Shown here piece after piece: positions 1 to 64,000 of a stretch of 64,000 nucleotides of DNA. Location: the NCBI GenBank assembly GCA_965644315.1, contig CBFFRQ010000089.1:744001-808000 (forward strand), in the 5' to 3' direction. The stretch is from Caecitellus pseudoparvulus (lineage: Eukaryota; Protista; Bigyra: Bicosoecida). A program made the translations under genes and the position numbers. Numbering within the stretch: position 1 is the stretch's first letter; each line of letters begins with the position of its first letter. The notes beneath the pieces were generated by a model, which saw only the letters and a list, made by a program, of their open reading frames with translations, did not search any database and had not been told where the DNA came from.

Positions 1-1194
1 TTCTGGCTCAAGTGGATGCAGCGCTTCCCAGACGTTGCAGCCCTGGCCACCGCGCCTGCGGAGGACGTCCTTGCTGCCTGGGCCGGGCTGGGGTTCTACC
101 GCAGGGCACGGTCCCTGCACAAAGGCGCGCAGTTCATCATGTCCCAATGCGCCGGCCGCGTCCCTACGACTGTGAAGGAACTGTTGCGAGTGCCTTCCAT
201 CGGCCCCTACACGGCCGGTGCCGTGGCTAGCATCGCCCTGGGGCAGCAGGAGGCAGTCGTGGACGGGAACGTCATCCGTGTGTGGTGCCGCATGCACCGC
301 ATGGCCCTGGACCCCAAGGCACCAGCAACCGCCAAGACCTGCTGGCCCCTCTCTCGCAGCATCGTCCCGGCCCACCGCCCCGGTGACTTCAACCAGGCCC
401 TTATGGAGCTGGGCGCCACCATCTGCACGCCCAAGGCGCCTGCATGCGACGCATGCCCAGTGGCACCCTGGTGTGCTGCCAGGGCTGAGAGCGTGGCCAA
501 ACAAGAGCCAGGGGTGGTCCTGCAGTACCCAGCTGCAGCCAGCAAGAAGCCCCAGAAGCAGGTGGCCGGGTGCATGACACCGGTGCTGGGTGTGGATGGG
601 CAGGGGCGATTGGGAACCCTCTTGCGTCGACGGCAGTCCAAAGGCGGGCTCCTGGCTGGCGCGTTCGAGCCTCCTGGAGCACTGCAGCTTCTCTCTGCCG
701 CAGCAGGTGGTGCCGCGGGAGGAGGGGCGAGCGACCCGCCACCCACACCCCTGCCCTCACACGAAGAGATACTGCAAGAGGCGCTGCCTGAGGCACCTAT
801 GCTGGACTGGGGCGATGAGCACACCATCACGCATGTGTTCAGCGGGGTCACACACACGCTGCGCGTGCGAGGGGCCTGGGCGGGCGCCCTTCCCGCTGGC
901 ACCTGCCTGGCAGACACACCCTCCCCTCCCACTGCACAAGGACAGGCCGGGCCCTATGCCTGGTATGCCTTCGCTGCTCTGCCCCAGCTGGGCCTGACCA
1001 CATGGGCTTGCAAGATCCTTGCCACGGGCCTTGCCCGCGCACACGCCCCCTCCTCTGCCCGAGACGCTCTGTCCAGTCCACACGTGCAGCCCGCCCTGGC
1101 GCTGTTGGCAGCCCGCGGCAAGGCGAAAGCTGCCAAGCGCCGTGGCCCAGAGCCTGGTAGTGGCGCCGGCCCCGCGAAAATGGCTCGCAAGTAA
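1..1194 (+). CDS. MUTYH: A/G-specific adenine DNA glycosylase (MutY/MUTYH), 5' end outside the window
   Basis: Frame is open from base 1 (FWLKWMQRFP). Motifs: WAGLGFYRRARSLH, HhH-like VPSIGPYTAGAVASIA, catalytic VVDGNVIRV, GDFNQALMELGATIC, Fe-S loop CTPKAPACDACPVAPWC, and a C-terminal NUDIX-like segment (GGLLAGAFEPP, ITHVFS). Confidence 0.95.
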   Translation, partial: FWLKWMQRFPDVAALATAPAEDVLAAWAGLGFYRRARSLHKGAQFIMSQCAGRVPTTVKELLRVPSIGPYTAGAVASIALGQQEAVVDGNVIRVWCRMHRMALDPKAPATAKTCWPLSRSIVPAHRPGDFNQALMELGATICTPKAPACDACPVAPWCAARAESVAKQEPGVVLQYPAAASKKPQKQVAGCMTPVLGVDGQGRLGTLLRRRQSKGGLLAGAFEPPGALQLLSAAAGGAAGGGASDPPPTPLPSHEEILQEALPEAPMLDWGDEHTITHVFSGVTHTLRVRGAWAGALPAGTCLADTPSPPTAQGQAGPYAWYAFAALPQLGLTTWACKILATGLARAHAPSSARDALSSPHVQPALALLAARGKAKAAKRRGPEPGSGAGPAKMARK

Positions 1195-1228
1195 CGCATG
1201 CCCACCTCCCACGAGCAGCGTGCATTGC

Positions 1229-3015
1229 CTACAGTTCCACCGACTCGACCAGGTCAAAGTCCCCCAAGAATGCATCCAGGCCTTCAGCACCACCCGGCAA
1301 GGCTTCTGTCGTGCTGTCGTCCAGCCCTTCTGCAGGCTCGGGAGCGCTGTCCTCCACTGGCGCAGATGGCGAATGCGCTGCCGAGTCACCCAGCGACCGC
1401 GAGTCACCCAGCGACAGCCCCAGGTCCTCGCCACCACCAGCCGCGCCCCAGGCCGAAGCCTGCTTGGGCGAGGCGGCCTTGGTTGGCGACAGGGACTCCA
1501 GGGGCACAGCCGTGGCCGACAGCACCTGCTCCTCGCCATCCTCCCCCCCCTCGGCGCCGGCCGCCTCCACCGACTCCTCCACCTCTTCGATGCTTTCATC
1601 CAGCTCATCCTCCTCGAAGTCGGAATCGCCGTACTCATCCTCACTGCTGCTTCCGTCCCCCGCTGCGTCGCCCTCTGCGGGGGGCGCGCCTCGCTCCTGC
1701 ACACTGCGCGCTCCCAGCGTCACCCCAGGCTGTGATGTCAACGCCCCCCGCAGCTCTGCACTCGTGGCTGTGTCTTCGAACGAGCTGCTGAGGTCTGCTG
1801 CAGAGGTGGCATGCTCAGGGCCGGGGGACAGGGCTGAGGTCTCCACGCCTCGAGGGGCAGGGGGCGGCGAATCGTCCCCAGAGCCCTGGCCGCCAACTGC
1901 ATCCCGCAGGCCCTCCAAGGAGCCCATGCTGCCCAGGGCCGGAACACTGGGGCCTGTTCCCGGAAGGGGAGGAGGAGAGGAACCCAGCGCAGGCACTGGG
2001 GCTGGCCTAGAGTGGGTGTCCGCTGTGGTGTCTGCAGGGGGGGGCGCGTCCGCGCCGGACTCAGTGCCTTCTTCGCCCAGAGCGCCGGAGAGGGCAGCCA
2101 TGAGGTCTGCATCAGACACGGCTTCCTTCTCCTCCTCTGTGCGGGTGGCAGTGGGCAGAGCGGTCAAGCTGGGGGCCCCCACCAAGCCATGCGGAGCTGC
2201 TCCAGCCTCAGACCTCGTAGAGTCGTCCAGTGCTGCCGAGGACTCGAAGCTCTCGTCTGCATAGCCAGACGGGGACTGGATACCTCCCACTTTGGCGGGG
2301 GGGCTCTTGAGAGGGGACAGGGCTTCAGGCGAGGGGGGCGCTGCCCTCTCCTGTGCCCCCGAGCTCATGCGCCACTGTGGGGAGGCAGAGGGTGTGCCTT
2401 CGCTCACAGACGAGCCCCCGCCCTCCACGAGAGCCGCCAACAAAGGCCGCCGTGCAGACGGCTCTTCTATGCCCAGATGCCGCTGCAACATGCTCCGGTC
2501 CATCGTTGCGGCAGTGGGGTCCTGTGCTTGGCAGCGCGAGAGGGTGTGCAAGGCCAGCCTGCAACGGCCAGCCCACGACCAGCACTCACTGATGATGCTT
2601 CACTGGCCAGGACATTGCTGGTGTGCTGGAGGTTGTAGAACTCCAGAAATTCTCTCAGCAAGCTCAGCATCACAGGGCCTGAGGGCAAGGGCACATGTGG
2701 GAGTTCGGCACCAGTGCGACGGCCGAGCCGGCGTTTCGCTGCGCAAGTAACGCACCTGCAGGGTCGTCTGCCAGCTCCTGGAAGCGCGTGTTGGCTCCAT
2801 GAATGCCCTGCTTGCGCTCTTCCTCATCAATTGCAGTAAAGACAGCCGCTCGCAGTTGGGCCTGCATCGTGTGCCAGGCGTGAGTGGGGGCACGTGCCCA
2901 CGCTGAAGCAGACTGGCGCAAGCGCACACACCCTGATGCTGGCCAGCACGCCACTGTTCTCCAACGTCTGGGCCACCATGCCCTTCACCTCCTCAATGGA
3001 GTCCAAGCCCTCCAT
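1229..3015 (-). CDS. CEP43: Centrosomal protein FOP/FGFR1OP (CEP43)-like: LisH N-terminus plus long acidic low-complexity tail; 4 exons
   Basis: Splicing introns 2931-2862, 2755-2679 and 2589-2522 (all GT..AG, frames compatible) gives MEGLDSIEEVKGMVAQTLENSGVLASIR|AQLRAAVFTAIDEEE...|GPVMLSLLREFLEFYNLQHTSNVLASEA. This is the FOP N-terminal dimerisation/LisH signature. The C-terminus ends DFDLVESVEL. Confidence 0.85.
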
Positions 3016-3117
3016 GATGCAAGGGGGGACTTCTCTCTGCCCACAGGTGCGATGCAGCTAGGGCAGCCACCCAGTGAATGTGCGTTGAGAGAGGTTGGAT
3101 TTTACGCACGCCCTACG

Positions 3118-4818
3118 TCAAGCACGCCACGCTGAGATGGGCGCAGCTTGCAGCGCTGCTGCCCGCTTCCGCATGGCTACAAACCACAGCAACGCTGCGA
3201 CGATGAGCCCCCCCACGACATAGCTGTACCCATCTCGGCGTTCTTGGCACTGGCCACCTCCGGCCGTGCAAGCAGCGTCTGGCACAGCGGCGCCCTCGCC
3301 ACATGCCAGCCCGGCATGCTCCCCCCCCACACACTCATGCACCTCCAGGAAGCGCATGAGAGACAAGGTGGTGGGCACAGCCCACATGTGACCCAGGTTT
3401 GCAATGGTGTTCAACAGGGTCATGTAGGTTCCGCCGATGGCTGGGTCAGCGACTCGGTTGTGGAACGCCATTTGAGCGACGAACTGGGCCGTGCCACACG
3501 CCTTGTACACGCCATACACGACAAGGAAGGCAATGGCCCACGTGCTGGACACACCGCCTGCCCCAGCAGTGGTAGCAGCATCAGGCAGAGCCACAATCAT
3601 GGCCAAGCACAGGCCCAGCATGGCCACACGAGGCACGTAAACTGTCATCCACAGCCGCAGCGGAGCCTGACCTGCAGCGATGCCTGCAAGCAGCACGCTC
3701 AGCCCCACATCCACCACACTCATTGCCACCCCAACCTTGACGAGGGTGCTGCGATCGAAGCCCTTCTCCAGCAACTCCAAGTCCAGCCCTGACTCGAACG
3801 CCGAGAAGGCAACCTTGCTTGTCAGCAGCAGCAGTGCAAAGGACTGCACGGCTGGCAGCTGCACGATGCGGAAAATATCGCCGTAAGTTTGCACCACTGC
3901 CTGTGTAACGCCTGGCCGACAAAAAGAAGCACGAGTGGGCGGCAGGCTGGCAGCTGGTGGCTGCTCAGCGGCCTCGCTGTCACTGTGTGGGGAGGGAGTG
4001 CTGGAGGCGCTTCCTGTGCTTCGCCGCAGCAAGCCGGGAGAGCGGGCTCGGATTAAAGGCTTTTGCTCTTCCGCTGTGGCAGGAACGCCTGCCGGGCCGC
4101 TGGTGGCCGCAGCCCCTTCGTCAGCCTGCTCCGGTTTCTCACTCTTGACCAGCGCCACCCCCACTGTCACAAGCACGAACACCAGCCCACACACCTGCAT
4201 GAACTGCCCAACCGACACGAAGCCGTCCTGGGTCAGGGCCAGGAGCAGTGTGTAGGATGACAGGGAGCCCACCACCTGCCCGACGCTGTTGGCAACGCTC
4301 GCGTACCCTACGTTTTTGGGCTGCAGCATTGTGAGGGCCCAGCCGTCCACGGCAATGTCCTGTGTGGCGACAAGCAGGTACACCGCAAAGAAAATGACTG
4401 TTAGGACAACTACATCCCCTGTCGTCTGAGGCTTGAGCAGTGTGTCCAGGAGGTCCCCGGACAGCAGCATGATCCAGCCCACGAGCAGCTGGATGGGGAC
4501 GACCCAGGTCTTGCGACGGCCCCAAGCCGGCACGTACAGCGCATCCACAACTGGAGCCCACAGCATCTTCAGACTGTAGGGCCAGGTGACGTTGGAGAAG
4601 ATGGCCTTGGCGCCGTAACCCATCCCTTGCTCCTTTAGCAGCACTGGGATGCTGGACGCCAGCCCCATTGGAATGCCCTGCAGAATGTACAGCACCAGCA
4701 GGAGGAGGAACGGCGCCCAGTCCTCGGAAAGGTTCGCAGGCTCTGTTTTAGCAGGGGAGTTCGGCTGTACAGAGGCAGCTGCCTCCGCAGCGGCCTTTCG
4801 TGTGGGAGCAGTGGCCAT
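3118..4818 (-). CDS. SLC33A1: Acetyl-CoA transporter 1 (SLC33A1/AT-1, AmpG-like MFS)
   Basis: Motifs LLLVLYILQGIPMGL, WPYSLKMLWAPVVDALY..WGRRKTWVVPIQ, ATQDIAVDGWALTML, and MAFHNRVADPAIGGTYMTLLNTIANLG. ATG taken at 4818 (MATAPTRK). Confidence 0.93.
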   Translation of the reverse strand: MATAPTRKAAAEAAASVQPNSPAKTEPANLSEDWAPFLLLLVLYILQGIPMGLASSIPVLLKEQGMGYGAKAIFSNVTWPYSLKMLWAPVVDALYVPAWGRRKTWVVPIQLLVGWIMLLSGDLLDTLLKPQTTGDVVVLTVIFFAVYLLVATQDIAVDGWALTMLQPKNVGYASVANSVGQVVGSLSSYTLLLALTQDGFVSVGQFMQVCGLVFVLVTVGVALVKSEKPEQADEGAAATSGPAGVPATAEEQKPLIRARSPGLLRRSTGSASSTPSPHSDSEAAEQPPAASLPPTRASFCRPGVTQAVVQTYGDIFRIVQLPAVQSFALLLLTSKVAFSAFESGLDLELLEKGFDRSTLVKVGVAMSVVDVGLSVLLAGIAAGQAPLRLWMTVYVPRVAMLGLCLAMIVALPDAATTAGAGGVSSTWAIAFLVVYGVYKACGTAQFVAQMAFHNRVADPAIGGTYMTLLNTIANLGHMWAVPTTLSLMRFLEVHECVGGEHAGLACGEGAAVPDAACTAGGGQCQERRDGYSYVVGGLIVAALLWFVAMRKRAAALQAAPISAWRA

Positions 4819-5237
4819 GAGGCAGCGACGTGAGAGCCAGTCCAACTTCCGCAAACACGCGCGCCCTCTAAGCGCCTCTGCTGCCCGAAGGCAGTGCTGC
4901 AGCGGCCTGCAGTGCAACGGTCACGAGAAAGATGGTTTATTGGCCAGGCCCTGGCATGGCATGGGCGGGCTGTTTGTTTTGCCAAGGCCGTGCTGTGCGA
5001 CGGTGACAGGCGGGGTTGGGACAGGCACTGCTGTCACTTGTTTGCTTGCGCCAAAACCACCTGTACCATTCACCCCTTCCACTCTGAAGCGCGCCCCATG
5101 ACAGGAGGTGGCGAACATTGAGAGCCACTTGCCTCAGTCCGTGGATCTGTCTCCCGTTCCCCGTGCCAGCGGATGGACAGCCGGTAAGCTGGACCAGCAC
5201 CTCTTCGAGAAGCCAGGCAAATCGACAGCTCAGCAGC

Positions 5238-6951
5238 ATGCCTTCTGAGGAAGGCTCTGCGCTGCTGCCGGGCGCCGCCGCTGAACATGCAGGGGGAAAA
5301 CGCAGCTCATCCACGACTCCAGGCAAGACCATGACTCCTCCACGCACGATGGGTGCTGTGAAGCTCGGATTTGTTGCCTTTATCGCGGTTTGTGGAGGTG
5401 GGTTTGCCTTCGATTTCCGCACGGCAGACTGCCGCAACCCTCGTGCACGCACCTCGCAGGTCCTTTCGGCATCGAGGAGGCGGTGGGAGCAGCGGGTGTC
5501 TTGCCGACACTCATCGGACTCATTGTTCTTCCATTTCTGTGGGGCCTACCCCAGGCCCTCATGGTGCGTGCTCCCCGAGAACCATCGTCGTCTCCTGAGC
5601 AGCGACCCAGCACCCATCTACACCGCAGACTGCCGAGATGTCCACAGTGTACACGAAAAATGGGGGGTACATCACCTGGGTGTTCAGCGCCTTGGGCAAG
5701 TTCTGGGGCTTCATGAATGCGTCAAACAGCATCATGAGCAACTTGTGCGACTTGCCGACGTATGCCGTGCTGCTGGCCGAGTACGTGGGGCAACTGGGCC
5801 ACCTGGATGAGGGCGGCAAGTGGGGCATCAAAATCGGTGCCCTCCTCCTAGTCATCACACTGAACATTGTGGGCATGGAGGCGGTGAGTGCATCTTCCAT
5901 CCTCTTCGTCAGCATCATGCTGGCACCCTTCGTCGTGGAGCCCTTCCTGCACCCGCCAGCTGTGGAGAACTGGGGCAACGTCGCCCCCAGCATTGACTGG
6001 GGCGTCTTCACTGGCGCCATCTTGTGGAACTACCAGGGGTGGGACAGTCTCGGCTGCATCGCTGGCGAGGTGAAGCATGCCGAGCGCACGTATCCTATTG
6101 GCATCACCATTGCGTTGGCACTGGCCACAGTGAACTACGCGTTGCCAGTCATGGCTGGCGCAGGCATCACCACTGACTTGGACAAGTGGGACGAAGGTGG
6201 TCTCGTCTCCATCGCCTCCTCTGCTGCAACATGGCTGGGGGCTTGGGTGCTTGTTGGCGCCGCCCTCAGCGTGCTGGGCGAGTTCAACGCTGTCATGGGC
6301 ACGTCCAGCCGAGCCTTGCAGAAGATGGCAGCTTACGGCATGCTACCGAAGGCCTTAGCGGGAAATTGGACGCGGTTCCGCACCCCCGTCCCCGCGATCC
6401 TCATGCAAGGCTTGGTTGCCGGCGTGCTCATGATGTTTTCGTTTGACATTTTGGTCGTGCTGGACACAGCCTTCAACAACCTCAGCCTCGTGTTGGAAGT
6501 GGCTGCATTCCTGCACTTGAAGCACAAGTACCCGTCTATGGCTCGCCCATACGCTGTGCCTGGCCGCCTGTGGGGTGCGTGGTTGTGCAGCATTCCGAAG
6601 TTCGGCGTCATTGCCTTTGGGCTGTACTCCATGGGATTCACATGGCAGTTGGGGGTAGTCGCGGGTGGCAACGCATTGGCTGGCTGTGCTGCGTATTTCT
6701 GGGCTTTCCACTACACGGCTGGCAAGGACGTGCGGGACGAGGATGACCCAGTTCGGTTGGCAGCTGCGCGTGTCCAGCAGCCTGCCAGCTACTTCCCAAC
6801 CCCCAGTGATGACGAGGATGGCGCTGATGAGGAGAGGTCCGATGGTGCTTCCATCGCAGGCATTGACCTGCCCGCAGTTCCTGCAGCCCTGGACGACGAC
6901 TCATCGCCTCTCGCGCGTGACCTATCCGTGCATCGCACTCGATTCCCCTGA
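5238..6951 (+). CDS. APC-family polyamine/amino-acid permease (PUT/LAT/POT1-like); 3 exons
   Basis: Introns 5398-5459 and 5564-5628 join VCG|GPFGIEEAV...WGLPQALM|[18 protein letters not shown]. Further motifs: [34 protein letters not shown]. About 12 hydrophobic segments. Confidence 0.9.
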
Positions 6952-9900
6952 AGTCACAGAGTGTCCTTTCAGGCGCCCTTCGAGTTTGACGACGTCCTTG
7001 AACACTTCCTGTCGCAAGCGAGAAAGATGGTGCTGAGATGGCATGATCCAGCGCAGAATGGAGTTTTCAGGGAGCCCGCTCCCGCCACTTTGCAGCGGAA
7101 CCTCTGCACTGGCGATGTGTGCCAAGACCTGGCACCGGCGCACAGACAGCGAACCTGAGCCTGATCCCATGGATCTTCTGTCGGGAGGCAAGTCAGGGGT
7201 GCCTAGCAGGCGAAGGGTGCTGACTTCTAAGGGCACGTTGGCGCGCAGTGCAGCCTCGGCCCCCCCCATACTCCGAACAAAGGGAGTTGACAAGGCATGG
7301 AAGTACCTGCAGGCACGAACGTACTGGTGCTCAACGTGCCCTGCGCGTGCTTCCCCACTACCATGCACCCTGAGCCACTGCATGGTGCTGTGCAGCTGCT
7401 CATCGCGCACCTTGACGACATCTTGCAGTCGCTGCCAGCGCTGGGCGCCGACTCCAGTCGCTCTGCGCGCTGCCATTTCCCCAGCATGGCAGGCGAGAAG
7501 GGATTGCCCAGGCTGCTCGGTGTCAGTCAGTCGCTGGCCAGTTTTCACAGAAGCCCGCCCGAGAGCTTGGGTGTTGTCCCCTGTTTTGTCCCCCGGTCGG
7601 GCAGCGGGAAATAGCGAGCTCCGCTCAAAGTGCTGCGGTAGCTTGTACCCCAGTGCGCCAAAGAGTGCCATACAGGCGGTGGGGGCGGCCTTGGCCAAGT
7701 GTGTGATGTACGCCACGAACCGGTGGAAAGGGAGCGAGTCCCCTGGTTGCAGGCGAACGGAGTCCACGTCCACGAGCCAGGTGGCATCAATGGCACGCAC
7801 ACGAGACCTCACAGCGTTCACATGGCTGCTGTCAAGAGCGTGCTGGAAGCGAGCTGCATGTGCTTCTCGCATGGCAGAGTGCACTGCGGTATGCAGCCGC
7901 TCGTCACTGGGGGCTCGCAGCCGAAACCAGAATGAATCCACGCCGTGCATCACAGCGTCTGTCTGTTGTTCCTTTTCTGTTGTTGGGCGCAATTGCAACG
8001 CACTGTTTTGCCCGCTTTCGCACAGCTTGGAGGTGGAGATCCTGCCTTGTTGCAAGTCACGGCCGCGATCAAAGTCCCACCAGGCTGATTCTGCGGTGGC
8101 CAGGGGAGGTGCAGCCTTTGTGGACACGCGCAAGCTGTCTGATGCCGGCTGGCAAAGCGAACGCCCTGCAGATGGTCGCCCCTCCTTGGAATCTCGCGGA
8201 CAGGATGCTCCCTCTAGGCCTGCTTGTCGTGGAGCTCGTCCACTTTGTGCAGCTTCGCTGCGATGCCCCACATTGCTTCCAGCTGCCTGTGCCAGGGCTG
8301 CCTCAGCTTCCTGCTGCAGGCGCTGGATAAGCACAGCATGGGCTTTCTGCTGCTGCGCCTGCGAGAAAAGGCCCCCCCCAGCCGCTCGCTCGGCTGGGGA
8401 ACTTGTTCGAAGTGGCTTGCGCGACTTGGTGCGTTTCGCGCCCAGTCGATCAGAGATGGCTGCCAAGCTCAGCAAGGACTCCTGCAAGCCAAACGCCCGC
8501 TCTGCCTCCTCGTCTGATATCTCAAGATCAACGCCATGCGCACCGGCAGTACTATTTGGGGCTTGATTATCGCTGCTTGAAAACCTGTGTTCGCTGCCAT
8601 CACCCGTGCCAAATATGCCTGCACTTGAACGGGCTGGAGTGTGACGCCCATGAGCGCTCTGTGAGCGTACCGTTTCATTAGCAGCGCCAGTCTCAAAACG
8701 TCTACGTTGTGGCGTGGGTGAGGTCGCTTTAGTTGGATCTGCAAGGCGCATGTGTGGTGGAGCGCGCTGGCTCAGGGTGCTGGTTGCATGGAGAAGAGCG
8801 GCTGTGCCAGGCAGTCGCAGGGTGGCCAGAGGACCAGCACGGCTCAAGTACAGGTGTGCCTGCTCCTCAAGAATGCGTTTCTTGATGTGGCGCATCAGCG
8901 CGCGGAACTGCTTCGGGGTCAGCTTCCCGTCCTGGCTGTCGTCAAAACGGGCAAAAGCTTCGTGCAAAGCTGCAACAGCAGTGTCGGCGAGCACTCGTGC
9001 AGCCCCATTGGCCTGCTGTGCCCGCCACGAATGGGCAGCAGGTCGCAAAACATGTTGAGCCACCCACTGCGAGGCTTGCACGTCCTCAGCAATGGCTCGC
9101 TGTGGGGCGAGGGGAGCGGCGAGGGGCGTCTGTGTCCCACCTGCTTCGTGTTGGGCTTGGGCGACTGCACTGCTCACGCGAGACTTGAACGCAGCCTCAA
9201 AAGCACCGCTTGTCTCTGCATGCTCGGAGATTGCAGCCTTCTTTGTTCTGCTGGTTTCGCTGAGCAGACGTTTCGCAATGACTTCAGGCTCAGGGCAGGG
9301 CGCAGCTCGCTCACCTGCAGCGTGCAGGGCGTGGATGCCAGCATCCCGCGACGGGACTGCCCCCTCCCAAGGCTTTCGGTGCACAGCTGCGGCAGAGGCC
9401 GCAGCATTGGCTGCTGCTTTCACCGCCCGGCGCAAGCGAATCGTCATGGAGGTCGCAGGCTTGCCCCCGGCACTGTGTGCCACTTGCACTGGTCGGTTGA
9501 AGACTTGCTTGGCCATGTGAGCGTAGTTCATGGTTGCCACCGTCTCCTCCGCATCAATATCTGAGGGGGAGACTGTCAGGATCATTGTTGTATAGGAAGA
9601 GCCCCCCAAAGCGTGCTGAAGCACTCGAGTCAACTTGGACTCCCGGTACGGCACGTGGGGCGCCTTTTCCACGAGGGCCTTGATGACCCTTCCAAGTGAA
9701 AGAAGGCCTTTGTTGATCAGTGATGTCTCTTGGAACCGCTCTGCTGTGCTCCCTGACCGCTTGATGTTCTCGCTGCCGCTCAGGTCAACGAGGTTCAGCC
9801 TGGACACCACCTGGCCACGGGGCGTGCTGTCCGTAGCCTCCTGTGCAATGCTGACTCGCACGGAAAACAGAGCATGGGACCTCGAGGAGTGCATGTTCAT

Positions 9901-12768
9901 CAATGTTTCGTGTGTATGCCGTTGCTTGATTCCGTGACGCAAGACCTTCAGAGCATCTTCCGGAGAGTGCACCCGCACCTCCCGCAGACCATCCACTGGC
10001 AGTCCACCATCGCAGGCGCCATGGTGGACCCGAAGGGGCACGGCAGTGTCTCCTTGCTCATCAGCATGCACCTGTGGCACATGTCCGCGGGGCCTTTGGT
10101 GGGCACTCGCCCAGTGCTCCTGACGGCTGTCGAAAGCGCCTTCTTCGAACCCATGTCTGAGCAACGGCAGCGCCGCGCGCAAGGCGGATGCAGCTGTATG
10201 GGCCTCAGCCGGAGACCTTGGGCGTGCGTAGTGTACACTCAGTGGTGAATCTTGCTTCGGTGATCCAGCTAGTGGGCTTGCGTCGCGGGGAGGAGTGCTC
10301 GGGCTAGTGGATGGCTCGCGGGCAAGCTGGGGGGGCTCAAAGTCTGGCTGTTCAAAGCGCGGGTAGTCCCTCAGAAGGTCATACAACTGTTCTTTGTAAA
10401 TCTCCATGTGTGAAACATGCACTTGAAACGTCGTATCTACGCGCTTGAGCTGGGAGAAGAGGGTATGCACTGCCCTGGGGATGATGCCAGCGCCACGCCG
10501 CAACTTGGCATGCCTCGTGCGCTCTTGCCTCGCAGCTCTTGGTCGCGGCCCCACCACGCCTTCAAGCGTGAAGGTCTTGCCAGTTCCCGTCTGCCCATAT
10601 GCGAAGATTGTGGCATTGTACCCCTGCAGAACCTTGAGCACAGTCGGGAGAACACCCTCTTCGAACAGCTGACGCTGATTGGTGGACTGCCCGAATACCC
10701 GGTGGAACGAGAAAGCTTTGGCCTGCACATATGCCGCATACCTCTGGACTTCCACGTTACGTCTTTTGCACGTGATGACGGGGCGCGCTCCCTCTGCAAT
10801 TTCTTTCGCCAGCAAAGGCCGGCAGCGGAGCAGGACCCGCAGCGACGCCAAGGGGTCACCAGGCGCCTGGTCGTGCACCGTCGCCCCAGCAGGGCTGTAC
10901 TGAATGACATCAGCATCCTCGCTTTCATACCCTTCCATGTCCTCAAAGATGGTTGCTGGGGGTGCAAAGGCTGCTTTGCCCGTGGCAGCCTGAGCTACAG
11001 CTGCTGCGTTGCCAGCACGTGCGTGTCCCCAAACGGCTTTGCCGAGGTCGGCAGCCCTCGTCGCGGCCTTTGCGGCCATGAACGCCTGATGTGGAGAGGT
11101 ACCTGCAGTGTGCACAGGCTCATCAAGGCTCCGAGTCTCGACTTTGCATACAATGAGCGTCTCTCCTGCCGCAAGGCTTGCCCCACCGGTTGACTCGCTG
11201 CCTCCAGCAGCTGGCAGTCCACTTGCTGGAGTGTCTGTGCCCGCCTCCAGCACAAAGTTAGTTGACGTCATGGGCAACTCGTATATGCCCTGCTGATGCA
11301 GCTTGCATGCAGATCGAGTTCCTGATGTTGGCTGAACGTGGGCTGGGAGGCAAAGCGCCAACTCTGTTCGCGACATCGCCGCCACCCCACGGCAGCCGGC
11401 CAGCGTTGCAATACGGCGCTGCATGGGCGGCGCCCAATGCCAGGCTTCAGGTGATTGCTTTCTGCTCCTTACAACTGTCCCATGCCACTGGATGCGGTAC
11501 AGGACGCTGGACGTGTCTATTGCGTGCACGATGAGTGAACCCCGTCCGTCCTGCTGCTCGCTCCAAGCGCAGGCACTGGAGCACCTGGGGAAGTCCCTGA
11601 ACGTGAACTCTTCAAATACTTGGGTGTCTGTGCACCGAAGACATGAAATGAAACCATGATTCGCCCCAGAGTGCCCCACAATCAGCACTCGCCCTGGACC
11701 TGCAGGCAAAAGCAGGGTGGGCACGTCAGAGTCATCCTTCGGTTGCCACAGATTCACACAGTCACTTGTGCCACCTCCCTCAGGTGACACAAGCTGCACT
11801 GTCCGCTTCGTCATGGCCCGTGCAGGCGGTCGTGCGGGGGTAGCAGTGATACACGCGAGTTTGCCAGCACAAGGTGCCATGCTGCACACCCCTGCCGGCG
11901 CCTGGAAGCGGTCAGTCTCGGACAAGGCATGATGCTTTAACCGATGCAGGCTGAAGAACGGCACACCCTTCTCATTCTTTGAAAGTGTGCAGTAGTCTTG
12001 CCCACTCCAACTACATGCATGGAGCAGGGTGTCTCCCTTTGGGAGAGCAGCCCAGTCGCTGCGAGAGGAGCTCGAAAAACACGCAAGTCCGTGAGTGGAA
12101 GAGACCAGGGCGCATTCGTTCCCCCCAAAAAGTTGCAGTGCTGTTGCGTCTCCCATAGCCAGGTACTTTCCATGCTTCAGGGCCTGTTCAGGAACGCCGG
12201 GGCAGGTAATTGACGCTGGTGCTGGGCAGCTGGCAGTGCGAAGTAGCTCTGGCCAGTCAGCTTCTGACAGTTTCTGCAGCTGCATGGTTCTGAATAAGGC
12301 CATGAGAAGTCCTCCAGTACCGTCCAAGTTGTCTGGTGTTAGAGGGGGTTGTCGCAACTGCTGTCCCTGCTTGGAAGCGGAGCCAGTGCCCCTTGGCGCA
12401 GGCACAGTTTGTGGCACAACCTGCACCGCCACTTCTTGAGCTGATTCTGCAGAGGCAGCCCCCACGGTTCGGCTGAGCAGCGCAGTGACAGCAGTCCAAA
12501 AGTCCCACGCGCTCTCGTGGCTCGCAATGAGCGGCACAGGGCAGCGGCCTTCAATCGCTACTGCGTTTCCGTTGGCGTCAGGCGAAACGCCAGCCAGCCT
12601 TTGCACCACCCCAAAGAACACAGCGGCAAGCTTTGCCCAGTCTGCAGCAACATGGGCGTCTATATGGGCCGACACTAGCACTGTCTCGTGTTGCGTGAAG
12701 CGCAGGGTGAGGGTTGCGCTGCCAGCTTCAACAGCGCCCTCTGGCGCCTGGGCTTCGCTTCCAGCCAT
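6922..12768 (-). CDS. Large kinesin-motor protein (kinesin-5/BimC-like motor) with long N-terminal extension and EF-hand motif(s)
   Basis: Motor at ~10843-9490: VLLRCRPL, P-loop IFAYGQTGTGKTFT, GIIPRA, EIYKEQLYDLL, switch I NMHSSRSH, switch II LVDLSGSENIKRSG, HVPYRESKLTRVLQ. EF-hand AFARFDDSQDGKLTPKQFRALM at ~8965-8885. Start uncertain (12768, or internal 11079). Confidence 0.8.
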   Translation of the reverse strand: MAGSEAQAPEGAVEAGSATLTLRFTQHETVLVSAHIDAHVAADWAKLAAVFFGVVQRLAGVSPDANGNAVAIEGRCPVPLIASHESAWDFWTAVTALLSRTVGAASAESAQEVAVQVVPQTVPAPRGTGSASKQGQQLRQPPLTPDNLDGTGGLLMALFRTMQLQKLSEADWPELLRTASCPAPASITCPGVPEQALKHGKYLAMGDATALQLFGGNECALVSSTHGLACFSSSSRSDWAALPKGDTLLHACSWSGQDYCTLSKNEKGVPFFSLHRLKHHALSETDRFQAPAGVCSMAPCAGKLACITATPARPPARAMTKRTVQLVSPEGGGTSDCVNLWQPKDDSDVPTLLLPAGPGRVLIVGHSGANHGFISCLRCTDTQVFEEFTFRDFPRCSSACAWSEQQDGRGSLIVHAIDTSSVLYRIQWHGTVVRSRKQSPEAWHWAPPMQRRIATLAGCRGVAAMSRTELALCLPAHVQPTSGTRSACKLHQQGIYELPMTSTNFVLEAGTDTPASGLPAAGGSESTGGASLAAGETLIVCKVETRSLDEPVHTAGTSPHQAFMAAKAATRAADLGKAVWGHARAGNAAAVAQAATGKAAFAPPATIFEDMEGYESEDADVIQYSPAGATVHDQAPGDPLASLRVLLRCRPLLAKEIAEGARPVITCKRRNVEVQRYAAYVQAKAFSFHRVFGQSTNQRQLFEEGVLPTVLKVLQGYNATIFAYGQTGTGKTFTLEGVVGPRPRAARQERTRHAKLRRGAGIIPRAVHTLFSQLKRVDTTFQVHVSHMEIYKEQLYDLLRDYPRFEQPDFEPPQLAREPSTSPSTPPRDASPLAGSPKQDSPLSVHYARPRSPAEAHTAASALRAALPLLRHGFEEGAFDSRQEHWASAHQRPRGHVPQVHADEQGDTAVPLRVHHGACDGGLPVDGLREVRVHSPEDALKVLRHGIKQRHTHETLMNMHSSRSHALFSVRVSIAQEATDSTPRGQVVSRLNLVDLSGSENIKRSGSTAERFQETSLINKGLLSLGRVIKALVEKAPHVPYRESKLTRVLQHALGGSSYTTMILTVSPSDIDAEETVATMNYAHMAKQVFNRPVQVAHSAGGKPATSMTIRLRRAVKAAANAAASAAAVHRKPWEGAVPSRDAGIHALHAAGERAAPCPEPEVIAKRLLSETSRTKKAAISEHAETSGAFEAAFKSRVSSAVAQAQHEAGGTQTPLAAPLAPQRAIAEDVQASQWVAQHVLRPAAHSWRAQQANGAARVLADTAVAALHEAFARFDDSQDGKLTPKQFRALMRHIKKRILEEQAHLYLSRAGPLATLRLPGTAALLHATSTLSQRAPPHMRLADPTKATSPTPQRRRFETGAANETVRSQSAHGRHTPARSSAGIFGTGDGSEHRFSSSDNQAPNSTAGAHGVDLEISDEEAERAFGLQESLLSLAAISDRLGAKRTKSRKPLRTSSPAERAAGGGLFSQAQQQKAHAVLIQRLQQEAEAALAQAAGSNVGHRSEAAQSGRAPRQAGLEGASCPRDSKEGRPSAGRSLCQPASDSLRVSTKAAPPLATAESAWWDFDRGRDLQQGRISTSKLCESGQNSALQLRPTTEKEQQTDAVMHGVDSFWFRLRAPSDERLHTAVHSAMREAHAARFQHALDSSHVNAVRSRVRAIDATWLVDVDSVRLQPGDSLPFHRFVAYITHLAKAAPTACMALFGALGYKLPQHFERSSLFPAARPGDKTGDNTQALGRASVKTGQRLTDTEQPGQSLLACHAGEMAARRATGVGAQRWQRLQDVVKVRDEQLHSTMQWLRVHGSGEARAGHVEHQYVRACRYFHALSTPFVRSMGGAEAALRANVPLEVSTLRLLGTPDLPPDRRSMGSGSGSLSVRRCQVLAHIASAEVPLQSGGSGLPENSILRWIMPSQHHLSRLRQEVFKDVVKLEGRLKGHSVTSGESSAMHG

Positions 12769-12963
12769 GGTTTGCATTGGTGGACACGCATGCACAGTGC
12801 CACAGAGGTTGCAAGCCAAATACAGGACCTGCAGGGCACAGATGGCAGCCCTGGCCGACGTGCTGCACGGCCCTTGCACGGCGCATTGTGGAATCCCGCT
12901 TGCTTTGAGCCCATGCAGGTGACGCACACATGAGAGCCGTCGCAGAAGAAGGCAGGAAGAAGA

Positions 12964-14010
12964 TCACCCAAGTACTTCACCAGGGATCTTGTCTGCCTCT
13001 GACGCAGCTTGAGTCACAGTGTTCGTGCCCTGGGGGTGGCGGGGGCGACGTGGAATGCCAAGCGTGTGTGGGGCATCTCAAGCGTGGCGGCGAGGTACGC
13101 ACAGCAGTGACTTCTTTCTGAGCCTCGTCAAAGAGAGATCCCACTGCAAACTGCCTGAAGCGAGAGAAGCGCAGGTTTCCCGATGTAAAGTACTCGCCGT
13201 TGGAGTCGGTGCCCACCCAGACAACATACACCTGTGCATGGAAGGGCAGGTCATGCAGCAGCGGCAGCAGGCAGCGCGGGGGCACTGGACGCTAGGCTCA
13301 CCTTCAGGTCACAGGCTTTGCCGCCCTGGCACTCGCTGGCCGGGACGCCACAGGCGCGGAAGGCAGGGTCTGACAGCACCTGCTTCGTGGCGTTGTTGAA
13401 GCCATTGTCTTGGCAACCAGACTCGCCATCGCAGAAGGCACAGGCATTGTCGTAGGTAATCCCTGTTACCTTCCCCTCGTCGACGATGATGACGGCGGTG
13501 AGGAAGGGGTAGAATGTGGCGCTGCCGCTGCAGGAGCGCTTCTGGTACACGTATGGCACGACTTGGTTTGTCGTCAGACTGCTGACCTCCACGGTGACGT
13601 AGAAATCTGTCAAGTTCGTGGGCTGCGTGCAATTCGCCTGCTCAGTGTAGCCCGTACCCTTGGCCACGACACCGCTGCCAGTGGGCAGGGCTTTTGCCGC
13701 TGTGAAGTGGGCGGACGGAGAGCCAGTGCGGGGTGAAGTGCACACCCAGGTGCAGGGCAGCAGCTAGGGTGAGTGCATGCAGGCACGTACATCCGGCGAT
13801 GTTGAGAAGGGAGTAGTCATCTGCCTTGGGATTGAAGATGGCACGCTGCACGCCGTTGAAGGTGATGCACACGAACGTCTCTTGGAATCGGGTTACCTTG
13901 CTGGCGCTGGAGCCGGTTGGGTGGCAGGGGCCGTAGTCCGCGAAGGCTGTCACTGCAGCAGCGCAGGTTGCAAGCGCAAGCGCACAGAAAACTGCCAGAG
14001 TGCTTTTCAT
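12964..14010 (-). CDS. Uncharacterised secreted Cys-rich protein; 4 exons
   Basis: Signal peptide MKSTLAVFCALALATCAAA. Introns 13790-13700, 13301-13232 and 13102-13030 give a continuous frame including GITYDNACAFC...CGVPASEC..CDLK|VYVVWVGTDSNGEYFTSGNLRFSRFRQF, ending EVLG-stop. Confidence 0.75.
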
Positions 14011-14185
14011 GGTTCGCTCTCCTGATTCGGGCGCGGCAAAGGCTGTGTGGCTGCGGTGGCAAGTGCAGCGAAACGCCCGCTCAACGCGGGGCAAGCAGCG
14101 TGTGGACTGGAGGCGAGGCACGCTGGAGCTCACACAGCAACGCTTCGAGCAGCAGCATGTGTGTGAATTTAAATGTGGCACTTCC

Positions 14186-17080
14186 TCACACAAGTGTGTG
14201 GTCCTCCACTTCGTCCAGCAGGGCGAGCAGGGCGGCCTCGTCGTACACCTCCTCCTCCCCCTCAAAGGCAGCCTGCGCTGCGCCTTGCTCGGCCTGAGGC
14301 GACGTGAATAGGCTCTGGTCTTGCAGGGCAGTGGGCGCCCCTGCAGATGTCGAGGCAGGGGAGGCCCCAAGTGTGCTGTCACTGCCCGGCGCCGGCGAGG
14401 GAACCGTGCTCTGTCCGCGTCCAAGGTCCTCGTCATCGCTGCCGCCGTCGCCGGGCCCGTCACTCTCCTCTGTTTCTTCACCACCGGCACCCCCATCCGC
14501 ATCACTTTCACCAGTGGATGATTGGGTGTCGTCTTGGGGCGAGCCAGGGCCGGGGGGGGGTGGTGGTGGCTGACGAGCGTGGGAGCCAGCAGCAATGGCA
14601 GCGGTCTCATACCCAGCCACGACACGGTAGCACAGCTGGTCCACGAAGGCGTCCACAAAGTCCTTGTGAATCCAAATGACCGAGGAGTCGAAGGTATCCA
14701 TCACGAACCGTGCCCCCGCTTCGTCCCCCGCCACGCGCATGACGTCGGCAAGTTTGGAGAAAGAGGCGCCTGCGTCATCCAGAGACGCCACTTCCAGCCC
14801 GACGACGGTGTAGAAGGACGTGTCGGCATTCAGCGCCAGCATGACCAGGGGCTTGGCGATGTGGGCGGGGGAAGTCACGCCCGCCGCGCCGGGGGACCGG
14901 TTCCACTGCCGCTTCACAAGCTGGTGGTGGTCCACGACAAACCTGCCTAGACGCAGGAGAAACTCAGGCTGCGTGAAGATGTGTCGGTCGGTCTCGGTCA
15001 AGTCCGCGATCTTGCACGTCCGCACCGCGCCGTTGAAGGTGAAGTGCTGCTTGGCGCGAAGCACGTAGGGGCCCAGGCGCAAGATAGCGTTCTGCACCTC
15101 CATGGCCAGGCGCAGGCCCTGCTGCAGCAGGGCCGGCTGCCGAGCCGTCAACGACTCAAACGCCACCCAGAAATTATCACGCCAGGAAACCTCGGCTGCA
15201 GAGCTCCGCCCTCCCACAGTGCTCTCCTGTGGCGCCCCAGCCTGGGCGCTTGCACGTGCCGCAACGGCAGCCACCGCCTCCTCCTCTGCCCGCGAAGTGG
15301 TGAGGGTCTTGGCGTACTCCAGGAGGGAGGCTGTCGCAAAAGCGACATCTGCCGCAGACACAGGCGCGGCGTAGCCTGTCTGCATGGTGAAGGAATCGTA
15401 CTCCAGCTCGCGCAGGGCACGGGGTCCGTCCCGCGCCAACGGCACCAGGCGCGTCGCCACTCGTGCTTTCATGGTGGAGGGCATGTGTGCAAAGGGCTGT
15501 TGGGCTGCCTTCAGTGGGATGCCTGCTGAAGCCAGCAGGGCCTTGAGCGACATGTCGTCATCGTCAGAGACCCAGAACCCCATGCGGGGGCCCAAGTACG
15601 GCGACAGGCGCATGCCTTCATACAGGGAAGTGTGGCGGTGCAGGAAGAAGCGGCACTCGACACTGCGTCGAATGTGGCCGAGGCGGGCTGCCGGCATGAC
15701 GGACACGCCGGCAGTGAGGGGGTCCACCTCTGCCGCGGCGCCGGCGCCTGCTGGCTGCAGCAGCTCGCCGTTCTCGTCGAAGACCGGCGCTGCCCCGTGC
15801 ACTGTGCCCCCTTCCAGGGCAGCTGGCAGGCCTGCCAGGGAGGGGCCGTTACCGGAGCCCGCTGTACTGGATGCCACGCGCCCAGGCGCGTCCTCTCGGG
15901 CTGGGTCGTTGAGCATGAGCACGCTGCGCTCCAGCTCCTGCCGGGCGTCTCGGTACAGCTCTGCCTCTAGCTTGCCATGCAGGAGGGAGTACGTGACGCC
16001 CACGATGGCCAGCCACAAGAGGTCGTTGCGCTCCCGGTGCAGCTGGCTGACGAGTTGCCACATGGAGTGTGACACGGGCAAGCCCCGAAAGCTGCCACGG
16101 CCGTAGTACTGTTTCCAGCGCCGCTTGCGGCCTGCGCGGGTGAGCTTCGCGGCACCCGCTGAGGAAGGTGACGTCAACTCCACGCGTTCCAAGTCATCGT
16201 CGCCATCATCTGAGTCATCCCCGCCGTCACGTCGTCGAACCCGACGCCTGCGCTTGTGCCCTCCAGCGGGCGAGCCAGGCGCTGGGCCAGAAGACAGCAT
16301 GTCTTCATCGGCTTCATCGTCCGTGTCAGACTCGTCAAAGTCATCGTCAGAGTCATGGTTGGCGGGAACGTCCCGCTTTGCATCCACTACGACGTACTGG
16401 TCGTCCATGACGAGGACCTGTGGGGCAGGGCCGGGTGCTGCCGTTGGCCTGGCGTTTCGGCTGCGGCTCAAATGCCGTGCCCGCGCGGCGTGCTGCACGC
16501 ACCTGCTCGGCGTCGTTCAGGCTGGTGTGGTAAATGGGCCGATTCGAGTCGAAAACGATGACCTTGATGCCCCTGCCCTCCACTGGCATCACTGCTGGCA
16601 GGTGCACGGTCCCTCCGCAGTTGATGCAGAAGATGGTGCTGAGCTGTGGGCGCGGAATTGGGCTCCTTTGAGGCGCGCGGGACCACCTGCAGTCTGCTGC
16701 AGGGGCAGACTCACCCCTTCATCGTCCCGCACAAGCTTTTGGAACACCTTGCGAAAGTCCAGGTACCCCGCCACGGGCGTGATGCGGAAGGAGATGCCGT
16801 CCATGTTCAGCAGCGTCTGTGACGGGCAACGGTAGCATGCATGCTGCTGTGCCACCGCGTGTGCAGCGCCCCAAAGCGCTCCACAGCCCACCATAGGCGA
16901 AATACCGGGAGACGACGGCCAAACAACTTGCGGGGTGCAGCTACGTACCTGCAGCATGCGCGCTGCGCACAAGCTGTCGGTGTCATTGGCAACCAGCAGC
17001 AAGACACCAGCGGCCGCAACTGAGGACTTGCCCTGCAGGTCCCTGTACACCTCAGCAACAGCTTTGGCGTCCACCAGCAT
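14186..17080 (-). CDS. CDC45: DNA replication factor Cdc45; 4 exons
   Basis: Introns 16948-16817, 16714-16644 and 16502-16418 give VLLLVANDTDSLCAARMLQ|TLL...PVAGY..|...CINCGG..VFDSNRPIYH..|acidic tract, YYGRGSFRG, NDLLWLAIVGVT, FFLHRHTSLYE, GIPL..AQQPF..M, VSAADV, FMDTFDSSVI-like C-terminus. Confidence 0.93.
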
Positions 17081-17290
17081 GGTGGCTGAATGGAACTCAG
17101 CTACGCCCCGCTAGCTGGGGTGAGGAGCACCAAAGCTTGCGTCGCCCTGACGGCGTGCATGCAGTTCGAAGCGTTTTGAACCGTGTGGGGCAATGGCTCA
17201 CGCTGAGCGGGTGGTGCATTCAGGGGTGTCGCTGAGCCGACATCATCACACACCACGACAAACAACAAAAGGCAAAGTGCAGGTTCGGTT

Positions 17291-18880
17291 TCACAGGTCG
17301 AGTTCCAGAGCAGCACGCTTGGACTTGCTTCGGGGGGTCAGGGCAGCAGCACCGCTGCGGCGGCGCTTGGCACTCCGGCGACTGCTGACTGGGCTGGACT
17401 GCACATCAGTGGCTGGGGGAGACATGACGTACACGGGGCCATGTGGGAAGGCCACGTCGCCTTCTTCATCGCTGGTCTCCTCGCCTGACTCGCTGGATTC
17501 AGAGGCTGTGGAGGGGCGGAGAGCAGCGTGAGGTGTCAAGCCTGGGCGAATGGAGGCAGCAAACAAGGCGCATGCGTTGGTCATAGGTGGCCACGGAATC
17601 TTCAGCATCGGTAGGGCGACCCGAGGGTCCCCAGGCCTGCAGAAGTCCAGACGTGAATAATCACTCCAACACAGCGCGCACACGACAGCCACGCAAGCAT
17701 CCTCAGGAAACCTAAAAGTGTGTCGTCACTGACATTCTGACGGTAATTCCATGGTAAGTAAATCGTCACAGGATTGCTTTGGCACGACTGCACACGCTGG
17801 ACAATAGCAAACACACACGCACCTTCGCTCTCGGAGGCGGCCTCCACGTGGCCTGTCTCCACCAGGTACAGGGACTGCTCGCCGTCCCCATCCTCTTCTT
17901 CACCTTGCACGACGGAGAAGAGGGAGCCGTCTCCCGTCATGAGCTGGGGGTTGCCTGAGGCATCGTCCCCGATGTAGGCCAAGGCCAGAGCGTCCTCATC
18001 CTCGGCGCCCGAGTCTTCCGACGTGGATTCAGAGTCGCTGTCGCTGCTGCTCGTGTCACTGGACGACGCTTCCGCTGCTTGCAAGACATACTGCTCCTCC
18101 TCATCGCTCTGCAAGAGTGGAGTTGAGTAGCGCTTCGTGCGGCACGCGGTTGGACGCTGTGGCAGGGTATGGCACACTGTGAGAGGTGCTCAGATAGTAT
18201 CAATATCGGCATTGCTTGCGGCTTGCGCCACAAACAAATACATGTAGCTGGTATTTTATCATCACCACAACTCTCAAGCGACACAGAGCAAGGCAGGCAG
18301 CAAACACGCACCTCGTCCGTCCCCGAAGTCTCCTCTGCGCTTGAGTCTTCCTCACCGGACTCTGCTTCGCCGACCACCATGGCAGGGGCGATGCCGTCAA
18401 TGACCCCTGTGAGCGCCACAAATCCCTCGGGCTGGTGCTCGCCGGAAGCCAGGGCGGAGAACTTGACGCGGTCGTCAGAGAAGACCATGTCCAAGACCAC
18501 TTGAGGGTTCTTCTTGGACAGATGTGCCACAGGCACAGTGACAACGGAGTCATCGTAGTTCTGCGGCGCGCAGCCCAGACGGGAGGGTTTGGGCGGGCAA
18601 GAGGCATCACACCAGCGTCAGCACTCACGATGGTTGTCACGTAGAGCGTGACAGTGTCCGACAGCGACGGGTCGCTGAGGGAAGCCCCCTTCAAGATCAA
18701 GCCATAGTTGTCAGGGCACTTAAAAGATTCGATGGCCCCAATGTCCACTGTCTTGGCTGCGGGGGCAGGGGAAGTGGTGTGCGTAAGCCAGGCTTGTTTG
18801 AATGCACCCAAAAGCCGCAAGCATGGCGGAACACCCCCGCCAGCACATGCTGCACAGCTGCACGCACCCCAGAAAGCCAT
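17291..18880 (-). CDS. Nucleoplasmin-like (NPL) domain protein with acidic tracts and basic C-terminus; snoRNA host gene; 5 exons
   Basis: Introns 18867-18757, 18628-18561, 18311-18109 and 17822-17506 give MAFW|AKTV...LILKGASL..VTLYVTTI|NYDDSVVTVPVAHLSKKNPQVVLDMVFSDDRVKFSA..VALTG. This is followed by D/E/S-rich tracts and an NLS-like RRSAKRRR...RSKSKR. Confidence 0.75.
17575..17672 (-). ncRNA. Second box C/D snoRNA candidate in the same 317-nt intron
   Basis: Terminal stem GTTGG/CCAAC; variant box C GTGATTA (17664-17658); variant box D ATGA (17584-17581), preceded by TTCCGTGGCCACC, complementary (one G-U pair) to LSU rRNA GGUGGCCAUGGAA. Confidence 0.5.
17697..17777 (-). ncRNA. Intronic box C/D snoRNA, snR77/SNORD65-like (guide for 18S Um578-equivalent)
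   Basis: Minus strand: terminal stem ATCC/GGAT; box C GTGACGA (17769-17763); guide TGGAATTACCGT (17751-17740), complementary to the universally conserved 18S GCGGUAAUUCCA; D' CAGA; C'-like GTGACGA; box D CTGA (17706-17703). Confidence 0.8.
18185..18270 (-). ncRNA. Intronic box C/D snoRNA candidate
   Basis: Canonical box C GTGATGA (18265-18259) and box D CTGA (18193-18190), spanning 76 nt with a short terminal stem. Lies in an AT-rich island of an unusually long (203 nt) intron. Contains ACCAGCTAC, complementary to LSU rRNA GUAGCUGGU. Confidence 0.65.
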
Positions 18881-19230
18881 AGTTCGCTGTGTTTGCTGAT
18901 TCTTTCGAGGGTCTGTGCTGGAGAGCATGACAGGAAGAGTTGGTGCGGGAGCCGCGTGGAAGGTTCTCGATGGCGGGGTGGCCACTGGCGCGGCCACAGC
19001 TGGTGTGCAGCGTGACAGACACGATGCACGACGGCGACACTTACACACTCTTCTGCCGCTAGCAGGGACGTACGCTTTGTTTTTTTGAGTTTGTTGAAAG
19101 TGCAGGGATGGCCAGAGCTTGCTTGTGCATCAAGGGTCAGCAAGGGGCCGTCTGGCCCAAGCCTCCGCCGAGAGGCCCAGCCAGACGAGGACACGCCTAC
19201 ACAGCCCCCCCCACGCGATGGGGTGCCACG

Positions 19231-19987
19231 TCATTTCCGTGGTGACTTGCGCTTGCTCTTCTTCCTGGCCTTGAGGCCTTCTTTCCAGTTCAGGTGTGTG
19301 CGCTTGGGAGCCACGCCAAGCGCCGACGTGCCGCTTTTCCGGCTGACGGCAGTCTCAGCAGCCTCTCCAATGACCCCAGCCTGGCTTCTGCGCGATTTCG
19401 AGAACTGCCGCTCAGAGGCGTCTTGCACAGGTGCCTGCTTCGCAGCTTCGTTTCGCTGGCGTTTCGTCCCACGACTGCCATCGCGACCCTTGCTGCGGGG
19501 TTCTGCCTTGCCCCGGCCTTCTCCACCTGCAGTGCGCCCTGTCATGCGCTGAGACCCGAGGGAGCCCTTGACTAGGCGGCTTGCTGCTGCCTTGTCCACT
19601 GAGGCTGGCCGCGCAGCACCAGTCGCTTGGTCCTGAACACCAGCCTCCTTGATGCGGCCAAAGTACTCCTTCACACGGCTAAGTTCATCAGACACTGGGT
19701 GCTCCTTCGTCCCGACGCCTTGCATCCGCAGAGCTGCGTAGCTCAGTGCAGCTATGGCATACGCGTACACAGCGTGAGTCTTTGCCTTGTCTACTGGCTC
19801 GAGTGGCTTGAGCACCGCAGCGAGTGGCGCAGCTGTCAGCTTTGCAGCGGCTGTCTGCACGCCCTGCACGGCTGATGCTCCCTGCGATGGGTGTCCGGGG
19901 AGAACGCTGAATTCAGGCATGAGGTGCTGCTGCACAGGCTGCTGTACACACGGCAGCCAGGGCGGCTTCTGCTCTGTCCTGAGCCAT
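19231..19987 (-). CDS. C1D: Exosome cofactor C1D/Rrp47 (Sas10/Utp3/C1D family); 2 exons
   Basis: MAQDRAEAALAA| intron 19951-19882 |...LEPVDKAKTHAVYAYAIAALSYAALRMQGVGTKEHPVSDELSRVKEYFGRIKEA..VDKAAASRLVKGSL, then a basic tail. Confidence 0.85.
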
Positions 19988-20267
19988 CGCACGGCGACGC
20001 TGCAGCTGCAACGGACGCCGAGGGCACTCCAAGCGCAGCCCGGGTGTGAGGGCAGCGCGCCTAACCCCCTCTACTTCGTTCAAAACATGCACAGGGGTGA
20101 TGCTGGCGAAGGTGGTTTATGGTTGCAATTTTACCCACCTGCAGCGTCTGCTCGTGGCTCCAAGAAGGAAGGTGGACTTCAGCGGGAGCTGTCCTGCTCC
20201 GCCTCGCCGAGTAGGTCACCAACCAGGCACGTACGGCTCGCAGGGGGTGTGCATTGCCACGGCCGCG

Positions 20268-21889
20268 TCAGCCTTGCTTCTCACTCGCTGCGGCCGCCTC
20301 AGCAGCAGCTGTAGCGGCTTCCTGTGACACCCCCTCCGCCACGGCCTGCACCGCTGCGGCAGCTGCTGCGGCGGACGTATCATCCAGCCCTGGCTCAATC
20401 TTGAATCGCAGCTGCAAGGCCACCGCCCGTGGCAGGGGCGGGAGGACGTAGCGTGGGATGAGGAAGGTGGACAGGTTGAAGAGGTCCGTGAAGATCTTGT
20501 GGCGGTTGGCAGTCGCACGCAGGTAAGTGTAGCCCGAGGAGCCACCCGTGCCGATCTTCACACCCAGCATGCGATGCACCATCTGAGCGTGGCGGTAGCG
20601 CCACCGCACCAGGTGCTCATCCACGTCCAGCAGCAAGCTGAGCAGTTTGTATGGCTGCTGCAGCAGCGGCTCGTGCTGGTACAGCCAGATGAGGAGGGCA
20701 GCTTGCATGGCGCCGTGGCTCATGCGGCGGTCCCCGCGTTTCACGAGGGCTGCGTGCTTTTCCGCATCAAACAGCGTCTCGAAGTGCTCCTCCTGCCCCT
20801 GCAGCTCCTGCACCTGCTTCGCCTTGGCCTCCGCTGGCAAGGCGGTGTTGGCTTCGATGGAGCGCCGGTCCTCCGCAAACATGTCCCGCACTGCCCCTCG
20901 GTAGTGACTCCAGAAGTCGAAGCCGCCAGCAGTCAACGGGGGCGTGCGCTCCAGCCAGCGCTGCACGAGGTCGAAGAGGTTGGGCACTTTCTCTGTGGCG
21001 CCCACCGTCGCCGCGTCGTCGCCGTTCAGGTAGGAGCAGTAGCCTCGAGCACCGTACTTCATGCGCTGGTCTACGGTGAGGCCTAATTTGTTCTCTAGCA
21101 GGCGGAACTGCACGGACTGGAAGCCTGAGGCGGGGAAGAGGAAGTCCCGGAAGTCCAAGAAGCTCATCTGAACGCGTGGCGGGGAGGAGCGGGAGCGGTG
21201 CCTCCTGCAAGCCATGTGCACGTTACTACGTGCAGGGCGCTCACCGGGGACATGGTCTCCAGCACATCCAGCTGTCCGATAAGCACTCGCTGGATCTCCA
21301 CGATGCGGCCCAGGCGCTCCACCGCCACGCCAATGGACTTTTCGGGGATGTATTCTTGAGAGAAAATGTCCAAGATGCTGTCCAGGTCGTGCAGCATCTG
21401 TTTGAACCACAGCTCGTACACCTGTCGCGGCGGGGGGAGGGTGTGCAGCGTGACGTGTGCTGGCCGGCGCCAGAGGCCAGGCTAAATGCTTGCACACCTG
21501 GTGAATGACGATGAACAAGTGTTCATCGTGAGCAGGTGCCCCTGCCTCTGCACTCTTTGGCTGTTGGCACTTCAGCAGCTGTGCAGGAGAGACGCGTTGG
21601 GCGTGAAGAAGGTGTCGACGTGTGGACCAAGTGCACTGCACCTACCGTTCCCAAGTGAAGGTAGTCACTGTAGTACAAGGGGTCATCCAGCTTGCGACGC
21701 TGCACAATGCGGCGACGTGTTTCCCTGCACAACACGCGGCTAGTGGGTGCAGTTCTGTGAGCTCTGTGGGGTTGCCTCGCGCGCCACTCACTGCTCATCA
21801 CCACCAGCGGCGTGCTGAGCTGTACCCGCACGTGATGCTGATGCTCCCGTGACGGGACACACGGCGGGCTTGGCGTCTCCGTCTGCCAT
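20268..21889 (-). CDS. TDO2: Tryptophan 2,3-dioxygenase; 5 exons
   Basis: Introns 21791-21725, 21645-21579, 21497-21422 and 21244-21168 give YYSDYLHLGT|LLKCQ..HDEHLFIVIHQ|VYELWFKQ..LETMSP|MSFLDFRDFLFPASGFQSVQFRLLENKLG...WRYRHAQMVHRMLGVKIGTGGSSGYTYL. Confidence 0.96.
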
Positions 21890-22208
21890 GGCGTGGAGCG
21901 TGGGCGGCCAAGGGAGCGCTGAGCTGCTTCAGAAACTGCAGGGTGTTTTGGGCTTGTGTGTTTTGTCCGTGTTGCGGTGGCACTGGGCGTCTCCACGGGC
22001 AAGCTGCGGTGTCATCCATCCGACGCAGCCGCCGCCCGGCCTGCAAGCCTAGCCAGTGCATTACACGAGTCAGCCGAGGCAAGGGAGAAACAAAGAAACG
22101 GCACGGGTGAGCAAGGAGCAAGAAAGTTAGCGACATGGCGTGAGAAGCCGTGTAGCGGCCCTTGGGAATGGCACATCACAAAGTGAAAGCGGGGGACAGG
22201 GGCGCCCG

Positions 22209-24833
22209 TCAGTACTGGCTGCCTGGGTGGTGCTGGTGCTGGTGGTGGGGAGTGAAGCCCCCTGCGCTGCCGTAGCCACCACCGGTGTGCCCCTGCGCTG
22301 AGCCATGGGCGGGGAGGTACCCGCCCATGGCTCCATGAGAGTGAGACCCGATGCTGATGCCTCGCGAGCCGTGGGTGAAGGAGGTGCCCACGGACCCGGA
22401 GCGCAGAGACCGAGAAGTGTGCATGCTGTACATGGATGAGCGAGAGGGAGGGCCTGAAGCGTACGCCACGGCGGGGGGCACGTCCATGGCGGGCGGCGGG
22501 TTCACGCCCATGACGCCCCCCCGCCCACCCTGCATGTGGGAGTTGGACGGAGCCGGGTAGGGCGGACGAGTGGCGCCTGAGGTGGCCACCACACCCCGCC
22601 GCGCGCCAGCTGGCGTGAGCATGGGGTTGGTGCCACCTGGCATCATGTGCGGCGCAGCTGGTGGCGTGGGCAGCAGCCCGATCTGCTTACGGGAGAGCTT
22701 GCGAGGGGAGTTGTGGCCACTGCCACGGGTGGAGCCGGAGCGGCCTGAGACGTTGGAGCCCTGCCCTGAAGCGCGGCTGGTGCCGCTGACTGTGGACCGG
22801 TTGCCACGGCTGCGCCCGCCACTGCCCCGTGAGGCGCGGGAAACATCTGAAGTGCCATCCCAGCCTGGAGTGCCGTGTGTGGTACTGCCGCCGCCAGACG
22901 TGTGGGATGTACCAGAGCTCCGTCGTTGGGGAGGCGTGCGCATGTGCCCACCAGCCTGGGGCGCCGCAGACGCCCCCAGCACTTGCCGCAGCTCCTCCAG
23001 CACCAGCTGAGGGTGTGGCGGGGGAGCTCCGGGCGTGGCCCAGGCAGCCTGTGTGGCCTGCACAGCCGACTGGCCCGGGGCTGCCCCGCCCGCTTGAGCA
23101 GCCAGCAGGGCTCCCAGGAGGTCTTGCGCACGCTGCAGCACTGCTTGGTCCATGGCTGGGTCGGAGCCCGGAGCGGGCGTGGTGGACTGCCCTCCCTGGC
23201 TCCACGTGGAGGCCTCCTGAGGAGCAGGGGAGCCACCGCCCAGGCCAGGGGGGGGCTTCTGGGCGTATGCCTCTGCATCTGGAGTCTGCCGTGACGGAAA
23301 GCCCATGGGGTTGGCAGGGTCCACTGGGGCGAGAGACCATGGGTCCCGGGCCTGTGAGTCAGTGGCCCCCGCCGACGAGGCGGAGGGCGGGCTGCCGCCT
23401 AGGCCCAGGGAAGAGCCCCACACGCCCTGCCCGCCCGAGCTGAGTCCCAGCCCGCCCCCTAGCCCAGCCAGGGAAAGGTACTGCCCCTCAGAGGTGGGGG
23501 TGGCCGCGGAAGTGGAGGGAGTGGGCTGCGGGGTGTGGTCGGCATGAGCGGAGGAAGGGGCTGCCCCCGAGGAGGCCTGCAGACTGGACAGGGATGTGAC
23601 GAGGGCATCTGCCAGCTCCTGGGCCGTCATGCCGCTGGGGTCCAGGTTGATGGTGACGCCGCCGAAGCCTAGGCCCAGAGCACCCCCGCCACCCCGCTGG
23701 CTGGCATCGTGGGGAGGTCTGGACACTGCAGCAGGCGGCTGTGACGACGCAGGTGCTGTCTCTTGTCCACCACCACCAGTGCTGCTGGTGATGCTGTGGC
23801 TGCTGGAGCCCAGCACCAGCTCCTTCGTGGTGGTGGACAGCTTGGGGCGGCTGCCACTTGCTGCGCTGCCTGAGCGGGAAGTGGAGGCGGGGCGCAGGAA
23901 CTCTGGGTTCAGAGCTCCAGCTAGACCCAGCATGTCACTGGGGGCACACTCTGCGGCAGTGGGCGACGCTGCGCCGGCCTGCGCCGCGTTTGAGCGGGCT
24001 CGTCGGCGCCGCTCGCGCTTCTCGCGCTTTGCTTCGGCTGCAGCGGTGTCCTCCCGCACGACGGGGTCCCATGTCGTCAACATGCGCAATAGCAGCGCCT
24101 GCAGGTCTGCGATGGCTCGGCGGTTGCCTGAGCGTGGCTCCACAAGCAGCGCAGTGCGGGCTGACGCCAGGTGCTTCAGCGTGTCCACGTTGGGCCGCAC
24201 GTTGGACCCTTCCATGCCCGACAGGACGGCCGTGATGTCGTCAGGTTTGGCAGCAGGGCACACCGCACCCAGCACCATGTTCCACGTGTCTGTGCTGATG
24301 GCGGTGCCGCGTGCTCGGGCAGCTTGCAGCACCTCCAGCGCCGAGCTCGGCCGGTGGAAGTGCCGCGTGGCCCACAACAGGGGGTTGTACAGCGCTGGGC
24401 GCGGAGGAGCCTTCTTGCGCAGGCCAACAGCAGCTGCCGTCTTCACGGACAGCATGGAGATGATGTGCGCCACGTCTCCTCGGTGGGCGAGCACAGCCAC
24501 CGCGTGGGAGCGCAGGGCTGCCACTGTCAGCGTGGCCGCGGTGCCCTGCTTCTCGACTTCCACGACCCAGCCTTCCACGAGGCGCTTGAAGGCATCAGCG
24601 TCGGCGACGCCCTGCTGAGGGGGCATGGTGTCAAGGAAGTCGAACAGCCTTCCGCTGGCAGCCTGTGTGGAGGGCGGGGCAGGAGGTGCACGTACACGCT
24701 TCCAGCTCAGGTCGCAACGACACTCGGTCAGAGATGCAGGCCCTGCAGCAGGGCGACAGGGGTCGGCACAGGCTGCCAGGCCAGCGCGGGCACATGTGCC
24801 GAGACCATGCTCCTTCTGAGGCTGGGCAGGCAC
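22209..24833 (-). CDS. PPR-like helical-repeat protein with long G/S/P-rich disordered C-terminus; 5' exons unresolved
   Basis: PPR-like units PALYNPLLWATRHFHRPSSALEVLQAARARGTAIS and TDTWNMVLGAVCPAAKPDDITAVLSGMEGSNVRPNVDTLKHL, then ~600 aa of low complexity. Confidence 0.6.
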   Translation of the reverse strand: MPAQPQKEHGLGTCARAGLAACADPCRPAAGPASLTECRCDLSWKRVRAPPAPPSTQAASGRLFDFLDTMPPQQGVADADAFKRLVEGWVVEVEKQGTAATLTVAALRSHAVAVLAHRGDVAHIISMLSVKTAAAVGLRKKAPPRPALYNPLLWATRHFHRPSSALEVLQAARARGTAISTDTWNMVLGAVCPAAKPDDITAVLSGMEGSNVRPNVDTLKHLASARTALLVEPRSGNRRAIADLQALLLRMLTTWDPVVREDTAAAEAKREKRERRRRARSNAAQAGAASPTAAECAPSDMLGLAGALNPEFLRPASTSRSGSAASGSRPKLSTTTKELVLGSSSHSITSSTGGGGQETAPASSQPPAAVSRPPHDASQRGGGGALGLGFGGVTINLDPSGMTAQELADALVTSLSSLQASSGAAPSSAHADHTPQPTPSTSAATPTSEGQYLSLAGLGGGLGLSSGGQGVWGSSLGLGGSPPSASSAGATDSQARDPWSLAPVDPANPMGFPSRQTPDAEAYAQKPPPGLGGGSPAPQEASTWSQGGQSTTPAPGSDPAMDQAVLQRAQDLLGALLAAQAGGAAPGQSAVQATQAAWATPGAPPPHPQLVLEELRQVLGASAAPQAGGHMRTPPQRRSSGTSHTSGGGSTTHGTPGWDGTSDVSRASRGSGGRSRGNRSTVSGTSRASGQGSNVSGRSGSTRGSGHNSPRKLSRKQIGLLPTPPAAPHMMPGGTNPMLTPAGARRGVVATSGATRPPYPAPSNSHMQGGRGGVMGVNPPPAMDVPPAVAYASGPPSRSSMYSMHTSRSLRSGSVGTSFTHGSRGISIGSHSHGAMGGYLPAHGSAQGHTGGGYGSAGGFTPHHQHQHHPGSQY

Positions 24834-24838
24834 AGCGC

Positions 24839-25468
24839 CTGCAGCTCGAACGCGCCCAGCCCAAGCAGTGCAAGGCTGGGAATGCAGTGCAAGGCACGTA
24901 CCCGGCGCGAGACGCGCAAGACAGCGACATAATCAGAGAGGGTGAGAAAGGAAGCAATCCTCAGGCTCGGGCTTTGGAGGTAGCCTTGCCGTTGCGGCGT
25001 GGGGAATCGCCGTGTCTGTGAGATGGTGCAGTGCAGCATTGCCTTGAGCAGCGGCGTTACGCATCACGGCAGGGCAGAGCAGGGCTTCACGCACCAGCTC
25101 GGCAGTGGACTTCGGCAGGGAAGTGTCCATGGACACTGCCCCGCCATCTCCGCCCTTGACGGCGCGCGTGAGCCAGCCAAACACTTTGGACATGCCTGAC
25201 GCCTGGCCGCGGAATTTGTGCCTCGCACGCAGCCCTGAAGGACAGCCAAACAGAGGGCGGAGAGGAACCGCCCGCGGTCACTGCCTACTACGGCCACCCA
25301 GGATGCAAGGCAGCCCCCTGTGGCGGCAAGCGGGGCAGCCGCGCTCACACCTGCCACGCAGCGGTGAAGACAGCCCTGCTGCAGGCCTGTGCCTGCTGAG
25401 TCTGCTCGTGTAGCGAGGTGTAAACTCGCTGTGCGTCGTACCCAGGCATCTCCCATGGGTTGGGCATG
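24839..25468 (-). CDS. Probable upstream exons of the PPR-like gene, or a small separate gene
   Basis: Coding-looking pieces (MPNPWEMPGYDAQRVYTSLHEQ.., MSKVFGWLTRAVKGG.., LRIASFLTLSDYVAVLRVSRR) flanked by GT/AG motifs. I could not join them into one consistent frame. Confidence 0.3.
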
Positions 25469-25798
25469 ACTAGCCCTTGTTTTGGATTTGCAAGTTGTAC
25501 TTGCCAGGTCCGCGCAGCTGCTCTGACAGCATTGGAGGGGGTTCGTAGGGTGGGCGCCGCTGCCCGGCGGAAAGCCGCCCGAGACACGGCGAGGGCAGCA
25601 TTTCGCCTCGCCAGCTCGGCGCAGGGCGTGGCTTGGGCGAGGAAACAGCGCAGCGCATGGAAAAACTGTCCATACTTGCCCTGATTGTCTCCAGCTCGGC
25701 CTTCACTGCGGTGCCGCGCGCACAACGCACCGCACAGGACTGCACACTCTCGCGTGGTGGCGGGCTGCAGCGTCAGGAGCGGGGTGTCGCTGCGGAGC

Positions 25799-28178
25799 CT
25801 ACCCCATGGCGGCCTTGGCGCGCAGGGCAGCCAAGAGAACAGGGTCTCGTTGCAAGGCAAGCATGTCTGAGAGGACGCCCACCCAGGCCTGGGCGCGCGA
25901 GCGGCGGTCTCGCACTCGCACTGTCAACGCGTGGCTTGGCTCGCGCAGCACGAACCACTCCCTGTCAAGGGCGGTGGGGGCCAGGGCAGGCGACCATGTG
26001 ACACGGCCTTTCAGCACCTGCTTGTTCGCATCGAAGTACAGGATCTGCGGGCCGTTGGTCAGCACGAGGTCGCGTGGCAGCTCCCTGCCCAGCACGCCGC
26101 GTTTCTTCCCGACGCTGCCCCACATGATGACTCCTTCGCCAGGCTGCAGGTGGGCAGCCAGCAGCGGGGCCCAGTACTGGTCGGCGTAGAACTCCGGCTT
26201 CAATGCAGGCAAGCACACGAGTGCGTCTGCCCCCCCTTCCCCGCCTTCACTGGCTCCCGCGGTTGCAGATGCCGCAGGCTGAGGGCTGGGGTTCATGGCC
26301 ACGGCAGGCGTTGCAGCCATGGGCGTGGGAGGGGGCTCCACCGCGCCTCCCGAGCCCGCCACCGCCGCTGACGGCGATGGTGGCGGTGTGACACCCCTGC
26401 CATCCACTCCCAGCCCCAGTGCCTTCCGCAAGGAGGCCAGGCGGAAGGATGGCCCCGCCCGGTCTGAGGCGGTGCTGGGCGGCATGCCGCTGCCACCCCC
26501 CGTCCGCTTGGAGGAGGGCCCCCCCTTGACGACAGAGTCGCCTTCCTGGCGTGCAGGCGTGCCAGGTGGCACCTGCGCAGCGCCTGCCGCCACCACACGG
26601 AGGGGTGAGGGGCCAGTGGGTGTGTCCCCCCTCGCCGCCGCCTCGGCACCAGCGCCGCCGCCGCGTCCTTGCCCGCGCGGCTTGCTTGGCGTGGACGGTA
26701 CGTAGTCCTCCCGCAGGCGGGCGAGGAGGCTGGTGGCTTCCTCTGTCTTGCCGGCCTGGCTGAGGGCCAGCACCTCCCCGACGTTCTCCCAGGACAGGTG
26801 CGTCGCGTCCACTGGCGGCGGCAGGGGGGCCGGGGAAGGCACAAAGGGGGGGCGCACACCGGCGGCGGCCGCCACCACCTCCTCAGGCACAGCAGCGCCG
26901 GCAGAGCCCTTGGGAAGGAGGCTGGCGGCGGACACCTTAGCCGCGGCGAGGAGGGCGTCCCACTGCACGCCACTGAAGAAGGGGTGGGCCTTCAAGTCAG
27001 CGTAGGTGGTCATGGGTGGGGGGGGGTTGGAGGGCGGCACCGGCGCCGACGCCTGCTCGTCACCCTGCCCCTCCTCCTCCTCCTCTTCGTCCGACAGCGG
27101 CTCCATGCCCAGAGGCAGGATGCGCCCGGCAGTCAAGTCTGCATGCCGCTGTGCCGTGGCGGGGGAGGTGTCGGACCCTGCTCCCAGCCTGGCGCACGGC
27201 TCCGCTCGTGTGAGGGCCTTGACCAGGTCCACGGCCTGCGGCGGCATGTCCTCCGGGAAGGCCAGCACGCCCTGTGTGGGGTCCCGTGTGTACGCCTGGA
27301 TGGCTTGGAAGGTGAGGTACTCCGTGCCGGCCTGGAAGGGGGGCCGCCCAGCCAGGCACTGGTACAGGATGCAGCCCAGCGCCCACAAGTCCGCAGGGGC
27401 GTGGGAGCCCCGATCATTCAGCACCTCTGGCGAGACATACTCGGCTGTGCCCAGAAAGGCATCCTGCTTCGCATCTGTCGCCTTCTCGTCCCGGGCTGTG
27501 CCAAAGTCACACACTTTCAGGTGCCCGTCCGCCGTGAGCAGGAGGTTCTCTGGCTTCAAGTCGCGGTGCACGACGCGCAGGCGGCAGTGCAGGTACTCCA
27601 GTGCCAGCACCAGCTGTGCCAGGTAAAACTGCGCCACATGTAGGGGCATGCCACGACAGGGCAGCGTGGTGCCGGCGCCGCGCACAGCGGGCGGGGGTGC
27701 CGATGCCTCGAGTGCTTGAGGAGTGGCGTCGCGGAAGTGGCGGATGGCACCCAGCAGGTCTCCGCCACGGCAGAAGTCCATGACAAAGTACAGGTGTTGC
27801 GGGTCTTGGAAGGTGAAGTACAGGCGCACGACGTTGGGGTGCGTGACGGCCGTCATGACATTGCGCTCCATCATCACCAGGTGCGTCTTGCGCTCCTTCC
27901 GGATGAAACCCTTCTCCAGAATCTTCACTGCAAACTCCTGCCCAGACGCCTTGTGTTGGCAGTGCAACACCTGTAGGTGGGCGGCAGGGGGGCTGTGCAG
28001 GGCCCCGCCCAGGCGCCCAGCGCCCTTGGCAAGCTGCGGCGTGGCAGCCTTGCGGAAGTTGCCAAGCTGCTGCCGAGCCACTCACCCGAGCAAACGCGCC
28101 TTCTCCCAGCACCTTTCCAAAGAGGAAGTCGCCCACCTGAATTTTCTTGCGCTGAGGCGCAGCTGGAGTGGACGCCAT
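25799..28178 (-). CDS. PDPK1: 3-phosphoinositide-dependent protein kinase 1 (AGC kinase plus C-terminal PH domain); 2 exons
   Basis: DFLFGKVLGEGAFAR| intron 28085-27971 |VLHC..FAVKILEKGFIRKERK, LYFTFQD, HRDLKPENLLL, DFGTA, GTAEYVSPE, GRPPFQAGTEYLTFQ, LKAHPFF. PDK1-type PH domain: GSVGKKRGVLG..RDLVLTNGPQILYFD..VLKG.VTWS. Confidence 0.92.
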
Positions 28179-28523
28179 GCCAAGCGCTTCTCTGTGCCAC
28201 GCCGCTCTCAGCGCCACAGCGCTGCCTTGCACAGGGCAAGGCACGCAGCACGAGGAGAGGCGCTTGGGGGCAGGCGGCGCAGATTGGCGCACGAGTAAGA
28301 TTACCATGTACTAAAAACACATCAACCCTAAATGTGTACCGTAGCAAGCATTGTATCACTCGTTTGCAGCCCAGAATTGAAGCTACTCTGCCAGGAGCAG
28401 CTTTTGGCCCAGGCCTGCAGAGCAGCCTGACTCGAGCGGCCCTGTCGCTGGCGCCCGCTGGACAGGGAAACTGCCCACCGCAGGGTCTGTGTGAGATCAG
28501 CTTCGTCAGACTGCCTTGCACTC

Positions 28524-30792
28524 ATGGAGGGCATTGGCTCGCTCCATGCAGCGGCATGGCCGGAAGGCCAAACGAAACGGCAACGCAGTCACGGTGCTCA
28601 AGGCGACGTCCCGAACGCCATGGACCTGCACAGCGCCCCCAAACGCCGCCGCCAGCGGTCTGTTGCAGCATATGTCCCCATGCATGGGACCAGTGACCAG
28701 AACGCGGCCGCCGACGCTGCCCTGCCACTTGCTGTACGTGCGGAAATTGCCACTGCACCCGCACATCAGCGCAAAGTCCCGCTCCCCCCTCGACCGCGCG
28801 CAGGGGCTATCCAGGACGTCGGAAGTTCGTTGCATGGGTATCGAGTCCCTGCTCAAGGCGGCATGCTTTCAGGGCGCCCCTGTGCTGCACTCCGCGCCTG
28901 AGCAGCCATCGGGGGGCCATCCGCAAGGCAAACCTGTATTCCCCGACTTTGCCGAGCGCGGGCATTCCAGGCTGGCGCACGAGCAGAAAGCACAAACAAG
29001 CAGTGCACCCATGCTGGGTGCAGCTGCCAGTGGACAGGGCGGCATGGCCGCAGGCTTCGCCGCCAAGCTGCCGAGTGCTGCCGCTCGGCATGCAGGGCTT
29101 GGCCACATTGGCTGCGTCGATTCCGCAGAAGCCGATTCCGCCCTGGTGCCTGTCGGTGCCTCCTTGCGCTTCAACGCCGGGCACTTCTTGCAGCAGGCCA
29201 AGGGTGTAGGCATTGATGCTGCAGAAATGGCCGAGCGCCTGCGGCAGCTGCTTTCACACGCCACAGATAACCACCTGCTGCGTGTGCTGGCGTCCAAAAT
29301 GGGCCAAGGCGGCTTGCCTGTGCGCCTGCTGCAGCCACTAGTACCAGGCCTGCAGGAAACCCTCGTCACCCGTGGCACTGCTGCCCTGAATGCCGCCGTC
29401 AAGTCTGTGCCGCGGGGCCTGCGGCACGACACCATGCACTACGACGGGCTGCACCTGACCATGCCGGGCTTGGCAGCGACGCTACTGGCGTGGCATTCCC
29501 GCGCCGAAGCGGCAGTGTGCCCAGGCGGCTTCCCCATTGTCATGTCCCCCAGTCCCCCCACTTCCGAAGGCGACGGCGGCGGCGAGGACAGCAACAGCGT
29601 CAGTGCCGGCGCCTGCGGCAGTGCACCACCACGAACGGCTGCCGAGGCCGCCGGTTCCAGCACCATTCCCATGGTGCTGCTGCTGCAGCGCTGGCCACAC
29701 CTCCGCGGGCTTCTAGCATTTCCACCGCCAGGAGCCTGCCAGGCCTGCCATGCGTACCTGACGAAGCTCAGTCAAGGCCAGGAGCCCCTGCCACCTGACA
29801 CGTTGTGCGACCTGGTGCGAGCTCACCAGGAGCACCTGGACACGCCTCACATCACGCTGGTCATGCCGCCTGGCTGCCTGGATGTGCACTACACCACAGC
29901 AAACACAGCCATGTCCAACCTGTTGGGCATGACACACTGGGGCACCGACCCAGCCAAGCCAACCCGCTGGCTGCACCCTGCCTGCTACCCGCGCCGCTGC
30001 CTGGCTTTCATTGCAGCTGCCTGCTGGGGCGTGTCCTCCTTCCAGTACGAGGGCTGCTACCTGCGCCGCCTGCCCGACACGGGTCTGCCTGCGTCCGTGC
30101 AGGGAGACAGCCTGTGCCGCATGACGCCGCTCTTTGGCTGCGAAACCCTGCACGTGCTGCGGTACCCCACCACCGGCGCGCTGCTCAGCATCACCTCCGG
30201 CATATCGGACGTCATTGCCACGAAGGCGCCGGTGGATGCGGAGTCCCTGGAGCAGGGCTCTGGCAAGGCGCCCCCAGCGGTGCCCCTCACTTCACTGCGC
30301 CCTCTGGCCCCGTTGCCGGAACCAATTGCCCGCTCTTGCACAAAGCTGGGCATTGACCCCGACACGGCTCTCACCGGCGCGAACTCGGAAGAGGACACCG
30401 TGAAGCTGTACGTGGACTTGTTGTTTCAGTTGCTGGTGCCAGAGCGAGGCCCCTCGGACCCCCCTCACCCACCTCCACGCTTGTGCTCGCCGGCTGACCA
30501 CAGCGTGCTGAAGTGGGTTGCAGCGCGCTCGGACGAGCTGCGCAAGCGCCTTCTCCTGTACACGGCGCATGCACGCCTGCACCACCTGTACAAAACCTTT
30601 GCTGGCAGCGTGGTGTACATGTCTGACGCGCGCTCCTCGGGGCGGTGTCCTCCTGACCAGGCGCGCTGCATCGGCATCTGCCAGGCCATTCTGGCAAGTC
30701 TCCTCACACCTGCCGACGCCCTGGCGGCGCGGCGGGTGGGGGATGACCCCCCTCTCAGCACGCACGAGTCTGATGTTTCCCACGGGCACTAA
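28524..30792 (+). CDS. Uncharacterised PAS-like-domain protein, paralog of the downstream Zn2Cys6 factor but with no Zn cluster; 2 exons
   Basis: ATG at 28524, intron 28734-28803 (phase 0). Aligns with the next gene over ~350 aa: LVPGLQ/VLPGLQ, YDGLHL/FDGLHL, AWH, QRWP/ERWP, ANTAMSNLLG/FNSAAVRLFG, LHPAC..RRCLA/VHPDC..RRCLA, FQYEGCYLRR/FQLEGHYLRR. Confidence 0.75.
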
Positions 30793-31102
30793 GGCTTAGG
30801 CGGCGCGTTTCCCTTCCGTGCAGTGGTGCGTCGGCGTGCGTGGGCGGTGCGTGCTGAGCATGACCAATACACTTGTCTGTTTCAACCCCTGCTTCTCGCC
30901 GAGGCAGATAAGGGCATGCCCTCACCCCTGCTTCATCCAGCTGGTGCCAGTTTCGGACGCTGCTGCAAAGTTTAGAGGCGGGGGCTGGGGCGTGCGTCGC
31001 GATGCAGAGAGAGCGAATCCATAGGAGCCTGCAAAACAGACAGCCGCCACAGCAGCTGCCGCAGTCCCGTGCTTGCGTTGCAGACTGCACATAACGAGGT
31101 TC

Positions 31103-33384
31103 ATGGCAGCGGCCAGCGGGCGGCGATGTGCGGATACGGTCGCGAAGAGCATCTGCAGGGCGCCTCCGAGCATGGAAGCCAGTGCCAAGCTCTGCGGCAA
31201 CGCCGTTTCGCCCAGCAGACGAGACGGGGACGTGCTCCCCGTCAAGGTGAGGAAGAAGAAGAGGCGGCGTTCCTTCAATGGAAGCTCGTGCGAAGCATGT
31301 CGAAAGTCGAAGTTGCGCTGTGACGGCCAGGTACGTTCCCCCGTTCCCTGCGCTGCCGCCACTCGTATCACGGCCCTTGCGACGAGCGGCGCAACTTCCG
31401 CACGCACACCACACCGTCGCACGCCCTGCAGCGTCCGTGCGCTCGATGCCAGCAGAGGGGCATCGAGTGCTGCGATTCAGAGGTCACATTGTTTCAAAGG
31501 CGCAAGGCCAAAGCCTGGGAGGCGCGAATGCTGCAACGCCACGGCGTGGGGGATGTCGGCACTGGTGCTGGGGAGATCAGCGACGTTGGTGATGCCGCGC
31601 TGAGCCCAGCCACCAGCCGCTCAGCGCCACCTTTCGACACCAAAGGAGAGTCGACGAGTGCAGGGTCCACAGACAGCCCCACTTCTGACGAGAGCCCGGC
31701 TGCACCACTCCCCACGACAAGCACCGCCCCAACTGTGCTGGCAGTCGCGACTGCCGTGTGTGGTCGTGAGCGGTGCTTCAGCCGGGGATTCGGGCTCTTG
31801 CGCAGCTCGGGCCAGGGCAGTGTCTGGGCGACGTGGGCGCAAAAGTTGCACGCAGCGCTGAAGGAGCCCGACCCGGCTGTGAGCTTGGCACTCCTGGAAG
31901 CGCGGTGTCGAGGCGGGTCTGCACCTCTTCGACTGCTGGATGCGGTGCTTCCGGGACTGCAGGCAGAACTCCTCAAGCGACTGGCAGACCTCCCAGTGCA
32001 CCTTCGTCGCCCCCTTCAGCATTTCATGTTCGATGGCTTGCACCTGTCGCTGTGTGGCCTGGGGGCCGCGCTGGTAGCTTGGCATCACACGAGCGACATG
32101 GTGTGCGCCCCGTTTGGCTGCCCTGTCGTGCTGTCACCCCACGCGGTGCTGCACACATCTGCAGCTGGTGGAGGCGAGTCTCCTCCACGCAGCACGTGTG
32201 ATGCTGCTTCAGTGCTGCACACTAACCGTGTGCCGCTGGCGTTCGTGTTGGAGCGGTGGCCAGTGTTGCCGGCGGCGTTCTCCAGCACACCACTCAAGGC
32301 AGTGCGCGGAATTGAGGCATTCCTGCATTCCATTGAAGAAGGGGCACCACCGGGAAACATTCCACAGCCACTTGTGCGCCTGCACTGGGCGTACTTGGAG
32401 AGCTTGTCGACGCCTGCGACCACCTTCACCCTGTCACAAGGCGGGGAGATGCTGCAGTGCCTGCTGTTCAACTCGGCAGCGGTGCGGCTCTTTGGCCTCG
32501 AGCACTGGCCAATGCCTAATCCTGCAGCCCCCATGCTGTCGTCAGAGGGCTTACTGCAGCCACGCCTCGTTCACCCTGACTGCCTAACCCGCCGCTGCCT
32601 GGCCATGGTTGCCGCGGCAGTGCAGGGGCTGTCTTGCTTTCAGCTGGAGGGCCATTACTTGCGACGAGTGGCGCCGAGTACCCCTCCCGGGGCTGCAATG
32701 CCCTGCGTGCCCCCCGCGCCTCCTGCAGCTTCCAGCTTCTTCGCCACTGAGACGAGCGTGCGGGAGAGCATTCCTGGCATGGGGGATGTGCTGCGTGGGT
32801 CATACTTCTCAGACATCCACGCCATGCGCCAGCCACTGCAATACGCAGCACTGGACTTCACTGGGGCGCAGCTCTCTGCAATTGAGGAGCTCATGCTGCG
32901 TGAACCTGCGGTTGCGCCGCTGGAAGTGCAGCTAGCCACTTCCCGCAAACAGCTGCACGCCCACTCTCTCCTGCACCCCACTTTTATCGGAGTGGATCCA
33001 GAGATAGAAAGGATCTTGCTCAGGCAGGCCATGCTGATTCAAGCACACGACGTGCCCGCCTCACCTCAGCCTGGCGGTGGCGGGCAGCAGCGCTCGCGAG
33101 CCAGCCGCATCCGGGCCGCCCTCACCGACCCAAGCATGCAGGCTGACTGGCAGGCCGTCATCGCATCCATGAAGCGGGCTCTGACCTTTGACGGGGGGGC
33201 GACGGTGCCCACGGTCTTTTGCGGAAACGTGGGGGAGGTGTTGCCTCGACCTGTTGCCGAGCGTGTCGGAGCGGCCGGCATTCGCAGGCCTGCCGTTGAA
33301 GACTACTTCCAACAGCACGCTTTCAGCGTCGAGCAGGCCGCTGTGTTCCCCCTGAACACGGTGCAGAGCTGCATTGATCCCTGA
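31103..33384 (+). CDS. Zn(II)2Cys6 (GAL4-type) transcription factor with C-terminal PAS-like domain; 2 exons
   Basis: Intron 31331-31431 joins KKKRRRSFNGSSCEACRKSKLRCDGQ|RPCARCQQRGIEC, an exact C-x2-C-x6-C-x5-C-x2-C-x6-C pattern. It continues in frame into the 631-aa ORF. Start could be 31103 or 31172. Confidence 0.85.
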
Positions 33385-33395
33385 CGCCCGAGCTG

Positions 33396-34598
33396 TCAAG
33401 TGTCCTCAGAAAAGTACAGCGACCGGATGCCTTTCACGAACTCGTGCACGTGTGGCAAGGCAGGGGGCGCCACCAGTGCGGCTTCGGGCTTGTCCATGCC
33501 ATCGTTCAAGAAGTTGTCCAGCATGCCAAACAGGGCCGCGTCGTACGCACACGGCGCTGTGCCGAACAAGAAGTACGCCGTTGGGTGCTTCTCCTCCGCA
33601 GCGCCCAGCTCCCACCGGGCCTTGCCTGCCTGCAGCAGGCTCTCCACGGCGTCCAAATCGTCGCTGGTCATGCTGAGCGCGTCGGCAGGGCTGTGGCGAA
33701 CCTGGCCCTTGGCCCACAGGTCAGCCCACACGCCCCGCCGAATCACCGGCGCAATCAGGCACCGCAGGGGCTCAGGGATTCCCCCCAGGAAGCGGTTGTA
33801 CACGATGTGCCAGTTTGCCCCCTCCACCCACCTGGCCGCGGTGAGCTTTTGGTTCAGTGACTCCTCCACAAGCCGCATGACAGCGTGCCCCACCGCGCGG
33901 TCCTGGGGAGGCAGGTGAGAGACAGGCACGAGGGCGGGGGCGAGGGCGGCGTCAGCCCCTGCAGAATACACTGCGCCAGACTTTGGGTGTTTCCAGGTGG
34001 CCGAGGCAGTGTCAGCGTCGCGGTCGCGCTCCATGCGACATGCCGCACCGCGCACGACAGTTCCTTCCCGACGCCCGTCCGAGGCAAAGAACGTCGCTTC
34101 CAGGTACCGGATGATCAACGCGCTGTCCCCAAAACGATGTGAGCCATGCTCGATGTACGGCATCTTGCCCTTGGGTGCACGGGGCAAGTCGGCTGCGAGG
34201 ATGGGAACCAGCAAGGTGGCGTGTGCAAGGCGTGGTGTGGTGGCACCGCACGCTCACTGACGCGCATGTCGGGTGTACGGGATGCCGGCCATGCGGCAGT
34301 ACACCTCCAGCTTAGAGCAAAAGGGCGATGCGCTGCATGCCACGCCAAGGTACTCCGCACCGGGGCTGAACACCTTCAAATGCTCTGCGAGGCAGGGTGC
34401 GGAACCGTGCGGAAATCGAATGTCATGGCCATCCTCAGACCGCACCGCCTGGCACGCACCTGCTGCGTCTCCGCTGACAGGGGAGTCCTCCGCAACGGGG
34501 AGCGACGAGAGGTAGTAATAGTGCACTTGCTTCAGGACGACTAGGAGCAAGATGACCCAGCCGGCCACGCCAGCCCAGCAGCAGGCTTCCCACTCCAT
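33396..34598 (-). CDS. Failed-axon-connections (FAXC)/metaxin-like GST-fold protein with N-terminal membrane anchor; 2 exons
   Basis: N-terminal TM segment, then SASPFCSKLEVYCRMAGIPY| intron 34261-34193 |..PKGKMPYIE..GDSALIIRYLE, RLVEESL...RW, DLDAVESLL, YFLFG.APCAYDAALFGML. Confidence 0.85.
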
Positions 34599-35074
34599 CC
34601 TTGATGATGGAGGCGAATGGGAGCAGAGGGGCAAGAAGAGTCAACAACGCCAAGAGAAGCAAGGGGGTTGTGGGGTGTCTGTAATGTGCGCGACAGTACG
34701 GTATACCCTCAATGCCGAGCTGGGTGTGCAAGCCCGCTCACGGCAAACCCGAAAGCGCTGCCAGACGCAGAATGCGCTGATCGTCCCCACCACAAGAAGC
34801 GGGACACCAGGAAGGCGGTGGCTGGGCGCATTGCATGCCTGCAGCGCACAATCCAAACGTTGGCACCGTAGCCACCACGAAACTGTCAAGGGAACTGTGT
34901 TTGCGAACACAGCCAGGGTGAAAGGCTTCCTCTTCCCGCAACCCAATCGTGCGAAGCGTGCCAGGCCCGCGTCGGCGTTTCAGGGAATCGGACACTGGCG
35001 CACCCGACGCTCGGCGGCGGCAAGCGGGCATTCGGGCCCGCCCCCCTGCACCTTGCCCCTCCCACAGCCAAACG

Positions 35075-38000
35075 ATGAAAGGAAGCCCGCTCACATTGGT
35101 GCTGGTCGCCGCGTGCGCCATCTCCAGCGCGCGAAGCTTGCGGCTGTTCCCGGAAGGCGAGGCGAGAGTTACACCCGTCTCGTACTCTGCGCTGCCCAAC
35201 ACGGGGCCGCGCAGCGTTGTGCGGGCGGCGTCCGGCACTCTCAACGTTTCAGGGGCAACTTCCCCCTTGCACACGGCGCTGGGCGGCGCGGCACTGTCTG
35301 TGCAGCGGGAATGGCTGCGGTGGGACTTCAATGTCTCCCTGGACACCTCCAGGCCCAGCCCGCCCACGGCATTGCCGCCGCTGCCCCCAGGGGCTGCCTT
35401 TGCCCACCACAGCGCATGGGTGGCAGGGGGCACTGTGGAGTGGGAAGGCCACTCTGCCAGCCTGCCTGCTCTGAACACCTCCACAGTGTACGGTGCGTCC
35501 ATGCAGAACTTCAGCCTGGGCGCTGCCGGGCTGCTGGGCGCGCTGGACCACGGCGAGGGCGGCATGCAGGCTCGCCTGGCCGAGGCGGGCAACGTCATGG
35601 CGCGCTTTGAGATGTCGTGGAATGGCTTCAGCATGGAGCCGTCCATGCAGGTGAGCCACCTGCGTGTGTGGCGGGGGGGGCAGTGGGTGCACGTGCACGG
35701 CCCCACGGTGTGCACGGGGGTGGTGGTGGGGCACCCCCTCTTCAACGCCAGCCTGTTCGAGGAGTTCACGCCGGAAGTTGGCCCAGAGCACCCGGGCACG
35801 TTTTCAGTGCCGGTGCACCCCCTGCGGGTGACTGTGCACTGCGACGCAGCGGCCATGTTCCTGTCCACTGTGGAGCAGCGGCTGTTGACGCACTGGGCGC
35901 GGGAGTGGCCCTCCCCGCCGGTGCTGAACCTGCACAGCGTCCGCTTGCACTCCCTGGCGCCATGGGTGGAGGGGGTGGGGGGTCTGGGTGCTGTGCCTGC
36001 AGAACCGTCAGCTTGGCCAGCCTTGGAGCGAGAGGGGGCTGCGGAGCGGGCGTCCATGGGCATTCCCCTGCGCACCAACTCCGCTGGCGTCGTGCAGCTG
36101 TCCATGGGAAAGGAACACATGTGTGCATTGCTGCAAGGTGGGACAGTGCGGTGCTGGGGCGAGGGCGGTGCGACTGTTGCGGTGGGGTACGGTGCGGGGC
36201 GCCTGGGCCAGGGGAACACGGACGATCTTGGTGCTGACATTTCTGTGACTGACATTCCAGACATCGCCCTGCCGGGCCCGGCAGTGTGGGTACAAGCGGG
36301 GTCATTCACAACGTGTGCGATGCTGGTTGGGAACCGGCTGCACTGTTGGGGCGACAACTCCGAGGGGCAGCTGGGGCTGAGCCACATGCAGCCTGTGGGG
36401 GCCAGCCCAGCGTCCATGCCGGCAGAGGCGGAGGTGCCGCTGCCTGCGGGGGACGTTGTTGTCAAGATCGGGCTTGCAGCCACGACCACCTGCATGCTGA
36501 CCAGCGTCGGGGAAGTGAAGTGCTGGGGGTCCAATTTTCACGCTGGCTACGGCCTTGGCCCCAGCGGGCTGGCTTTCCGAACAGGTGGCTTTGTGAGTCG
36601 AACAGCTGCACACTCTAGATCAGCAGTGCTTTCGGGCCCAGCACTTGACATTCAGGCCGGAACTGGCCACTTTTGTGCTCTGTTGACGGAAGGGCGCGTG
36701 CAGTGCTGGGGCTTGGCGGGCGAGTTTCCCCCGTTCTCAGGGGGCTCGGGCCAGCTGGGCTACGGACAGACTGCATTTGGCATGTCCCCATTCACAAACT
36801 TAGGCGACAACGAGACACCTGCGTCTGTCGGCCCAGTGCCCATTGGTGCGTACGCAGTGTACCTCTCGAGCGGAACGTTCCACAACTGCATCGTCACGGT
36901 GGAGGGCAAGGTGCGATGCTGGGGGGCGAACAGAGATGATGGCTACGGCTACGGTGAGTCAGGCGGTGGCCGCCTTGGCATTGGTATGTATCCCCCTGGT
37001 GCGTCGGGCTGGGATGATGCGAGCGTCGGTGACGATGAACCAGCGTCTGCCGCCCCCTTCATTGAACTACCAGCACCCGCAGTCAAGGTAGCCTGCGGAC
37101 ACATCCACTCCTGTATTTTGCTTGTGACCAATGAAGTCGTGTGTGTTGGCGTAGACACTGACGGGGTGCGTGCGAGGGGCTTCAACCAGGTGGCAGCGGA
37201 TTGGAATCGGTTTGTACCCCAAAGGAAGAAAAACATCAAGGGCGCGACAAACTTTCGCATGGGGCCTGTGCTGATGCCCGGAGCAGCTGCCGATGTGCAT
37301 GCAGGGCTTATCAATGCGGGATTTGAGTCGTACGGCGGCGTCTTCCAGGTCTCAGCTTCCCCCACCACTGGCATCACCGGCAGGGGCAGCCTTGCAAACT
37401 CGCTGGGAGACAACGAGTGGCTGTCACAGACGGGCTTTCTTCCCGAGGCACGGCACCAGGCCAGTATCAACGTCCAGCCGAGCATCATTGGCAACTTGCG
37501 CTTGACGCCAGCGAAGTATGGTGAAGCTGCTTCGGTCCGACTGGGCTTGGACGGCGGGTGCATTCTGACCACTTGGGGCGGCATCAAGTGTTGGGGCGAC
37601 CCACGGTATAACATAACAGGGTTCAACACTGCCGATTATTTACCAACAGGTGACGTGTACGGGGATGATGAGTTGCCATGGAACTCCGCCGGGCTGAACA
37701 TTCCTGATGGTGCGGTGGACATCGCAGCGGGGGCCAGAACAGTTTGCGTGCTCTTCGACGCGACTGAGTTCGGGAAAGTCCTCGCCTCTTCCTCACACGC
37801 GTCAAGGAATGTTGCTTGCTGGGGGGACAACAACGGCCTCGCATCCACTGGTGGGCAAGGTTTTGAAGGGCAGCTTGTGCCATTTAGCGGCGACTCCTCA
37901 AGTCATGGCAGCCACTTGCCCGCGAACTGGCTGTCATTTCCCTCCCCAGCCGTGAGGATTGCTGGCAAGTTCCACCACTACTGCATCATTGATGCGACAA

Positions 38001-41000
38001 AGCACGTGCTCTGCTGGGGAGACAACTCCAAGGCGCAGCTTACACATGGAACTAGATCAACACAATACGTAAGTCAAGCCACACGGACTCTGCTCATGGG
38101 TGGCCATGGTGCTGTTGATGTTTGTGCTGGCGAGGAACACACGTGTGTAATCCTGGACGATGCAAACTCGACGGTTCAGTGCTGGGGCAGTCACTCCCAA
38201 GGTCAGCTCGGCTTGAACATTCACGACCTCATTACCGGGGGGCACGTTTCTGCCTCTTTCTGCTCATCGCAGTACAATTGTCACCTTTCGCGGGATGAGG
38301 TGTCCACAATCGGGTGGGGCGTGCCATTGAACGGGAGCCAGCCCGTCTCCCTTACCTGTGGGCTCGCCCACACGTGTGCTGTCTTTGCTGATGGAGGAGT
38401 CCAGTGCTGGGGCAAGAATGCTGCGTGGAAGTACCTCAACGCTGGCGCATCAGTCGAGCTCTCGGTCATCGAAGCAACCACGCTGGGAATCAAGCACGCC
38501 TCAACAACCAGCCGTCCTTTGCCTGGGGGTGGGCTTACGGAGGAGAATTCTCACGTGGGAGATGATGAGTACCCCTCGCAAATGCCACAAGTGCAGTTGT
38601 CAGGCAAAGCAATTTCAGTGGATGCGACCGAAACCCACACGTGCGTGCTGCTGGAATCGGGCCAGATACAATGCTGGGGTGATGGCCGCCTGGGTGAGTT
38701 GGGAACCGAATCTGCGCAGCTTGTTGGGGATGACGAACACCCGTCAGACGTCGGCCCGGCGCACATTAGCGGCACGTTCAAGCAAGTGTCCACTGGTCTG
38801 CACCGCACGTGTGGTCTGAGAACTACCGGGCACGTACGCTGCTGGGGTTCCATCTCTCGAGAGAGCCCGCAAACCTATCAACTGGCATCTATCCGCCCAG
38901 GCGACACCGACAGCGATGAGGGCACCCTCCGCAAGATTGGAGACGTGCGCTTCCAAAGGTGGATCCGAGGCCCAACTGACATGCAGCTTGACTTCTCTTC
39001 GTACCTTAGCCCGGTCGGACTTGCCCCGCAGCTTCACCTGGTCGGCTCAGTTGTTCAGTGGCGAGCCGTGACCCAGGTCCGAACTTGCACAGCACGCGTC
39101 TGTTCGCTTGCCGGCTTGGGTGCACTGCCGTCGTGGATGGTCAACCTGATGTTGGGGGCCTACGAAGTAGACCTGCCGACACTGCCTGCAGCAGCTACCT
39201 CCGCAGGGCAAGGAAGTGTCTGCAGCCTGCTTGGCTTGCCTACCCTCGATGCAGAAAAGGTATGCGACGCATCTTCCACATGCACAAGGGCAGCCCTGGA
39301 CTCTCGAAACTCCCAGTGTCAGAACGATGACTGGGTGCACACTTGCATGTGGCCAGCCCTTGACGTCTCGCCATCCTTGCTGCGCTTGGACTCCGTCTCA
39401 GCCTCTGAAATCGTGCCTGGCGTCCGCGTTCCATCTCAAGGTGGAAAGGTGTACATCAACGGAGAATTTTGGTCCTTGCGCATGCTCAGTAGCCTCCCAC
39501 TGAATCTCACTGTCCGCTTTGGAAGTGAGTCTGCAGTTTGTGATTCCGCTGCTTTGCAGAGCCACACCTTGATCGAGTGCTTTGCGCCTCCAGTTCCTCC
39601 CGTACCAGTGTCTGCCGGGCTTGTGGTCGAACTGCACCACACAGTTCCGGGCCTTCCCTCACCATTCAAGGAGGAAAGTGTCAAAGCCTTCTACTTGCCT
39701 CCGCGACTCATTGTCGCATACCCTTCGGCAGACATCCCGAACACTGGAGGGTTGGTAGCCCTGGAAGGAGACCACTTCGGGAGCGGCTTCCCTTCAAGCA
39801 TGGCCCAGACCACTTATGTGATTCTCGTGCCTGTTGGTGGGAGCTCTGACTGCAGCCAAGTGAATCCGATGCTCGGATCGAGCGTTACCATTGAGGCGCA
39901 GCCAGCACCGACTGTTGAAACCTTGACAATCTTGCTTCCTCCAGGACAACAGGGGGCCTGCATTGCAGTGCAGGTGGCGGATCAAAGGTCAAATTGGCTG
40001 CCTCTGCAGTACCTACAGCCTAGCCTAGATTCAGTGACACCGTCTACCTTTTTGCGGCCTGATGGCCCTGGGCAAGCATTTGGGACCTTCGTTTTCAGGG
40101 GTGTGAATCTCGCCGAGCCATCGTTTTCCCTGAGCGGGAAAGTCGGCAATGCCTCTTGCTCACACATGATACGGGTGTCCAGCTCGATGGTGAGCTGCTT
40201 CGGCGTAGACCTTTACCGAGCGTTTCCAACGGCATTCGAAGGACTCATTTCTTCTATTACACTACAGTACACAGTTAGAATTGGCACCCAATCGCTCGTG
40301 CAAATCAAGCCGAACTTGGCCACGGGCATCAATTCCATCCGTGTCTCGTCAGTTGCTGGCTTCCCTGTTCCCCTGGTGGGCGGCGAAATCACCATCTACG
40401 CGTCTGGCCTCACTCGCCACGAAGGCACCATCGCCGCTGACACCAGGCGCCACGGCAACGAAAGCGACATTGAAGCGGTGACGCTGGGTGACGGTGTGCC
40501 CTGCAGCGACATCCGCACTCAGGGTGGGCAGCTGTGGTGCACCGTGCCGCCGGGCACCGGGTCCCTGTCCCCCGTGTACATACGCCGTCTCAGCAGTGGG
40601 AGCGCGACCTTTACGCAGAGCCAGATGCGGTACGCCGACCCAGAGCCCAGCGCAGTGCAGAGTCCCAGCATATCCGCTGCTGGGAATGAGACGCTGTCCA
40701 TCGTGGGGCTGCACTTCGGCAGCCGGGACGCGCCCCACATCGTGCGGGTGCGTGTGGGGGACGCTGAGTGTGCGGGTGTGGAGGTGGTGTCCAGCACGCT
40801 GGCGCGTTGCCGGACGCCATCTCTGGCTGAGGCAGGGGTCACTGCGGAGGCAGTGGTGTCAGTGCAGTCGTTGAGTGGGAACTGGACGGCCTTGACCCAG
40901 CCTGTGGTGTACTTGACGCCGACAGTGCTGGCTGTGGAGGGTGGTGCCATGTTGTGGGGGGCGCAGCGTCTGCTGCACACGTTCTCCATCGTGGGCTTGT

Positions 41001-44000
41001 ACTTGGGCAACACAGAGCTGCTGGTGGACGGTGTGTCGGACGTTGGTGCTGGGGTGGGCGTGATGCGCTTCACTGTGGGCAGCAGCGGTGCTGGGCTGAG
41101 CTGCCGAGAGGCGGGGGGGCGGTTGACGCTGGAGGAGCGAGACAGCAGGCAGCGGTACTCATGTGAGGACATGGATGTATCTCGACTGCCTCGGCCTGCG
41201 GATGGCACGACTGTGGAAGTGTCAGTGGCGGTGGAGAGCAACGATGGTGTGGTCGTGCCAGTGGGTTCAGGCAGTGCCTCGTTGATGGGCACGCCAGTGG
41301 TGCGCAGTTTGATCCCACGGACAGGCGCAGCGGGGGCACCTGTGACGGTGCAGGGGGCAGGGTTTGGCGTGAGTGCGGGGGATGTGCTGGGTGTGACAGT
41401 GGGGGGGCACCCTGCGCCGTCGGTGGAGTGGACGGCGTCCAGCAGCTTGACGTTTGTGTTGCCGGACTTGAACACGACGGACCCTGTGGCGCTGAGCGGG
41501 TTGCGTGTGTCGGTGCTCATGCGGAGTGGCGCAGAGTCTGTCGGTGAGGGGGCAGACGGCGACGTGTTCAACTACGCCATTCCGCCACAGCCGCCTCGAG
41601 TGGCGCCCCAGCTGCTGTGTGTGCGTCGTGACATCACGGGTGCGACGCGTGTGGCGTTTGGGTGGGATGACGATGACGTGTCGCGGCTGGTGGGTGTGAG
41701 TGCATGGGTGGTGGAGGTGGGCCCATGGGGCGGGGGGAGCGAGGCCCGGCCTCAGACGCTGGTGTACGCAGCAGAGCCAGGTGCGGCAGCTGCCGTGACT
41801 CAGCTGCAGGCACTGGATGTGGAGTGCTACGTAGGTGCTTGGCCGGCGCCGTCTGTGAATCGCACAGCCGTGGCGGCTGCTGTGGCGGCACGCAGTCCAG
41901 ATGGCAGCTACCAGCGTCTGGTGGAGATCACGATCCCGGGTCTGAGCGCTGCGCCGCTGTCAGTGCGTGTGCGGGGCAGCAGCGACATCAGCAGCCGGCA
42001 GCAGGATGGGCCAGCGTCACGGGCGGCCGGGCCAGTGTTTGAGCGGTGTGGCACAGATGCCTTCCTTGCCACACACGAGATTGTCGAGGGGCGCACGAGC
42101 CAAGCGGTGTGCCGGTCCTGCCCTGTGGGGGCGGTGTGTGGCGGCCTGCCGTGGGAAGGCATGCGTGCGGCGCGGGGGTACTTCCGTGTGCCCTGGGGCG
42201 AGTCGGGGTTGACCTTTTCACCCTGTCGCAGTGATGCGGCATGCCCTGGTGAGCCGCCGGTGGTGCCGTTGCAGGCTGTGTGGTTGGGCGCTTCACGGCG
42301 CCGGGCACTGGGTGCGGGCGCGAATAGCAGCCAGGACCTGTGCCTGGATGCGGGGTGCTTGGGGCAGCGCAGTGAAGCGCAGGCCGTGCCTGTGGAGTTC
42401 CTGGGCAGCATGGTGGCTGTGCCCGAGGAGCTGGGGCAGCACAGCGCCAACAGCACTGTCAGCAGCGGAAGCGCCGGGCAAGAGCAGTGTGCAGTGGGGC
42501 ACACGGGCGTGCTGTGCGAGACGTGTGCTGTGGGGTATGGGAAGGTGGGGTCTGACGAAGTGTGCACTCAGTGCCGGGGCGGGCAAGCAGCCGCTGTGGC
42601 GCTGTTGGTGGCGGTGGTGGTGCTCGTGGCGGCAGTGTGTGGCTTCCTGGCGTGGTCGTCGCTGTCGCAGGCAAAGGCCAACGAGGGCACGGCCATCCAG
42701 AAGATCGGCCTGAACCACATGCAGCAAGTGGCGCTGATGGGGTCCTTTGCGCTGCAGTGGCCTGATCCGTTCCTGTGGCTGATGGACTTCTTCGACACGG
42801 CGTCCAGTGGCAGCACGGGGTTCTTCTCCATGGACTGTGTGCGCCCCGACAGCAGCACCCTGGACACCAGCGGCCTGAGCACATTCCAGCTGAAGACGTT
42901 GATGGTGTTCTTGTTGCCCTTCATTGTGCTGGCGTTGGCGGGCTGCGTGCTGGGCATAGCTGTGCTGGTGCGGCAGGTGCGGCTGGCGCGGGCGCGGCAG
43001 TTCGGGGTGGTGTTCCTCTTCGTGACGCTGTTCATGCTGTACACGTCCTTCATCCGCGCGGCGATGCAGCTGTTTGCGTGCGAGGACGTGGGGGGCGAGG
43101 CGTACCTGTCGGCGGACGTGTCAGTGCCGTGTCGTGGCACAGAGGCGTGGCGGTTTGGGGTGGGTGTGCCGACGTTGTTGTTGTTTGGGGCGGCGGCGCC
43201 TGTGGGTGCAGCGTGGATGCTGTCGCGTCGGCGGTCCAAGCTGTACACGAGCGACTGGCACAAGGCGACGCTGGGCTTCCTGTACATGGGGTACACTGAG
43301 GAGACGTTCTGGTACGAGTCTGCGGTGTTGTTGCGCAAGGCCGTGTTGGCGGCGGTGTTGATACTGACGACGCCGATGGGCCTGCTGTGGCAGGTGTCCG
43401 GGGCGCTGGCTGTGATTTTCGGCGCATCACTCCTTACTGCAACCCGTGTGCCGTTCCGCAACAAGACAGCGAATCGACTTGAATTGGTCAGCCTCGCGCT
43501 TTCTATTCTCACGCTTGTTGGCGGCGTCATGCTTTACGATATTGCTTCACGAGAGGTGCAAACTTCGTCGCATTTTGACATTGCATCTGTTATTTCGGTG
43601 ATGCTGACTTTGCTGAACGGTATCTTCCTCATCACCACCCTTGTCATTGTGCTTCGTGCCCGTGGGTCCCAGATCTTGGATGTTGCCAAGAGTGCAGCAG
43701 CTCCCATCGGTGCGCTTGTGAAGTCGGCATCGCTGCGATTTAGCGGGGCAGCTTCAGCGTCCGAGCCGCCGCCCAAGCTGAGCGGCCAGCGCATGTCACG
43801 CAGGCCATCCCTCACACCCCAAGCCCCGCCAAGTCCCAGAGAAGCAGTCACATCAGCTGGAGACCCCACTGGCCAAACAACTGTGTCTGTTCTGCAAACA
43901 GCCCGAGAGGGGCGTGTGATGAAAGCAAGCGCTGCCAAGGGTGCTCAGACCAGTGCGCCAGCTTCGCCCTCCCAGGTGTATGAAGTGAGAAACCCCATGG

Positions 44001-44170
44001 CTCGTGGGGTCTGGGATGCAAACAAGGAACCCGAGGCTCAGCGCAAGGGGAGCGCGCCAACCAAGGTTCAGCGCAAGGGGAGCGCACCAACAAGGGTTCA
44101 GCGTCCACCGAAACCCGCGACGATCCCCATGCCACCAACAAGCAAAGGACCATTCCCTCCTTCAAAGTGA
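35075..44170 (+). CDS. Giant (3031 aa) intronless surface receptor-like protein, copy 1: signal peptide, unknown N-domain, RCC1/BLIP-II-like repeats, IPT/TIG domains, Cys-rich region, ~9 TM, cytoplasmic tail
   Basis: Signal MKGSPLTLVLVAACAISSA; many H(T/F)C....G.V.CWG....GQLG repeats; IPT-type units (GNETLSIVGLHFG..VRVGDAEC..VSSTLARCRTP); C-x2-C-P-x-G-A-x-C and CAVGHTGVLCETCAVGY; TM block with KIGLNHMQ..WP and LGFLYMGY...WYE...LRK. Confidence 0.88.
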   Translation: MKGSPLTLVLVAACAISSARSLRLFPEGEARVTPVSYSALPNTGPRSVVRAASGTLNVSGATSPLHTALGGAALSVQREWLRWDFNVSLDTSRPSPPTALPPLPPGAAFAHHSAWVAGGTVEWEGHSASLPALNTSTVYGASMQNFSLGAAGLLGALDHGEGGMQARLAEAGNVMARFEMSWNGFSMEPSMQVSHLRVWRGGQWVHVHGPTVCTGVVVGHPLFNASLFEEFTPEVGPEHPGTFSVPVHPLRVTVHCDAAAMFLSTVEQRLLTHWAREWPSPPVLNLHSVRLHSLAPWVEGVGGLGAVPAEPSAWPALEREGAAERASMGIPLRTNSAGVVQLSMGKEHMCALLQGGTVRCWGEGGATVAVGYGAGRLGQGNTDDLGADISVTDIPDIALPGPAVWVQAGSFTTCAMLVGNRLHCWGDNSEGQLGLSHMQPVGASPASMPAEAEVPLPAGDVVVKIGLAATTTCMLTSVGEVKCWGSNFHAGYGLGPSGLAFRTGGFVSRTAAHSRSAVLSGPALDIQAGTGHFCALLTEGRVQCWGLAGEFPPFSGGSGQLGYGQTAFGMSPFTNLGDNETPASVGPVPIGAYAVYLSSGTFHNCIVTVEGKVRCWGANRDDGYGYGESGGGRLGIGMYPPGASGWDDASVGDDEPASAAPFIELPAPAVKVACGHIHSCILLVTNEVVCVGVDTDGVRARGFNQVAADWNRFVPQRKKNIKGATNFRMGPVLMPGAAADVHAGLINAGFESYGGVFQVSASPTTGITGRGSLANSLGDNEWLSQTGFLPEARHQASINVQPSIIGNLRLTPAKYGEAASVRLGLDGGCILTTWGGIKCWGDPRYNITGFNTADYLPTGDVYGDDELPWNSAGLNIPDGAVDIAAGARTVCVLFDATEFGKVLASSSHASRNVACWGDNNGLASTGGQGFEGQLVPFSGDSSSHGSHLPANWLSFPSPAVRIAGKFHHYCIIDATKHVLCWGDNSKAQLTHGTRSTQYVSQATRTLLMGGHGAVDVCAGEEHTCVILDDANSTVQCWGSHSQGQLGLNIHDLITGGHVSASFCSSQYNCHLSRDEVSTIGWGVPLNGSQPVSLTCGLAHTCAVFADGGVQCWGKNAAWKYLNAGASVELSVIEATTLGIKHASTTSRPLPGGGLTEENSHVGDDEYPSQMPQVQLSGKAISVDATETHTCVLLESGQIQCWGDGRLGELGTESAQLVGDDEHPSDVGPAHISGTFKQVSTGLHRTCGLRTTGHVRCWGSISRESPQTYQLASIRPGDTDSDEGTLRKIGDVRFQRWIRGPTDMQLDFSSYLSPVGLAPQLHLVGSVVQWRAVTQVRTCTARVCSLAGLGALPSWMVNLMLGAYEVDLPTLPAAATSAGQGSVCSLLGLPTLDAEKVCDASSTCTRAALDSRNSQCQNDDWVHTCMWPALDVSPSLLRLDSVSASEIVPGVRVPSQGGKVYINGEFWSLRMLSSLPLNLTVRFGSESAVCDSAALQSHTLIECFAPPVPPVPVSAGLVVELHHTVPGLPSPFKEESVKAFYLPPRLIVAYPSADIPNTGGLVALEGDHFGSGFPSSMAQTTYVILVPVGGSSDCSQVNPMLGSSVTIEAQPAPTVETLTILLPPGQQGACIAVQVADQRSNWLPLQYLQPSLDSVTPSTFLRPDGPGQAFGTFVFRGVNLAEPSFSLSGKVGNASCSHMIRVSSSMVSCFGVDLYRAFPTAFEGLISSITLQYTVRIGTQSLVQIKPNLATGINSIRVSSVAGFPVPLVGGEITIYASGLTRHEGTIAADTRRHGNESDIEAVTLGDGVPCSDIRTQGGQLWCTVPPGTGSLSPVYIRRLSSGSATFTQSQMRYADPEPSAVQSPSISAAGNETLSIVGLHFGSRDAPHIVRVRVGDAECAGVEVVSSTLARCRTPSLAEAGVTAEAVVSVQSLSGNWTALTQPVVYLTPTVLAVEGGAMLWGAQRLLHTFSIVGLYLGNTELLVDGVSDVGAGVGVMRFTVGSSGAGLSCREAGGRLTLEERDSRQRYSCEDMDVSRLPRPADGTTVEVSVAVESNDGVVVPVGSGSASLMGTPVVRSLIPRTGAAGAPVTVQGAGFGVSAGDVLGVTVGGHPAPSVEWTASSSLTFVLPDLNTTDPVALSGLRVSVLMRSGAESVGEGADGDVFNYAIPPQPPRVAPQLLCVRRDITGATRVAFGWDDDDVSRLVGVSAWVVEVGPWGGGSEARPQTLVYAAEPGAAAAVTQLQALDVECYVGAWPAPSVNRTAVAAAVAARSPDGSYQRLVEITIPGLSAAPLSVRVRGSSDISSRQQDGPASRAAGPVFERCGTDAFLATHEIVEGRTSQAVCRSCPVGAVCGGLPWEGMRAARGYFRVPWGESGLTFSPCRSDAACPGEPPVVPLQAVWLGASRRRALGAGANSSQDLCLDAGCLGQRSEAQAVPVEFLGSMVAVPEELGQHSANSTVSSGSAGQEQCAVGHTGVLCETCAVGYGKVGSDEVCTQCRGGQAAAVALLVAVVVLVAAVCGFLAWSSLSQAKANEGTAIQKIGLNHMQQVALMGSFALQWPDPFLWLMDFFDTASSGSTGFFSMDCVRPDSSTLDTSGLSTFQLKTLMVFLLPFIVLALAGCVLGIAVLVRQVRLARARQFGVVFLFVTLFMLYTSFIRAAMQLFACEDVGGEAYLSADVSVPCRGTEAWRFGVGVPTLLLFGAAAPVGAAWMLSRRRSKLYTSDWHKATLGFLYMGYTEETFWYESAVLLRKAVLAAVLILTTPMGLLWQVSGALAVIFGASLLTATRVPFRNKTANRLELVSLALSILTLVGGVMLYDIASREVQTSSHFDIASVISVMLTLLNGIFLITTLVIVLRARGSQILDVAKSAAAPIGALVKSASLRFSGAASASEPPPKLSGQRMSRRPSLTPQAPPSPREAVTSAGDPTGQTTVSVLQTAREGRVMKASAAKGAQTSAPASPSQVYEVRNPMARGVWDANKEPEAQRKGSAPTKVQRKGSAPTRVQRPPKPATIPMPPTSKGPFPPSK
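35177..36531 (+). repeat. Inverted repeat block A, left arm (pairs with 51940-53294)
   Basis: Reverse-complement match on a constant diagonal (coordinate sum 88471). Near-identical, with scattered substitutions and short variable patches after ~36230. Confidence 0.9.
40334..43405 (+). repeat. Inverted repeat block B, left arm (pairs with 45039-48110), 3072 bp
   Basis: Same coordinate sum (88444) at both ends, so no net indel. About ten substitutions found by eye, three of them non-synonymous (SVAG/SVSG, CEDM/CVDM, GSGS/GAGS). Confidence 0.95.
44038..44103 (+). repeat. 30-bp coding tandem repeat (~2.2 copies, QRKGSAPT[K/R]V) in the copy-1 tail
   Basis: tcagcgcaaggggagcgcgccaaccaaggt tcagcgcaaggggagcgcaccaacaagggt tcagcg. 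Confidence 0.85.
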
Positions 44171-44315
44171 GCCACTTCTCTTTTTGCATGGGAGTCTCGC
44201 GAACAGCGAGCTTAGAGTGTCGCTCATACAATGCATTTTGTAGATATGTAGGTCGGCTCCAATCGAGCGCGGAGCCCAGTGCGCTCCCAACATCCATCAG
44301 TGGCAGGAATGCAGC

Positions 44316-47300
44316 TCAAACCCCAAGTTTAGAGCCCTGTGACTGCTTTCGAACTCGAGACTGCCGTCGCATGCTTCGACGAGGAGTTGGCGCTTGGCGG
44401 TCTTGCCCAACGGTTGCAGCCCCACCTAACTGCCGCCCCAAAGGGTTCTGAATCTGGTAAGTGTCCAATGGGCTTATGTGGGCTTTGGGCTGTGACTCCT
44501 GACCACCTCCAGACCCGAGCACTGGCAGAGTTGCTTTTGACTGGGGGTGAAGCACCGATGTCGGAGGTGGTTGCTTGGCTGGTGCTGCTTTCAGCACACT
44601 CGCCGATTTCGGAGCAGCCTTGGAGGCAACAGGCGCGCTTTTGCCTTGGCCTCGGCGCAGCGGAGCCCCAACGAGCGTGCGACTTGAAAGCGATCGGAGG
44701 CGCGAAGATGCTCTGCGAAGGAAGCGGGCCACAGGTTTGTCAGACTGCTCTGCCAGCTCAACCAGGGCTGCTGCCCGTGCCCTGAGAACAGTCCATACAA
44801 CAACTGCAAAGAACAAACAGTTCAGAGCAGTCAAGACGACGGAAATAGCGATGGCAGACGATGGGGCTACGTTGGGCCCTGACGGGGAGCTCTGCTGATC
44901 GATATCATACAGCATAACGCCTCCAGCCAGCGTCACAATTGACAGGACCAGGCTTGCGATCTCAAGATGATTCGACACTTCCGAGCGGTACGGTAGGCGC
45001 CTCGCTGTGAGCACAGAGCAGAAAACTAGAACCATCAACGCCCCGGACACCTGCCACAGCAGGCCCATCGGCGTCGTCAGTATCAACACCGCCGCCAACA
45101 CGGCCTTGCGCAACAACACCGCAGACTCGTACCAGAACGTCTCCTCAGTGTACCCCATGTACAGGAAGCCCAGCGTCGCCTTGTGCCAGTCGCTCGTGTA
45201 CAGCTTGGACCGCCGACGCGACAGCATCCACGCTGCACCCACAGGCGCCGCCGCCCCAAACAACAACAACGTCGGCACACCCACCCCAAACCGCCACGCC
45301 TCTGTGCCACGACACGGCACTGACACGTCCGCCGACAGGTACGCCTCGCCCCCCACGTCCTCGCACGCAAACAGCTGCATCGCCGCGCGGATGAAGGACG
45401 TGTACAGCATGAACAGCGTCACGAAGAGGAACACCACCCCGAACTGCCGCGCCCGCGCCAGCCGCACCTGCCGCACCAGCACAGCTATGCCCAGCACGCA
45501 GCCCGCCAACGCCAGCACAATGAAGGGCAACAAGAACACCATCAACGTCTTCAGCTGGAATGTGCTCAGGCCGCTGGTGTCCAGGGTGCTGCTGTCGGGG
45601 CGCACACAGTCCATGGAGAAGAACCCCGTGCTGCCACTGGACGCCGTGTCGAAGAAGTCCATCAGCCACAGGAACGGATCAGGCCACTGCAGCGCAAAGG
45701 ACCCCATCAGCGCCACTTGCTGCATGTGGTTCAGGCCGATCTTCTGGATGGCCGTGCCCTCGTTGGCCTTTGCCTGCGACAGCGACGACCACGCCAGGAA
45801 GCCACACACTGCCGCCACGAGCACCACCACCGCCACCAACAGCGCCACAGCGGCTGCTTGCCCGCCCCGGCACTGAGTGCACACTTCGTCAGACCCCACC
45901 TTCCCATACCCCACAGCACACGTCTCGCACAGCACGCCCGTGTGCCCCACTGCACACTGCTCTTGCCCGGCGCTTCCGCTGCTGACAGTGCTGTTGGCGC
46001 TGTGCTGCCCCAGCTCCTCGGGCACAGCCACCATGCTGCCCAGGAACTCCACAGGCACGGCCTGCGCTTCACTGCGCTGCCCCAAGCACCCCGCATCCAG
46101 GCACAGGTCCTGGCTGCTATTCGCGCCCGCACCCAGTGCCCGGCGCCGTGAAGCGCCCAACCACACAGCCTGCAACGGCACCACCGGCGGCTCGCCAGGG
46201 CATGCCGCATCACTGCGACAGGGTGAAAAGGTCAACCCCGACTCGCCCCAGGGCACACGGAAGTACCCCCGCGCCGCACGCATGCCTTCCCACGGCAGGC
46301 CGCCACACACCGCCCCCACAGGGCAGGACCGGCACACCGCTTGGCTCGTGCGCCCCTCGACAATCTCGTGTGTGGCAAGGAAGGCATCTGTGCCACACCG
46401 CTCAAACACTGGCCCGGCCGCCCGTGACGCTGGCCCATCCTGCTGCCGGCTGCTGATGTCGCTGCTGCCCCGCACACGCACTGACAGCGGCGCAGCGCTC
46501 AGACCCGGGATCGTGATCTCCACCAGACGCTGGTAGCTGCCATCTGGACTGCGTGCCGCCACAGCAGCCGCCACGGCTGTGCGATTCACAGACGGCGCCG
46601 GCCAAGCACCCACGTAGCACTCCACATCCAGTGCCTGCAGCTGAGTCACGGCAGCTGCCGCACCTGGCTCTGCTGCGTACACCAGCGTCTGAGGCCGGGC
46701 CTCGCTCCCCCCGCCCCATGGGCCCACCTCCACCACCCATGCACTCACACCCACCAGCCGCGACACGTCATCGTCATCCCACCCAAACGCCACACGGGTC
46801 GCACCCGTGATGTCACGACGCACACACAGCAGCTGGGGCGCCACTCGAGGCGGCTGTGGCGGAATGGCGTAGTTGAACACGTCGCCGTCTGCCCCCTCAC
46901 CGACAGACTCTGCGCCACTCCGCATGAGCACCGACACACGCAACCCGCTCAGCGCCACAGGGTCCGTCGTGTTCAAGTCCGGCAGCACAAACGTCAAGCT
47001 GCTGGACGCCGTCCACTCCACCGACGGCGCAGGGTGCCCCCCCACTGTCACACCCAGCACATCCCCCGCACTCACGCCAAACCCTGCCCCCTGCACCGTC
47101 ACAGGTGCCCCCGCTGCGCCTGTCCGTGGGATCAAACTGCGCACCACTGGCGTGCCCATCAACGAGGCACTGCCTGCACCCACTGGCACGACCACACCAT
47201 CGTTGCTCTCCACCGCCACTGACACTTCCACAGTCGTGCCATCTGCAGGCCGAGGCAGTCGAGATACATCCATGTCCACACACGAGTACCGCTGCCTGCT

Positions 47301-50300
47301 GTCTCGCTCCTCCAGCGTCAACCGCCCCCCCGCCTCTCGGCAGCTCAGCCCAGCACCGCTGCTGCCCACAGTGAAGCGCATCACGCCCACCCCAGCACCA
47401 ACGTCCGACACACCGTCCACCAGCAGCTCTGTGTTGCCCAAGTACAAGCCCACGATGGAGAACGTGTGCAGCAGACGCTGCGCCCCCCACAACATGGCAC
47501 CACCCTCCACAGCCAGCACTGTCGGCGTCAAGTACACCACAGGCTGGGTCAAGGCCGTCCAGTTCCCACTCAACGACTGCACTGACACCACTGCCTCCGC
47601 AGTGACCCCTGCCTCAGCCAGAGATGGCGTCCGGCAACGCGCCAGCGTGCTGGACACCACCTCCACACCCGCACACTCAGCGTCCCCCACACGCACCCGC
47701 ACGATGTGGGGCGCGTCCCGGCTGCCGAAGTGCAGCCCCACGATGGACAGCGTCTCATTCCCAGCAGCGGATATGCTGGGACTCTGCACTGCGCTGGGCT
47801 CTGGGTCGGCGTACCGCATCTGGCTCTGCGTAAAGGTCGCGCTCCCACTGCTGAGACGGCGTATGTACACGGGGGACAGGGACCCGGTGCCCGGCGGCAC
47901 GGTACACCACAGCTGCCCACCCTGAGTGCGGATGTCGCTGCAGGGCACACCGTCACCCAGCGTCACCGCTTCAATGTCGCTTTCGTTGCCGTGGCGCCTG
48001 GTGTCAGCGGCGATGGTGCCTTCGTGGCGAGTGAGGCCAGACGCGTAGATGGTGATTTCGCCGCCCACCAGGGGAACAGGGAAGCCAGAAACTGACGAGA
48101 CACGGATGGAGTTCACTCCAGATGTTGCCCGGGAAAGGGAGGTGACTGACTTCGAATCACCGATCAGCACTTCCAACATTGCAGACACGAAAACCACCCC
48201 GCTTATCCCTGATGCTGGGAAAGCATGAAACAAATCAACATTCTGGCATGCTACTTCCCGGATCGAGATGCGTGCGGCCGGTCGACAAGGCGCATTCTCA
48301 ACTTTTCCGTTTAGGACGAAGCCCAACTCTGCAAGGTTCGACCCGATGAACGTGAAATTGGCAAACGCTCGATCCGGCGCATCGGGGCGCAGAAATGCCG
48401 CAGGTTCCACCCTGTTCAATTGCGGCGTTGCGTACCCAAGATTTTCCCACTCGGAGATCTGGCCAGAAACCTGCACAGCGACACAGAGCCGCTGCTGGCC
48501 GGGAGGAAGCGACGCAAGGACTCTTCGGTTTGATGATTCCGGCGAGGGCAGGACAGGCAAGACAGTCACCGTGGCATTTGCAAGGGCCTGAGGAAAGCCA
48601 CTGCAATCAGTGGCATTGCCAACGGGAGCGACGAGGACGTCGGTTGTGTTGACCAAGTTCTGAGGTGTCCTTCCGCCGAAGTTGTCGCCCACTAGCTCCA
48701 CGACTTGGCCAGCATTCGAAATGCCGTTGGCGGGAGACACGCGGCCCAGAGTTGGCTTCGCGTACACGGCTCTCACTGCAGGGTTGACGACAGGGGAGCT
48801 CAAGACCGGGATGTTGTGCTCCAGTTTGACAGTGAGACCTTGTGAGACATCCAGAGCGGGGACACTCGGCGCGACACACTCGATCAAATCGTGCGAAACA
48901 GTCAGACCCGACTCAAGCCGACACTCTGTTCCGCCATCACCAAGCTCAATGCGAAGGACAGGTTCAATGTTGGAGAGCATGAAGACGGGCCAAAATGCGC
49001 CCTTCAGACTCATCCTCTCGCCTGTTGACGGAATGGTGGGAGAAGTCAACAGGTTCGCACTCGGGACGAAGCTTGAAATGCTGAGAGGGGGCAAACCCCC
49101 CTGGCCAGCTGGCCACAAACAAGTTTTCTTCCAATCATGCAACTGCCCCCTGCTCGAGGAAGGTCCGCAGCCCGCACCGGCGCGGGCACACCATGTCGTT
49201 GCATCGCAGACAGTCTCGGTCAGCGATCTGAAGTTCCGCCCGAAGTATGTCCAGCACACATCGCGTTGTGGATCAGCCATGGCTGCTGCGGGTGCATCGG
49301 GTAGCGTCACCTCGGCTGCACCTTCCATTGTGAACAACATCCACGGAGGCAAGGCGACTAAATCCTGCACAGTGCAGAGCGGGGACGGACAGCTCCTCAC
49401 CTGCGCGACGCTGCGCCACTGCGCGACAGATCCCACAAGGTACAAGTCTGGGTGGAATCCGACTGGTTTGAGGTAGCTGGAAAGGTCCAGTTGCACGTTT
49501 GCAGGGGCTCTCATCCAGCGCTGAAAACGCCGGTCCCCAATACCCTGCAGGACAGCGTTGTCAGCATCATCATCTCCCGGCCGGATGGACGCCAGAGCAT
49601 ACGACAGCTGCTCATCAGGATGCAAGGCTCCCCAGCAACGCATGTGGTGTGAGGCAGTCACGCCACACGTAACGCGCTTTCCAGCTGAGATCTGCTGAAA
49701 AGTGGCAGCAACACGCGCCGGGCCTGCATCGGCTGGGTGCTCGTCGTCTCCGATCAACGCCTTGCTCTCGAGACCCAGGGCGCCGAAGAACCCCTCTCCC
49801 CAGCACTGCACACGCCCGCCTTCGAGCAGTGCGCAAGTGTGCCTGTCGGTGCCATCGACGGCTAGTGCAGCGCCGCTCAGCTGCAGCCGCGGCATGCTGC
49901 TCGGGTGCTCATCATCGCCGACATGAGCTGGGATTGTGAAATTGAGGCCCTGGGGTCCGGTGAGGGACATGTTCGCTGCACCTGCGAGACCAAGGTTCGC
50001 AGCTTCCAAAATGGAGACAGCGTTCTCCGGGTTTGCATCGTAAACATTCCATAAGGCGTTGCTGCCCCAGCACTGAACGCCGCCATCAGCGAACACAACG
50101 CAAGTGTGAGAGTGCCCACATCCAATGGATACCGGAACATCCCCATTCAACTGAACAGACACGTTCAGCGCGTTGCCTTGGTCAATGGACCAAGTGCAAT
50201 TGCTTGAACTTGAGCAGAAAGGCTCAATGCTACTATTGGCTCTGATTTCACTGATGGGGATGCCAACCTGACCCATGTTATTGAACCCCCAGCACTGAAC

Positions 50301-53300
50301 GGAGCCCTTACCATCTGCCAGAATTGCGCATGAGTGAAATTCACCAGTGCAAATGTCGACCGCCCCCGCTCCACCAAGGAGGCGGCGCCGCTGGGCAGCG
50401 TGAACGGGCAGATCGGAGCCCGCACTGTGCCCACACTGCCCTTTGTCATTTTGCCCCCAGCAGATCACGTAGCCTTCGATGTCAATGCCGCAGTAGTGCC
50501 GCCAATGCCCCGCAAGCTTTGCCAGGGGAGCAGTGAAACCCAACCAGTTGTTCGGGAGGTAGGCAAACAGGGCTGTGCCGGGCGGAGCAAAAGGCGCCTC
50601 AGCAGTCCCGTATGGAGTTTGTGTCCCCAGGTTTTTTCTGGTGTTCCTACCCCAGCAGACAACGTTGTGCGATGCTTGCTGGGGGAAAGCGACAATCCCC
50701 GCAAAAGCTACTGGGTCAAACAAGATGCACACTGACTCCTTTCCTGGCACGACGTCCACTGCACCATCTGGTACGTTCAAGCCGACGGAGTCCCACGGCA
50801 GCTCGTCATCTCCATACGTGCTGCCTGTTGGGAGGAAGTCCTCAGGCTTGAAGCCCAGCAGGCCAAACCGAGGCCTGCCCCAGCACTTGACCCCGCCCCA
50901 TGTGGTGAGCGCACAGCCAAAGGAATGCCCCATGCGCACCTTGGCCACTTGGTCACGAGTGGAAGGTTTCAGCCTCAAGTTAGAAATGTAGGCGGACTGG
51001 CTAGGAAGATGCCCAGAGGTCGGATCCGGAGGGCCGGCCAGGAAAGGAGTGTGAGACAGCCACTCGTTGTCCCCGAGTGAAGTCCCAGTGTTGCCGTTGC
51101 CATGAATGCCAAATCCAGCAGTCCCTGAAACTTGAAACCCGCCGCCTTCCAAGTCGAAGGCTGCGTTAATATACCCAGCATGCACGTCAGCGACTCTGCC
51201 TGGGAGGGGAATGGGTCCCATGCGGAAGTTCGTGTCCACGTTGAGCTCGTTTGCTGCAGTGTTCACCCTGTTCCAAGCGGGCACTGCTGTGTGAAAGCCC
51301 CAAGCCTTGACGCCAAGGTTGTTGCCGCCGATGCACACCGCTTCACCGGTCACAAGAAGAATGCACGAATGCATGTGGCCACAGGCTACCTTGACTGCCG
51401 GTGCTGGTAGTTCAATGAAGGGGGCGGCAGACGCTGGTTCATCATCACCAACGTTGGCATCTGAAAAGTCGCTCGCTCCAGGTGGGTAAACTCCGATACC
51501 AAGGCGTCCTGCGCTTTGTCCTCCGAGTGCGCCTTGTCCGTTCGCCCCCCAGCATCGTACACGGCCTTCCGTGTTGATGATGCAGTTGTGAAAGCCTCCC
51601 ACCGAAAGCGACACCGCATATGCACCAATAGGTACTGGACCAAGAGATGCTGGCGTCTCCATCATCCCCATGAAGGGAAGCGAGAACGCGCCAAATGCAG
51701 TCTGTCCGTAGCCAAGCTGGCCTTCCCCGCCGCTGAATGACGCAAGTGACCCTGCGTACCCCCAGCAAATCACACGCCCCTCAGTCAACAGAGCGCAGAA
51801 ATGTCCGAACCCTGCTCCTATGTCAAGGGCCGCAGCACCGAGCACGGCAGGCCTTGCCTGGGATGCAGTGAGCCCTGGCGAGCCCCCGATCTGAAACCCA
51901 GTTCCACTTGGGCCAAGGCCGTAGCCTCCCTGAGCTGTAGACCCCCAGCACTTCACTTCCCCGACGCTGGTCAGCATGCAGGTGGTCGTGGCTGCAAGCC
52001 CGATCTTGACGGCAATGTCCCCCGCAGGCAGCGGCACCTCCGCATCTGCCGGCATGTACGCTGGGCTGGCCCCCACAGGCTGCATGTGGCTCAGTCCCAG
52101 CTGCCCCTCGGAGTTGTCGCCCCAACAGTGCAGCCGATTCCCCACCAGCATTGCACATGTACTAAAAAGGCCCGCTTGTACCCACACTGCCGGGCCCGGC
52201 AGGGCGATGTCTGGAATGTCAAGCATGGACTCGGTGCCGCCAAGGTCGTCAGTGTTTCCCTGGCCCAGGCGCCCCGCACCGTACCCCACCGCAACAGTTG
52301 CCCCCCCCTCGCCCCAGCACCGCACTGCCCCCCCTTGCAGCAATGCACACATGTGCTCGTTGCCCATGGACAGCTGCACGACGCCAGCGGAGTTGGTGCG
52401 CAGGGGAATGCCCATGGACGCCCGCTCCGCAGCCCCCTCTCGCTCCAAGGCTGGCCAAGCTGACGGCTCTGCAGGCACAGCACCCAGACCCCCCACCCCT
52501 TCCACCCACGGCGCCAGGGAGTGCAAGCGGACGCTGTGCAGGTTCAGCACCGGCGGGTAGGGCCACTCCCGCGCCCAGTGCGTCAACAGCCGCTGCTCCA
52601 CAGTGGACAGGAACATGGCCGCTGCGTCGCAGTGCACAGTCACCCGCAGGGGGTGCACCGGCACCGAAAACGTGCCTGGGTGCTCTGGACCAACTTCCGG
52701 CGTGAACTCCTCGAACAGGCTGGCGTTGAAGAGGGGGTGCCCCACCACCACCCCCGTGCACACTGTGGGGCCATGCACGTGCACCCACTGCCCCCCCCGC
52801 CACACACGCAGGTGGCTCACCTGCATGGACGGCTCCATGCTGAAGCCATTCCACGACATCTCAAAGCGCGCCATGACGTTGCCCGCCTCGGCCAGGCGAG
52901 CTTGCATGCCGCCCTCGCCGTGGTCCAGCGCGCCCAGCAGCCCGGCAGCGCCCAGGCTGAAGTTCTGCATGGACGCACCGTACACTGTGGAGGTGTTCAG
53001 AGCAGGCAGGCTCGCAGAGTGGCCTTCCCACTCCACAGTGCCCCCTGCCACCCATGCGCTGTGGTGGGCAAAGGCAGCCCCTGGGGGCAGCGGCGGCAAT
53101 GCCGTGGGCGGGCTGGGCGTGGAGGTGTCCAGGGAGACATTGAAGTCCCACCGCAGCCACTCCCGCTGCACAGACAGTGCCGCGCCGCTCAGCGCCGTGT
53201 GCAGGGGGGAACTTGCCCCTGAAACGTTGAGAGTGCCGGACGCCGCCCGCACAACGCTGCGCGGCCCCGTGCTGGGCAGCGCAGAGTACGAGACAGCAAT

Positions 53301-53462
53301 AGTTCGGGTCGGGGCGATGGAAGGGGGAAATAATTCAACGCTACCCGCGGTCTTGAGAAGCAGGATCACAACTGCTGCGCTCAGCGTCGCAGGCCAAGGC
53401 TGACGTGAGCTCGTGGCTGATTGGTGCTGCACTGCACCTCGCTTTTGCTGAGCGGGTTTCAT
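44316..53462 (-). CDS. Giant (3048 aa) receptor-like protein, copy 2; inverted paralog of copy 1
   Basis: Same domain order as copy 1. It has its own signal region (MKPAQQ...LSAAVVILLLKTAGS) and its own C-terminal tail. The ORF is uninterrupted. Confidence 0.88.
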   Translation of the reverse strand: MKPAQQKRGAVQHQSATSSRQPWPATLSAAVVILLLKTAGSVELFPPSIAPTRTIAVSYSALPSTGPRSVVRAASGTLNVSGASSPLHTALSGAALSVQREWLRWDFNVSLDTSTPSPPTALPPLPPGAAFAHHSAWVAGGTVEWEGHSASLPALNTSTVYGASMQNFSLGAAGLLGALDHGEGGMQARLAEAGNVMARFEMSWNGFSMEPSMQVSHLRVWRGGQWVHVHGPTVCTGVVVGHPLFNASLFEEFTPEVGPEHPGTFSVPVHPLRVTVHCDAAAMFLSTVEQRLLTHWAREWPYPPVLNLHSVRLHSLAPWVEGVGGLGAVPAEPSAWPALEREGAAERASMGIPLRTNSAGVVQLSMGNEHMCALLQGGAVRCWGEGGATVAVGYGAGRLGQGNTDDLGGTESMLDIPDIALPGPAVWVQAGLFSTCAMLVGNRLHCWGDNSEGQLGLSHMQPVGASPAYMPADAEVPLPAGDIAVKIGLAATTTCMLTSVGEVKCWGSTAQGGYGLGPSGTGFQIGGSPGLTASQARPAVLGAAALDIGAGFGHFCALLTEGRVICWGYAGSLASFSGGEGQLGYGQTAFGAFSLPFMGMMETPASLGPVPIGAYAVSLSVGGFHNCIINTEGRVRCWGANGQGALGGQSAGRLGIGVYPPGASDFSDANVGDDEPASAAPFIELPAPAVKVACGHMHSCILLVTGEAVCIGGNNLGVKAWGFHTAVPAWNRVNTAANELNVDTNFRMGPIPLPGRVADVHAGYINAAFDLEGGGFQVSGTAGFGIHGNGNTGTSLGDNEWLSHTPFLAGPPDPTSGHLPSQSAYISNLRLKPSTRDQVAKVRMGHSFGCALTTWGGVKCWGRPRFGLLGFKPEDFLPTGSTYGDDELPWDSVGLNVPDGAVDVVPGKESVCILFDPVAFAGIVAFPQQASHNVVCWGRNTRKNLGTQTPYGTAEAPFAPPGTALFAYLPNNWLGFTAPLAKLAGHWRHYCGIDIEGYVICWGQNDKGQCGHSAGSDLPVHAAQRRRLLGGAGAVDICTGEFHSCAILADGKGSVQCWGFNNMGQVGIPISEIRANSSIEPFCSSSSNCTWSIDQGNALNVSVQLNGDVPVSIGCGHSHTCVVFADGGVQCWGSNALWNVYDANPENAVSILEAANLGLAGAANMSLTGPQGLNFTIPAHVGDDEHPSSMPRLQLSGAALAVDGTDRHTCALLEGGRVQCWGEGFFGALGLESKALIGDDEHPADAGPARVAATFQQISAGKRVTCGVTASHHMRCWGALHPDEQLSYALASIRPGDDDADNAVLQGIGDRRFQRWMRAPANVQLDLSSYLKPVGFHPDLYLVGSVAQWRSVAQVRSCPSPLCTVQDLVALPPWMLFTMEGAAEVTLPDAPAAAMADPQRDVCWTYFGRNFRSLTETVCDATTWCARAGAGCGPSSSRGQLHDWKKTCLWPAGQGGLPPLSISSFVPSANLLTSPTIPSTGERMSLKGAFWPVFMLSNIEPVLRIELGDGGTECRLESGLTVSHDLIECVAPSVPALDVSQGLTVKLEHNIPVLSSPVVNPAVRAVYAKPTLGRVSPANGISNAGQVVELVGDNFGGRTPQNLVNTTDVLVAPVGNATDCSGFPQALANATVTVLPVLPSPESSNRRVLASLPPGQQRLCVAVQVSGQISEWENLGYATPQLNRVEPAAFLRPDAPDRAFANFTFIGSNLAELGFVLNGKVENAPCRPAARISIREVACQNVDLFHAFPASGISGVVFVSAMLEVLIGDSKSVTSLSRATSGVNSIRVSSVSGFPVPLVGGEITIYASGLTRHEGTIAADTRRHGNESDIEAVTLGDGVPCSDIRTQGGQLWCTVPPGTGSLSPVYIRRLSSGSATFTQSQMRYADPEPSAVQSPSISAAGNETLSIVGLHFGSRDAPHIVRVRVGDAECAGVEVVSSTLARCRTPSLAEAGVTAEAVVSVQSLSGNWTALTQPVVYLTPTVLAVEGGAMLWGAQRLLHTFSIVGLYLGNTELLVDGVSDVGAGVGVMRFTVGSSGAGLSCREAGGRLTLEERDSRQRYSCVDMDVSRLPRPADGTTVEVSVAVESNDGVVVPVGAGSASLMGTPVVRSLIPRTGAAGAPVTVQGAGFGVSAGDVLGVTVGGHPAPSVEWTASSSLTFVLPDLNTTDPVALSGLRVSVLMRSGAESVGEGADGDVFNYAIPPQPPRVAPQLLCVRRDITGATRVAFGWDDDDVSRLVGVSAWVVEVGPWGGGSEARPQTLVYAAEPGAAAAVTQLQALDVECYVGAWPAPSVNRTAVAAAVAARSPDGSYQRLVEITIPGLSAAPLSVRVRGSSDISSRQQDGPASRAAGPVFERCGTDAFLATHEIVEGRTSQAVCRSCPVGAVCGGLPWEGMRAARGYFRVPWGESGLTFSPCRSDAACPGEPPVVPLQAVWLGASRRRALGAGANSSQDLCLDAGCLGQRSEAQAVPVEFLGSMVAVPEELGQHSANSTVSSGSAGQEQCAVGHTGVLCETCAVGYGKVGSDEVCTQCRGGQAAAVALLVAVVVLVAAVCGFLAWSSLSQAKANEGTAIQKIGLNHMQQVALMGSFALQWPDPFLWLMDFFDTASSGSTGFFSMDCVRPDSSTLDTSGLSTFQLKTLMVFLLPFIVLALAGCVLGIAVLVRQVRLARARQFGVVFLFVTLFMLYTSFIRAAMQLFACEDVGGEAYLSADVSVPCRGTEAWRFGVGVPTLLLFGAAAPVGAAWMLSRRRSKLYTSDWHKATLGFLYMGYTEETFWYESAVLLRKAVLAAVLILTTPMGLLWQVSGALMVLVFCSVLTARRLPYRSEVSNHLEIASLVLSIVTLAGGVMLYDIDQQSSPSGPNVAPSSAIAISVVLTALNCLFFAVVVWTVLRARAAALVELAEQSDKPVARFLRRASSRLRSLSSRTLVGAPLRRGQGKSAPVASKAAPKSASVLKAAPAKQPPPTSVLHPQSKATLPVLGSGGGQESQPKAHISPLDTYQIQNPLGRQLGGAATVGQDRQAPTPRRSMRRQSRVRKQSQGSKLGV
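45039..48110 (-). repeat. Inverted repeat block B, right arm
   Basis: Reverse complement of 40334-43405. Confidence 0.95.
51940..53294 (-). repeat. Inverted repeat block A, right arm
   Basis: Reverse complement of 35177-36531. Confidence 0.9.
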
Positions 53463-54115
53463 GGCGATGGGGTGAGCCGACTGAAGCGTCCAAGGTGCCA
53501 AAGCGGGGAGAAATAATGCTTATGACTTCCACTGAGTCACTGCGTTCGTTTGGAGGTGACGAAGGCCCTTGGCGCGTTTCTACGGTGCTTGAGAACCACC
53601 TTTCCGCGTCGAGCTGCTTACGCTGATTGCACACCTCTTGCGGAGCGCGGTTGGGGATGCAAAACTGACTGCTTGCAAACCGAAAATCTCCATTTCCAGA
53701 GAAGTTGCTATGGTTTGTGAGAGAATTGGCCCAGGCTTGGCATTGACACGGCTGTGGAGAATTGATGGTCGGCACGTGTTGGGATCGAGACACTCGCACA
53801 TGACTGCACAAGGATTACACTTACCCACAAATCAAGAAAAGAAGAACACCTATTTCAGTATTGCACTGCTGCTTCTTTGTGTGGAGCTCGTACCTGTTCA
53901 GCGCCTTCCACTTGGCACACTTGGCCTGGCGTGTGCTGCGTCAGCGTTTCTTTGGCGTTTCACTCGATTTGGCTGGCTATCGGTTTCCTACCATACTGCA
54001 CCAGAAAAGAACCTCCATCACGAAGTACGGCGGTGGAAGGTGACTTGATACGAGTTTCGGGTCGTTTTGATGCTTGGTCGCCAGAGAGGGGCCCCTTTTC
54101 TTGGTACCAGATCAC

Positions 54116-57100
54116 ATGGCTGCGGCTGCCGAGATCGGAGCCAGCACAGCACGAAGCACGCTGCCAGGAGGCAAGGCTAGTGGGCGAATTCTTTTAGGTC
54201 GAAATGTAGGGCTCCGATCCCCCGTTCGGAAGAAGGGCAGGTCGGTTCCGGAGGTGTCCAGTGTGTACTCGCGCCAGGGACGCCTGCAGATGCATTTGAT
54301 CGGTACCCTGGCTCACCGCCTTCGCAGGCATGCCCAGGGAGGCACTGGAGCGCCTGCTTCGGCAGCGAGGCATGGACCCAACGTCCCCTCTGATCTCGTC
54401 TGAAATCGTTGCGTGCCTGGACCCTGGCGGGGACGAAGTGACCATTCCCACCTGGAACGAGGAGCACATTCTGACCAAGGTGCGCTTGCAGGGTTGCTCA
54501 ACTGGACAGCCCCGCCGCTTGAGCTGAACCTCGGCTTGACATGCCTGCATCCTTCACAGGCAGTGCAAGACCGCCTTGCCGTCCCTGACTGGCAGGCATT
54601 TCGGCGCACCATCATCTCAATGTTCGAGAACGTGCGGCGGGAAGTTACAGGGGGCGCCAAGGCTGATTACATCCCCGTGTTGGCTTGTGAGTAGGTCGGC
54701 TGTGTCCACACGAAGGGACCGTGTGCTGTTGTCGAGCAGAGTGGGCAGTCGGACTGCTCGGCTCCCTGTCACGTGGCCCCCCCGCTCGCCTTGCGCAGCT
54801 GCGGATGCGGGCCGATTCGGTATCAGCGTATGCACGGTGGACGGGCAGCGTCTGGACTACGGCGATTGGGCCGCGGAGTTCTCCATTCAGTCCTGCATCA
54901 AGCCATTTGTATATGCATTCGGAATCGAGGAGAACGGGTTGGCCAAGGTGCAGGAGCACGTCGGCATTGAGCCGTCAGGCTTGGCATTCAACGAGGTGTC
55001 TTTGAACGCCGACGAACGGCCACACAATCCCATGGTGAACGCAGGCGCCATGGCAACGATCAGCCTGATTGGCCGCGGCCTGGAGCCTGCCGACGCCTTT
55101 CGGTCGTTCATGGAGAAGTTGACGGCTGTTGCTGGCGGGGAGAGCCCCGGGTTTTCGCAGGTGACGTACTTGTCTGAAATCGAGACGGCTTGGCGCAACA
55201 ACGCGCTGCTGTACTACATGGAGCAGCACGGTGTCTTTCCCCATGATGTGAATCCCGACGATGTGTTGGACATGTACATTCAGGCGTGTGCGGTGGAGGT
55301 GGACACGCACCGGTCCAGTACGATGGCGGCCACCCTGGCCAATGGAGGGGTGTGCCCCATCACCGCAGTCAAGTGCATGAGCCCAACCACGGTCAAGGCA
55401 GCTTTGACGCTCATGTTCTCATGTGGCATGTATGATTACTCGGGCCACTGGATGACCAACGTGGGCGTGCCTGCCAAGTCGGGCGTGGCTGGTCTCGTGT
55501 ACATCGTCGTCCCCAACGTCATGGGCATCGCGGTGTACTCCCCTCCATTGGACGCGCATGGAAACTCCGTGCGAGGGGTTGCCTTTTTCGAGCGCCTGAT
55601 GGCCAAGTTCAACTATGGGCTGTTTGACAAGTTTGTGGCGGATGGGCTCGCGGGATTTGACTCCCTGCCTCTCTGTCGCTCACTGCTGGACTGCGGGGCG
55701 CACACTGTAGGGGAGTCACAGCGTTGGCTGCCAGGCCTCACGGGTGGGCATGCTGTCATGACGCAGGGCAAGCCGGCGAGCAAGGGCAGTCCGACCACCC
55801 CACCTCGCAGCCAAGCAGGGCCTGCCCCTGCTTCTCAGGGCGGTGCATCGTCGTTTGACGTTGCTGTGGCTCGGGCGGCAGGACCTGCCGAGTCACCCGG
55901 CGTGCTGGGAGTCGGGCATTCCAGCGTTCGCACCGGGGCCACCGACCCCGCACAGACCACGCATGTGGCGGCCATTGCCCACCGAGCAGCGTTCTACACA
56001 ATTCTGCATCGACTGTGGGTCGTGTACAGGCACTGCCAAGACTTGTGGCGGTGGGAGCCAGACAGCCACATTCACCGGGCTGGCTGCGAAATCGCCAAGC
56101 AAGTGGCAGCTGCCAGCGCGAAGCGCACGAGGGACGCGACAGTCGGTGGCAGCGGACTCGCAGCAGTGTCACACCTGCGTTCACCCTCTGTCCCGCCCTC
56201 TGGTGCCGCATCGGGTGGTGGTAAGGCGGCCACTCCGGAACACCGCCGCAGGCTGGACAGCGAGGACGAGCAGGGCCCCGAAGCATTTGCGGAAGTCTTC
56301 GTCGGTGGCGAGGAGGGGGACGCGGGGGAGGCAGGGATTCCTGGCAGTGGGGCTGAAGACGCGTCCACCGGCACGGGAAGTGACAGTATCGAGGAGGGTG
56401 GTGCGCTGTCCTGGGGTGCGGTGCAGCGTTTCGGCCCGGGACAGGATGGCGTGGTGCGCTGCATTCCTCTGACACGCATGGGGGCACTCCTGGCAGCGTC
56501 AGGCATCATGGCCACTTGCAAGGGCCATGTCGTCGCGTTCAACTTGCTTGTGGACGTGCACGTTGCGAGTGGTGCGGCAGGTGTCATCGAGCTGCCAGCG
56601 TTAATCCGAGCAGGTGGTGGAGGCCCGAACATTCTCTTGTCTACCCTCCTGCACCACCTGGCCATGCCGCAGTTCTCCCTCTTCACCAGCACGCTGCGTG
56701 GCTTGGCGACCTCCTCGGCTCGCATGGTGGATGCCATGGCAGGTAAAGCGCCGCGGAGGGGCCACGTTGACGGAACCCGAGCTCTTGAGCCAGGTGCTGC
56801 TCGCGCGGGGGGCAGGCCACAAGGCGGCGGAGCGGCACAAGCAGATGCGGGGGCTGGCACTGGTGTTGAAGGCGGTGACGACGCGAGTGTGCATGGGTCT
56901 GTGCAGGGCAGTGTCGGCTTGGGTGGCGCTGGCGGAGAAGTGGGTCAGCATGCCACACGGACGGGCGTGGCGCAGCCCCATTCTGGGCGGCCCATCCGAA
57001 CTGCAGACGACGTGCTGGCAGTGCTGAGCTCGTTGAACCCCCACTTCCATCGACAGTTCGCCGTGTCGGTGTGCACTGTGGACGGGCAGCAGTACACGTT

Positions 57101-58454
57101 TGGCGCCGCACCCCAGGACACGCGAGCAAGGGTTCCCCTAATGGAGACTGTGAAGCCTCTACTGTACGCGTTGGCCCTTCATGATGCAGGTCACGAGGCA
57201 GTGCATGAGTGGGTGGATATTGAGCCCACAAGCAGTGGCACAGATTCGTTCCAGCTCCTCAAGGCGAGCGGTGAAGTGGTGGGACCTTCGCCACCTCGAC
57301 AGCGCCCACACAACCCATTCACGCTGTCAGGTGCTTTGGCAGTGTGTTCTACGATCGGCAGGGCACACCTAGATCGCCAGCACCGCGTGTTCAAGGACTC
57401 TGGCGGCCGCTTTGACCACGTTCGGAACACTATCTCGGCGTGGGCGGGGGGCGCCAAGGTGGGCTTCAACAACCCCATGTTCTTGGCCCTCAAGCGCAGG
57501 GCACTGCGGGCGGTGGCCCTCAGTCACTACTTGAAGGGCATGGGGTGCTACCCCGCCCGCACCATGCCTGATGATAACGCTCTGCTGTACTACCAGGCCA
57601 TGAGCGTGGAGCTGAGTGTGGCGCAGCTGGCGGTGATTGCGGGGACGCTGGCCAACACCGGCGTCTGCCCCCTGACACAGGAAGCCTGCTTGCACCCAGG
57701 CACCATCAAGAGTGTGCTGTCTCTCATGTACGCCTGCGGCATGAATGCGTACGGCGGCAAATGGTGCTTCAACATCGGCGTGCCAGCCACCACCGGCTCG
57801 TCTGGCTGCCTCATGATGGTCATGCCGGGCGTGATGGGGCTGGTGGTGCAGCACCGGGAGCTGAACGCGCACTGTGTCCCACTGCGTGGTTTGGTGTTGG
57901 CCACGCTGCTCACCGCCCGCTTCCGTCTGAACCTGTTTGACCAGTTGGTGTACGGCGACGAAGACATCGCACTGTCCGCGGCGCGCCGTGAAACGCACAA
58001 GACCAGCTTGGACGTCTCCCCCACTGTGCTCTTCTTTGAGCTGTGCGCTGCCTGTGCCCTGGGAGACGTCGGCAAGGTGAAGGTGCTGTTGCGGTGGGGC
58101 GCGCCGCTGAGTCAAGGTGGGTATGACGGCCGCACGCCCCTGCACATCGCGTGCGCTGAAGGACATGCCGGTGTGGCGGACTTGCTCATCTTGCGGGGTG
58201 CGCCTGTGGATGCCGCGGACCGCTGGGGCGTCACGCCGCTGGAAGATGCCCAACGCAGCGGCATGCGCGGCATTGTGCGGCTCATGCAGCAGGCGCTGCG
58301 GGGAGAGCTCACGCTGCGCACTCCGAAGAGTGTAGCACCGGGCACACCTGGGGGCGTGCCCGGTGGCAAATGGCCCTCCATGTCCCAGTTGCGTGCGCTG
58401 CCCGAGTCCACACCAGATGCATCAGAGGTGGCAACCAGTCAAGAGCGAGGTTAG
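54116..58454 (+). CDS. GLS: Glutaminase with tandem-duplicated unit (intact domain plus degenerate domain) and C-terminal ankyrin repeats; 4 exons
   Basis: Introns 54261-54327, 54480-54559 and 54687-54798 give ...LAVPDWQAF..GGAKADYIPVLA|SADAGRFGISVCTVDGQR..FSIQSCIKP..HVGIEPSG..HNPMVNAGA..CGMYDYSG..PAKSGVAG..SPPLDAHGNSVRG. A second copy runs ~56450-57950, followed by ankyrin motifs YDGRTPLHIACAEG and DRWGVTPLEDA. Confidence 0.92.
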
Positions 58455-58656
58455 AGGGTGGCCGCAATGCACGGAGTGTGCTGGCATGGCGGCCATCGGA
58501 CACATTCCACACAAACCCCACACACCCAACCTTCTGCCACACGCCCCTGCGTCGTGTGGCTCTGCTGCCTCGAGCTGCCGAGGTTGAGCAGGACTGGGTG
58601 CTGGTGCGCGTCTGTTCAAAATCCGCATTCCGCAGGCGGGCTTCCCTTGCCGAGCC

Positions 58657-61600
58657 ATGGCGCAGGCATCTGACGCAGCTGCGAAGGACAAGTATGTCGC
58701 AAGGGTGAATGCGTACCTCAGTGACTCGTCAGACTCCATTGACAGTGCGCGGTTCGGCGCGCCGTCAGACTTGGCCGACTTTCTGGACGCCGGGCATGTG
58801 TACCGCGACAGCGACAAGGAGAGCTCGACAGCTCCCTGGCCGTCCCAGGTGAGTGATGGTGGAGGGATTGGATAGCGCCTGGTACATTTTCATAGTTTCC
58901 ATGGGGGGGTCTGCGTCTGTGCGCCTCTCCGGCTGCATGCTCCCGGCTGGCTGAGTGGCGTCGGTTGGAGCGCGGAAATACAGCGCAAGCCGCTGCGCGC
59001 TCCACACCTGACGGCGCTAGTCGCCCCTCCTGCACTGCAGCTCTGTGCGCGTAGTGAAACATGTGTGCTGTGTATCCATTCTGGCCGCCCTGCTCCCCAC
59101 GCATTGTCCCCCCCGCCTCATTCTCTCTTCCTTGCTGCCTGGCTCAGGTGGAGGTCACATCCAGCCAGCCGCTGCCTCAGGCGGTGCAGCACCTGATCGC
59201 CGAGCCTGAGATTGTGCTGCAGCAAGGCCTGCTGGCCGAGATTCACCGCGCCTGGGCAGTGCGCGACAACAGGCTGGTGGTGTGGGGCCTGCACGACACG
59301 ACAGACGTCAGCGTGCATGAGGAGGAGCAGGTCATTCGCAGTCTGGCCCTGGTCATGCCCCGCCCCGGCGTCTTCAGCCGTGACGTGCGGTATCTGTTGG
59401 TCCTGGCCACGCCAGTGCTGGTGCGCATCCTGGCGGTGTCGTTTGAGCCTGTGGAGGGGGGCTCAGGGCCCTTTGCTGGGCGCCTGGTGCTGACACCCAC
59501 CATGTCCACGGGAACCGACGGCAACCGCATCAACGCCATCGCCGGTACAGCCCACGGGCGCGTCTTCCTTGCCGGCGACTCGGGCGTCTTGCAGGAGCTG
59601 GTGTATGACTCCGAGCGCAGCCACGCCGGGTCCTTGTCAGGGGCCATGGGTCTGCGCAAGCGCCTCCGCACCTGCGAACACCCAGTCGGCGCCCTGGCCT
59701 CTGTCATGTACGCGGTGGTGGGGGACTTGCTCGGCACGCCTGAGCGCCTCGTGGCGCTGGCTGTGGACCACTACCGCGGCATGCTGTGGGCTGCCGATGC
59801 AGTGGGCGGCATCACCCTCTGGTCTCTGGGCCGGGAGGGGGATACGCTGTCGCATGTGGACAGCCTCCGGGACCCCAACGCCGCCTGCCTGGCGCGCCTG
59901 CAGGCCGGATCCGGGTGGCTGGGCTCCGGCAGTGGGCGGGTGCTGGTGGGCCGCTCCACGCCCTTCACCGGCCTGCACGTCATCCCCCCTTGCGTCAGCA
60001 ACCGCACACACCTCGTGGCTGTCACCGCCTCCGGTGGCCGCGCATTCTTCACCAGCTGCGCGTCGGGTCTGGCAGAGGCCAGGGCCAGCAAGGGCCTCTC
60101 CCGCGACGGCCGTGCGCGGGTGGCCAGCGGCATCGTCGTGCTGCGTTTCGCGCCGCCACCGGCGTCCATGTCGGCGTCCAGCGAGCAGGGCGGGGGGGCC
60201 TCCTCTGACGCGCCGTCGGTGTTTGTGGGCGAGTCCGACTTCGCCGACGGCGTGACCTTGCTGGCTGGCGCCATGGGGGACGGCGGCAGCGACACGCTGG
60301 TCGCCACGTCAGTGTGCCCAGAGAGCCTCCGGGCTCGGTCCGGGCACCGGTCCGTGCTGGGCGGCAGCAGCCAGGGCGTTCTGGAGGAGACACGCACCCT
60401 GAGCGCCGTGCAGGGCAAGGTGTATGCGATCCAGGCCCAGCCGACACTGAGCGTGGTGGAGGGGGGGCATTTCTCACGCGCTGGGGCGCTGGCCGTGGAG
60501 GGGGGGGACGCCGTGGCGCTGCCCCCTTCGTCCACGGCGCTGGTGGCGGCACAGGGCCTCGCCGGCACCGCCGCGGACCTGACCTCCTCCCTCTCCACAC
60601 CCCTGGAGGCCATCGGGGGCCTCATGGCGTCTGTGTTGGGCGGCACCAAGCGGCCTCGCCCCGTCGCGCCAACCACGTCCTTTGGCCAAGAAATGTCGGC
60701 ACGCCTGGGCCCTGGCACTGCGAGCACCCTGTCTGCCCTGCCACACGGCACGCAGCTGGCGTACCTGGCCGCCCTACGGCGCCTGGGTGCCGGCAACATG
60801 CTGGTGAAGGACCACATCGTGCGCATGGTGCAGGTGCTCTCAACATACGCCAACCAGGTGCACCCTGGGCGAGTGCGGCGGTGGTACGTCCTCACGCACG
60901 CCGGCGTGCACACCATCACGCACTTCCGGCCGGTGGACCAGGTGGCTGCCTTGCTCCTCGCGGTGCGGGAGGACCTCACCGCCTCCTCGCACACCAAGAC
61001 CCTCCTGGACCGCCACGGCGAGGTGGAGCTGTGTGCCGCTGTCGCCGCCGCGGCAGCCTCTGGCTCCGAGGCAGTGCTGCCCCACCCCTCCCGCTCTGTG
61101 CACGCCATCTCCCGGGATGAACAGCTGTCCGCAGCCCTAGCTCAGTACGCTGTGGGGGCGCTGCAGCGTCTGGGCGGCACAGCAGCGCTGGCTGGCGGCG
61201 CAGGCGCCGGACTCAAGTACTCCAACAAGCTGCGCGGGATCCACCTGCACATTCGGCGCCTGCTGGGGGCTGTGTGGACCGCACCCATCCTCACCGTCAC
61301 CAACAAGCACCTGCTCACTGGCTCAGGCGCTGCCGGCTCAGGCGGCGAGCTGTCCCCCGAACAGCGCAAGACAGTCGAGGCGTCGGCGCGGTGGAGCGAG
61401 GCGGAGGTCCAGGCCATCATCAACGGCCTGGAGTCTGCCCGTGCCCTGCTGGGCCGCATCTTCGGAGAGCGCGTCCTGACCACGCCCACGCAGCACCTCG
61501 TCGCAGACGCCCAGTACCACGCCGCCGCGCAGGGGGTGTGGGGCGGCACAGACGCCGCTGCCCGCACGCAAGCCCTCAACGCCGCGGAGAGCGCCGCTGC

Positions 61601-63827
61601 CTCCATGACTGCCGTCTTCCTGGAGCGCGCGCAGCAGGCTCTGCACCTGGTGTGCGTGCTGGCCCACCCCGCCGCCAGGGTGGGAGTCGCCTTCCGCAGC
61701 CTGCCCAAGGACACGGCTGCCCGCGCCTCCACCCTGACCCTGGAGGAGGTCACGACGTCCACTGACCGCTCCCTCGTCGTGCGCCTCCTGCACAACGTGA
61801 CGGCGGCGCTGCAGGAGGCGCCCCGAGCTGGCACCGCCGGCAGCCCAGACAGCGTCCTGCACAGCCTCGCCGAGACGTTGGGCAACAAGTGCCCTGATTT
61901 CTTCGCGCCGGAGGATTCTGCACTGTGGAATGCGCTGCGGGAGCTGGATGCCGCGGCACGGCACTCTGCCGGAAACATTGACGGCCGGGCACGCCTGGTG
62001 GCGTCTGCCGTGCAGCGCACCCTGGATGCTGTCAGTGGCGGCCGCCTCTCTCGCTGCATCGCCACGGTGCTGCCCGTGTTCGAGCGCTTGGTGCGCCTGG
62101 GCGAGTGTGGCAAGGTCGTCACCATTGTGCTGCGCATGGTGCAGGTGGCCGAGGCGGACGTGTTCCGACATGAACATGAAGAACAGCAAGCCCTCCTGTC
62201 CCTGCTTGAGCGCGGTGTGGAGGGGGAGGGCCACCCCGTCGGCACGCGGGCGTTCAGTGCGCGCAAGCTGCTCGAAGCGTACGACGCAGACACTGCCGCT
62301 GGCACCGTGCGCTCCGCTGCTCTGGAGCGCAGCTGGGCGGCTGGGCTGGTGTGTGGGGCCATGCTGCACGCGTGGCAGACAGCCCTGAGCCTCGCCAGTG
62401 ACGCCGCTGCCAATGGCGCGCTGGTGCAGAAAGTCATCGCCTTCGCGCGGACACGGTCTGCGGGGCCGGAGCCCACGTCGGCTGCGCCCACTCACCGCCA
62501 GTTGCTGGCGTTCCTGGCCTGCACGACGCTGGACGTCGTTCGCACGTCCCACCCGCCCCTGCACTTCGCCTTGTACTGGTGGCTCAACACGACTTCCCCC
62601 GCCAACGCCACCCTGGCCACCGCCTCCGATGCGCTCAGCACGCTGCTCCTGCTGGACTCGGCCATCGTCCCGGTGTTCCTGCGTGACGGCGCCAAGGACC
62701 TCCCTCGCCTGCACTTGTACTACAAGGTGCAAGGCCTGCCTGTGCTCGCTGCCCGGGTGCAACACGCGCTGTACGAGAACACACGGGACACGGAGGTGGC
62801 CCTGGCTCACTTGCAACAGGCTGTGCAGGAGCTGGAGGCGGTGCAGGCTGATGCGCTGTCCGCGCAAACTGACATCAGCGGGGTCGTCGCGCGCTGGCGT
62901 GGGGAGCTGGCCGAGGCCACCCTGCAGAGCGGCATCCTTGCGAGCCTCACCGCCCGCCTGCAGCGTGGGGATGGCTCTGGTGCTGCGGCACCGCTGGCCG
63001 AGGCGGTGACGCGCTTGCAGCACAACCGCCTGCGCCCCGACGTGCTCATGGCAGTGTGCGAGGAACTGGGCGAGGTGGGGCACCAGCTCCGCGTCCTGCA
63101 CGTCATTGGCGCCCCCCAGAATGCGCCCCTGGTGTCCATGCTGTGGGAGCAGCTCGTCGCTTCCACCGAGCGCGAGTGCCAGGCAGCCGAGGCTGGCGGC
63201 GGAGCCACAGCAGGTAGCAGGCCACACTGGCGGAGCGTCGAGGCGCAGCTCATCGGGCGCGCCGGGCAACTTGGGCGCGAACTGTACACACCCCCAGAGC
63301 AGCTGCCAGCGGGGGCATTCACAGCGTTTCCAGTCAGCACGGTTGTCAGGGTGCTGGAGGAGCATGCGGTCGTTGCGGGCTGGGTGCGGTCTCCGGACTA
63401 CGATTGTGGGTGGGTGGCCCTGCAAGTGCTGGGTGAGGCGGGCGTGCCGTGGCTGGAGCGCTACCATGCGTACGCGGACCTCCTGGACCAGCGCTCGGCA
63501 GCTGATGCCACCACGCTCACGCTCATCCGTGCCACGCTGACTCTGGTCAAGGCGTGGGTGGAGGCTGCAAGCGCTCCACACAGCGGGGCCGCCACGGGGG
63601 AGCATGGCGCGCAAGTGCGGCACACCCTGTACGGCGCTGCGAACGGCATTCTGGGGGCACTGCAAGGGTGGTCTAGGCGAGTGGCTGCCGCCTGCGATGC
63701 CGTCGTGGATGTCCAAGCCAACGCAGAGGAAGAGGAGGCAGCTGTGAAACGTACGCGTGCGGCGCTTCGGGAGTTCTTGCAGAGGTGGGGCGGCATGGGC
63801 GGCGCGGGGGGTGGCTCGCTCTTGTAA
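58657..63827 (+). CDS. NUP155: Nucleoporin Nup155/Nup170
   Basis: Exon 1 (58657-58848), intron 58849-59147, then PLP...GLLAEIHRAWAVRDNRLVVW, VIRSLALVMPRPGVF..YLLVLATP, GRVFLAG..ELVY, VLTHAGV...RPVDQ, YSNKLRGI, CPDFF, FPV. The layout is a beta-propeller followed by an alpha-solenoid. Confidence 0.88.
58861..59030 (+). ncRNA. Unidentified structured intronic RNA element in NUP155 intron 1
   Basis: Closing stem ggaggg..tagcgcc / ggcgcta..ccctcc encloses hairpins ggggggg/cctctcc, ggctg/cggct, ggctga/tcggtt and ggagcgcg-gaaata-cagcg/cgctg-cgcgctcc. The intron is several times longer than typical for this window. Confidence 0.4.
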
Positions 63828-64000
63828 AGCGGTGCAAGTGCGCAATGCAAGGCATTATCCTGTGTTGCAGAGGTTGGAACCCTCATTCCCTTGCACCATG
63901 TGCGCCATGCTCTTTTCACAAAGTTCTCTCGAGAGCCGAAGAATTCGCGAATGAGTGTGCAGGCTGCCGCTCCCCACCCACCAGGCATTCTGCAAAGCCT

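Follow-up and report, generated by a model that had tools for sequence, protein, structure and literature searches.

Two giant genes that lie tail to tail in the window analyzed here (the whole stretch of DNA under study, 64 kb in length) share two blocks in which synonymous divergence is near zero, set within sequence in which it is saturated. We consider it likely that this arrangement goes back to an ancient inverted duplication and that the pair has since undergone mosaic concerted evolution by recurrent, region-restricted, GC-biased gene conversion. On that reading, the locus would be a clean case, backed by numbers, of concerted evolution confined to parts of a gene. The giant surface proteins concerned belong to a large family of a marine protist that has hardly been described before, and the same pattern is found in other clusters of this family in the genome.

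The convergent gene pair and its mosaic of uniform and diverged segments

An open reading frame scan revealed two convergent uninterrupted frames, one at 34949-44170 on the forward strand (3,073 codons) and the other at 44316-53501 on the reverse strand (3,061 codons), whose stop codons are separated by 145 bp (44171-44315). The window is GC-rich (about 0.58-0.71) and belongs to contig C89 of a 30.6-Mb, 215-contig assembly. As judged by Pfam matches, the genes flanking the pair are ordinary, coding for a metaxin/GST-like protein, a glutaminase-ankyrin protein, a Nup155-type nucleoporin, a kinase, and a kinesin. On the basis of Pfam matches to RCC1, WD40_RLD, TIG, and DUF7630, together with the distribution of hydrophobic segments, both products of the pair have the same order of parts, namely, a signal peptide, an N-terminal domain of about 300 aa without assignment, several RCC1 propellers, an IPT/TIG stalk, a Cys-rich region (DUF7630), a multipass transmembrane (TM) module, and a low-complexity cytoplasmic tail. 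The features of the locus, and the related clusters discussed below, are collected in Table 1.

Table 1. Features of the convergent pair (window coordinates) and homogenized blocks in clusters of the family (gene-1 residue numbers)
Feature	Position	Strand	Length	Description
Gene 1	35075-44170	+	3,031 aa	Giant membrane protein, intronless, from first ATG
Gene 2	44316-53462	-	3,048 aa	Convergent sister paralog, architecture as gene 1, from first ATG
Block A, left arm	35177-36567		1,391 bp	
Block A, right arm	51904-53294		1,391 bp	Inverted
Variable ectodomain, gene 1	36568-40333	+		RCC1 propellers plus about 480 residues without assignment
Variable ectodomain, gene 2	48111-51903	-		Counterpart of 36568-40333
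Block B, left arm	40334-43405		3,072 bp	IPT/TIG stalk, Cys-rich region, first part of TM module
Block B, right arm	45039-48110		3,072 bp	Inverted
Central unique segment	43406-45038		1,633 bp	Last TM helices and tail of each gene, around the 145-bp spacer
Homogenized block, C89 (present pair)	residues 1753-2778			
Homogenized block, C40	residues 2305-2880			Head-to-head pair; 1,646-bp inverted repeat, 98.5%
Homogenized block, C50	before residue 1668 to beyond 2880			Head-to-head pair; inverted repeats of 5,168 bp and 666 bp, 98%; third gene shares 547-bp patch
Homogenized block, C68	residues 1839-2907			Tandem pair; 4.8 kb at 97%
C8				Tandem triplet, 95-99% identical
C52				Head-to-head pair; homogenized block absent

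Comparison of the arms with a repeat finder showed that those of block B, which lie 1.6 kb apart, have only 10 differences over their entire length (0.33%; 99.7% identity). Seven of these are synonymous and three nonsynonymous across the 1,024 codons, giving a dS of 0.009, and the GC content at third codon positions (GC3) is 0.79. At both edges of this block, a single 25-nt window suffices for ungapped identity to go from about 100% down to 25-60%, and the right edge cuts a predicted TM helix, where there is no domain border. The arms of block A, which lie 15.3 kb apart, have 67 differences over 1,391 bp (95% identity), and these are unevenly spread: identity is 98% in the first 924 bp and 89% in the last 467 bp, and dS climbs from 0.04-0.05 at the 5' end to 0.24-0.27 at the 3' end, with a GC3 of 0.80. 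Dense amino-acid-changing patches occur in RCC1 loops of block A at 36232-36249, 36301-36313, and 36532-36544, and its right edge is gradual, unlike the abrupt edges of block B. Templating of these patches from elsewhere was considered and rejected, as no other copy of them was found in the 64-kb window at up to three mismatches.

The remaining parts of the two genes are strongly diverged. Their variable ectodomains share about 50% protein identity, with a saturated dS of about 2.4, a dN of 0.51, and a GC3 of 0.62, and the tails share about 30% protein identity; in the last TM helices and tails, dS is likewise saturated and GC3 is 0.51-0.58. Since the near-identity of the blocks extends to synonymous sites, which are saturated outside them, protein constraint cannot account for it. 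The nearest paralog of the gene 1 ectodomain is nevertheless that of gene 2, at 50% identity versus at most 41% for every other family member. The two genes are thus nearest relatives even in the unconverted ectodomain, which suggests that the duplication is old and that the blocks have been homogenized since. We also rejected a recent duplication followed by hypermutation, as the dN/dS of about 0.2, the indels, and the 50% protein identity of the variable parts fit old divergence.

A preliminary description of this locus had proposed two intronless reading frames of about 3,000 aa lying tail to tail 145 bp apart, and both the open frames and the first-ATG coordinates bear this out. It was also right in the coordinates and counts that it gave for block B (3,072 bp, about ten differences, and abrupt edges at 40334/48110 and 43405/45039) and in describing the last TM segments and tail as diverged. 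Its account of block A as near-identical is accurate for the first 924 bp but overstated for the 3' third, with its lower identity, dense patches, and gradual right edge. Similarly, of the diverged RCC1/IPT ectodomain that it described, the RCC1 propellers are indeed variable, but the Pfam-significant IPT/TIG domains sit within the constant block B.

Copy number and assembly of the inverted repeats

Block B is present in exactly two copies in the 30.6-Mb genome, and the next-best DNA matches to it are 99-bp stretches of 77-79% identity in other family members; the central segment between its arms is single copy. Public sequencing runs were examined in the form of k=31 contigs or unitigs (Logan). 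Block B has a unitig depth of 158 in the probable source run, where the unique flanks have one of 86. A second sample, independent of the first but of the same organism, gives about 85 for block B and 41-49 for the flanks, and in it, the arm-specific alleles at 41459 and 41647 are near 50:50, each at about half depth. Both of the unitigs that join an ectodomain to block B are present in the source run as well as in the independent sample. One 1,693-bp unitig (43376-45068), each end of which lies 30 nt inside the repeat, was recovered in two samples, and the k=31 contigs end at the repeat edges (40334/40356 and 43405). A genuine inverted repeat in two copies produces just such a de Bruijn graph, which fits either orientation of the central 1.6 kb.

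These observations bear on the alternative that blocks A and B are an assembly artifact, i.e., a collapsed or copy-pasted consensus of dispersed paralogs. Near-identical 3-kb inverted repeats are hard to assemble, and because the unitigs stop at the repeat edges, which tail adjoins which ectodomain in both genes depends on the assembler alone; the pairing offered by an assembler at loci of this kind needs to be treated with caution. Against an artifact, the depth of block B is 1.8-2 times that of the single-copy flanks and no higher. The preliminary description had pointed to read depth as a means of recognizing a collapse of many dispersed paralogs, and the approximately twofold value argues against one in block B. 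Furthermore, the junction and central unitigs occur in both the source run and the independent sample, the arm alleles each stand at half depth, and the next most similar family members resemble block B over just the short stretches noted above. The artifact reading is thus already largely refuted, and the two blocks are almost certainly genuine.

Homogenized segments in the wider family and block B in related strains

A search of the genome with the C-terminal module, in line with an earlier suggestion that more family members be sought, recovered at least 40 giant open frames, whose products of 2,000-5,000 aa have extracellular RCC1 propellers. Comparison of seven regions with family members revealed homogenized blocks in four clusters besides the present pair (Table 1). 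The tandem arrays C8 and C68, in which inversion is impossible, carry the same mosaic as the inverted pairs. The borders of the blocks vary by cluster, and hence, there is no fixed cassette border; the core common to all of the homogenized blocks is simply the most conserved module. The tails are still diverged in three of the four clusters with a homogenized TM module (C89, C40, and C68).

Across the five clusters with blocks, GC3 in 100-codon windows is 0.74-0.84 where identity is at least 93% and 0.57-0.64 in the other windows, and the unconverted C52 pair has a mean GC3 of 0.61. A simple contrast of GC3 between blocks and flanks was dropped, as TM modules are GC3-rich in many family members, and a position-matched control in which homologous segments are compared by conversion status was used instead. 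In this comparison, homogenized segments have a GC3 of 0.70-0.79 in the stalk, 0.75-0.86 in the Cys-rich region with TM1-5, and 0.73-0.81 in the last TM helices, versus 0.57-0.65, 0.62-0.67, and 0.54-0.62, respectively, in the segments that are not homogenized, with the last TM helices of the unconverted C52 pair (0.73-0.75) as the sole exception. GC content at codon positions 1 and 2 is flat across conversion status. A GC3-rich TM module is also found in several family members beyond those classed by conversion status, and GC3 is not set by present conversion alone. Raised GC3 is an accepted signature of repeated conversion, and the same test established that regional conversion had occurred repeatedly in the protocadherin clusters of fugu (PMC1852091). 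In the giant RCC1 receptor family, GC3 is usable as a marker of conversion history, and phylogenetic trees of the family must leave out the converted segments.

The GC3 data also help distinguish continuing homogenization from a one-off event, in which a single recent conversion or segmental replacement copied 3 kb (and 1.4 kb earlier) with no homogenization thereafter. Such an event would likewise yield sharp edges and near-zero dS, and blocks A and B clearly differ in age, as seen from the dS values given above. However, it would take many biased events to move GC3 by about 15 points, which speaks for long-running conversion rather than for a single copying event, and the excess in the converted segments of the five clusters amounts to 15-20 points.

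Sequencing runs with related strains speak to the same question. A relative with 2-6% divergence is represented in run X5, where one contig of 3,071 bp covers block B at exactly 40334-43404, has 57 differences from the present genome (1.9%), and shares k-1 letters with the contigs next to it; run X10 likewise has a contig, 1,154 bp long, whose end is at 43404. As the contigs of both runs break at the edges of block B, these edges appear to be common to related strains. Within block B, the divergence between lineages is 1.5-1.9% (1.9% for X5 and about 1.5% for X10) versus 0.33% between the arms, as measured on bubble-popped contigs from mixed-looking runs, and an excess of lineage divergence over arm divergence is a classical sign of concerted evolution (Figure 3 in PMC3403216). 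In both runs, the ratio of block B depth to flank depth is about 0.7 rather than 2, and the runs look like strain mixtures; given this and the popped bubbles, the cross-strain argument is an indirect one. In light of the shared edges, the lineage divergence, and the GC3 excess, we regard a one-off event as unlikely.

Other relatives were also sought. Two scans of metagenome contigs, one for a protein pattern and one for an exact 23-mer at the terminus of block B, retrieved no match in a collection that may lack near relatives. A whole-length protein search was dominated by bacterial RCC1 proteins, and a search with the C-terminal region recovered just three distant full-length relatives (P0019 to P0021; 25-27% identity) and no orthologs. 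None of the genes called up to 10 kb from P0019 on its contig forms an inverted partner.

On the basis of these observations, we propose that an ancestral giant receptor gene of the RCC1-IPT-multi-TM type was duplicated tail to tail in the distant past and that homologous recombination has since repeatedly copied sequence between the two genes in blocks A and B (nonallelic gene conversion). Conversion would be frequent in block B, with its closely spaced arms, and rarer or not recent in the far more widely separated arms of block A. The ectodomain and tail are probably too diverged to pair, so that conversion would stop there and the block edges would stay fixed and sharp, and selection might also keep these two parts distinct. 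GC-biased conversion would in turn lift third-position GC within the blocks. On rare occasions, the same recombination may resolve as a crossover and flip the 1.6 kb between the arms of block B or the 15.3 kb between those of block A, which would be a by-product of this process and not a programmed switch.

Inversion and comparison with known systems

Homologous recombination between 3-kb inverted repeats sometimes resolves as a crossover, and rare flips would thus be expected at the C89 pair. When we flipped 43406-45038, 36568-51903, or both in silico, two open frames of 3,068-3,081 codons were kept in each case, which agrees with the earlier claim that all four inversion states are in frame. 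The preliminary description had gone further, proposing a candidate inversion-based receptor-shuffling system, likened to a eukaryotic shufflon. For this to operate, crossovers in block B, block A, or both would have to be appreciably frequent and the four in-frame combinations would have to be used as receptor isoforms. Several features are compatible with such a switch: the geometry is permissive, with long and nearly identical arms in close proximity, both giant frames stay open in all flipped states, the tails are diverged in most of the clusters with a homogenized TM module, and some crossover resolution is to be expected of homologous recombination between inverted repeats.

However, positive evidence for the shuffling proposal was not forthcoming. 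A Pfam scan of the eight flanking open reading frames in the window detected no recombinase or transposase domain. The repeat finder returned no short, specific inverted recombination sites; the inverted repeats that it did return are the 1.4-kb and 3.1-kb stretches of paralogous coding homology, along with two lesser stretches of 123-220 bp at 74-75% identity in the ectodomains. The same mosaic and the same rise in GC3 are seen in the tandem arrays, the borders differ between clusters, and that of the present pair interrupts a TM helix. The unitigs, moreover, stop at the repeat edges and lend no read support to either orientation. We therefore judge a functional inversion switch to be very unlikely. 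It seems equally doubtful to us that the inverted blocks are used in such a way that the four combinations of promoter/signal, ectodomain, and last-TM/tail segments all coexist in a clonal population, with selection holding the block edges in place; were this true, a marine protist would be re-pairing the recognition and output modules of giant surface receptors by recombination. Antigenic variation from donor cassettes was examined as a further candidate and rejected: the variable region has no additional copies, the central segment is single copy, and no silent donor copies of the variable ectodomain were found elsewhere in the genome, where the nearest other match has at most 41% protein identity. 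Concerted evolution by gene conversion accords with what the preliminary description had offered as a fallback, namely, that conversion keeps the scaffold uniform while the ectodomain and tail stay distinct; this is upheld by the contrast between a dS of 0.009 and saturation, the twofold depth, the GC3 rise in five clusters, and the recurrence of the block edges in runs with related strains.

The R64 shufflon, with its Rci recombinase, and Hin/Gin-type inversion rely on a dedicated site-specific recombinase and short, specific sites. The C89 pair resembles them in that an inversion within the coding sequence would exchange C-terminal segments in frame, as in our modeled flips, and differs from them in that neither a recombinase nor short sites were found at the locus.

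A closer structural precedent is provided by the palindromes of primate Y chromosomes, in which a unique spacer lies between arms of more than 99% identity, divergence is low between paralogs within a lineage and normal between orthologs of different lineages, and crossovers are a side product (PMC3403216). The C89 pair is similar to such palindromes with arm-to-arm conversion in having two inverted arms in exactly two copies around a unique spacer, with a depth ratio of 1.8-2.0. The arms of the Y palindromes are, however, tens to hundreds of kilobases long, in contrast to 3 kb here, and the arms of the C89 pair are a subsegment of each gene, which makes for a mosaic with old, diverged sequence both inside and outside the arms.

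At the protein level, a model of the Cys-rich region and TM module built on 17 family sequences (pLDDT 80; pTM 0.78) matches ESM Atlas clusters that span many eukaryotic phyla (TM-score of 0.80 over 400 residues on superposition; language-model similarity of 0.94-0.95). In the matched cluster, 78% of the members have Ephrin_rec_like and only 12% have PF06011, and these clusters also carry DUF7630. Both diverged tails match PF06011 ("TRP") at 19.6 and 20.8 bits (E = 5e-4 and 2e-4), below the gathering cutoff of 28.5 bits, and for this reason, we do not assign the module to the TRP channels. The six-TM fold of canonical TRP/PKD2 cation channels was compared and rejected (TM-score of 0.11 with TRPC5; best VIA-align Z of 7.7, within helical-bundle noise), and no convincing relative of the TM module emerged among solved structures, with Foldseek returning nothing at E < 0.08. 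Like the present pair, the proteins with Ephrin_rec_like/DUF7630 and PF06011 have a Cys-rich region followed by a multipass C-terminal domain; what sets the pair apart is a large ectodomain (about 2,400 aa) that contains several RCC1 propellers, an arrangement common to very few database proteins. The giant proteins may serve as receptors, channels, or adhesins, and as far as their sequences go, the extracellular propellers, diverged loop patches, and diverged tails would fit paralog-specific recognition and output.

Another of the closest parallels is with the clustered protocadherins of teleosts (fugu and zebrafish), in which identity between neighbors exceeds 99% over part of the coding region and extends to synonymous sites (PMC1852091, and Noonan et al. 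2004, cited therein). There, too, the recognition ectodomain is diverged and the homogenized part has a significantly higher GC3, as in all five clusters here. The vertebrate genes differ in being variable exons of about 2.4 kb in a tandem array, whereas those described here are intronless protist genes of about 9 kb arranged head to head, tail to tail, or in tandem. Moreover, the homogenized part here includes a multipass membrane module, and in the C89 pair, the tail and the last TM helices escape homogenization too. On the favored reading, the locus is regional gene conversion in a clustered receptor family, a known process, here partly palindromic. Neighboring genes of the protist family retain a uniform membrane-proximal stalk and membrane module but diverge in the propeller ectodomain and, in most cases, in the tail, which is the same rule as that seen in vertebrate clustered protocadherins. 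The parallel suggests a general route by which receptor repertoires diversify recognition on a shared chassis.

Divergent patches and shared blocks

Block A, an inverted repeat common to the two convergent genes, is near-identical between its copies except for three short patches of 13 to 18 nt, each carrying 8 to 12 differences and altering 2 to 5 residues within or adjoining the RCC1 repeats. No templates for these patches were found elsewhere in the window, and they resemble small divergent islands spared by conversion. In the source assembly, a cluster of three family genes on contig C50 includes a head-to-head pair that has inverted blocks of 5,168 bp and 666 bp in common (98% identity). 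The third gene, which is convergent, shares with both members of the pair only a 547-bp patch (98.7%), which begins very close to the point that corresponds to block B's left edge.

Coordinates of the features discussed (window positions unless a contig is named)
Feature	Contig	Coordinates	Remarks
Divergent patches, block A		36232-36249, 36301-36313, 36532-36544	mirrored positions in 51904-53294
Most conserved Cys-rich motif		42134-42171	
TM module		42440-43750	
Three-gene family cluster	C50	66718-96468	
Family member	C149	58502-60547	
Family member	C199	21949-23994	
2,019-aa gene	Ga0307982_1000227 (L006)	1-6055	upstream of P0019, same strand

Further family members and a neighbouring gene

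The family members on contigs C149 and C199 return the same scores against the query, and part of C149 may be present again in C199, which is 43.8 kb long, as a haplotig or duplicate. P0019, a distant family member of 3,307 aa, is encoded on a metagenome contig (Ga0307982_1000227), and the gene upstream of it has no Pfam matches.

Read depth and possible transcription

In the public run X10, summed contig depth at 44125-44912, over the tail of gene 2, reaches 300 to 1,150, against 50 to 70 nearby; this peak may stem from similar low-complexity sequence of another organism admitted at the 88% threshold. In the marine metatranscriptome run X14, 30% of the words sampled from positions 39200-45100 are present, which hints that the two genes or close relatives of them are transcribed in the sea.

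Cys-rich motif and TM module

DNA-level matches to three paralogs on contig C8 come only from the most conserved Cys-rich motif. Two 54-bp contigs of the source run, with 3 to 4 differences and single-copy depth, also map to it. Structure prediction gave a confident model of the TM module (pLDDT 80), for which no relative was found among solved structures; a weaker match to it (TM 0.49) is an ESM Atlas cluster with giant-virus (Nucleocytoviricota) members.
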